NCBI GenBank assembly: GCA_964035545.1
Contig: OZ037768.1
Coordinates: 24,275,319 to 24,339,318 of the forward strand
Length of the DNA: 64,000 nt
DNA from: Bugula neritina
Lineage: Eukaryota; Animalia; Bryozoa
Direction: 5' to 3'
Under the pieces are notes generated by a model, which saw only the letters and a program-made list of their open reading frames with translations, had not been told where the DNA came from and did not search any database. Both the position numbers and the translations under genes were made by a program. Below, piece by piece: positions 1-64,000 of the stretch (position 1 is its first letter; every line of letters begins with the position of its first letter).

Positions 1-236
1 TAGAACTCTTACTTTCTTCTTTACTGGCAGCAAGAACAGGTAACCTGCTGACACATGTCAACTCGCACCAACTCGCTGCTGAAAGACTGGTTTGTGTTCG
101 CAAATCCTTTCAAGTGCACCTTTTTATTTCCCCAGTCATCTCTCGCTCAGCATACACAGTGTGTTGATGTTACAGCGTGACGCTGCCTCAGCTACGTGCT
201 GCCGGGTGTTGACTGCATGTGTCCTGGTGTTGTTAG

Positions 237-3200
237 GTTGATCACGGGAGTTGGTGAGTTTGACTTGAAGGAAGGAGTCAACTCGGGGAGTGAGAAGTCG
301 CCTCCCCCCAACTTCACTCAGCCCGACCCGAACTTAGAGGAGACACCTTTCCTTCTGCTGGACGTGAGAGATGCGGATGAATACAACTTGTGTCACATCA
401 TATCAGGTAGTATGTCACATCATATCAGGTAATGTGTCACATCATATCAGGTAGTGTGTCACATCATATCAGGTAGTGTGTCACATCATATCAGGTAATG
501 TGTCACATCATATCAGGTAATGTGTCACATCATATCAGGTAATGTGTCACATCATATCAGGTAGTGTGTCACATCATATCAGGTAGTGTGTCACATCATA
601 TCAGGTAGTATGTCACATCATATCAGGTAATGTGTCACATCATATCAGGTAGTGTGTCACATCATATCAGGTAGTATGTCACATCATATCAGGTAATGTG
701 TCACATCATATCAGGTAATGTGTCACATCATATCAGGTAGTGTGTCACATCATATCAGGTAGTATGTCACATCATATCAGGTAGTGTGTCACATCATATC
801 AGGTAATGTGTCACATCATATCAGGTAATGTGTCACATCATATCAGGTAATGTGTCACATCACAGCAGGTAGTGTGTCACATCATATCAGGTAGTGTGTC
901 ACATCATATCAGGTAGTGTGTCACATCATATCAGGTAATGTGTCACATCATATCAGGTAATGTGTCACATCATATCAGGTAATGTGTCACATCACAGCAG
1001 GTAGTGTGTCACATCATATCAGGTAGTGTGTCACATATTATATGCTTTGTTATTTGTATATCTTTGTCTAATGTGTTTATTTTTTATACAGCGGAAAACT
1101 TTCCAGTTTCTTTACTGTCAAGGAGCTGTAACTATGAGAGCAAGTCAATGTTGGCCTATGTAAGTATTATACACTGCAGTGTAAGTATTGTACACTGTAG
1201 TGTAAGTATTGTACACTGTAGTGTAAGTATTGTACACTGTAGTATAAGTATTGTACACTGTAGTGTAAGTATTGTACCTTGTAGTGTATGTAAGTATCAT
1301 ACAATACATATTGTAATGTGCTACTTAGACATATACTTATGATTATAGAGCATATACTTATCAAGTATCATTGCTTTGCTGAATTTCTCATTGGATAAAT
1401 CTTCAGCTGTGAGAGTTATCTATTTGTGTTAGTTATGACAACTCCCAGTGCTCATTGTACTAAATACATGACATAGTAACACATGTCACTGTGTCATAGT
1501 GTCACATGTCATAGTGACACATGTCACTGTGTCATAGTGTCACTGTGTGTCATAGTGTCACTGTGTGTCATAGTGCCACTGTGTGTCATAGTGCCACTGT
1601 GTGTCATAGTGTCACTGTGTGTCATAGTGTCACTGTGTCATAGTGTCACTGTGTGTCATAGTGCCACATGATATGGTAACGCAGAGCTGTTATCTGTTTT
1701 ATAGAAGAATCAGCCTGGCAAGATTATCATACTCTACGATGAAGATGAGCGGGTGGCCCCGAAAGCTGCCACAACACTTGTGGAACGAGGCTATGACAAC
1801 TTGTTTCTACTATCTGGTGGTACGTCTCATCTCTGATGGGATACTTCGTTTATAGTAGATGCAGTGTTTCATTGTAACTCATAATTAACACATTTCGCAA
1901 TCACAAATATTTTGATACAATCTTGGAATGAATATGCAACCTTGTCTTCTTTCTTGACTTGAAAAAGCTGTAATAAAATACTGATTATAGATGTATTTAA
2001 GCTGCTAGTCTTGGGTGTGAATATTTGTCATGTCTCTCCCCCTTGCCACTGGCCAACAGTTGCATAACATTGGAGTTGTGATCTCATGTGAATGCCACAG
2101 TGTATTACTATTATATCACCACAGTGTGATGTTGTGTTGCTATGGTTACCAGGTCTAAAGGTCGCAGGTAAACTATACTCTGTTGGGCTAGTTACCGGGA
2201 CTATACCTGCTAGCATTCTGCCCTCTAACAAGGGGCAGCCAGTGGTACCTCCCAGCAAGCAGCTCTTCACCAGGGAGGACATGTTTGCCCTGCTCGACCA
2301 ATCAGAAAGCTCGTACGATACAAAGAGTACAGTAGCTAGTAAGTGTCCTTAGCAACAGGGAGTTGTGTTCTCACAAATATAGCTCTCTGTATATTATACT
2401 AACATTAGCCAGACAGTAAAGGAAGTAGTGGCAGCTCTAGATAGAGAGAGGGGGGGTTACACAATGCCCTGAACAGTGTGTATTTAGATGTACTGCACCT
2501 TATCTCACAGTCTTGCTGTGTCAATTATTATTCTTTTCTGACATTGTGAGAAAGATGGAAAATATGGGAAACTTTTAAACATAATTAATATTCTTGAAAG
2601 AGGAATGCAAGCTTGTTAAGCTAATGAAGACATTTTCTTGCGTAACTCTAACAATATTATAGAATAAGGAATAATAGTAACTGTATTATATTGGAAGGAC
2701 TAAACACAGTGAATAGCGGTGAAGCCAATTCAGCCAAACAACTCAGACTACTGCTTTCATTTCAATCAATAAAATCTTACCTTAAGCTTGTTATTGTGGC
2801 TTCTGGGCAGGGAGGTTTAATTCATGTCCATGTACAAGGTGCAACATCTGTTTTCATATTAGCTGTGATGTAATCTCTTTCTCCCAATGAAAGTAAACAT
2901 CTGTCCTCTACATCTGCCAACTCATTAAATTTATTAGTGTCTAAAAATGGACTTTCAGCCACTTCCTTATTGTAAACAGTTGGTAATCTATTACCTAATA
3001 TCTCACTGTTTTTTAAAATTGTTTTAAGTATTTCTTAATGTTTTGCTTGAATTTATTTCAACAAGTTGGAAAATCTAATTTTGAGACTAGAATAACCTTC
3101 ACCTTGTCATAACCTTGACCTTGTCATCTGCTTGTGTAGGACAGGGCAAAGTACCTGCTATGACAAGTTTGAGCAAGTGTCTGTCACTACTGTGACATCA

Positions 3201-3553
3201 CTTGACACTACCAGCTGTAAGTGACTAGTGTTGACTGAGTCAACTTAGTTGGAGCGATCTTTGCTCTTTGGTAGCCTAGATTGGGCAGAGGTTAGGGGTC
3301 CCGCTGGTTAGATGTAGAGCTGTGGCAGGGAATAGGTTCTAGGAAGTATCACAAGATAACAGGGTTTCATTCCTGACCCAATATTCAAACTTATTACCAG
3401 ACATTGCATATGATATGTTATCCAATGTGATACACTCTCAGTTCTGTGTTTGTAGGCAGAATGAGTAGTAGGGGCGCCCCGTCTACCGCCCGCACCAGCT
3501 CCTCTGTTCTCTCAACCAGCACTCAGGTTCTACACAGGAAACCCTTCAGATAA
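237..3553 (+). CDS. CEP41: Centrosomal protein 41 (rhodanese-like domain), 3' part; 5' exons not resolved or upstream of window
   Basis: Exons 237-406, 1092-1159, 1705-1819, 2153-2338, (optional 3145-3216), 3456-3553 splice GT-AG in frame to [10 protein letters not shown]...[25 protein letters not shown]...[42 protein letters not shown]...KPFR*, matching recalled CEP41 motifs ([28 protein letters not shown]-terminal KPWK). Confidence 0.9.
391..1036 (+). repeat. 22-bp minisatellite spanning a CEP41 exon/donor junction (~29 copies)
   Basis: Unit TGTCACATCATATCAG|GTARTR = last 16 nt of exon + first 6 nt of intron; true donor at 407. Confidence 0.95.
1160..1296 (+). repeat. 21-bp minisatellite starting at a CEP41 donor (~6 copies)
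   Basis: Unit GTAAGTATTGTACACTGTAGT begins exactly at donor GT 1160. Confidence 0.9.
1483..1668 (+). repeat. ~18-bp intronic minisatellite
   Basis: GTCACTGTGTGTCATAGT units ending ~35 nt before acceptor 1704. Confidence 0.85.
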
Positions 3554-3599
3554 TTCACAGTACACAAGTTGACCTGCTGCATTACTTACTTCTGGTTGT

Positions 3600-3693
3600 T
3601 TCTCACTTACTCTTCACTTACTCTTCACTTCTCACTTACTCTTCACTTCTCACTTACTCTTCACTTCTCACTTACTCTTCACTTACTCTTCAC
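3600..3693 (+). repeat. Short tandem repeat in CEP41 3' UTR region
   Basis: CTCACTTACTCTTCACTT-type units. Confidence 0.75.
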
Positions 3694-6600
3694 AACTTGT
3701 ATGTTACCTGATTCGGTCTGCTTCTAGTTAATTAGAAGACCAACTTGATTCCGTCCAGCGATGTCTATAGCTATGTTTGTGTCATCCATGTATCTGCTGT
3801 GCAATTTTATTTTACCAAGTCTAATCAGTCCCCCCCCCTCCCCCTGACGTTATGCTTTACTAGTTGTGTATTACATTCATATGTATATATTATTGCTCCT
3901 GTATGTTCTATGCCTTGAATGAAAATTATTGTATTGAGAAATGTTTGTAAATCTATTTTGTGACATTGACTAGTGATACTCTGTGAATATCTGTACTGAC
4001 AGTTCTTGCTTGCCTTGTTTGTTTATGACTGTTATTTGGTAATGCAGCGTTTTCATGTGGCTGCATTATCATGATGGTTCTTTTCTTTATAAATTCCATG
4101 TTCTTTTTATAATAATAATCAACATATACTATGATATAACTCTGATAATATACTGTAGCTGTTTATCTAGCTCACTCTTATGTAAGTCTATATTACCCTC
4201 TCCTACGTCTCTGTTTGAGTCTGGCAGCCAAATTCATTTCCTCTCTAATAATTGCAGACAGCCGGCTGGATGACTAGCAGTCGAATCGATAACGTTTAGC
4301 CGGCCTGCACACATGTCTTCTTTGTTGAGCTAATGGGTTTGGATATGAAAGACATATAACGCATTCTTGTGGTTACGTAACAGTTCCACTTCAGCCCTCT
4401 TTACACGTACAAGTTGCTCATTAAATGCATTATATAAATTCATTAGCTTACAAGCTTTCCAACAGCCTTAGAAATTCTTGCTAAAATAAAATATAAAGCT
4501 GCTAAAGAGAAATAATGTATAAAATAATATACCTGGCGGTTATGAAAAGGTAATAATTGAAAACTGGTTATTTAATAGAACTGACACGAATCCAATTTCA
4601 TTCTCTACTTATACTGATAACTACCTTGACTAGTTAGAGTCTTATTTGGGTAGGGGTTGTTAAAAGATGCAATAAGGTGAAGAGAAAGTTGGAAACTAGC
4701 TAGTACACCTACTACCAATAATACAATATGTCTGTTGACTAGTGAAAAGTGGCGGGAGCCGTAGGAACCTGCCCATGAAAACACTTGAACAGCTTTTAGA
4801 AAATTAGTCTAAATGAATTATTTATACTTAATGGTTGAGCAGATTAAAAACTCTTTCCCACAGCAAGAGAAGAATCTTCCTTTTCTTATATAGAAGGTTC
4901 TAGTTCTAAATTCTTACTACATTACTAAATTGACAGTAACATGACTGTATACAGGTGTACTACATACATGTAGGTCATGTATTGTTCCCATACAGTTACC
5001 AGTATCAGTTGGTGTTTACAAGTAAAGTGAAAGGATTTCTTGTTTCTAGTTAGCTGATCAATACTTAAACCAGAAAATCAGTGACTTGTGATGTGTATTA
5101 CATGAGTTTAGGTAATAATGACACAGGTAATAATGGCACAAATGGAAAAATAGATAAAAATGGTGCACTGATGTTAAATTTTCCCAAGCCCTCACCTCTA
5201 AACTCAAACCCTAATATTGAAAATGGGCTCTTTTTACCTGTGCCATTTTTACCGGATACTGTATTACACCAAACGTGGCCAGTTTCTGAATAAAAATTGT
5301 ATTAGTAATGTTGGAATAGCATGATTTCTTAGATTAATTTATGTATTTCGGTTTGGGGGGCACTAGGTGAAGGTACATGCAGCCAGTGAAAAGAGTAACA
5401 ATCAAGGATTGGATTTACTTGGAATTAATAAAAATTTCTTCTCTGCCACTTTGAAATCCCTCGAGTCATGTTGGTCACATGACTTAAATCTTGAATCATG
5501 CAACCAGAATGACTTGAAGCAAAAGAAGCACACATCATCTTGACTCATAAGACCTCAGCTACAAACATAACCGGTTGTGGATCACTAACCAATCAGATCT
5601 AAGTATCCCTAAGCTACAGAATATTTCAGAGCTTTGCTATCATTTTTATCTTGATCAGATCAACCAATAGGATCTGCTGTTTCAGAAGTTATTGGACCAA
5701 TGATAATGTATGTAGATATAAAGATTTGAAAGTACCCAACACCAAGTTATGCTAAGAAAGTGAATGCATTTGTAAACCCAGTGCAACCAGTTGGGGATTC
5801 ATCAACCATTCAGATTTATATGATGAAAGATGGAATATATAATAGCTCATAGGTTAACTTGTAACATAGCTTTTATGATGCTAGAAAAAGCTTTGTATAT
5901 ATTATAGCTAATTTTTTTGGCTTTTTTAAAAGCTACATTAGCTTGTGCTAAAACATACACAGGCAAAATTTTATTTTGGCCGTAACATTTATTATTATAT
6001 ATTAAGTTTTATTCATAGCTATTGCACATGTTTAAGTATCATTATTTACAAGTGAATAGTGCACATACAAGCTAGAAGTCGTTGCAGTATGTCTTTGAAA
6101 ATTATATTTTTGTGATCACTGTTTGGGGGAAAAATGTACAACTAATAAAATACAAATATCAGAAAAGTGTATTAATCTATTGCAATAAATATTATCAAAA
6201 TTATAAGTATTAGTATACTAACAGTGATATACAAATATTAAAGCTAGTCTATTAGTTAAATTAATCTCAGTCGAGTAATATTTTCATTTTGTTGAAAGCC
6301 TACTAGTGGGGGAAAATTTCTTATATTAGTTCTGACAAACAAACACCTTGCAAGTACCTGCCTACTGATCTGATAAACACATTCCAAGCACTTGAGACAA
6401 ACACAAACAGACACTTAACAATCTGTTATGTAATCTCTAAACAGAAGCTTTCAAGTACTGGCAGGTGCAAACAAAAGAATAGTGTTACCTCAAGAGTTAA
6501 CATGCTGTTTTCATGATACATTTCAACATAATATAATTATACTAATTAACATTCTGTTTATCACTGCTAACCAAGTCTATATGGAAACATTGCTATGAAA

Positions 6601-7930
6601 TTTTGCTTAAAAATAAAAATTATTATGCAAGATATAATATTAAAACAATACTTTACTATTGTTTAAATTTTGCAAACATTTCGTTTTAGGTTTAAAATTA
6701 GCAAAATCAAAAGTGCAAACAGATGAAAAAAAAAATTACAAAAACAAATACATGCAGATAGACATTGAATATATACCTTCAGAGTTACCCTAAGACTAAG
6801 AGTGTGTCTGAATATAATGCAGAGGCAGCGTTTGAACCCGACAGCTTTTTGATTATTACTCAAAAAGTTGAATACAAGCACACATTATGAGCAACAATCA
6901 AAACACTGCATTCAGGAACTGTTAGCTGATGGAGAAAATCCTCAGACACTTTTCTAGATGAAGTTTCTATAAACCAACTTGCAAACCTTGTGCCTCAGCA
7001 TCTCTTAGTGCTTCTTCAACTCCTTTGACACACATCTTTTATACGAAATAGCCAAAACTAATTATTTTAATTCAATGCTTGGAACAATGGGTAGCCAATA
7101 GCTGACCAGATAGCCAGTGGACAAGCTGACCAATGCCTGGCTTACACAGCTGCACCGTTATAGCTTATGGCATACTTGTATTATCCATAGAAGCAAAGTT
7201 TGAATGAACTGAGAGTGGGTTACGTAACTGGTTGTTTACTGCTTTTAGTTGAGAATAGTTTACGTTGAAATATTGATTCATTTGTCCCTCAACCTGCATT
7301 ACTAAATGAAAAATGTAATTTACTGTAGTAGTAGTAGTAGTAATATTTTATAAAACTGTCTAGTTTTCAGTTTTCAGCCCATAGACTATATTTTATTGAT
7401 TAACTCAAAAAGGGGAAAATTTCTTTCTCAGACATGTTCGAGTGGCAAAGCTGTTGATATTTGATGTTTTCAAATACTAGACTTTTCTTCAATACTCCCT
7501 GGTTGTAACTATGTGCCATTTTGACCCAAGTATTTAAATATAATGCACACCTGGTGTGTAGAAGTTTGGGCGATGCATAATTTAAAAATATAGACTGTAG
7601 TTTTGATATCAAAATGACAATTACAATGGTTACACCTCAAACATGAGCTCCAAACAGTTAAAGCTAAGATAAAATGGTAACAGGAATAATACTTAAACAA
7701 AACTATACACTAAAATATCATGGAAAATGGAATAAAACTTCTGGTCCATGTAATAAACCTTTTGACTTTATTGTATTTATTATATTGCATTTTGCATGTA
7801 TTTTCAATCCTTTTGTTTTGAAATATTAATTTTATATTACAACACACTGCAAGTATTTACATGGTTGTTTAAATCTTTGTATACTTTTAGTCAGAAAAGG
7901 GAACTTTATGGTTGTACCTGGGGAATACCT

Positions 7931-8225
7931 ATGATAATAGTTTGTAATATATATGATGATAGTTTGTAATATATATGATGATAGTTTGTAATATATATGA
8001 TAATAGTTTGTAATATATATGATAATAGTTTGTAATATATATGATAATAGTTTGTAATATATATGATAATAGTTTGTAATATATATGATAATAGTTTGTA
8101 ATATATATGATAATAGTTTGTAATATATATGATAATAGTTTGTAGTATATATGATAATAGTTTGTAATATATATGATAATAGTTGTGAGTAATATATATG
8201 GTAATAGTTTGTAATATATATGATA
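7931..8225. repeat. 22-bp minisatellite (~13 copies)
   Basis: ATGATAATAGTTTGTAATATAT units. Confidence 0.9.
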
Positions 8226-9943
8226 TAGTAGTTTGGGTTGTATGGATACATTTGCTTGTTCATTTATAAAACTGAAATTGGTGGTTTCAGTTTGAGTGGA
8301 AATGCTGTAGAGTAGACAACTTCTGCATTTCTTTCAAGTCCAATAAAAATTATTAGAAATTGAATTTAATTTATAAAACAAATATAAAACCATAAGACAA
8401 AAACATAACACTGTGTATAATATTATATCATCAAATAAATATGCCATTTACTGTCCATAGCTCATTAAACTGCACATTGTCCAGATACAGGCCTAGTATT
8501 TGATGTAGAGGAGGTAAATTGTATAGCTCTGTTTTGTCTTAAAGACTGAGAACCTATGTTGGATATATAACAATTTGAGGCTGTGTGTATGACTGCCGCA
8601 GGAGCTTTTTGATTGTCTGAGGAAAGCTTTTTGTAAAAGTTTTTGCAATAGCGTTTTACTGGTGGCTTTTGTTTAATGAGTCAGTGTAGCTCAATTTTTC
8701 TCTTGTTAAAGATGCAGGCAACTTAAACTTTACTGTCCAAATAATTGTAATATAATATATTTGATTTTGCTATGAATTGAGTGTTAGTCTAGAGATTTAG
8801 CTTTAGTGTGTGCTATATGAGGCTGGTGAAACACTCCCCCCCTTCCTGCAGCAGGATTAATGTTTACCCTCTACTGTCATCAAAGTTCTAGCAAATTTTC
8901 ACTGGTAATTTATAGCTAGAAACTTAAACATAGTCCAGAGTGAACAGAATATCTTGATACTGCGAATAGATTCTCTTAGTTATTGTAGCGAATTAGCTGT
9001 AAAATACTGTTACTGTATATTATATAGATATTTTAAAAGTAGAGTACAACTCCTAATATACTCTGAAAAATATGTTTGTGAAATTCTTTGAAGGTTAAGT
9101 AACAGGTTATACAAATAAACGCAAGCCTGTTTATAATATAAAATAATATAAATTTATGGATACGTTTTAATGAAAATATAAGCTATAAACTTTTTAATTG
9201 AAACTATGTATTACACATCATGTTCTTGAAAAGCTAGACAAAATTGCATTCCATTATATCAAGTTAACAATGAATAATTGAAATTCTGCACAATTATAAT
9301 AAAGACCAAAAAAATACTTTTAGACTATGAGACATTTACGCAGAAACTAACATTTTTTCTAATGGTACTGGACCTATCGGTATTGTAATATTATACGTGG
9401 AGATGTTGCTGTTATTAATCAAGTGGAATGAATCGTAACTGTGAAGTGTATGAAAGATAGCTGTTCAAATTCTAGGACATATCAGTTTATATAACTTTGC
9501 TTCATTATTATTATAAGCATATAGTTATAATAAGTGCTGTTGCCATACACTTACATTAGTTAGTTATTATTTCATACAAATGTATATAAAACTATATAAT
9601 ATTATCTGTCATTGTGGTGATACAACATTATATTTGTGAAATATTGCAATTATTAAAGAGTTATAATCATTATTTCTGAAGTTTTAACAACTACAGTGAT
9701 GATGTTTTTTGTTTTCTAAAAGAATATTAAAATTTATACAAATGCGGCGAAGTTTATTCGGAGTTGTCTACTATGAAGTAAAGTTACGTCACAAGTAGAC
9801 TATAACATCAACATTGCGTTGCCCCATACTGACTCATTAATAAATAATTCAACCAAGTCTAATCGAGGGAAAGTAATAAATTATTGTTAATTTTTGGCTT
9901 ATTTTGAGCCAGCCTCTTGTAATTCTGAATTTAAATATTTAAA

Positions 9944-12900
9944 ATGGATAGCGAAGAAGAAATGTATGATGAATCTGAAGAGGAGGAGGTTAGTGATGAT
10001 GATCATAATATGGTTATGGAACCTGAAGTTAGCAGTACTACGGCCACTTACGATAGCCAGGATGAAACCTATCCACACGAAGTCCTCTCACCTGAAATGA
10101 TTGTTCAACATATGATTGACTGTATTAAAGACGTCAATACTATTGTAGAGGTATTACTATTATTTTTGCATATTGTTTTTAATAGGACTTATATCTCATC
10201 TATGATAATCATAGTGAGTAACTTAAATTTTGTTGTTGGAACTTGGTTCAACTCCAAGTTCAAGCTGAGATCTTGATTTTAGTAGTTACAACAACTGAAC
10301 ACGTTAATTCACCTCTAATATCAAGTTATAGACTGGAATTCATTATAATAAAGTGATTTTATGTTGCTATTTTAGTTTACATTTATTGTTGATTAAAAAT
10401 AATTATTATTTAAGAAGTCCTACATTTTAAAGGCTGTTTTAACAATGCTTGCAGTCAGTGCGAGTGTCACTATGAGATGACCATCGAAATCGATTTCGAT
10501 ATCGTACTAATACTAATATAGATGCACTCCCTTACTCTTAGCTATATTTTTCACAAGAGATGAAAGTGATTAAAACATTATTGACTGGTTACAATTAATT
10601 AAAAGTAATATTTTCATTTTGTTGTATGAATTTTATTAGAAATCCAGATTGGTAATCCCCCACTCTCTATTCAATTCAATGGCAAACTTAATTTGCAATG
10701 CAAACTATTTACAATTAATAAACAAATACACATTCAATTCACTGTTGATAGATTTTAATGAATATAACCAGAATGTAATGAATGCTAAGTGTATGAAGCT
10801 CTAAGCTTCTATAGTTTGAGCTTATTATGTTGCATTCTGTTGCTAACAACACCAGGCTAAACCCCAGTTCAGATTATAAAAGTTGGTGTTTTTAATAGAA
10901 ACATTTATGTTCTGTTTTGGACTAAACTTTTTATTCATAGATTTCAAATCTCTCAGCGCCAAAGTTGAGATTTATGTATTAGTTGAGAGTTGAGGAGTGA
11001 ACAACCCTCAGACTAGTCAGTTATTAGATCTGATTGTGTGCTGCAGTTACCCGCCACAATCACTAGGATTCTACTCAACCATTTCAAGTGGGACAAGGAG
11101 AAGCTGATAGAGAAGTACTATGATGGTGACCAGGAGAAGCTGTTTGCTGAAGCTCATATCATAAGTCCTTCTAGAAGGGGCCAAGCTTCTGGTTAGTCTA
11201 ATCAGTATTTTGTTTTATTCTGATCTTTCAGAGGTGTTCACTACTAGAGCTATTGTCTTCCTTGCAACGAATGGCTTTAGTAGAATTCACTGTACCTAAA
11301 CTGCTTTACCTTGATAAGAATTAAGCAAGTATTCTTTGTTCTAAATTATTAGCCATCATGTTGATGTACAAGGCTGCAGTAGGTAGAAGATATTCTGACA
11401 CATAGCATTTCACACAGCAGTTTTCATTGCTGTGGTGAATATCTGTGGCTACTTTCAGGCTCCTCCAATCAAGTGTCGGTCTCCTCAACAACTCGAAGTA
11501 CCAGAAGCAGAGCCGCTGCCACAGTCAGGTCCGCTGACTGTGAAATATGTTTCTCAACGCTGCCGACCACGGTAAGCAGGGAACACTACTCACTCACACT
11601 ACTCATTAACTACTCACTCAATACTCACTCACTCAGTCTCATTCATTACTCAGTCACTCACTCTCTAATCACTCACTACTATAACTTATACTCTTATGTT
11701 TAAGTACATTACACAGTATAGCACATGGTTGATATATGATATTAGTCATCATATTGTTTAACATTATCACTGCACTGCACTATGTTATGAAGGTAATGAC
11801 AGGCTTAGAATGTGGACATCTCTTCTGTGAACAATGTTGGAGCATGTACCTCACCAGCAAGATATTACACGAGGGGATCAGTGAGACCATTTCCTGTCCG
11901 GCGCACGTGTGCGGCATATTGGTGGACGACGCCACCGTCATGTAAGTTCCACTCGCGATCTAATACGAGTAGCTTGCTATCAGTAGAATATGTGCTTTAA
12001 AAAGTTGTTCTCAAATGCATGAAATGGAATTGCTGTTGATGATGTAACTGATTGTTTTACACTTTTCTATTGGCTAAATCAATAAATCAATAGTATTGTA
12101 AGCATCATTATAAAGATAGCTGCAAACTAATTGCATTTAGATTTATACTCTCCAGATCATGTTGTGATTATGTATGAATATACGACACAAATTGTCTGCT
12201 CTTTGTTTTAGGAGGCTGGTTAGAGACCAAAGAGTAAGACTGAAATATCAACATTTAATCACAAACAGTTTTGTAGAGGTAAGTGTTGAAAGTGATTCCT
12301 CTTTTTTCCACGCAATGAAATATGCTGTTATTGCTGTATGATCAACTTTTATAAGAATATGATAGTAAACTTGGAGTTATCTCCTTGTTTGGGTTAAATT
12401 TTGGAATTGTTTCCTCTCTCACAACTGTTGTACATGTATTATTTGTGATAAAGACAACTAGCACATAATGGTTTCTTATAGTAGATGTTTTAGATAACAG
12501 ATATAATAGATAATAAATTATTTAAATAATATACTTTGAGTTCATCATTTTGAAGATTGACCGTAATATATTAATACTTGAATATTTCATTTAGTTTTCA
12601 CCATTTATTCATAAAAACTTTAAAAACCAAATTATAAAGGTTCTGATTTATATTATGTTTGTTATCAAGAGTGACATTTTAAACTGTAATACACTGTAGT
12701 ACACACTACTGTAAAGTGTTTGCTGTAGTTACACATGTTTGCTGTAGTTACACATGTTTACTGTAGCTACACATGTTTGCTGTAGCTACACATGTTTACT
12801 GTAGTTACACATGTTTACTGTAGTGTAACAGACTACTACGCTGGTGTCCTGCTGCCGACTGTGGTAGAGCTATCAGAGTCAACTACGTGGACAGTAAACC

Positions 12901-15900
12901 AGTTACCTGCACCTGTGGACATCGATTCTGGTCAGTGTCTGCTTGTAATACATCTGCTAGTTATACGTATGCTAGTTATACGTCTGCTAGTTATACGTCT
13001 GCTAGTTATACGTCTGCTAGTTATACGTCTGCTAGTTATACGTCTGCTAGTAATACGTCTGCTAGTTATACGTCTGCTAGTTATACGTCTGCTAGTTATA
13101 CGTCTGCTAGTTATACGTCTGCTAGTTATACGTCTGCTAGTTATAAGTCTGCTAGTTATACGTCTGCTAGTTATACGTCTGCTAGTTATACGTCTGCTAG
13201 TTATAAGTCTGCTAGTTATACGTCTGCTAGTTATACGTCTGCTTGTAATACGTCTGCTAGTTATACGTCTGCTAGTTATACGTCTGCTAGTTATACGTCT
13301 GCTAGTTATAAGTCTGCTAGTTATACGTCTGCTAGTTATACGTCTGCTAGTTATACGTCTGCTAGTTATAAGTCTGCTAGTTATACGTCTGCTAGTTATA
13401 CGTCTGCTTGTAATACGTCTGCTAGTTATACGTCTGCTAGTTATACGTCTGCTAGTTATAAGTCTGCTAGTTATACGTCTGCTAGTTATACGTCTGCTAG
13501 TTATACGTCTGCTAGTTATACGTCTGCTGAATATACATCTGCTAGTTATACGTCTTTATTTACTATATAGTATATACTTACTATATAGTATATACTTACT
13601 ATATAGTATATACTTACATATTTGTAGCTTTAGCTGTGCCGAGTCTTGGCACGACCCTGTCAAGTGTTTCTGGTTGAAGAAGTGGGTTAAAAAATGTGAT
13701 GATGACAGCGAGACTTCTAATTGGATAGCTGCTAACACTAAGGTATTTGATTGGATAGCTGCTAGCAACAAGGTATTTGATTGGATAGCTGCTAACACTA
13801 AGGTATTTGATTGGACAGCTGCTAACACTAAGGTATTTGATTGGATAGTTACTAACAACAAGGTATTTGATTGGATAGCTACTAACAACAAGGTATTTGA
13901 TTGGTAGGAATGCCCCAAGTGTCAGGTGACCATAGAGAAAGATGGCGGATGTAATCACATGATCTGTAGAAATCAGAGCTGTAAAGCTGACTTCTGCTGG
14001 GTGTGTCTGGGTCCATGGGAACCACACGGTTCATCATGGTGCGTATATATAGTATATATTATACAGGTATATTATATATATCACGCAGGTATATTATATA
14101 TCACGCAGGTATATTATATATATATTACGCAGGTATAGTATATATTACACAGGTATATTATATATATTACACAGGTATATATTATATATCACGCAGGTAT
14201 ATTAAATATCACGCAGGTATAGTATATATCACGCAGGTATATTATATATCACGCAGGTATAGTATATATCACGCAGGTATATTATATATCACGCAGGTAT
14301 AGTATATATCACGCAGGTATATTATATATCACGCAGGTATAGTATATATCACGCAGGTATATTATATATCAGTAGTTTTAAAAAACTACCAAAATCCTTT
14401 TCAAATTCTAGAAAACTGTATATTATTAAATAAAAGACCTATAAATTACTCTAACAGCATAACTTTTCTAGGTGTACAAATAGATAAAAATTTAAATTGG
14501 AGCTTGCACATCTCAAACCTACTTACAAAATTACGACCACTTAGTGGATTAATATACCGATGTTCTGAATATCTCCCTCAAAAAATTTTACTTTTGATAT
14601 ATAATTCTTTCATCAATTCCAAGTTAAATTATTGTGCAGAGGCCTGGGGAAATGCAGCTAATACCCATCTAAACAAGATTTTTATTTTTCAAAAAAAGGT
14701 AATGCGTATCATGAACAAAAAACCGTTTGACCATCCATCAGCGCCTCTATTTACTAAGCATAAAGTTCTCTCAATATACCAGATTTACCGTTTTAAAGTG
14801 TTAAAGAAAGCTCATTCTTTTTTCTACTCTGACAATTTTTTTCCCACTCACTCTATCAATACACGTCAATCATTCATAAATCTCCCCCTTCCTCACTCTC
14901 AAACAGCAGCAGGTCACAGAAGAAACTGTTATCAGGAGGTGGCACTATGGAATGAACTGCCAATCCCTTTACGGTCAATTAGCAACCCTAATGAATTTGG
15001 GAGGAAGTTGAGGCTTTATCTGTTAGAATAGTTGTATTTTTTTTGTATTTTTCTGGATAGAGTCGCTGTCAGCTCGTGTTGGCCCGCGCATGACTAGCTA
15101 GGCTATAGCGCAATGGGCCTCATCATCGCCTCCTTGGCATTTTCTAATGTCCTTGTGTTATTAAATACCTTTGATGAAATAAACCAAACAAACAAACAAA
15201 CAAACAAACAAACATATCACGCAGGTATAGTATATATCACGCAGGTATAGTATATATCACGCAGGTATATTATATATCACGCAGGTATAGTATATATCAC
15301 GCAGGTATAGTATATATCACGCAGGTATAGTATATATCACGCAGGTATAGTATATATTACGCAGGTATATTATATATCACGCAGGTATAGTATATATCAC
15401 GCAGGTATATTATATATCACGCAGGTATATTATATATCACGCAGGTATATTATATATCACGCAGGTATATTATATATCACGCAGGTATAGTATATATCAC
15501 GCAGGTATAGTATATATTACGCAGGTATATTATATATCACGCAGGTATATTATATATCACGCAGGTATATTAAATATCACGCAGGTATATTATATATCAC
15601 GCAGGTATATTATATATCACGCAGGTATATTATATATCACGCAGGTATATTATATATCACGCAGGTATATTAAATATCACGCAGGTATATTATATATCAC
15701 GCAGGTATATTATATATCACGCAGGTATAACTGTAACCGGTTCGATGAAGACGCTGCCGTCAAAGCTCGGACAGCACAGGAAGTGTCGAGGGCCGCACTA
15801 CAGCGCTACCTCCACTACTGTAACCGATACATGAATCACATGCAGAGTCTCAAGTTTGAACACAAGGTTTGTCTCCCCTTCCTCTCCAACCCTCGGGTTT

Positions 15901-16887
15901 GTCTCTCCTTCCCTCTCCAGCCCTCTAGTTTTCTTACTCACCACAATGTGGACTGTCTGGTGGTTTTACTCGTTTCATTGAAGATTAAATATGCTCATAC
16001 ATGATTATATATAAACTTATGCTGTGATATCGTAGCTCTACGCCAAGATTAAGGCCAAGATGGAGGAGATGCAGAAACACAACATGTCATGGATAGAGGT
16101 GCAGTTCCTGAAGAAAGCTGTGGACGTCCTCTGCCAGTGTCGTCAGACGCTCATGTTCACTTACGTCTTCGCCTTCTATCTCAAGAAAAATAACCAATCC
16201 ATTATCTTTGAGGTAGTCTCTTCAAGTTGTGAGATGATAGCATTATTCCCGTATTACAAAGTTTAGTGTGCTGAGGTGTTTGTCCTGAACAGCTTGGTTT
16301 AGTTGGAGTTGTCATAACATGTTTTTCATAGATTAACTATTAGACTAGATGTTATCATTGCTGGTAGACTACACAGCAGACTTTCTTAGTATAGTAATTC
16401 TCTTGTATGTTTAGGATAATCAGAGAGACTTGGAGCAGGCTACAGAGCAACTTTCAGAGTACCTGGAGAGGGACATAACTTCCGATATTCTCATAGATAT
16501 CAAGCAGAAAGTACAGGATAAATTCAGGTATTTCGTCTAGATCGTGAATATTCTGCTATGAAGTCACTTCAAAGCTAAAAGAATGTTTAGAGAATTTATG
16601 ATGAGTCATTTACTGATAGTTTGGTGCAGTTTTAGGAGACATCAGTATGTTGTTTTGCTCCTCTTGTGTCTTAATTAAAAAAATTAATTTACTCTAATTT
16701 TCACATCTAACTGCTAATTTGGTTGATATACACAGCAATATACCACCTAATTGACTGGTATTTCCAGCAATATACTACTCAATTGACTGGTATTTCCAGG
16801 TACTGTGACACAAGAAGGTCAGTATTATTAGCACATGTTCACGAAGGATACGAAAAGGAATTGTGGGAATATCAAGGTAGCCTGTAA
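9944..16887 (+). CDS. ARIH1: E3 ubiquitin ligase ariadne-1 (RBR: RING1-IBR-RING2 + Ariadne domain), ~517 aa, 12 exons
   Basis: Exons 9944-10150, 11047-11191, 11459-11571, 11793-11941, 12212-12278, 12824-12930, 13628-13742, 13908-14038, 15725-15866, 16036-16212, 16415-16527, 16800-16887 (sum 1554 nt, in frame). Acidic N-terminus, [81 protein letters not shown]. Confidence 0.96.
12718..12823 (+). repeat. 19-bp acceptor-containing minisatellite (~5 copies)
   Basis: TTACACATGTTTRCTGTAG units; the last AG (12823) is the ARIH1 acceptor. Confidence 0.85.
12938..13555 (+). repeat. 15-bp minisatellite filling an ARIH1 intron (~41 copies)
   Basis: TCTGCTAGTTATACG units begin ~7 nt after donor 12931; followed by an 18-bp x3 array up to the acceptor region. 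Confidence 0.95.
13721..13907 (+). repeat. 30-bp exon/donor repeat making up an entire ARIH1 intron (6 copies + remnant)
   Basis: TTGGATAGCTGCTAACACTAAG|GTATTTGA; intron 13743-13907 ends TTGGTAG. Confidence 0.95.
14045..15729 (+). repeat. 20-bp acceptor-spanning minisatellite (~40 copies), interrupted by a LINE
   Basis: TATATATCACGCAG|GTATAK; last copy gives acceptor 15724 and exon start GTATAAC (WYNC). Confidence 0.95.
14372..15213 (+). mobile_element. 5'-truncated non-LTR retrotransposon (CR1/L2-group LINE), ORF2 C-terminus + 3' UTR + (AAAC)n tail
   Basis: [16 protein letters not shown]...[19 protein letters not shown]...LWNELP motifs typical of the post-RT region of CR1/L2-group ORF2; AATAAA then (AAAC)n tail; ATATCA duplicated at 14366-14371 and 15214-15219. 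Confidence 0.88.
16735..16799 (+). repeat. ~32-bp duplication of the last ARIH1 acceptor
   Basis: AATTGACTGGTATTTCCAG occurs twice; the second copy is the acceptor (16799). Confidence 0.8.
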
Positions 16888-17315
16888 ACCCCAGTAGACT
16901 CTGGACAGTGGTTGTCGACATTCTCATTAGCTATAGCCTAATTTCCATCTCCAAGCTTTGCTGTTGAGGGACTGTGACGGAGGTGATAGGAGACGTTCCC
17001 GTTAGGACTCTTCTGTTGACGAGATACTCTTGTCTGCTGCTAAATATTGACAAGTCTCTCACTTGTAGCCACTGAGGCTTAGTTAGTTCTATTAAACTGA
17101 CTGTATTTATTCTATGCTATGTCTCTTCATTATTAAGACAATATTTTATGCCTATTAATAAATTTTAATGTATTTTGTATGCATCTGACAGTAGAAGTTT
17201 GTTCGTTTGTTTCCACGTAAAATTTCTTACAACATGTTGAGATGTAAATAAATGTTGAAACCTGATAAATATATATTGGCTTTTTCTGTTTTTTTCAGTG
17301 TATTCTATCTTGAAT

Positions 17316-17585
17316 TACAACATACTCGCTACACTACAACATGTACTCACTACACTACAACATACTCACTACACTGCAACATACTCACTACACTACAACA
17401 TACTTGCTACACTACAACATGTACTCACTACACTACAACATGTACTCACTACACTACAACATACTCACTACACTGCAACATGTACTCACTACACTACAAC
17501 ATACTCACTACACTACAACATGTACTCACTACACTGCAACATGTACTCACTACACTACAAAATGTACGCACTACACTACAACATA
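17316..17585. repeat. 19/21-bp minisatellite between ARIH1 and FReD copy 1
   Basis: CATGTACTCACTACACTACAA units. Confidence 0.9.
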
Positions 17586-18066
17586 TACTAAATATATAAT
17601 TGTAATTCTATTCAGGAGAATTAAACCTCTGTAACAAGTCGGGTGCTTAATTTGAGGTTCTAAAGTCGTACGTGACCTCCTAACCTTAAATTCTGCACTC
17701 CAGTCATTAATAAATAACTATATGTAGCTATTGGTAACAATATATACTCAATATGTATTGTTATCAGTATAATAAACTCAATATCAATTCTTGTATGAAC
17801 CGCAATGGCTCATCTGGTGATGAGCATTCTCACTGCTTTCAAAGAGTAGTAAAAACCTCTCCAAGTTTGCCAAGAAATCCCATCTCTGTTTGGAACTGGA
17901 ACGTTTTTGGGATACCAGATTCCATTGAGATGTGAGAGGTGACATTTACGGTACCACCAGCCACCTAAAACAATGACATTGATCCCTGAGTCCCTGGTTA
18001 CTGTGATGTGACTTATCAACCTGTAGGTAGATAATCTTAGCCCAGATCTGCAGTTACACTAGCTAG

Positions 18067-18288
18067 CAGGGTTGGGGTCAAATACTTATGAATGTAATTA
18101 ATTGCAATTACAATTACATGATAATTTGTCTATTACAATTACAATTATAATTACAGTTGAAATAAATGTAATTAATTACAATTACAATTATATTTTTATA
18201 CATCAATTACAAATTACATTCAATTACTTGAAAAAATGTAATTAATTACAACCAATTACAATTACAAATTACAACTACCCCAACCCTG
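18067..18288. mobile_element. hAT-type MITE
   Basis: TIRs CAGGGTTGGGGT / ACCCCAACCCTG; perfect 8-bp TSD CTAGCTAG; internal AATTAC subterminal repeats. Confidence 0.9.
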
Positions 18289-18540
18289 CTAGCTAGTTAG
18301 TGCTACCTCTTTCCCAACACGAATATTGTCCAGGTCCAGTCCGAGCCGATTCTAGTTTTGGCTGACAGCAAATGTATTTAAAGTAAGGTTGAGTTATTCA
18401 TAAGCCCCATTTATTTAAACTGATTTAATAACTTTTTATTAGGCTGAGGAGAAAAAGCTTTGGTGACCGTTTTCTTGGTGTTCAGGAGCCCAGCCAATGG
18501 CCAATGGAAGCTTGGCTTTTAACTCAATGCTACCATTAGT

Positions 18541-18919
<379 letters not shown>

Positions 18920-20224
18920 GGCGCTCACACATCCTACCCTTATACATTTGTGCACAGTGCGTATGGTGGTTGTCATTGTCTGCGTCAAAAGTGCTAAACT
19001 TCTGCCCATTATGTTCTCCCATAAATGAATCTCCGGAGTCGTCCCCACTGTAGCCAGATACCTGGAGTAAGCAGAACTGTGATATTACCTGTGCTATCGT
19101 TAAACACACTACCTTGATAAGTCATTATTTTCAAAGAAAATGTGTTTTCTAGTTTTTGAGGGAAGTGGAAATCATAACTGTCCATAAAACAGCAACTACA
19201 TAGATGCATGTAAATTGTACATGCCTTTACAACTATAATTGAAATAAAATACTATAATTTACAGCTTTGTTTTTATAGATCTAAATAATTTTTCTAGTCC
19301 ACTAAAACACTATTTGGTTTGAAACTGCTTCAAATAATATAGTTCTAAAAAGACTTATGGGATATATTATATATGCTAACTGTACCAAGAGCAAATTATT
19401 TATTTATTACATTATACTTATATTCAAATATTGTTAAGCTTTAGCACTTGTTGGAATCTATATTCAACCTGCTTTGAGATGTAACTGAATGTAAATAATT
19501 GATTGATCATATTATTACTATATAGAATGAGAAAAGAGTACCCACCGAGAGAAGATAATTACTGTAACTGTCTCCTATGTAGAACGTAGAGTAGTTGGCC
19601 TTCTTAACTTTTCCTTCAAAGTCTTCCAAGTAAATACTCAGTTTCTGGTTGTTTCTAGTCAAGTAGTAGATGTGATCCAGTCCTAAACAGGAAGTAGAAG
19701 TTTGAGTATTTAGTTTCTCATTAAAAATGAGTAACTTTTCAGTGTTTAAATCCAGTTTACTTGTTGCTATAATTGTGACATCATTAGAACGAGAGCAGTT
19801 ACAACACACAATATCAACCAATGAACAGCTACAACACACAGTATTAACCAATGAAACACACCTAGCCAGAATTCACCATAGAGGTCACCAAACCCATCAA
19901 CATAATCCTGCCAGCCTCTGTAGAAGTCCACTGAACCATCCATCCTTCTCTGTATTACAGTCCACCCATGTTCATCATCAAACTCACACCACACTGGAAA
20001 CTTAGCCAAGGAGAATGGATCTTGTAGGAGATATACTCCGGGACATCTCTCTCCAGACTCAAACACCTCCTCACAATCTGAGGTTAAGAACTGAGTTTAT
20101 AAAACTACAATATGTTTCATTGGACAGTATTCATTAGTAACTTTATGTATAATTATACTCACCCTTGTAATATGTCTTTGGGTCTTTCCTTTTATTCTAC
20201 AAACAAATATATATCATAACACTA

Positions 20225-20448
20225 CCATACTCTTATTTATTACTCATATTATATTACTATATTCTTATTTATTACTCATATTATATTACTATAATCTTAT
20301 TTATTACTCATATTACATTACTATATTCTTATTTATTACTCATATTATATTACTATATTATTATTTACTACTCATATTATATAATTACTATATTCTTATT
20401 TATTACTCATATTGTATTACTATATTCTTATTTATTACTCATACTATA
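20225..20448. repeat. ~32-bp AT-rich minisatellite filling a FReD intron (also in copies 2-4)
   Basis: TATTCTTATTTATTACTCATATTATATTACTA units; equivalents near 26310-26530, 32380-32600, 36610-36770. Confidence 0.85.
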
Positions 20449-21438
20449 ATACCTGAATTAACTGCCAGCTTTGATCTCTAGCTGTACTGGTGTTAAAAAC
20501 TTCTTTCTAGAGAACAAGTGGAGAGGATGTTGCATTGCTGTGAAATCTTGTTATATAAGGCAGCTCTACACTTTTCATCTTTCTCACACAACTGGCAGCA
20601 AATAGTAATCTCTGGTACCCCTGCGGCAGCATCATATATGATGGACATTTGTAATATTATTATAATTATTATACAATTATGATATAAAATATAGTAATAT
20701 AAGATAAAGGAAATATATGATATATAAAACTAGATAATATACTAACCTGTATGATTCTTATAGAACTCTGTCTCTGGTATTGAATGTATCTCTACATCAG
20801 ATATGATACTGTATACTGATGTACTGTGCCCAGATGTAACTAACAAAGTTATACACATGCAACTACTGCCTTCCCTACCATGTATAATATGTTCCTCATT
20901 ATGTAATGTCTTATGTCTTCCAATGCTGGAAAAGAAACATGCTCTGGTTTGATTTAGCTGTGGATATGGTTTGGAAAATTATAACTCTTTATAAGCTAGC
21001 ATATTAAATAATTATTATTGATTTAAATTTTCTAACATTTTAAATATCGATCTAAAATAAACCTTTGGGAATTCTGTTGGGACATATTTACATAACTAAT
21101 TGCATTATGCACTGCTTTAATATTCTTTTATACATAACCTTATTATTACTTATATATCATAATATACCCTAAACAATATGACATACAAGAATATATTGAG
21201 GGTGACAGACAATTTAGTAAACTGCTGGCAATATGCCAGTTTCAACAAAGGTATCTGTTCATTATTCTTTTGTTTATTGTAAAAGCAGGCGCCAACAGAA
21301 AATTTTGATTGGAGGAATTATATAACTAGATAATAAATTATGTCATGTGTGGTTGTGTTTGAATGTTTGTAGCCAGCAGACATGTAGAGTATATAATATT
21401 CTAGACAGCTAAACTTGGACCATATCTAGTAAGGTTGA

Positions 21439-22111
21439 CCCCTCATTCACACTTACCGTATCGTACGCCGTAACAGCAAAAATAAAATGGCGACGCTGTT
21501 GCATTTTGTCAACGGGTGTTCACACATTGCCGTAAAAATACAACGCATGACGTTGAGTTGTGACCAATCATAATGAGGTTAATTTTTGTCTGCGGTGATT
21601 TGGATATTATTTACAAATTATTCGCAAAATTCTTATCAAAAGATGTTATATAAATGCTATTTACTAAATAAAAGCAATTACATAGAAAGAATCTTTTTTA
21701 AAAATATATTCGTTTTTAAAATAATTGTGCAAACTAATTTAAATAATGAATATTTAAGCCGTCCAAATCATTTTTAAGTTTTTGGTTTGCTTGATTTTAT
21801 GATTAGGGAAAGCTAGATTTTTAAGCTGAGTTTAATTCAAACAAGCCGGATAAAGATTTTTTAATCTTTTAAAACTTTTGAATTGATTAAATTAAATCAA
21901 AAATAAGCGATTAAAATAAACTAGCGAAAATGTTCTTTAAATTTTAGTACCAGATCAACTCTACCCAATAGGAGCCCGCCGTTATTTTTTTAATCAAGCA
22001 CTGCTTGATCAACGCCGCAACGTATACCGGAGTACGATTTAGCCCGGATGTTAACAAAAATCGCTAAAATTTGCTGTTACGGCGTACGGTACGGTAAGTG
22101 TGAATAGGGGG
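21439..22111. mobile_element. Non-autonomous DNA transposon (MITE), probably PIF/Harbinger-like
   Basis: ~40-bp TIRs CCCCTCATTCACACTTACCGTATCGTACGCCGTAACAGCAAA / TTTGCTGTTACGGCGTACGGTACGGTAAGTGTGAATAGGGGG; flanks TGA/TTA; empty site GTAAGGTTTAAACTACAG at ~33581-33598 in the paralogous spacer. Superfamily assignment is inferred. Confidence 0.85.
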
Positions 22112-23654
22112 TTAAACTACAGACAGTTGAATGTAGATTATAGACAGTAAAAGTTAGTTGCTTTAGCTCGCACAAAATATACGTTTGTAAGTCTGGCTTT
22201 AAAATCATAATTTTCAATAGACAATAATTTACATCTAGTTAAAGCACTTGCCTTCATCAGTTTTTGCAAAATGATTTTTTTAAATAGCTTATAATTGATA
22301 ACTGTTACAAAGAACAAGGGACAAGGTTATTACGACAGGAGTTGTCCTTCCATCGCAAGGCTATCAAGTGGTTGAAATACTGAAACTGTTTATTATTAAG
22401 TATCGAGAATAAAATGTATATAGTTTCAATTCCATTAATTAAAAGATTGGAGTAGAAAAAAGAAGTTAAATTTAATAGCAGAAGAAGAAAATTGGGCTGT
22501 CTACCGTTATCTGTTTGTATTCAAAACCTTCATTTTCAACAACAAGCTAATTTTTACAGAAACTAACTTTAAACATTGTTAGCTGCTGACAGCATTTTTT
22601 TGCAAATGAAGCAGCAGCTGATAAGACCATATTTATGCAGTCCTTTCTTTTCTTCTCGGGCTCCTTTTGTTGAAACAATTTTATGTTTTTTACTTTTTAT
22701 TCTCGCAATTAAGTCATGAACTCAAGTCATTTATCATAGCTACTCCTCTTTCTATAGTTCACACAGTGAGAGCTTTAATTATTCTTTACTTTTCTACTCC
22801 AACTCAGTGTTGACTGGTTGTTTGTATATAATATTTTATATCATTTGTCAATATTTGTACACATTTGATTAATATTCATTTATTTTTATATCAAGCTTTC
22901 TTAGCCCACAGTATTTGGCTTGATGCAATACTGGTATAGTTTTTCAGGACTATTTATCTATGCAAGTGACACTGGGTGTGTTTTATGTTCCTCAAGCACT
23001 TGACGAGCACTTGTTGACTGTTTTACTGTTTCTACATAATGTTGAGTTACATATGTTGGTTAATAAACTCAATGAACTGTATCTACCCACTGTATGTTGT
23101 TTTGTATTACATAACTAAAGAGTTCTATTTATAGCAGGAGACAACTTATATAAATAGTGTAACTCTATGATTAGAAAATAACTACAAGAATAGCATACAC
23201 CCAGGTGTTTGCTAGATGATAGATATTATTGTATAATACTTTATGTTGTCACCATAACTTCCTACTTCTTCATATTCAACATTATAATCTACCAGCAGCA
23301 ATGGTTTGGGTGGTTTTTCTTACAACAAAGTTATTTTAGACAAACCAACTTTTGCTGTTAGTTTGTTTCAAATATTGAATTTCAGAGTCAAATCCTTAGG
23401 TCATCTCCAAAATATAAAATAAAATAAAATCTCTATAATGCAATAAAATAAATACTTAAATTTAGTTGAAAGATAACATAACAAAGTCAAAAGAAGAAAA
23501 CAGACAAGGTGGAATTATAGAAACACCCTCGAGATAGAAATTTTCCTACTATAAGTTTTATAGTAAAAAAGTCTTGGCATAATGAAATCTTTATTATAAA
23601 CTAAAATATATGCTTTCAATACCAGCTGCCTGTTTCTGTACAGTTGCATGTTGG

Positions 23655-24092
23655 TACAGTTATGTGATGGTACAGTTATGTGATGGTACAGTTATGTGAT
23701 GATACAGTTGTGTGATGATACAGTTATGTGATGGTACAGTTGTGTGATGGTACAGTTATGTGATGGTACAGTTATGTGATGGTACAGTTGTGTGATGGTA
23801 CAGTTATGTGATGGTACAGTTATGTGATGATACAGTTGTGATGGTACAGTTATGTGATGGTACAGTTGTGTGATGATACAGTTATGTGATGGTACAGTTG
23901 TGTGATGGTACAGTTATGTGATGGTACAGTTATGTGATGGTACAGTTGTGTGATGGTACAGTTATGTGATGGTACAGTTATGTGATGATACAGTTGTGAT
24001 GGTACAGTTATGTGATGGTACAGTTGTATGATGGTACAGTTATGTGTTGGTACAGTTATGTGATGGTACAGTTATGTGATGGTACAGTTATA
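23655..24092. repeat. 16-bp minisatellite just downstream of the FReD copy 2 stop (copy at 29727-30164)
   Basis: TGATGGTACAGTTRTG, ~27 copies; only ~3 copies at the paralogous site 35118-35162. Confidence 0.92.
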
Positions 24093-24108
24093 TGAACCAA
24101 ACAACATC

Positions 24109-26968
24109 TTATCTGCTGATCATCATCTTTACCGCCTTCAAAGAGTAGTAAAACCCTTTCCAGGTGTACCACACGATTCCTTGTGCATACGGAGAAGTTA
24201 CATTTCTAGCATACCACTCTCCATTGAGATGTGACATCAGACAGTCGTCGTACCACCATGCCCCTGTATACCAGATATAATGACATTAAGATGTGACGCA
24301 AAACAACCAGTGAACCACCATGCCCCTGTATAGAATCATTTAAATAAGATATAATGGCATTTCATCAGCCAATAGCACGTTGAGATACAGCCATGTTGTT
24401 ATACACTCACTGCTAGATTATCATAATGATGTCACATTTGGTAATGGCATTTACCCTTGTATAGTTGTGCACAATGCGCATTGATGTTGTCATTGTCCAT
24501 ATCAAGTGTGCTAAATTCTTTTCCATTGTGATCAATTGGTGAAACATTGAAAGAATTTCCGGAATCATCTCCACTGTATCCAGATATCTAAACAAGTTAC
24601 AGGATGCAGCGAGACTTTGCAATTCAAAGGATTGCTCTATCTTGTCTAATAAATGGCCATTTAGGTCAAACACACATAATATTGTGTTTTTCTAAGCATG
24701 CATTGACAAAAAGCATTTGACCAAAGGTAAAAAAACTTAGTTGAAGTTGAGGGTGTAGATTGGTAACAGCCAAAACGCCGATTTTGAAATGAGCTGGGAA
24801 ATGTGACGTAACAGCGCCAGCATTCCTGCTGGTCACGTGACTATACAAATGAATAACTATAGAAATATGACTGTGAGATGTAATCTTTTAGCTTGCAATT
24901 TGTATATTTATAGAAGTGCAAATGTGAATTATCTCAATCTATAGTTTTTTGACATTTTAAATAACATGTATGTGATAACATTAGGCTATATTTTGCTTGT
25001 AAACATTAGAAAAAAGCCTTGCAAAAACATGCATTCTTTAGGATGAATGCCTGCGATAGATCTAAACTAAGTCAGATTGTGCAATATTACTGGTGCACCA
25101 AAGCTGACCTATATAGCGCACTGTAACTGCTTGAGCGTAATTGGTTGATGTTGTGCCCAGCAACCTTGAATACTAACGTTATAGTTAGCACGTGCAGCAT
25201 AGTTACTGGCGTTCACACGTCACGTATTAGGCTATTCTTTTTCATGGCTGAAAATTTTACCTCCCTCAAAATTGGAATTTTGAAAAGCTGTTTTCTAGGC
25301 ACATAGCCCTTTGCAAAGCCACAATTGTTTGCATACACATTAGATTATAGTTCATAATTATAATGTGATTGTAATAAACTAAGATTGAGCAATCCTTTAA
25401 TACAAATATTCGGAATCAAAACAGTTGATGATTGAATTGAAGTTTTCTAATATTTATAACATCTATTGCCACTATACATATTATATTACCTGTTCAATCT
25501 GTATCTGAATGTAAATAATTAAATAAGTAGATAACTAGTATGAGAAGAGAGTACCCACCGAAAGAAGATAATTACTAGAACTGTCTCCTATGTAGAACGT
25601 AGAGTAGTTGGCCTTCTTAACTTCTCCTTCAAAGTCTTCCAAGTAAATACTCAGTTTCTGATTGTTTCTAGTCAAGTAATAGATGTGATCCAGTCCTAAA
25701 CGGGAAGTAGAAGTTAGAGTATTTAATTTCTCATTAGAAATAAGTAACTTTTCAGTGTTTAAATCCAGTTCATAAAATACGTTAGGATGCTATATAATTA
25801 TAATATCATGAGACAGATAATAGCTATAACACAAGTATCAAACAAAAAGCAGTTACAACACACAAGATCAACCAATGAACAGTTACAACACACAATACTA
25901 ACTAATGAACAGTTACAACACACAGTATTAACCAATGAAACAAACCTAGCCAGAATTCACCATGGATATCACCAAACCCATCAACATAATCCTGCCAGCT
26001 TCTGTAGAAGTCCACTGAACCATCCATCCTTCTCTGTATTACAGTCCAGCCATGTTCATCATCAAACTCACACCACACTGGAAACTTAGCCAATGAGAGT
26101 GGATCTTGTAGGAAATATACTCCGGGACATCTCTCTCCAGACTCAAACACCTCCTCACAATCTGAGGTTAAGAACTGAGTTTATAAAACTGCAATATGTT
26201 TCATTGGACAGTATTCATTAGTAACTTCATGTATAATTATACTCACCCTTGTAATGTGTCTTTGGGTCTTCGCTTTTATTCTACAAACAAAGATATATCA
26301 TAACACCACTATATTCTTATTTATTACTCATATTATATTACTATATTATTGTTTATTACTCATATTATATTACTATATCATTATTTATTACTCATACTAT
26401 ATTACTATATTATTATTTATTACTCACATTATATTACTATATTCTTATTTGTTACTCATATTATATTACTATATCATTATTTATTACTCATACTATATCA
26501 CTATATTATTATTTATTACTCATATTATAATACCTGAATTAACTGCCAGCTTTGATCTCTAGCTGTACTGGTGTTAAAAACTTCTAGAGAACAAGTGGAG
26601 AGGATGTTGCATTGCTGTGAAATCTTGTTATATAAGGCAGCTCTACACTTTTCATCTTTCTCACACAACTGGCAGCAAATAGTAATCTCTGGTACCCCTG
26701 CGGCAGCATCATATATGATGGACATTTGTAATATTATTATAATTATTATACAATTATGATATAAAATATAGTAATATAAGATAAAGGAAATATATGATAT
26801 ATAAAACTAGATAATATACTAACCTGTATGATTCTTATAGAACTCTGTCTCTGGTATTGAATGTATCTCTACATCAGATATGATACTGTATACTGATGTA
26901 CTGTGCCCAGAACAAAGTTATACACATGCAACTACTGCCTTCCCTACCATGTATAATATGTTCCTCAT
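24109..26968 (-). pseudogene. PAN-FReD gene, copy 2 (exon 1 disrupted)
   Basis: Same 7-exon structure; exon 1 has +2 nt (in-frame TAA from the first ATG) plus an 8-bp deletion at ~26910 that also breaks the alternative ATG frame. Confidence 0.7.
24628..25396. mobile_element. Non-autonomous TTAA-target DNA transposon (Kolobok-like)
   Basis: TIRs AGGATTGCTCTATCTT / AAGATTGAGCAATCCT, flanks TCAA/TTAA; copy 4 has the empty TTAA site at 35650-35653. Confidence 0.8.
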
Positions 26969-27510
26969 TATGTAATGTCTTATGTCTTCCAATGCTGGAA
27001 AAGAAACATGCTCTGGTTTGATTTAGCTGTGGATATGGTTTGGAAAATTATAACTCTTTATAAGCTAGCATATTAAATAATTATTATTGATTTAAATTTT
27101 CTAACATTTTAAATATCGATCTAAAATAGACCTTTGGGAATTCTGTTGGGACATAATATTTACATAACTAATTGCATGATGCACTGCTTTATTATTCTTT
27201 TATACATAACCTTATTATTACTTATATATCATAATATACCCTAAACAATATGACATACAAGAATATACTGAGGGTGACAGACAATTTAGTAAACTGCTGG
27301 CAATATGCCAGTTTTAACAAAGGTATCTGTTCATTATTCTTTTGTTTATTGTAAAAGCAGGCGCCAACAGAAAATTTTGATTGGAGGAATTATATAACTA
27401 GATAATAAATTATGTCATGTGTGGTTGTGTTTGAATGTTTGTAGCCAGCAGACATGTAGAGTATATAATATTCTAGACAGCTAAACTTGGACCATATCTA
27501 GTAAGGTTGA

Positions 27511-28183
27511 CCCCTCATTCACACTTACCGTATCGTACGCCGTAACAGCAAAAATAAAATGGCGACGCTGTTGCATTTTGTCAACGGGTGTTCACACATT
27601 GCCGTAAAAATACAACGCATGACGTTGAGTTGTGACCAATCATAATGAGGTTAATTTTTGTCTGCGGTGATTTGGATATTATTTACAAATTATTCGCAAC
27701 ATTCTTATCAAAAGATGTTATATAAATGCTATTTACTAAATAAAAGCAATTACATAGAAAGAATCTTTTTTAAAAATATATTCGTTTTTAAAATAATTGT
27801 GCAAACTAATTTAAATAATGAATATTTAAGCCGTCCAAATCATTTTTAAGTTTTTGGTTTGCTTGATTTTATGATTAGGGAAAGCTAGATTTTTAAGCTG
27901 AGTTTAATTCAAACAAGCCGGATAAAGATTTTTTAATCTTTTAAAACTTTTGAATTGATTAAATTAAATCAAAAATAAGCGATTAAAATAAACTAGCGAA
28001 AATGTTCTTTAAATTTTAGTACCAGATCAACTCTACCCAATAGGAGCCCGCCGTTATTTTTTTAATCAAGCACTGCTTGATCAACGCCGCAACGTATACC
28101 GGAGTACGATTTAGCCCGGATGTTAACAAAAATCGCTAAAATTTGCTGTTACGGCGTACGGTACGGTAAGTGTGAATAGGGGG
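27511..28183. mobile_element. Duplicate of Harbinger-like MITE
   Basis: +6072 copy of 21439-22111. Confidence 0.85.
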
Positions 28184-30180
28184 TTAAACTACAGACAGTT
28201 GAATGTAGATTATAGACAGTAAAAGTTAGTTGCTTTAGCTCGCACAAAATATACGTTTGTAAGTCTGGCTTTAAAATCATAATTTTCAATAGACAATAAT
28301 TTACATCTAGTTAAAGCACTTGCCTTCATCAGTTTTTGCAAAATGATTTTTTTAAATAGCTTATAATTGATAACTGTTACAAAGAACAAGGGACAAGGTT
28401 ATTACGACAGGAGTTGTCCTTCCATCGCAAGGCTATCAAGTGGTTGAAATACTGAAACTGTTTATTATTAAGTATCGAGAATAAAATGTATATAGTTTCA
28501 ATTCCATTAATTAAAAGGTTGGAGTAGAAAAAAGAAGTTAAATTTAATAGCAGAAGAAGAAAATTGGGCTGTCTACCGTTATCTGTTTGTATTCAAAACC
28601 TTCATTTTCAACAACAAGCTAATTTTTACAGAAACTAACTTTAAACATTGTTAGCTGCTGACAGCATTTTTTTGCAAATGAAGCAGCAGCTGATAAGACC
28701 ATATTTATGCAGTCCTTTCTTTTCTTCTCGGGCTCCTTTTGTTGAAACAATTTTATGTTTTTTACTTTTTATTCTCGCAATTAAGTCATGAACTCAAGTC
28801 ATTTATCATAGCTACTCCTCTTTCTATAGTTCACACAGTGAGAGCTTTAATTATTCTTTACTTTTCTACTCCAACTCAGTGTTGACTGGTTGTTTGTATA
28901 TAATATTTTATATCATTTGTCAATATTTGTACACATTTGATTAATATTCATTTATTTTTATATCAAGCTTTCTTAGCCCACAGTATTTGGCTTGATGCAA
29001 TACTGGTATAGTTTTTCAGGACTATTTATCTATGCAAGTGACACTGGGTGTGTTTTATGTTCCTCAAGCACTTGACGAGCACTTGTTGACTGTTTTACTG
29101 TTTCTACATAATGTTGAGTTACATATGTTGGTTAATAAACTCAATGAACTGTATCTACCCACTGTATGTTGTTTTGTATTACATAACTAAAGAGTTCTAT
29201 TTATAGCAGGAGACAACTTATATAAATAGTGTAACTCTATGATTAGAAAATAACTACAAGAATAGCATACACCCAGGTGTTTGCTAGATGATAGATATTA
29301 TTGTATAATACTTTATGTTGTCACCATAACTTCCTACTTCTTCATATTCAACATTATAATCTACCAGCAGCAATGGTTTGGGTGGTTTTTCTTACAACAA
29401 AGTTATTTTAGACAAACCAACTTTTGCTGTTAGTTTGTTTCAAATATTGAATTTCAGAGTCAAATCCTTAGGTCATCTCCAAAATATAAAATAAAATAAA
29501 ATCTCTATAATGCAATAAAATAAATACTTAAATTTAGTTGAAAGATAACATAACAAAGTCAAAAGAAGAAAACAGACAAGGTGGAATTATAGAAACACCC
29601 TCGAGATAGAAATTTTCCTACTATAAGTTTTATAGTAAAAAAGTCTTGGCATAATGAAATCTTTATTATAAACTAAAATATATGCTTTCAATACCAGCTG
29701 CCTGTTTCTGTACAGTTGCATGTTGGTACAGTTATGTGATGGTACAGTTATGTGATGGTACAGTTATGTGATGATACAGTTGTGTGATGATACAGTTATG
29801 TGATGGTACAGTTGTGTGATGGTACAGTTATGTGATGGTACAGTTATGTGATGGTACAGTTGTGTGATGGTACAGTTATGTGATGGTACAGTTATGTGAT
29901 GATACAGTTGTGATGGTACAGTTATGTGATGGTACAGTTGTGTGATGATACAGTTATGTGATGGTACAGTTGTGTGATGGTACAGTTATGTGATGGTACA
30001 GTTATGTGATGGTACAGTTGTGTGATGGTACAGTTATGTGATGGTACAGTTATGTGATGATACAGTTGTGATGGTACAGTTATGTGATGGTACAGTTGTA
30101 TGATGGTACAGTTATGTGTTGGTACAGTTATGTGATGGTACAGTTATGTGATGGTACAGTTATATGAACCAAACAACATC

Positions 30181-33048
30181 TTATCTGCTGATCATCATCT
30201 TTACCGCCTTCAAAGAGTAGTAAAACCCTTTCCAGGTGTACCACACGATTCCTTGTGCATACGGAGAAGTTACATTTCTAGCATACCACTCTCCATTGAG
30301 ATGTGACATCAGACAGTCGTCGTACCACCATGCCCCTGTATACCAGATATAATGACATTAAGATGTGACGCAAAACAACCAGTGAACCACCATGCCCCTG
30401 TATAGAATCATTTAAATAAGATATAATGGCATTTCATCAGCCAATAGCACGTTGAGATACAGCCATGTTGTTATACACTCACTGCTAGATTATCATAATG
30501 ATGTCACATTTGGTAATGGCATTTACCCTTGTATAGTTGTGCACAATGCGCATTGATGTTGTCATTGTCCATATCAAGTGTGCTAAATTCTTTTCCATTG
30601 TGATCAATTGGTGAAACATTGAAAGAATTTCCGGAATCATCTCCACTGTATCCAGATATCTAAACAAGTTACAGGATGCAGCGAGACTTTGCAATTCAAA
30701 GGATTGCTCTATCTTGTCTAATAAATGGCCATTTAGGTCAAACACACATAATATTGTGTTTTTCTAAGCATGCATTGACAAAAAGCATTTGACCAAAGGT
30801 AAAAAAACTTAGTTGAAGTTGAGGGTGTAGATTGGTAACAGCCAAAACGCCGATTTTGAAATGAGCTGGGAAATGTGACGTAACAGCGCCAGCATTCCTG
30901 CTGGTCACGTGACTATACAAATGAATAACTATAGAAATATGACTGTGAGATGTAATCTTTTAGCTTGCAATTTGTATATTTATAGAAGTGCAAATGTGAA
31001 TTATCTCAATCTATAGTTTTTTGACATTTTAAATAACATGTATGTGATAACATTAGGCTATATTTTGCTTGTAAACATTAGAAAAAAGCCTTGCAAAAAC
31101 ATGCATTCTTTAGGATGAATGCCTGCGATAGATCTAAACTAAGTCAGATTGTGCAATATTACTGGTGCACCAAAGCTGACCTATATAGCGCACTGTAACT
31201 GCTTGAGCGTAATTGGTTGATGTTGTGCCCAGCAACCTTGAATACTAACGTTATAGTTAGCACGTGCAGCATAGTTACTGGCGTTCACACGTCACGTATT
31301 AGGCTATTCTTTTTCATGGCTGAAAATTTTACCTCCCTCAAAATTGGAATTTTGAAAAGCTGTTTTCTAGGCACATAGCCCTTTGCAAAGCCACAATTGT
31401 TTGCATACACATTAGATTATAGTTCATAATTATAATGTGATTGTAATAAACTAAGATTGAGCAATCCTTTAATACAAATATTCGGAATCAAAACAGTTGA
31501 TGATTGAATTGAAGTTTTCTAATATTTATAACATCTATTGCCACTATACATATTATATTACCTGTTCAATCTGTATCTGAATGTAAATAATTAAATAAGT
31601 AGATAACTAGTATGAGAAGAGAGTACCCACCGAAAGAAGATAATTACTAGAACTGTCTCCTATGTAGAACGTAGAGTAGTTGGCCTTCTTAACTTCTCCT
31701 TCAAAGTCTTCCAAGTAAATACTCAGTTTCTGATTGTTTCTAGTCAAGTAATAGATGTGATCCAGTCCTAAACGGGAAGTAGAAGTTAGAGTATTTAATT
31801 TCTCATTAGAAATAAGTAACTTTTCAGTGTTTAAATCCAGTTCATAAAATACGTTAGGATGCTATATAATTATAATATCATGAGACAGATAATAGCTATA
31901 ACACAAGTATCAAACAAAAAGCAGTTACAACACACAAGATCAACCAATGAACAGTTACAACACACAATACTAACTAATGAACAGTTACAACACACAGTAT
32001 TAACCAATGAAACAAACCTAGCCAGAATTCACCATGGATATCACCAAACCCATCAACATAATCCTGCCAGCTTCTGTAGAAGTCCACTGAACCATCCATC
32101 CTTCTCTGTATTACAGTCCAGCCATGTTCATCATCAAACTCACACCACACTGGAAACTTAGCCAATGAGAGTGGATCTTGTAGGAAATATACTCCGGGAC
32201 ATCTCTCTCCAGACTCAAACACCTCCTCACAATCTGAGGTTAAGAACTGAGTTTATAAAACTGCAATATGTTTCATTGGACAGTATTCATTAGTAACTTC
32301 ATGTATAATTATACTCACCCTTGTAATGTGTCTTTGGGTCTTCGCTTTTATTCTACAAACAAAGATATATCATAACACCACTATATTCTTATTTATTACT
32401 CATATTATATTACTATATTATTGTTTATTACTCATATTATATTACTATATCATTATTTATTACTCATACTATATTACTATATTATTATTTATTACTCACA
32501 TTATATTACTATATTCTTATTTGTTACTCATATTATATTACTATATCATTATTTATTACTCATACTATATCACTATATTATTATTTATTACTCATATTAT
32601 AATACCTGAATTAACTGCCAGCTTTGATCTCTAGCTGTACTGGTGTTAAAAACTTCTAGAGAACAAGTGGAGAGGATGTTGCATTGCTGTGAAATCTTGT
32701 TATATAAGGCAGCTCTACACTTTTCATCTTTCTCACACAACTGGCAGCAAATAGTAATCTCTGGTACCCCTGCGGCAGCATCATATATGATGGACATTTG
32801 TAATATTATTATAATTATTATACAATTATGATATAAAATATAGTAATATAAGATAAAGGAAATATATGATATATAAAACTAGATAATATACTAACCTGTA
32901 TGATTCTTATAGAACTCTGTCTCTGGTATTGAATGTATCTCTACATCAGATATGATACTGTATACTGATGTACTGTGCCCAGATGTAACTAACAAAGTTA
33001 TACACATGCAACTACTGCCTTCCCTACCATGTATAATATGTTCCTCAT
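30181..33048 (-). CDS. PAN-FReD gene, copy 3 (first ATG out of frame; could start at downstream MCITLLVTS)
   Basis: Downstream exons intact as in copy 2; a +2 nt change in the signal-peptide region puts TAA in frame with the first ATG but creates an in-frame ATG. Confidence 0.6.
30700..31468. mobile_element. Duplicate of Kolobok-like element
   Basis: +6072 copy of 24628-25396. Confidence 0.8.
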
Positions 33049-35176
33049 TATGTAATGTCTTATGTCTTCCAATGCTGGAAAAGAAACATGCTCTTGTTTG
33101 ATTTAGCTGTGGATATGGTTTGGAAAATTATAACTCTTTATAAGCTAGCATATTAAATAATTATTATTGATTTAAATTTTCTAACATTTTAAATATCGAT
33201 CTAAAATAGACCTTTGGGAATTCTGTTGGGACATAATATTTACATAACTAATTGCATGATGCACTGCTTTATTATTCTTTTATACATAACCTTATTATTA
33301 CTTATATATCATAATATACCCTAAACAATATGACATACAAGAATATACTGAGGGTGACAGACAATTTAGTAAACTGCTGGCAATATGCCAGTTTTAACAA
33401 AGGTATCTGTTCATTATTCTTTTGTTTATTGTAAAAGCAGGCGCCAACAGAAAATTTTGATTGGAGGAATTATATAACTAGATAATAAATTATGTCATGT
33501 GTGGTTGTGTTTGAATGTTTGTAGCCAGCAGACATGTAGAGTATATAATATTCTAGAGAGTAAAACTCTAACTATATCTAGTAAGGTTTAAACTACAGAC
33601 AGTTGAATGTAGATTATAGACAGTAAAAGTTATAGTTGCTTTAGTTCGCACAAAATATACGTTTGTAAGTCTGGCTTTAAAATCATGATTTTCAACAGAT
33701 AATAACTTACGTTTAGTTAAAGCACTTGCCTTCATCAGTTTTTGCAAAATGATTTTTTAAATAGCTTATAATTGATAACTGTTACAAAGAACAAGGGACA
33801 AGGTTATTACGACAGGAGTTGTCCTTATATCGCTAGACTATAGCGTGGTTGACATACTGAAACTGTTTATTATTAGGTATTGAGTATAAAATGTATATAT
33901 TTTCAATTCTATTGGTTAAAAGGTTGGAGTAGAAAAAAGGAGTTAAATTTAATAGCAGAAGAAGAAAATTGGGCTGTGTGTATTTAAAACCTTCAGTTTA
34001 ATTTAGCAACAAGCTAATTGTTACATAAACTAACTTTAAACATTATTAGCTGCTGACAGTATTTTTTGCAAATAAAGCAGCAGGTGATAAAACCATATTT
34101 ATACAGTCCTTTCTTTTTTACTCGGGCTCCTTTTGTTGAAACAATTTTATGTTTTTTTTTACTTTTTATTCTCGCAATTAAGTCATGAACTCAAGTCATT
34201 TATTATAGCTACTCCTCTTTCTATAGTTCACACAGTGAGAGCTTTAATTATTCTTTACTTTTCTACTCCAACTCAGTGTTGACTGGTTGTTTGTATATAA
34301 TATTTTATATCATTTGTCAATATTTGTACGCATTTGATTAATATTCATTTATTTTTATACCAAGCTTTCTTAGCCCACAGTATTTGGCTTGATGCAATAC
34401 TGGTATAGTTTTTCAGGACTATTTATCTATGCAAGTGACACTGGGTGTGTTTTATGTTCCTCAAGCACTTGACAAGCACTTGTTGACTGTTTTACTGTTT
34501 CTACATTATGTTGAGTTACATATGTTGGTTAATAAACTCAATGAACTGTATCTACCCACTGTATGTTGTTCTGTATTACGTAACTAAAGAGTTCTATTTA
34601 TAGCAGGAGACAACTTATATAAATAGTGTAACTCTATGATCAGAAAATAACTACAAGAATAGCATACACCCAGATGTTTGCTAGATAAAGAATATTATTG
34701 TATAATACAGACACTTTATGTTGTCACCATAACTTCCTACTTCTTCATATTCAACATTATAATCTACCAGCAATAGGTTTGGGTGGCTTTTCTTACAACA
34801 CATTTATTTTAAACAAATCAACTTTTGCTGTTAGTTTGTTTCAAATATTGAATTTCAGAGTCAAATCCTTGGGTCATCTCCAAAATAAAAAATAAAATAA
34901 AATAAAATATCTATAATACAATAAAATAAATACGTAAATTTAGTTGAAAGATAACATAACAAAGTCAAAAGAAGAAAACAGACAAAGTGGAATTATAGAA
35001 ATACCCTCGAAATAGAAATTTTCCTACTATAAGTTTTATAGTAGAAAAGTCTTGGCATAATAAAGTCTTTATTATAAACTAAAATATATGCTTTCTATAC
35101 CAGCTGCCTGTTTTTGTTCAGTTGTGTGATGGTACAGTTATGTGTGATGGTACAGTTATGTGAACCAAACAACATC

Positions 35177-37211
35177 TCATCTGCTGATCATCATCTTTAC
35201 CGCCTTCAAAGAGTAGTAAAACCATTTCCAGGTCGACCACACGATTCCATGTGCAAACGGAGAAGTTACATTTCTAGGATACCACTCTCCATTAAGATGT
35301 GACGAAAAACAACCAGCGAACCACCATGCCCCTGTATAAAATCATTTAAATAAGATATAATGGCATTTCATCAGCCAATTGCATGTCGAGACATAGCAAT
35401 GCTGTTACACATTCACTGATGCGTTATCGTTTGCTATAGATTATCATAATGATGTCACATTTGGTAATGATATCTACCCGTAAATTTTTGTGCACAACTT
35501 TCACCATCGCGGTTGTCATTATCCATATCACGTGTGCTAAATTCTTTTCCATTGTGATCAATTGGTGAAACATTGAAAGAATTTCCAGAATCATCTCCAC
35601 TGTATCCAGATATCTAAACAAGTTACAGGATGCAGCGAGACTTTGCGATTTAATACACATAATCGGAATCAAAACAGTTGATGATTGAATTGAAGATTGC
35701 CAATATTTATAACATCCTTTGCTACTATATATATTAAATCACCCGTTCAGTCTGTATCTGAATGTAAAGAATTACATAAATAAGTAGATAACTAGTATGA
35801 GAAGAGAGTACCCACCGAGAGAAGATAATTACTAGAACTGTCTCCTATGTAGAATGTAGAATAGTTGGCTGATTTAACTTCTCCTTCAAAGTCTTCCAAG
35901 TAAATACTCAGTTTCTGGTTGTTTCTAGTCAAGTAGTAGATGTGATCCAGTCCTAAACAGGAAGTAGAAGTTTGAATATTTAGTTTCTCATTAGAAATAA
36001 GTAACTTTTCAGTGTTTAAATCCAGTTTATAAAATACGTTAGGATGCTATATAATTATAATATCATGAGACAGATAATAGCTACAACACAAGTACCGTAT
36101 CAACCAAAAAGCAGTTACAACACACAAGATCAACCAATGAACAGTTACAACACACAGTATCAACCAACCAACAGCTACAACACACAAGATCAGCCAATCA
36201 ACAGCTACAACACACAAGATCGAGCAATGAAACACACCTAGCCAGAATTCACCATAGAGGTCACCAAACCCGTCAACATAATCCTGCCAGCCTCTGTAGA
36301 AGTTCACTGAACCATCCATTCTTCTCTGTATTACAGTCCAGCCATGTTCATCATCAAACTCACACCACACTGGAAACTTAGCCAAGGAGAGTGGATCTTG
36401 TAGGAGATACACTCCGGGACATCTCTCTCCAGACTCAAACACCTCCTCACAATCTGAGGTTAAGAACTGAGTCTATAAAGCTACAATATGTTTCATTGGA
36501 CAGTATTCATTAGTAACTTCATGTATAAGTATACTCACCCTTGTAATGTGTCTTTGGGTCTTCCCTTTTACTCTGCAAACAAACATATTATTATAACACC
36601 TTGCATCACTATATTCTTATTTATTACTCATATTATATTACTATATTCTTATTTATTACTCATAATATTATATTACTATATTCTTATTTATTACTCATAT
36701 TATATTACTATATTCTTATTTATTACTCACACTATATTACTATATTCTTATTTATTACTCATATTATAATACCTGAATTAACTGCCAGCTTTGATCTCTA
36801 GATGTACTGATGTTAGAAACGTGTAGAGAACAAGTGGAGAGGATGTTGCATTGTTGTGAAATCTTGTTATACAAAGCAGTTCTACACTCTTCATCTTTCT
36901 CACACAACTGGCAGCAAATACTAATCTCTGGTACCCCTGCGGCAGCATCATATATGATGAGCATTTGTAATATTATACTATTATACTATTATACAATATA
37001 AAATATAGTAATATAAGATAAAGGAAATATATGATATATAAAACTAGATAATATACTAACCTGTATGATTCTTATAGAACTCTGTCTCTGGTATTGAATG
37101 TATCTCTACATCGGATATGATACTGTATACTGATGTACTGTATACAGATGTAACTAATAAAGATATACACACAAATACTGCCTTCCTTATCATGTATAAT
37201 ATGTTCCTCAT
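35177..37211 (-). CDS. Secreted PAN/apple + fibrinogen-related domain protein, copy 4 (intact, ~330 aa)
   Basis: Exons 37061-37211, 36773-36936, 36539-36572, 36238-36453, 35816-35952, 35478-35613, 35177-35331 (993 nt, in frame). Signal-like [28 protein letters not shown]-like [26 protein letters not shown], complete FReD. Confidence 0.88.
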
Positions 37212-38179
37212 TATGTAATGTCTTATGTCTTCTAATGATGGAAAAGAAACATGCTCTGGTTTGATTTAGCTGTGGATATGGTTTGGAAATTTATAACTGC
37301 ATATTAAATAACAATTATTATTGATTTCAATTTTTTAAACATCTTATATATTTAAAACAAATACTTGATAATTCTTTTTGTATATTTAAAAAGTTAACTA
37401 CATAATATAGTGTTTCAATATGATACATACAACACATTTAATATTCATATATATTCTCAACCAATCAATATTTCAACATCACACATGAAGTAGACTCTGC
37501 GTGTATGAAGTTAGAGCTGTAATTTCAGTCCATGAATATTATTTAATGTATATTTTATTTCTTCAGATATTGTGTTGATGAACAGTTTTTATATGGAGAA
37601 AATATGTATTGCTTAGATGAAGATTTTAATTGTGGTTATATGCATTTAAACACCAAAATAATATTACATAACTTTCATAAAACAGCTGCAGAAAAATGAA
37701 CGTTTATTCTTTTTTGGTTTTATTGTAAAATAATGCTACCAAAATTATAAGTAGAAATAAAAATCAATTAAACTCGATTATAGAAAAAACAAAGTTTTGA
37801 TGTGCAGGTTTTCTGTATCTATTGGTTTATGATAAGTTTTATTTTAAACATTAAGTTTGTTGTAAACAAACAGTCCATCTTGGAATCTCATTAGAAGCCA
37901 TTTTAAGTTTTAACAGCAGCTTGAATGGTGCTATATCACTGCATTATACTTAGTTAGTGATTTTAGTTTGAAAATGAGATTGTGTACGCTTATTGTCGTG
38001 TGTAATGAGAACAGGTAGTAATTAGGGTCATTAAGGCCTAAGCAGGTAATATTACAGGTAGAGCTAGCCCAATATTCGACAGAGCGGGATAATTTAAAAA
38101 GCGGATATGTAATTGTAAAACGTAAGAAAAGTAAGTCAGTTGGCGAGTTGTCTGTTCTTAATAGCTGTTTTACTGAAAG

Positions 38180-38312
38180 TTCTTGATTGGTTAGTTATGT
38201 TTAACTGCTGATGATTGTCCAATCAAAACAACGGAATTTATTCAACCATAAAACTCATATTTTCAAATTTATTGTGCCAAGTGGGAATTACTCGCGAATT
38301 TCATTTAAATAA
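38180..38312 (+). promoter_or_regulatory. Candidate G2/M-type promoter of PLK1 (two CCAAT boxes + CHR-like motif)
   Basis: ATTGG 38186-38190 and CCAAT 38219-38223 (33 bp apart), TTCAAA (reverse TTTGAA, CHR) 38262-38267, CTCGCGAA ~38291 and TTTAAA ~38305, all within 170 nt of the ATG. Confidence 0.4.
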
Positions 38313-38347
38313 TTAAAGGCTTTAGTTTACACCTGCTCAAATTAAAA

Positions 38348-44494
<6,147 letters not shown>

Positions 44495-46861
44495 CATTTA
44501 TGGAATAATCTTATTTTGATATGCTATGGTCTTTATTTGAAAATAAGTTTTTGTAATAGCACATTTTTAGTGGCTTATATTTTATGTTGCTGTTTCAGCC
44601 TTGGTAGTGGTTTAATGTAGTAGCTGTATTATTATTATTGTAATATTTCTAAACCTTCCACTGAAATAGTATTTATATGGGTATATTATGAATGATTGTG
44701 AAAACCACTTGTATGCATCATCTCCTATAGCTAAATAATACAATAATTATAATCTTTGAAAACTCAAACTTTTGTTGTAAAATTTCCTTGTCTACTAAGT
44801 TGATTGTTCCATGTTGGAAGTTGTCTACACATTACTAAAACATAATGTATTTTGGTGATGTGGAGAAAACTTCCACAGATGAGGGCATATTATGTAATAT
44901 GCCAGCATCTGCAGGATTATGATGAATATGATTTATTGTGCACAAGACATGGTAACTAGTTGATTAGTACAGAGAGAGTGTATACATAAAACATTAGCCA
45001 TTTAACTGAAGGCTGTTCATAGCTTTTTCTATAAAAGCTGGTATAGTAACAATATGCTATAATAGAATATTGGTATAGAATAGAATATTGGTTTATAGTA
45101 CTATTTTTATACTCGCGGAAGAAGTCGCAAAGCTATTCTGATAGGTCAAATCACTCAGTGTGATATATCGTGCCCTTTAACCCTTGGGATTTACCTAGTT
45201 TTCCGTCTGTCGTCGATCATCTTCCTGTGGCTGTTGTGTTCATACTAATAGTAATAAGGCTGATTGTCAACAACGTTTATTCATCATCTGATACTCTCAC
45301 TGTATTAAATAAATTTATAATCATTATTTTAATGTAGCTTGAGACACTTAAAAAGTAAATTTAATAGTTACAATACTTTTGATTTATTTCGTTTCTCATT
45401 TGGCAAAAATTAGAAATAAGATGAGCTGCCAATTTGAAAATTTTGATTCGATTTCGATTTGAGTTTAAAATTGGTAATTAAATTAGAATATCTTAGAAAA
45501 TTGTTTAATATTATTATTGTTATGAATTCAATTGTAAGTTTATTAAATTTAATTAAATATGTTAAGCTAAAACTTGGTCTATAATTTTAATAATATTATA
45601 AATTAAAATTTATTATATTATTCTTTACTTGTAGTTTAAGTTATATTATTACTATATAATAGTATATTAGTATTGGTAATATTACTATAAGTATTACAAT
45701 TTACTCGTATATCACTATTAGTATTACTATTATTATTAGTATAACTTATCAATTTTTAGTTGAAATACAAAGTGTTTATTATTTATTTTATAACTTTATT
45801 CATTGTCAACTTCAATGTCATTCATTCATTGACATTATGATTATGATTATGATTATCACTTTAAGTTAATAATTATGAATATTACCGAAAATATCAATAT
45901 GATTGTAATAATTGATTATCATTACTGAACTATTTTTACTTTTCAGATGAACGGCTCAAGTTGTTGTTAGTAACTAAAAGTAAATAACTTGTGGTCAATA
46001 AATCATATGATAAGGATTTTCATCATCATAATGACTAATGATGAAAATTGATCTTCAGATATACTAATAGTAATACTAATAGTAATACTAATAGTAATAG
46101 GAATACTTATCGATATACTCACAGTCTCACACTCATAGTCATACTACTACCAGTCATACCACACCGGTCATTTCTTCAAGTACAATAACTTGGTCGAATA
46201 TTGTGTGCTTCAGCTTTGAGTTCAGAGCAAAACCAAGTTCAAACCTTAAAACCTAGATTTTATTTTTGCTATCCAAACACACCATCACTGACACCATGAC
46301 TCACTATGATTATGTGTATTGCGATTGTCATCATTATGTCCTGCTACTTGTTGTATCTTGGTTTACACCCTTTCTAGTATGGTTATTACCATCACATTCA
46401 GTTTTACTGCTACTGTTATTATAAGTATAGCTATCTCTAAGATACCAGTTATGGTATTTGAGTAGTGCGAGTATGAAATTGATCATAATACTTTTTGTTA
46501 TAGCTGGAGTGATGAATGGCATACTTGGTCTAATAGTGGTACTACTAGTAGCTAACAGTGCCACTCAAGTCTCCAGTAGCTCCCTGATAGTGGCTAATGT
46601 GGTTCGTATATCATTCATATATTCTGCTAGTGAAGCATATCAAACTTGTGGTTGTATATTCAAGATTTGTGCACTACTTAATATAAGCAGTAGTTGAGTT
46701 TTTCATTCTTGTTTACTTTGAATAACTATAACGTCGTCTATTGGAGGATTTTGCTTGTAAACTATTTTTTCCATGAAACTTTGAGCTGTGGGAAATGTAG
46801 AGGGCTGTAAATCATGTTCAGTCAGCTGGGATTAACTTGTTATTGATAAATGATTTATTTG

Positions 46862-47032
46862 TAGTAATACAGTATACATTTATAGTAATACAGTATACAT
46901 TTATAGTAATACAGTATACATTTATAGTAATACAGTATACATTTATAGTAATACAGTATACATTTATAGTAATACAGTATGCATTTATAGTAATACAGTA
47001 TACATTTATAGTAATACAGTATACATTCATAG
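46862..47032. repeat. 21-bp minisatellite (~8 copies)
   Basis: TAGTAATACAGTATACATTTA. Confidence 0.9.
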
Positions 47033-47127
47033 TGTGCGTTGTACTGGCTAGTAGAAGTCTTGTGTATTTTTCTCACTTTCTGAAGTCAAGCAAACTTTGT
47101 AGATCAAATAATTTGCTTTGTGTTCAG

Positions 47128-50100
47128 TTATTCCGACACGGCGATCGGTCCCCGACAGCACCCCTTCCTAAGAATCAGTACAGCAACGAGTCCTATTGGC
47201 CCTTTGGATGGGGAGAATTGACCAATGTGAGTACTGTGGTGATGACTCCCAGAGAGAAGGCAACTTCTGATTTTCATAACCGAGTGATTATAATATACTA
47301 ATTGTTACAGAGATTTCGTATAGAAGGCCAAAAACTACTTAACACATTTTAGCAGACTTGAAATCTATAGTCTATTTGTATTTAGATTTAATAAATTGGC
47401 AGAAAATGGTGTTTTGTTGGATGCTGTTTAAACTGAAATGCACGTTACATTTTAGTCGTAGTATTCAACTGCTATATCGACGTGTACTGCATGTTTGTAG
47501 ACCGGGCGGGAGCAACAGTACAGACTCGGTCTCTTTCTAAGGCAGAGATACGACTCAGTGATTGACGATGTCTTCAACTATAAAAATGTTGGTATTATTT
47601 GCTGCAGCCTTGTTATCATTGATCTCTATTTTGTGTTATTGTGGCCAAACAAAGCAGCGTATAACTGAATATAACTCGACTTTGTTACCAGATAGAAGTT
47701 CGCAGCTCCGACAAGGACAGGTGTTTAGTCAGTGCCTACAGCAACCTGGCCGGCCTCTTCTCCAGCAACAACTCCGAGACGGAAGACCTGAAACTGCCGT
47801 GGATGACATGGCAGCCACTTCCTGTTCACACGCAGCCGGCCATCACTGACGAGGTTTGTGTGCCGCACCTGGTATACTGTGTCACTGTGTGCAGGTACTG
47901 TATTACTGTGTGCAGATACTGTATTACTGTGTGCAGACACTGTATTACTGTGTGCAGACACTGTATTACTGTGTGCAGATACTGTATTACTGTGTGCAGA
48001 TACTGTATTACTGTGTGCAGATACTGTATTACTGTGTGCAGACACTGTATTACTGTGTGCAGACACTGTATTACTGTGTGCAGGCACTGTATTACTGTGT
48101 GCAGACACTGTATTACTGTGTGCAGATAGTGTATTACTGTGTGCAGATAGTGTATTACTGTGTGCAGATACTGTATTACTGTGTGCAGACACTGTATTAC
48201 TGTGTGCAGACACTGTATTACTGTGTGCAGATACTGTATTACTGTGTGCAGATACTGTATTACTGTGTGCAGATACTGTATTACTGTGTGCAGACACTGT
48301 ATTACTGTGTGCAGATACTGTATTACTGTGTGCAGATACTGTATTACTGTGTGCAGACACTGTATTACTGTCTGCAGACACTGTGTTACTGTGTGCAGAT
48401 ACTGTGTTACTGTGTGCAGACACTGTGTTACTGTGTGCAGACACTGTGTTACTGTGTGCAGACACTGTATTACTGAGTGCAGATACTGTAGTACTGTGTG
48501 CAGACACTGTATTACTGTGTGCAGATACTGTATTACTGTGTGCAGACACTGTATTACTGTGTGCAGACACTGTATTACTGTGTGCAGATACTATATTACT
48601 CTGTGCAGATACTGTATTACTGTGTGCAGATACTGTATTACTGTGTGCAGATACTGTATTACTGTGTGCAGATACTGGCCATGGATAGACCGTGTACTCT
48701 GGGAGAGAAAGAGCTGGAGCGGGTATTCTCCACCCCCACTATACAACAGATAAACTCAGACTATGCGGAGTTCTTTAACCTGGTGGGTAACAATACTGGC
48801 GTGGATCTCTCCGAGAATGGTTTCAGAGATATCTGGACAGTAGCGGACTTCATGTACATCCAGGTGAGTCATGTGACATCCTGTGGTAGGTGATGAAGTA
48901 ATATTCTGTACTATGCTATAATAATATAATGTTCCTCCTATCTCTGCATAGGGAATATACTATCCCCCGCTACCAGACTGGACTACTGAAGGAAACATAA
49001 AGTGTAACGACAACCCAACCATCTCATGCAAAGACAAGACGGTGTACGAGATAATGAGAGAAATGAATGACTTACAGTTCTACGTTATGTACAACTCAAC
49101 CGAGCTGCACAAACTTGACGGGGGTATATGATATATCCTCATCTAGTATATGATATACCCTCATCTAGTATATGATATATCCTCATCTAGTATATGATAT
49201 ACCCTCATCTAGTATATGATATATCCTCATCTAGTATGTGATATATCCTCATCTAGTATATGATATATCCTCATCTAGTATATGATATACCCTCATCTAG
49301 TATATGATATACCCTCATCTAGTATATGATATATCCTCATCTAGTATATGATATATCCTCATCTAGTATATGATATTCCCTCATCTAGTATATGATATAT
49401 TCTCATCTAGTATATGATATACCCTCATCTAGTATATGATATACCCTCATCTAGTATATGATATATCCTCATCTAGTATATGATATACCCTCATCTAGTA
49501 TATGATATATTCTCATCTAGTATATGATATATCCTCATCTAGTATATGATATACCCTCATCTAGTATATAATATATCATATCCTTATCCAGGTCCAGTTT
49601 TGACGGATATCGGGAAGAAGTTTGGAGAGTATTTGGCAGGAAAAAGATCCGTCACGTACAACATTTACTCGGCGGTGAGTTTTCAGTATCCTTAGACTCT
49701 AACTGACTTGGCAATCTGTATACTCTACTCTGTATACTCTGTATACTCTACTCTGTATACTCTACTCTGTATACTCTGTATACTCTGTATACTATACTCT
49801 GTATACTCTACTCTGTATACTCTACTCTGTATACTCTGTATACTCTACTCTGTATACTCTACTCTGTATACTCTGTATACTCTACTCTGTATACTCTGTA
49901 TACTCTACTCTGTATACTCTACTCTGTATACTCTGTATACTCTACTCTGTATACTCTGTATACTCTACTCTGTATACTCTACTCTGTATACTCTACTCTG
50001 TATACTCTACTCTGTATACTCTACTCTGTATACTCTACTCTGTATACTCTACTCTGTATACTCTACTCTGTATACTCTGTATACTCTACCTGTATACTAT

Positions 50101-51424
50101 ACTGTATACTATACTGTATACTATATGAATATATCATCTACCATGTATCATACATAATACTGTCATCCCACACCATTGCCTTTCTCACGAGATTCACTCA
50201 TCTGTACGTCAACCTTTCAAACCGTTTTGAGACAGCAGGTTGTGTCAGACCAGGTAACTAGAAACATGTCAACTATTATATAAACTCATTGCTGACTTTC
50301 TTGTGACTATTGCAATTGCTGACTCTACGTTATATTTAGCACGACACGACAGTGTCTGCCGTTCTCACCGCCCTCCAGATCTCGGACGCTAAGCAGCCAA
50401 AGTACACCGCCACGGTCATGGTTGAGCTGCACAAGTCAGCTGGTGATGCTCAAGGTCACGAGGTCAAGGTCTTTTACAAGCCAATCACTGACAGCTCTTT
50501 TATTGTGGAGAAAAATCTGCCAGGTGAGAGAGTTTAGTCTGCGGCGTGAGTGAGTAGGTGTGTAGTGATACGCCGTGAGAAGGTGTGTAGTGATACGTCG
50601 TGAGAAGGTGTGTAGTGATACGCCGTGAGAAGGTGTGTAGTGATACAGTGTGAGAAGGTGTGTAGTGATACGCCGTGAGAAGGTGTGTAGTGATACAGTG
50701 TGAGAAGATGTGTAGTGATACGCCGTGAGAAGGTGTGTAGTGATACGCCGTGAGAAGGTGTGTAGTGATACAGTGTGAGAAGGTGTGTAGTGATACATTG
50801 TGAGAAGGTGTGTAGTGATACAGTGTGAGAAGATGAATCATTAGTATTTTGTGTTTCAGGTTGCCCAAGTCCTTGTAAACTTGAAGACTTCCTACAATAT
50901 GTCAAGAGATTTGAAATTTCTAACTGGGACGAGGAGTGTGGGAATAATGTGCCGACAACTCCGGCTCCACCATCCACAGACAGCCTCGGTCTCACTCACC
51001 GTACGTCTGCTACTTGTATATACGTCTGCTACTTGTATATACGTCTGCTACTTGTATATACGTCTGCTACTTGTATATACGTCTGCTACTTGTATATACG
51101 TCTGCTACTTGTATATACGTCTGCTACTTGTATATACGTCTGCTACTTGTATATACGTCTGCTACTTGTATATACGTCTGCTACTTGTATATACGTCTGC
51201 TACTTGTATATACGTCTGCTACTTGTATGTACGTCTGCTACTTGTATATACGTCTGCTACTTGTGTATACGTCTGCTACTTGTATATTTACAGAGGAGAA
51301 GATAACAATCATCGCCTGCTCCACCGTAGTCGTGGTATTCTGCCTCATTCTACTGATTATGTTTGTGAGAAAAAGGAGCTCTAGGTCTATGGCACCGTAC
51401 CTGTCCCTTGGCGTTGGTGAGTAG
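47128..51424 (+). CDS. Lysosomal-type histidine acid phosphatase (ACP2/ACPP-like), type I membrane; first exon(s) unresolved
   Basis: Exons 47128-47226, 47501-47587, 47692-47853, 48672-48863, 48952-49123, 49592-49674, 50340-50523, 50860-51000, 51294-51424. RHGDRSP catalytic motif, WPFGWGELTN, RSSDKDRCLVSA, WQPLPVHT, YSA|HDTT; C-terminal TM + RKR + YLSL (YxxPhi sorting-like). Confidence 0.9.
47875..48677 (+). repeat. 21-bp acceptor-spanning minisatellite (~38 copies)
   Basis: TATTACTGTGTGCAG|AYACTG; last AG 48671 followed by exon ATACTGGCC. Confidence 0.96.
49124..49591 (+). repeat. 22-bp minisatellite forming an entire phosphatase intron (~21 copies)
   Basis: GTATATGATATAYCCTCATCTA starts at donor 49124; acceptor ATATCCTTATCCAG resembles a degenerate unit end. 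Confidence 0.93.
49716..50122 (+). repeat. CTCTGTATA/CTCTA compound repeat
   Basis: Intronic low-complexity array. Confidence 0.9.
50546..50833 (+). repeat. 25-bp intronic minisatellite (~11 copies)
   Basis: GTGAGAAGGTGTGTAGTGATACRSY; unit start GTGAGA matches the donor GTGAGAG at 50524. Confidence 0.9.
51002..51287 (+). repeat. 19-bp minisatellite filling the last phosphatase intron (~15 copies)
   Basis: TACGTCTGCTACTTGTATA begins at +2 of donor GTACGT (51001) and ends ~6 nt before acceptor 51293. Confidence 0.93.
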
Positions 51425-52420
51425 CCTAAATACCCACCACTACCCACCACTACCCACCACTACCCACCACTACTCACCAGCACTCATCAATATTCATCTA
51501 TACGGCAAGGTATTGATCTCATGGTCTACAGACACACCCCACATGTCATTCCACCATGCCTTGCTGACTGAACACTTCTGTGTAATTCACTCTTGAACAC
51601 TTGTTGAGTTGAGATTCATTGGCTTTTCATCTGCTTTCAACAGAAGCCGAAGTGTTTTACTTTTAATCAAATATTCCTGTAAGTTTTTTTGTTATGAGTA
51701 ATCGAATAATTTTACAACGAAGTAGTGTAGTTTTATTACATATGCGTCCATATTGTATACATCGACATCATTTCCTCTGCAATTATAATGTAACTTTTCT
51801 GTTTTAGTAGCACTTGTTCTCTATTGTCTTGCAATTTACTGGAATTGTAAGAAAATTACTTTTTTCAACTGTTTTTATTTTCATTTCAGCTTTAATTGAT
51901 GCATAATTACACTGTTCTATGTATTCACATGGAGATAATACACCTGTTGAACTATTATATAATGCCTATTTTGTTTATTTGTATATCATCTTTGTTTTGA
52001 CATTTCATGGCGCCTTTGTTGATTAATAGTAGTTGGATGTATAGCCACGTATTTGATTCCTTTCAACAGTTCAACAGTTACACTATTGTATCTTACTCTG
52101 TTTCAAGTGCCTTATAATAATAATTTCTACATTGGATAAGCAAATCCTGATTTTTATTAAGTCTGGTTAGCATTTCAGTTACTAGTTGCTTTCACCTGGA
52201 TGATTGTTGAAACATTCAAATTCCACTGAGCATGTTTTTGGCGAACAAGCTGTATAGAATGTGGGTTTAGTTCTTGTACATCTTATCAGAAACAGGTCAT
52301 GTCACTGCTATCATGTGACCAGTCTGATGTGACATCTTTCATGTGACATCATGTTGTGCGCAATGCATTACACACAGATATGTAACCCTGCTTTTTTGGA
52401 TGGTTTGAATCAGCCTCGAT

Positions 52421-55400
52421 ATGAATATTGACGAATTGCAGGATACAAATCTGATTAATGGCCGGGCAGCAATTTTCAAGGTACATTTTATTTGTTTATG
52501 CTTATTTGATAACTGAAAGTTTAGGAAAAACTGGTTTTTGAGATTTCAAGCTGCACAAGTACAAAAACTATTTGCAACTATGAGTCACTGTCGGGATTTA
52601 GTCACATGATCTTAAATTTGGCAAATTATTTACCTTTTTTTGCAGGAAAACCTGTGTAATTATTTTGAATTCGTTAGATTTGAAACTGTTAAATGGAAGA
52701 CGATGTTTGGTTAACGTTAAATCCAAACTTTTGTCACTAAATTTTGGAATTTCTAGTTAATGTTAAATATAAACTTTTTGTCACTTGATTCATTCATGTG
52801 TGTTCTTAGATGTTACGATAACTCCTACTGTTTTCGTAGAACTTGCTGATTACCAAGTTCCGGCTAGTTGAGAAAATTGGTAGCAAAGTGGTGTTTAGTA
52901 AAGAAACATGTGCCGAGCTTGTAGAGGTCAAAGGACTCATGGATGAGCTTATGACTAACAGTCCAGATGCCAAAGTATGCAATTCCTGCAGGGTTCTACC
53001 AATTCTTTCTATTTTTATGAGCTTTATTCTTTTTTCTTTATAGATCCTATTGTTTGGAGTTTTTGAGAACAAAATGTTGTATTCAAGCTGCCGTGATTTT
53101 ATGTTGTTAGCCATATAATGTCTTAGTCATGGTCATCTTCGTATAAGTATGTTGGAGGGTTCTTATTAATATGGCATTTCCTGTTGGAATATATTTACTG
53201 TTTTTAAATTATTTATTTTTAAGCACTTTGCAAAACCAAAGTATATATAATACTGGGAAGATTATTGAATGGGTTGCTGTATCTGATTGCTTTATTATAT
53301 TATAATGTCACATTTGATTGGTTGAAAATAATCTAATGCTACATCTGATTGGGTGATTGAATCTATTGACTCACAGGTGAAGTATTCGCTGAAGAGAGTC
53401 AAGAACCGCACGGTGAAGCCAAAGTCAGTGCGTGGTTGGCTGAAGGATCAGAACAGAACTATGAATCTGTTCACTGTCATCACATACCCGATACTCCGGT
53501 GGGTAAGATGGCTTCTCCACAGCAACCTCTTCCATCGCTTCTTCTACCTTGTTGCTCTCTGGAATATGGCTTCAGTCGGTAAAGTCGATAATCTCATTTC
53601 ATTGTCTTGCAAGTGTTTTATTATTTGCTGTGGTTGTGTTATTTGACAAATTGGTAATGCAGTTATTTGTACCGGTAATGTGATAATTCATATGCGTAAT
53701 GTGGTAATTCATATTGATAATATGATAATGGAAATTAGTAATGTGGTTAATCATATTGGCAATGTGATAGTTTGTTTTAAAACTTTTGGGAGTCTACAAT
53801 AAGTTAGGATGGTTTTAACTTTTAATGAGTTTAGGGTATATCATAGTAATACTTTATAAGCAGACGCATGTCTGTACTACAGAGTAAAATACAATAAGAG
53901 TAATGTAGGAGTACTAATCAGTGTACTATTGGCAGCACTAGACATAGAATATGGACAGACTGGGCTTATGGCTGGCACTGATACATTCACGGTGCCTGTA
54001 ACTAGTAAAGCAATTAAGGTCAACCTAGCCATTGCCCAAATCACGCTGACTATCCTGCTGCTGCTCGAACTTGCCATGAAGTGGATCTTGGATTTCCAGG
54101 TACGTCTCTCTCTTTGCTTAGTATTTATGTCACTTTGAATATTGTGTGATTGTCATGTACTATGAGTCACTGAATATTGTGTGATTGTCATATACTGTGA
54201 GCTATTCTGTGAATTATAACTTGCTGTAGGGATACTGGAGAAGGTTCTGGAATTACGTTGACTTCTTTGTTGTCATATCTACTGCACCATTTAGTAAGTA
54301 TTATCATATCTACTGCACCATTTAGTAAGTATTATCATATCTACTTCACCACTCAGTACGTAACAAGATATATACTGTAAGTCTCTCTCTCTGTTTGCAG
54401 TTGGCACATTCTTTGAGTGGTATGAGTTAGACTTTGTGGGGGAGATCACGCTGCACGCCTGTAGAAGTTTGATTGCCCTGAAGCTTATTCACGAACTCGA
54501 TGCTCTCAAAGCTGTGTTGGAGTTGCTAGCCCTCACTGTAGCCAGCATGGTGCGACAACTTCTATGTTTATTTCAAGTTCTTCTAAGTTTTCTTTTCAAA
54601 ATTTATAATATGTACATCATATTTTGCTACAGGCTGTTTCCCAGTCTATGTTTAACATTTCCTGTTCTGATGGCGCTTGTAGGTGTACGTTGTCAGTTTC
54701 ATCGTGATGCTGACCTTCCTGTGTGGTCTGATAGGTACGACCCTCTTTGATGTTCACGTCATCCCTCCTTCTCAGGCCGGCCTCAATCTCAATGAAGTGA
54801 AGGAGTGGGAGGCTGCCTATGTCTTCAGTCATGGTTCGTTCGTATGTTTGTGTGTCTGTCTGCATGTCTGTTTGTCTAACTCTGATTCAGAATGACTGAG
54901 TTCTTGATTATGTTTTAATTTAGTTGCTTTATTGTATGGTTTGTTTGCTACGAGTCATAATAATAAATATACTAAAATAAACTAGAATATACAAGAATAT
55001 ACTAGAATAGACTAGAACATACTAGAATATCCTAGAACATACTAGAATATTAGAACATACTAGAATGTACTAGAATATACTAGAACATATTAGAACATAC
55101 TAGAATATACTAGAATTTCAACTGATTATGATGTTCCTCTCAGGCCTAGGAAGATCTCTGCTCATAATATTCAAACTCTTCACTCTGGACGGTTGGTACA
55201 AGTTCTACAAAGACTTTGCCCTGATCCACGACATCTATGCTTCTTCTATTTTCATCTTCACTTGGGTCTTCCTCTCTGCGTTCCTCCTCGGCAATCTCTT
55301 CCCTGCTCTACTCATTACCAACTTTCAGCGAATCAGAAGTGAGGTTAGTAAATGGGTAAAGTTACAGCTGCTTAGATGTCGCATTCTTCAGCACACATTC

Positions 55401-58400
55401 TCTAAAAACTGAAGTCTATGATTTTACAGTATTTGATAAGTTGGTGCAGCTAAACCCCCTAGACACCCCCTATGACACCTCATTGGGTATTTATGTTCAA
55501 CGAGTTGACGCGAATCTCTTCCCGTTCAATAGGAGCCTGGCGCAATTTTTTTAATCAAGCAGTGCTTGATCCTGACATACCGTAACGTAGCACGGTCAGC
55601 CCCGCCACGTTTAAAATTGGCTGACATTTGCTGTTACGGTCTACGTTACGGCAAAGTATGTCTGGGGAGAAAAGCTATATACTATTAACTGCTACTGCTC
55701 CACTTGAGAGCTAAAAGCACTCAATTCTGAGAGATTATCTCCTTTGCAGTTGAAAGAAGAGATGGAGCACTCAGAGATTGTGAGAGAGATGAGTCAGGAG
55801 ATTCTGCTGTTGGGAGATCAGATGCAGAACAACAGGATTCCTCTGGCAACAAATGTATCTAATGAGTCAACTGGTGAGTCATAGCTTGTCTGGTGATGAG
55901 TCATAAGTTATCTGACCAGTCATAGTACATGTGGTAATGAGTCATAGTGTATGTGGTGATGAGTCATAGTATATGTGATAATGAGTCATAGTGTATGTGA
56001 TAATGAGTCATAGTACATGTGGTAATGAGTCATAGTGTATGTGGTGATGAGTCATAGTATATGTGATAATGAGTCATAGTGTATGTGATAATGAGTCATA
56101 GTATATGTAATAATGAGTCATAGTGTATGTGATAATGAGTCATAGTATATGTGGTAATGAGTCATAGTGTATGTGGTGATGAGTCATAGTATATGTGATA
56201 ATGAGTCATAGTGTATGTGATAATGAGTCATAGTATATGTGGTAATGAGTCATAATACATGTGATAATGAGTCATGATAATTTATTTGATATGCATGGAA
56301 TTTCTAACTATTATCCTCTGCTATATTATACTGTAGAAGCTTCTAGTTTCAGACTGTATCAGCACTGCATTATGTTTTATATACAGTTTTGATTTACAGT
56401 CACTGATAAGATTGGCGTTGATGTGGTACTCAAAGCAACTTCCTACTCTGAGACTAGCATACACACAGTTGATATTAGTGAAGCCTTCCTTGATAAACTC
56501 TACGCACACCCCACTCTACCTGTATGTATAGCTAGCTCCTCCCACCCTACCTGTATGTATAGCTAGCTCCTCCCACTTTACATGTATGTATAGCTAGCTC
56601 CTTCCACTCTATCTGTATGTATAGCTAGCCCCTCCAACTCTACCTGTATGTATAGCTAGCTTCTCCCACTCTACCTGTAGGTATAGCTAGCTCCTCCCAC
56701 TCTACCTGTATGTATAGCTAGCTCCTCCCACTCCACCTGTATGTATAGCTAGCTTCTCCCACTCTACCTGTACGTATAGCTAGCTCCTCCCACTCTAGCT
56801 GTATGTATAGTTAGCTCCTCCCACTCTTTCTGTATGCATAGATAGCTCCTCCCACTTTACGTGTACGTATAGATTTAATTAACATCCTCATTACAGGGAG
56901 AAATGCACTCTGATACATATGGACTAAAGTCTAGCAAGTCTGAGATATATGGTAAGCATTATGTTGTATATATTGGTATTTTAGTTTCACTGCCATCCTT
57001 AGAGATATTATACTATACATATATATCTATTATCTCTGGATAATTGTATCTTTATCCTATACAGTACTGTGCATTTCTAGCCATCCACCTGAGTTGTTTA
57101 TCTTGTATCCTAGCAACCACACCCATAGTAGCCGTCCAATCAGCTACTCCTCCCACCCAATCACCAAAGTCTTCCCTCGCATCAGAATCTGGAGCCACAC
57201 CTACTCAAGAAGTCTTTTCAAGAGCCACGTCTGCAGCTGCCAAGGGCACATCCACACCCACTAAAGACACGCCCACTGGTTCTCTAACCACACCCCCACT
57301 TCCTCCAAGAGCTTCTTTTGCCTCCGCCCCGAAAGAGAAACTTTTTCTGTCTCAGCTTGACCTCGCCAGTCTGATGAGGATAATGCCGTCAGAGTTGGAG
57401 CCCGGCAGACCTATGACGGCGGTGAGTGATGACCTCCGTGCTGCCTAGCAATTAGCTGGCTGGCCCTTCGTGGGAACTTTACCCCCTACGGGTTACCTTG
57501 TGTGTACTACGCTACTCTCTAGTTACAGTAAGCTACAGGTGAGTTAATTTAGATGTTGACTGGTGTTTAGGTTCATGACTCAAGGGCTGTGGAAGGTGCC
57601 AGAACTAGCAAGACTGAACATGAGAAGGTGGCTAAGCATCGTGGATCTAAACCTCTCAGTGCGAAGGGCAGTCTCAAAGGGTCGTCGGCAGTCAACATGG
57701 GTGTGTATTCTGGTACTCAGTCTATGTCTGGTGTGTATTCTGGTATTCAGTCTATGTCTGGTGTGTATTCTGTGATTGGATTATTTGTAGAACTACTTGC
57801 AGTGTTAAAAGTAAAAAGCATTACTTTATTGTGATGAAGTGAATGTCTATGAAACAAAAACAACCTTTTGTAGTTAATTGTTAAGCTGTTTTGTCAGTTT
57901 TGTGATGTTTTTAGATCTGCCAAAATCATATTCAAATAAATAATTGTAGCCCAGATTCCTAGTTTAGCTTCTGATAGTTCCTCTACCATCCCCGCTGATC
58001 ACATCAATGACAGAGAAAAAGTTCATGGTAGGTTTTCATGCCAGCATTCTGTTTTAGTAATACTTACTGTCATATACTCTGACTCATTGTTATAGTGCAG
58101 ACTATCATATACTCTGACTCATTGTTATAGTGCAGACTATCATATACTCTGACTCATTATTGCAGTGCAGACTATCATATACTCTGACTCATTGTTGTAG
58201 TGCAGACTATCATATACTCTGACTCATTGTTGTAGTGCAGACTATCATATACTCTGACTCATTGTTATAGTGCAGACTGTCATATACTCTGACTCATTGT
58301 TATAGTACACACTATCATATACTCTGACTCATTGTTGTAGTACACACTATCATATACTCTGACTCATTATTGCAGTGCAGACTATCATATGCTCTGACTC

Positions 58401-61400
58401 ATTGTTGTAGTACAGACTATCATATACTCTGACTCATTGTTGTAGTACAGACTATCATATACTCTGACTCATTGTTGCAGTGCAGACTATATTGACGCTA
58501 GCAACTCATACAAATGCAGTGCTCAAGGAATTTGCAGGTCTCCACGTTCTGCCCAGGTGAGTCGTGCGAATGCCAGGAACCGTCTCAGGTAATAACTGGA
58601 CTCACTATAACTCTTTGTTTATTTCGTGTTCGATCAGACATTAAACAGGATGAGTTTGGTTTTCATTAGCCTGATTTCCGTCTTTTGTGGGGTTAATCAA
58701 TCTAAGGTAACTGATGCTGCTAAACATGTAGCCTTGTTCCTTGATGATGGCATAATTAATATATAATGATGCGGGAAAGTTTGCTCCACGGACTGCCTCT
58801 TCTGCATGTATTATATTATACTTGTTCTGTAGACGAAACCTGACTGTTAATGCCTCCAAACAAGAGAGAAAAATGTCCTTCCCAAGCAGGTGCGTGTGAA
58901 CTCTGGTCAGAGTGTGGCAAGGGACTTGTGATGTAATTTCCTGTAAGATAACAGAATTTACTGTATGATGCATATCTGCTGTCAGATGTGCATCACTACA
59001 CTCTAGAATGTTCTCTCGTTGCTTCAGGACTGCCTACTCTCTTAAAATCCCGTCAAAGATGAGTCGTAAAAGTAGTCAGTTACGGAAAGATTTCCGGGAG
59101 TTGTTTGCGCTATCGCAAGGCGCCAGCGGGGCTGTGAGTGGCAGCACCGGCAGTGGCGGATCTAAGCACGGGACACACGCCAGCGTCACCAGAAGAAGCA
59201 CTCGGGTTACCAATGACGGGTTACCTCTCATCAGTGAGTCAGATACTCCCAGCTTGGTATATGAAAGTACATCGAATAGACTGGGGTCTCTTGTTACTCA
59301 GAACAACACGGAACGGGGGCTGGAAGAGTACTATGAGTGAGTTGCAAATAATTCATTTTATAAACTCTTACTATTTGATTTTTAACTATTAATTGAAAAT
59401 ATTTGTATATTGCACTTGATTAGAAGTTCTCTAAAAGAGTAATCTGTCTGTTTGTCCACTGCATACGGTGAACTACTGTGTCTACCTTCAGTGTGGCCAG
59501 CAACATCATCCTCGATATTCCCTTCCAGTCCGCCAAAAATAGCTTAGGTTCTGAGGGTCCAGACACCAACAACAATGCGACCGAAGAGAGCGGGGAGCCA
59601 GGAGATTTCGGAGATACTGGAGAGGTGGGTGAGGAGGAACAACTGGATAGAAATAATAATGCTAAGAAACACTCCGACGATAAAAGTCAAGGGTGAGTTT
59701 CCTTATGAGATGTAGAAGGGTAGCACTGAATAACAGGCAGTAGAGGGCAGCACTGAATAACAGGAAGTAGAAGGGTAGCACTGAATAACAGGAAGTAGAG
59801 GGCAGTACTGAATAACAGGAAGTAGAAGGGTACCACTGAATAACAGGAAGTAGAGGGCGGTACTGAGTTACAGGAAGTAGAGGGGTGGTACTGAATAACA
59901 GGAAGTAAAGGGGTGGTACTGAATAACAGGAAGTAGAGGGGCAGTACTGAATAACAGGAAGTAGGGAGGCGGTACTGAGTTACAGGAAGTAGAGGGGCGG
60001 TACTGAGTATATTATTAATTCTTTTTGTTATTTTGTTTTACTGTTGACCTCTAGAGTTCAGGAAGGCTCGAGCTCTCCAAGCACAACAACTCAGTCTTCC
60101 GTACCAAAGAGTGCCAAGCGGAACTCCCCACAGCAACGCCTCTCTGACCAGAAGTGTAAGTATGAGACTAGCTAATCATACAGAGTGTTATAATGTGTGC
60201 TGCCAGTTTTATACTTCTCTCTCATTGGCCTACAGTGCTGCCAGACAGTCAGCCAGCCAAAGAGGCTCAGCTCCTGTATACCAACAGCTTTCTCACCGGA
60301 CCAAACTCTCCCAACCAATCAGAGCTCTCCGATTCTACAATCATTCCCATCAGCGGACTCGCCGTCTCTAAGACCTGGTAAATGTCGTCTGCTGCCTTCT
60401 TTTTCCACTTAGCTGTGTGTGCTTTGTTAGTAGAGCTCAGTGTTAGTAGAGCTCAGTGTTAGTAGAGCTCAGTGTTAGTAGAGCTCAGTGTTAGTAGAGC
60501 TCAGTGTTAGACTGAGAGACTGAGATACTATTAGACTGAGATCGTACTGTTGGTTGTTAGGGGGTCGGAAAGGAGAGCCGAAAACAGCAGCCCATTTGCC
60601 AGCAAGTTAGCCAGTGTTCTACAGATGTTTAAAATGCTGTCTCCGGCAGCCACAAGAGGGAAGAGCAAACCTCGAGCCTCGCTGGAAGCCGAGAAGTGAG
60701 TCATTGTAATAAATTTAGCTCCTTGTATGATGCCGTTACGTATTAACTCTATAATATAGTTTATAGACTGTTGGCTGCTTAATTCTAGTAAAACATGATT
60801 CAGCTGCATTTATGCTGCAAGACACAATTTATCGGGAGATTTCATTAGAACTAATGCATAACGGGTTGATAATCAGCCTGTAGTATGCGCAGACTGAGAT
60901 TTATTTTTAGCAGGGAGTTGGTGAAATGAAAAGTAATCTATTAGTCTAATAGATTGGGGTAATTGTAATTTGTAATTGTAATTGGTTGTAATTAATTACA
61001 TTTTTTCAAGTAATTGAATGTAATTTGTAATTGATGTATAAAAATGTAATTGTAATTGTAATTAATTACATATTTAATGTAATTGATTTTTACAATTACT
61101 TTATAATTACATGTCAATTACTTCAAAATTTGAAATCCTAAAAGTTTCATACTTTTCCTACCATGCCTACTGTTAAATAACAAATTCAGATTAATTGTCA
61201 ATGTGGTATAGTATCACTGTTGAGTACAAAGGAGGTTCAGCACTGTCAAAATTGCCCCTGCTAGTTGGACCCTAGAAGTGAAATTGCATAACTTTTATTT
61301 ATCTCTTGCGAGAACAAAAATAATTGTAATTAATTACATTGCCATGTAATTGTAATTGTAATTAATTACATTACTATTTGACTGTAATTATAATTGTAAT

Positions 61401-63057
61401 TGTAATTGACAAATTATCATGTAATTGTAATTGTAATTAATTACATTCACATGTAATTGACCCCAACCCTGCTATTAGAGATATTTTATACTAGCAACTC
61501 AGTTAGGTAGAAAGATAAGGACGGAATATTCAGTCTGAGCTGAATTTTCCTAGGTTGTTCCAACCCTGGCGGTGAGATAACTCCGATAAATAGAAATTAG
61601 TTCTGAAAGTAGTATTCGGTCTGATATGATCATTTCTCACTTCGTTTTAGAGATGTGGAGATAAATCTGATTTCTGCCACACCACGAACTTCTCACCGAG
61701 TGAACTCTACATCTGGTAAGTTGAGTGGCATTGTAGCGGTACAGTGTGTAAGGAGTGGTATCATAGCTGTACAGTGTAAAATGTGTTATTATTTCCATTT
61801 CAGCCAACTATGAGAAATCTCTTCCAAGGAGTGCATTCGATGAAAGCCAACAGTTGTTTGTCCAGCGTGGAGCCAAGTCTAAACTCAGTATGATTGAGTC
61901 TTCTATGGGAAAGGAAGGAAAGAGCTTCAAAATCATGAGAACTCTGGGAAGAAAGTAAGTGTTACTATAAATAGACAGTGTTACTATAAATAGACAGTGT
62001 TACTATAAATAGACTGTGTGTATTATAAATAGACAGTGTATACTATAAATAGACAGTGTTACTATAAATAGACAGTGTATACTATAAATAGACAGTTTAT
62101 ACTATAAATAGACAGTGTGTACTATAAATAGACAGTGTGTACTATAAATAGACAGTGTGTACTATAAATAGACAGTTTATACTATAAATAGACAGTGTGT
62201 ACTATAAATGGACAATGTTTACTATAAATAGACAATGTGTACTATACATAGACAATGTTACTATAAATAGACCTAGTGTATACTATAAATAGAGAGTTAC
62301 TATGTGGTACTCCCTGTAAGTTGATATTGTGTGTGCAGGACCCAGGCTATGCCCAGCGAGTTTAATGTGGGGAGGAAACCTCTAGTCTCCAGCCGCACTT
62401 CTCTCAATAGTCTTAGGAAAGCCTTTCTCCACAGGAAGCACGTGAGTAGATGTGAACTATTAAACTCTGCTGCGTTATTTATTTACTGAATTTGACAAAT
62501 TTAAGAACATTTTATTCTTACATAACTTCATAGTAATTTAGACTCACTATTTTGTGGGATTTCTACTCAGGTTTGGTTGGTATCTTTTCATTCAATTTTT
62601 TACTTTTAGTATTCCGATCACATCTTGCAAAGACAATGGCTGATGCAAGAAATCAGACGGGTTTTACTGGAACACGAACAAAGAGCAAACAAGTGGAATG
62701 AGACAGTAAATAATTGTCACTTGGCCATCCACACACTGGAGGTGAGAAGATTAGATATGTTTTGACATGTGCTCAAGGTGAGCCAGGTGCTGACATGTGC
62801 TTTTTCCAAGTGTCAGGAGAGGCCACCCAGTGTGTCACTTGTAATGTTTTACAAGCCTATAGTGTCGCCTGTCATGTATTGCTGACACGTCGTGGCAGGT
62901 GGAGACTGAGTGGACTGACATTGTGCTACTCAACTACTTGTACACTCTGACAGAGCTGATGGAGAATATGATGGAGAGAGAGCACTTGCTATCACTTGTC
63001 TCACAGTGCCTCCTCTCCTTCAATGATGACATCTGTGTTGACAAGTCTGACAGAACA
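52421..63057 (+). CDS. CATSPER2: Cation channel sperm-associated protein 2-like (6TM, CatSper alpha subunit); probably continues beyond 63057
   Basis: Exons 52421-52480, 52840-52974, 53377-53578, 53909-54099, 54230-54293, 54401-54549, 54683-54833, 55144-55343, 55750-55873, many Ser-rich exons, then ~62899-63057. N-terminal RAAIFKNLLITKFRLVE, S2 LLELAMKW, S3 FWNYVDFFVV, pore FKLFTLDGWY, S6 FIFTWVFLSAFLLGNLFPALLITNFQRIR, C-terminal W..LLNYLYTLTELMENMMERE..L, all resembling CATSPER2 as recalled. Tail exons are less certain. Confidence 0.8.
54273..54360 (+). repeat. 31-bp exon/donor-spanning repeat (~3 copies)
   Basis: TCATATCTACTGCACCATTTA|GTAAGTATTA; true donor 54294. Confidence 0.85.
54980..55116. 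repeat. 10-bp repeat
   Basis: ACTAGAAYAT units. Confidence 0.8.
55455..55667. mobile_element. Diverged, internally deleted relative of the 21439 MITE family
   Basis: Shares CAATAGGAGCC, TTTTTTAATCAAGCASTGCTTGATC and TTTGCTGTTACGG with the MITE right arm; ends CCCCCTAGACA / TGTCTGGGG. Confidence 0.65.
55874..56277 (+). repeat. ~22-bp minisatellite derived from a donor region
   Basis: TRATGAGTCATAGTRTATGTGR units share TGAGTCATAG with the donor GTGAGTCATAG (55874). Confidence 0.88.
56510..56872. repeat. ~30-bp intronic minisatellite
   Basis: CTCCTCCCACTCTACCTGTATGTATAGCTAG. Confidence 0.9.
57701..57772 (+). repeat. 30-bp repeat starting at a donor (2.4 copies)
   Basis: G|GTGTGTATTCTGGTAYTCAGTCTATGTCTG. 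Confidence 0.8.
58068..58490 (+). repeat. 35-bp acceptor-spanning minisatellite (~12 copies)
   Basis: CATATACTCTGACTCATTGTTGTAGTGCAG|ACTAT; the last AG (58485) opens an open 72-nt exon ending at GTGAGT. Confidence 0.88.
59712..60008. repeat. ~28-bp intronic minisatellite
   Basis: GTAGAGGGCAGTACTGAATAACAGGAA variants beginning ~20 nt after a donor. Confidence 0.85.
60426..60510. repeat. 16-bp repeat
   Basis: GTTAGTAGAGCTCAGT x5. Confidence 0.85.
60954..61471. mobile_element. hAT-type MITE, longer member of the 18067 family, opposite orientation, left end damaged
   Basis: Right TIR ACCCCAACCCTG + flank CTATTAGA; left begins TTGGGGT; GTAATT subterminal repeats match the 18067 element. Confidence 0.85.
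61958..62300 (+). repeat. 19-21-bp minisatellite overlapping a donor
   Basis: AGTGTTACTATAAATAGAC units start within GTAAGT (61955). Confidence 0.88.
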
Positions 63058-63866
63058 GTGAGTCACCCTTTCTACTGCAGTTTTCAATCATGACTCAGAG
63101 TTGGTTTCTCTTTGTTCGTGCCAGATTTCGCTAATAATTTAGGTTCAGGCACAAGAGCTCTAGTGAATAATGAAAACATACGAAGAGAAAAGTCAAGTGA
63201 ATAAACATATTTTTCTAATCAATAGAATCTGTCTGATTATTCACCACTTCGCAAAAGTGAATGTTTTTAAATGATTTATTTGTGTCATTTGATAGAAACT
63301 TTAGATTTTATTGATTACCACCAACCCAAGTAACTTCCTATTCTTATGGGATAGCTATGTTCAACTTTGTGTTTATTTGTTACTACTCTAAGGCTGCCCT
63401 CTTGCATGTAGAAGTGCTGAAAAACACATCTGAAGAACCTCATGATATTAGGCTGTGTAATATATTAATTTCTCGCAAGAGACTGGTTGATTAGTCAGTA
63501 GCTTCCCACATTCATGAGTCCTTTCAGAGTTGTTAGAAAGTTCTCGTGAATGTTTTGTGTCTGTCTAAGATCTTGTGGAACTGCAGCTGAAACACTGAGT
63601 TACTCATTTCTAGTTTAATGGGAGACCAGCGTGGAGCCTGCTGCACCTCGTCAAGTCTAAAGTCGCTCGACACGACTCAACTCGCCGAGCTAGTAACTAC
63701 GTGGAAAAGGAGATGAGTATAGACAGAGGGTCAAGCAGCTCCAGAGCAACTGAGTCCGGGTGGGTCACTGTTGACTCTCTGAGTAATGTGATGAGTGGTG
63801 TACAGAACTTATACTATTTCTCTATCTGCTTCTGCTCTCCTATGTTACTTCACCTGCTGTGCCACC

Positions 63867-63932
63867 AGGCCACCCACACTGCTGGCCTGGCCACCCACAC
63901 TGCTGGCCTGGCCACCCACACTGCTGGCCTGG
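63867..63932. repeat. 21-bp repeat x3
   Basis: GGCCACCCACACTGCTGGCCT. Confidence 0.8.
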
Positions 63933-64000
63933 TGGTGCAGACACATTGCCGTATGACTCATTGGTCCTGTGACATATTTTAGGAGTATCGGCGCTATGGC

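Follow-up and report, generated by a model that had tools for sequence, protein, structure and literature searches.

Five genes with arrays in their introns

The window considered here, a 64-kb stretch of DNA from the bryozoan Bugula neritina that appears to lie near the end of chromosome C4, contains CEP41, ARIH1, PLK1, an acid phosphatase gene and an ion-channel gene. In these genes, 29 of the 52 introns hold 32 private minisatellites, and array DNA makes up 22% of the window. The donor GT lies inside the repeat unit at 10 intronic arrays and the acceptor AG at 5, with neither junction inside the unit at the other 17. Of the donor units, six include 9-23 exonic nt and four others begin at -1 or +1; acceptor units run no more than 6 nt past the junction into exon sequence, a reach that may reflect microhomology only, so that there are 6 exon-deep decoys at donors versus 0 at acceptors.

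All arrays listed in a first-pass annotation of this DNA are present with the unit lengths it gave, and its exons, phases and junctions hold. Eight arrays in its donor list contain the GT, but those at donors 15867 and 56522 had been overlooked, and the unit it assigned to the donor at 51001 begins at +2, leaving the junction itself outside the unit. The individual features (all on the forward strand) are:

389..1036 (+), CEP41 donor-spanning array, 22-mer x29.5, 18 exonic nt, 29 sites, true donor 407
1159..1292 (+), CEP41 donor array, 21-mer x6.4, begins at -1 of donor 1160
12717..12824 (+), ARIH1 acceptor array, 19-mer x5.7, ends at acceptor 12823
12937..13555 (+), ARIH1 donor-proximal array, 15-mer x41, 6 nt past donor 12931
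13720..13904 (+), ARIH1 donor-spanning array, 30-mer x6.2, 23 exonic nt, donor 13743
14048..15729 (+), ARIH1 acceptor array, 20-mer x ~41, 40 sites, true acceptor 15724
15866..15925 (+), ARIH1 donor array, 30-mer x2, begins at -1 of donor 15867
16733..16799 (+), ARIH1 acceptor array, 32-mer x2.1, ends at acceptor 16799
40469..40986 (+), PLK1 intron-internal array, 20-mer x26; intron collapses to 65 nt
41318..41496 (+), PLK1 donor-proximal array, 16-mer x11, 4 nt past donor 41314
42394..43008 (+), PLK1 donor-spanning array, 45-mer x13.7, 16 exonic nt, donor 42410
43392..44131 (+), PLK1 donor-spanning array, 18-mer x41, 9 exonic nt, 39 sites, donor 43401
47874..48677 (+), acid phosphatase acceptor array, 21-mer x38, 38 sites, true acceptor 48671
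48862..48951 (+), acid phosphatase intron scored array-free, ~1.6 decayed copies here
49124..49577 (+), acid phosphatase donor array, 22-mer x20.6, begins at the GT of 49124 (+1)
51002..51287 (+), acid phosphatase array, 19-mer x15, from +2; intron collapses to 26 nt
54273..54362 (+), ion-channel donor-spanning array, 31-mer x2.9, 21 exonic nt, donor 54294
55918..56275 (+), ion-channel array, 22-mer x16
56510..56872 (+), ion-channel donor-spanning array, 31-mer x11.7, 12 exonic nt, donor 56522 (frame-inferred junction)
57700..57772 (+), ion-channel donor array, 30-mer x2.4, from -1 of 57701 (frame-inferred junction)
58066..58490 (+), ion-channel acceptor array, 35-mer x12, 10 sites, acceptor 58485 (frame-inferred junction)
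61958..62297 (+), ion-channel donor-proximal array, 20-mer x17, 3 nt past donor 61955

Junctions in the C-terminal half of the ion channel were inferred from reading-frame continuity only. Decayed copies of the ion-channel 22-mer can be followed back to ~+2 of donor 55874, and the ARIH1 20-mer array at 15724 is interrupted by an insertion (14372-15213). In exon-by-exon searches of the spliced gene models, a PDB search with one exon gave no match, and no second bryozoan ARIH1 locus was found when one was looked for.

The junction units are 18-45 nt long and locus-specific, and the longest word common to different loci is 13 nt, even though words of at least 10 nt common to two units occur three times as often as in shuffles (12 pairs versus ~4). 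A transposon or introner family was therefore rejected, since no single element sequence recurs at many loci, and the earlier view that the units lack a common family stands. The units are AA/TT-poor, have 35% GC and show purine-pyrimidine alternation of 0.66, compared with ~0.52 in intron DNA, and those that hold a junction have the same composition as those that do not. Seeding by palindromes was rejected, as perfect palindromes were not above dinucleotide shuffles and small hairpins were only marginally above them.

Splice-site use and instability of the arrays

The first-pass annotation proposed that the spliceosome selects the exon-proximal site among many near-identical copies, and for donors this is borne out by RNA at two arrays. 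At the PLK1 45-mer array (14 sites), contigs from three RNA runs contain the joint 42409-43033, which corresponds to the first donor, and at the PLK1 18-mer array (39 sites) they exit at 43400 into the next exon, so the most upstream of the identical donors is used at both and regular splicing is undisturbed. The joint 41313-41513 at the PLK1 donor-proximal array is also present in RNA. No decoy joint reached 5% in the three runs, the in-frame 18-mer included, a result that applies to contigs, which lose rare forms, and to two donor arrays. At acceptor arrays, conserved protein junctions suggest that the exon-proximal acceptor is used; the junction at 48671, for example, is conserved in Watersipora. 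Such arrays can also mislead gene models, a point of relevance to annotation practice, as the public Bugula ARIH1 model bypasses the true acceptor located downstream of the 20-mer array and consequently lacks 22 conserved residues.

Assembly GCA_010799875.2 and one metagenome contig contain the same arrays at different copy numbers, and between haplotypes these numbers differ up to ten-fold. For example, the CEP41 arrays at 407 and 1160 have 29.5 and 6.4 copies here versus 15.5 and 34.4 in haplotype L021, the acid phosphatase array at 48671 has 38 versus 5.6 in haplotype L025, and a further comparison gives 41 versus 8.7. Units can differ as well: ARIH1 donor 15867 carries a 39-mer x6.1 in L021, and in L025 the acid phosphatase intron 48862-48951 contains a 25-mer x9.6 donor array that begins at -2.

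Unique intron DNA beside the arrays has been lost. Once arrays are collapsed, 15 of the 29 array introns are shorter than 80 nt, versus 0 of the 23 array-free introns (p=2e-5); the CEP41 intron 407-1091, for example, shrinks to 59 nt. Two flank deletions are seen directly by comparison with other haplotypes: a 5-nt deletion relative to L021 brought the ARIH1 array at 12937 nearer its donor, and the array at 48671 has a longer unique 5' flank in L025. The unique flank that remains is 0-6 nt at donors and mostly 13-50 nt at acceptors. Polypyrimidine tracts at array acceptors were not significantly weaker.

Origin of the junction arrays

The arrays belong with the 'mirage' minisatellites discussed below and are probably the product of ordinary minisatellite birth and turnover near chromosome ends acting on short introns, together with erosion and selection. 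Short local duplications would form within genes and lengthen through slippage or unequal exchange, by a repair pathway that is conjectural, with a preference for sequence that alternates purines and pyrimidines and is poor in AA/TT; the composition of the units and the copy changes between haplotypes are observed directly. Because the introns are only about 80-300 nt long, a seed of 15-45 nt is computed to cross a junction often; in the long introns of Watersipora, arrays lie mid-intron. Selection would purge exonic seeds and retain those that leave the exon-proximal site intact, and the observed 6-to-0 asymmetry may mean that exon-deep decoys are tolerated at donors and not at acceptors. Once the array supplies length, adjacent unique DNA would be deleted down to minimal signals, and some deletions may leave an array-borne GT or AG to serve as the splice site. 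The spliceosome would then take the most upstream donor, as at the two PLK1 arrays and in human F7, and presumably the last acceptor, with site choice probably set by a co-transcriptional first-come rule plus exon definition. On this reading the arrays are probably junk that the genes tolerate.

Distal turnover is consistent with where arrays are found. One donor word alone marks roughly 150-300 array loci, and on chromosome C1 30 of the 36 donor-word arrays lie within the distal 26% of its length, while two mid-C1 blocks of 100 kb contain 1.7-2.3% array DNA versus 22% in the window. The pattern is thus regional, and the earlier description of a pervasive genome feature is too broad.

The first-pass annotation offered two readings, duplication focused at exon-intron boundaries or selection that tolerates only this geometry. 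A version of the first, in which breaks or template switches favour 5' splice sites so that seeds begin at the donor (with transcription pausing, R-loops, nucleosome edges or spliceosome-linked repair as suggested triggers), is unlikely, though it is the strongest competitor. Array starts at -2..+6 of a donor number 8, compared with 1-3 expected across every null (3.0 under collapsed intron lengths, p=0.007), and the sole haplotype-specific expansion found begins at -2 of a donor; however, one-sided erosion, which is directly seen, and selection predict the same pile-up. With array-free intron lengths as the null, donors show a 2-4x excess of overlap (p from 9e-5 to 0.03), which persists when the null is weighted by composition, whereas with collapsed introns 7.5 overlaps are expected and 10 seen (p=0.18), as are 5.9 and 6 exon-deep donors. 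The collapsed null is generous, since collapsed lengths understate ancestral ones, and all of these comparisons draw on 32 arrays in one window. Acceptor overlap is not enriched under any null. Whether arrays overlap junctions beyond chance depends on which null is used.

Genome-wide words add a second line of evidence. Two donor words have 12.9% and 12.5% of their sites in arrays versus 1.55% and 1.3% for controls, and donor words are in arrays 8-10x more than dead or reversed controls (a reversed donor word, at 0.13%, was discarded as too weak a control). However, these controls lack intron matching, and arrays take in 21% of the sites of a non-donor anagram versus 13% for the donor word; as the units favour purine-pyrimidine-alternating words, such tests are confounded by composition. 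The scarcity of arrays in mid-chromosome blocks also counts against a process tied to donors. The consistent polarity noted earlier (first donor or last acceptor, extension into the intron only) does hold, but it is not evidence for a focused process, since any duplication that crosses a junction and is tolerated gives the same pattern by geometry. Focused duplication is thus not upheld, given overlap within the collapsed null, unenriched acceptors and confounded word counts, and selection that tolerates only such geometry is the better-supported half of the earlier reading. Slightly less likely again is that, in addition to geometry, erosion and composition, a mutational process in Bugula initiates short tandem duplications at 5' splice sites, for example through splicing- or transcription-coupled breaks that are mended by templated synthesis, with words perhaps borrowed from neighbouring arrays. 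If true, this would link the spliceosome directly to the birth of germ-line repeats, with hundreds of polymorphic loci on which to study it.

It is improbable that the repeated sites act as functional decoys that tune splicing rate or expression or yield in-frame extended isoforms. The reading frame stays open through the units at 13743, 43401, 48671 and 1160, several units (the PLK1 18-mer among them) have a length divisible by three and lack stops, and in human CBS and 6-16 some of the pseudo-sites serve in splicing (PMC1557585); against this stand the absence of decoy joints at 5% or more in the RNA runs, the variation in copy number of up to ten-fold, the lack of a clear excess of frame-keeping units, and the lack of array conservation in Watersipora, Lingula, Patella and Tubulanus introns.

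The possibility that the arrays are new introns is remoter still. The Rogers model, in which introns are gained by tandem duplication of a proto-splice site (cited in PMC3087553), resembles the Bugula case in that duplications contain AG/GT: every copy of the 20-mer at 15724 has AG then GT, and the ARIH1 intron 13743-13907 consists almost entirely of exon-derived copies. However, that intron's position is ancestral; array-bearing ARIH1 introns match those of Lingula and Patella in codon and phase, and with a single exception those of Tubulanus too (the intron with acceptor 12823 is common to three other phyla), and those of the acid phosphatase match Watersipora positions. In these two genes the arrays thus occupy ancient introns that they invaded and did not create, which rules out this model for ARIH1 and acid phosphatase.

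The first-pass annotation also raised the caution of an assembly artefact. The regularity of the arrays and their identical sizes in two copies of a 6-kb tandem block would fit long-read stutter or collapsed haplotypes, but as an account of the arrays' presence this has almost no probability: two independent haplotypes carry them at different copy numbers, repeat words reach 3-30x flank depth in one DNA run, and RNA runs from another lineage contain array pieces.

Relation to known junction-spanning repeats

The first-pass annotation knew of no description of this phenomenon, but its architecture is already known from amphioxus mirages (PMC3087553, PMC3902484) and human repeats of the F7/CBS type (PMC1557585); Bugula extends it to a second invertebrate phylum and to a larger scale. 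The roughly 150-300 loci for one donor word, whose lengths vary between colonies, provide a natural panel for splice-site choice, in which one can ask how the spliceosome settles on one of up to 40 identical sites and whether choice of the first donor also applies in a short-intron invertebrate, with the donor/acceptor asymmetry in exon-deep decoys as a testable signature.

Human junction-spanning VNTRs include those of F7 IVS7 (37 bp), CBS IVS13, 6-16/IFI6, LMNB2 and PDGF (PMC1557585) and of ABCA7 intron 18 (PMC13747324). As in Bugula, the donor in F7-type repeats lies within or next to the first unit, later units supply identical pseudo-sites, and splicing takes the donor that is furthest upstream. 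F7-type oriented scanning further entails that pseudo-sites are functional, so that the next one takes over when the first is mutated. The human cases, however, are rare single loci; Bugula has AT-rich units and acceptor arrays too, and CBS, 6-16 and ABCA7 (PMC13747324) show some pseudo-site use, compared with none at 5% in Bugula RNA. The terminal 5 Mb of human chromosomes are also enriched 7-fold in VNTRs (PMC7608644), which is similar to the distal concentration of Bugula arrays, although the human distal VNTRs are GC-rich and those of Bugula are purine-pyrimidine-alternating and lie in very short introns.

The closest parallel is with the amphioxus mirages in Adh3, the globins BflGb6/9, troponin C and PGBD5, which are locus-specific, span both 5' and 3' exon-intron boundaries and differ in length between haplotypes with regular splicing undisturbed, with Adh3 units of 10-72 bp (PMC3087553, PMC3902484). 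The Bugula arrays share each of these features, from locus-specific units that span the boundaries at both intron ends to length instability between haplotypes, and their unit sizes fall within the Adh3 range. Somatic instability is a further trait by which mirage minisatellites are recognised. The Bugula arrays differ in coming from Bryozoa and in being denser locally (15 junction arrays in 52 introns, with up to ~40 copies), to the point that some introns are almost entirely array, whereas the amphioxus cases were described gene by gene, without a null model.

Intronic minisatellites of five genes

Tandem minisatellite arrays occupy introns of five plus-strand genes in this window (C4:24,275,319-24,339,318) of a 216-Mb assembly: a rhodanese-domain gene that we take to be CEP41, ARIH1, PLK1, a histidine acid phosphatase and an Ion_trans channel gene (52900-62450), presumably CatSper-like, whose long low-complexity C-terminal part is spread over many exons. 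One ARIH1 exon is 100% identical to the B. neritina protein, which identifies the bryozoan. Spliced gene models were searched one exon at a time and 52 introns were delimited by splice signals and phase; 29 of them hold 32 arrays. The unit contains the donor GT in 10 arrays (6 with 9-23 exonic bases), the acceptor AG in 5 (at most 6 exonic bases) and neither junction in 17, and true site plus decoys amount to as many as 39 identical donors or 40 identical acceptors per array. TRF recovered every array in the first-pass annotation with its reported unit length, and donor arrays at 15867 and 56522 were missing from that list; the array at 51001, which had been counted among the donor arrays, does start at +2, but the junction lies outside its repeated unit.

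An assembly artefact is ruled out by an independent assembly, a metagenome contig and word depth in a DNA run. The CEP41 and ARIH1 arrays recur in GCA_010799875.2 with changed copy numbers (15.5 vs 29.5 in the window, 34.4 vs 6.4, 8.7 vs 41.3, 4.2 vs 6.2 and 6.1 vs 2.0), the acid phosphatase acceptor array has 5.6 copies in the metagenome contig vs 38 in the window, and the PLK1 arrays show elevated word depth in one DNA run. The arrays are therefore VNTRs.

Other differences between data sets were also seen. The ARIH1 20-mer acceptor array is interrupted at 14372-15213 by an 842-nt insertion that L021, the GCA_010799875.2 haplotype, lacks; with its terminal (CAAA)n tail it looks like a truncated retroelement. 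Across 40990-43560, about 4-7% of exonic sites are mismatched to the assembly in RNA runs X1, X6 and X10, and DNA run X14 matches it; L021 and the metagenome haplotype L025 are divergent too, consistent with cryptic B. neritina lineages. Small contigs of the B. neritina assembly (e.g. C206, C149, C174, C66) with many kinase matches interrupted by in-frame TAA/TAG are ciliate-code contaminants.

Array position, erosion and sequence bias

The architecture is probably best explained by distal VNTR turnover that would act in short introns, with array introns shaped by erosion and selection. Random seed placement, with every intron collapsed to a single copy of its unit, predicts 7.5 donor overlaps against 10 seen (p=0.18); within introns of array-free length, 2.4-5.4 were expected (p 9e-5 to 0.03), and acceptor overlap showed no excess under this second null (p 0.09-0.65). 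The proposal that array ends meet junctions beyond chance thus stands for donors against array-free lengths, but not against collapsed introns, nor for acceptors. Under the collapsed null, units reaching deep into the exon numbered 6 at donors (5.9 expected) and 0 at acceptors (5.2 expected, p=0.002), a 6:0 imbalance (p=0.03).

A duplication process aimed at donors is unlikely, although array starts at -2..+6 of the donor exceed even the generous collapsed null (8 vs 3.0, p=0.007), because erosion of unique flanks offers an ordinary cause for this pile-up. Collapsed length is below 80 nt in 15/29 array introns vs 0/23 array-free introns (p=2e-5). Haplotypes also differ: the ARIH1 15-mer lies 11 nt behind its donor in L021 and, through a 5-nt deletion, 6 nt behind it in the window, and the phosphatase acceptor intron has about 52 nt of unique 5' flank in L025 vs 20 nt in the window. 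Since about 6 nt suffice for a donor, whereas an acceptor requires its branch point, erosion would stop nearer the donor. Of the junction-focused duplication first proposed, the donor-start excess survives, but donor overlap as a whole falls within the collapsed-intron null. The consistent polarity cited in its favor is uninformative, since any tolerated duplication across a junction keeps the first donor or last acceptor beside the exon and its copies in the intron.

Word tests scored, genome-wide, the fraction of word sites that open a triple spaced 16-38 nt. Donor words AGGTAAGT (1360/10571, 12.9%) and AGGTGAGT (1385/11059, 12.5%) exceed the one-base-dead control AGHTAAGT (393/25319, 1.55%) and the reversed control TGAGTGGA (70/5438, 1.3%), and the strong acceptor word TTTCAGG yields only 12 triples, but the partly self-periodic non-donor anagram AGTAGAGT scores higher (3705/17568, 21%), and these controls are not intron-matched. 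Array units, with or without junctions, contain few AA/TT and many GTA/TAC words, with RY alternation of 0.657 in junction and 0.658 in non-junction arrays (intron DNA, about 0.52). Therefore, the word test documents hundreds of loci, not donor targeting. RY alternation is also higher in the exonic parts of spanning units (0.58) than at exon ends elsewhere (0.44; p=0.006), which suggests that seeds are picked by sequence, not position alone; such a bias favors GTA-type donors and disfavors T-rich acceptors without any link to splicing. Units of different loci (12937/51002; 46857/47874; 40469/49124) have words of 10-13 nt in common at least 3x as often as under dinucleotide or second-order nulls; one of these pairs is inverted, at a distance of 1 kb. 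Such sharing may reflect a higher-order bias in composition or templated copying between ectopic sites.

The arrays are also regional, not the pervasive genome feature that had been supposed: they make up 22% of the window vs 1.7-2.3% of two 100-kb mid-C1 blocks. Along C1, 30/36 donor-word arrays fall into its initial 2.7 Mb or its final 6.6 Mb, and 0/36 between 8.6 and 21.2 Mb, resembling the distal enrichment of human VNTRs (PMC7608644). In a small Watersipora sample, the phosphatase gene (introns 0.4-4 kb) and a neighbor gene carry long arrays mid-intron.

Among the few long arrays of the mid-C1 blocks, a 33-mer x5 (piece L017:1511-1678) seems to begin some 15 nt after a putative minus-strand donor. 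Within the window, a block of approximately 6.07 kb is repeated three times in tandem at 19500-37400, either through recent duplication or through partial misassembly. It contains a multi-exon gene on the minus strand and fragments resembling fibrinogen domains; array sizes are identical in two copies (16-mer x28, 32-mer x7.1), the 16-mer of the third copy runs to about x2, and the 32-mer array begins a few nt from a minus-strand donor. Both 18061-18294 and 60948-61471 contain a dispersed, MITE-like element that is AT-rich, carries TGTAAT/ATTACA repeats and has short inverted termini.

Splice-site choice and intron age

Use of the exon-proximal site, as originally proposed, is borne out by RNA for two donor arrays. 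PLK1 contigs from three runs join 42409 to 43033, using the first of 14 donors, and exit at 43400 directly to the next exon, using the first of 39. The 43401 unit keeps the reading frame and has no stop codon, so transcripts spliced at decoys would not be lost to decay; these contigs, which drop rare forms, contain no joints at decoys at or above 5% for either array. For acceptors, the last copy is the probable choice, judged from conserved protein junctions: it restores those shared with Lingula, Patella and mostly Tubulanus in ARIH1, and with Watersipora in the acid phosphatase. The public NCBI ARIH1 model P0002 is misannotated at a junction array (L021:13496-13696): it bypasses the true acceptor that follows the 20-mer copies and thereby lacks 22 conserved residues.

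By the same outgroups, the tested ARIH1 and acid phosphatase introns are ancestral, so creation of these introns by arrays is rejected; they are old introns invaded by arrays, and ARIH1 intron 13743-13907 is today almost entirely exon-derived copies.

Relation to known junction repeats

The Bugula arrays are real, and their architecture is of an already-known kind, so it cannot count as undescribed. Amphioxus ‘mirages’ are tandem repeats across exon-intron boundaries of Adh3 (units 10-72 bp), globins, troponin C and PGBD5, which occur at both boundaries, are length-unstable and leave splicing undisturbed (PMC3087553, PMC3902484). Human donor-spanning minisatellites are found in F7, CBS, 6-16, LMNB2 and PDGF, and in F7 minigenes the most upstream donor wins (PMC1557585). 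The Bugula arrays share each defining feature tested with these amphioxus mirages and human donor VNTRs.
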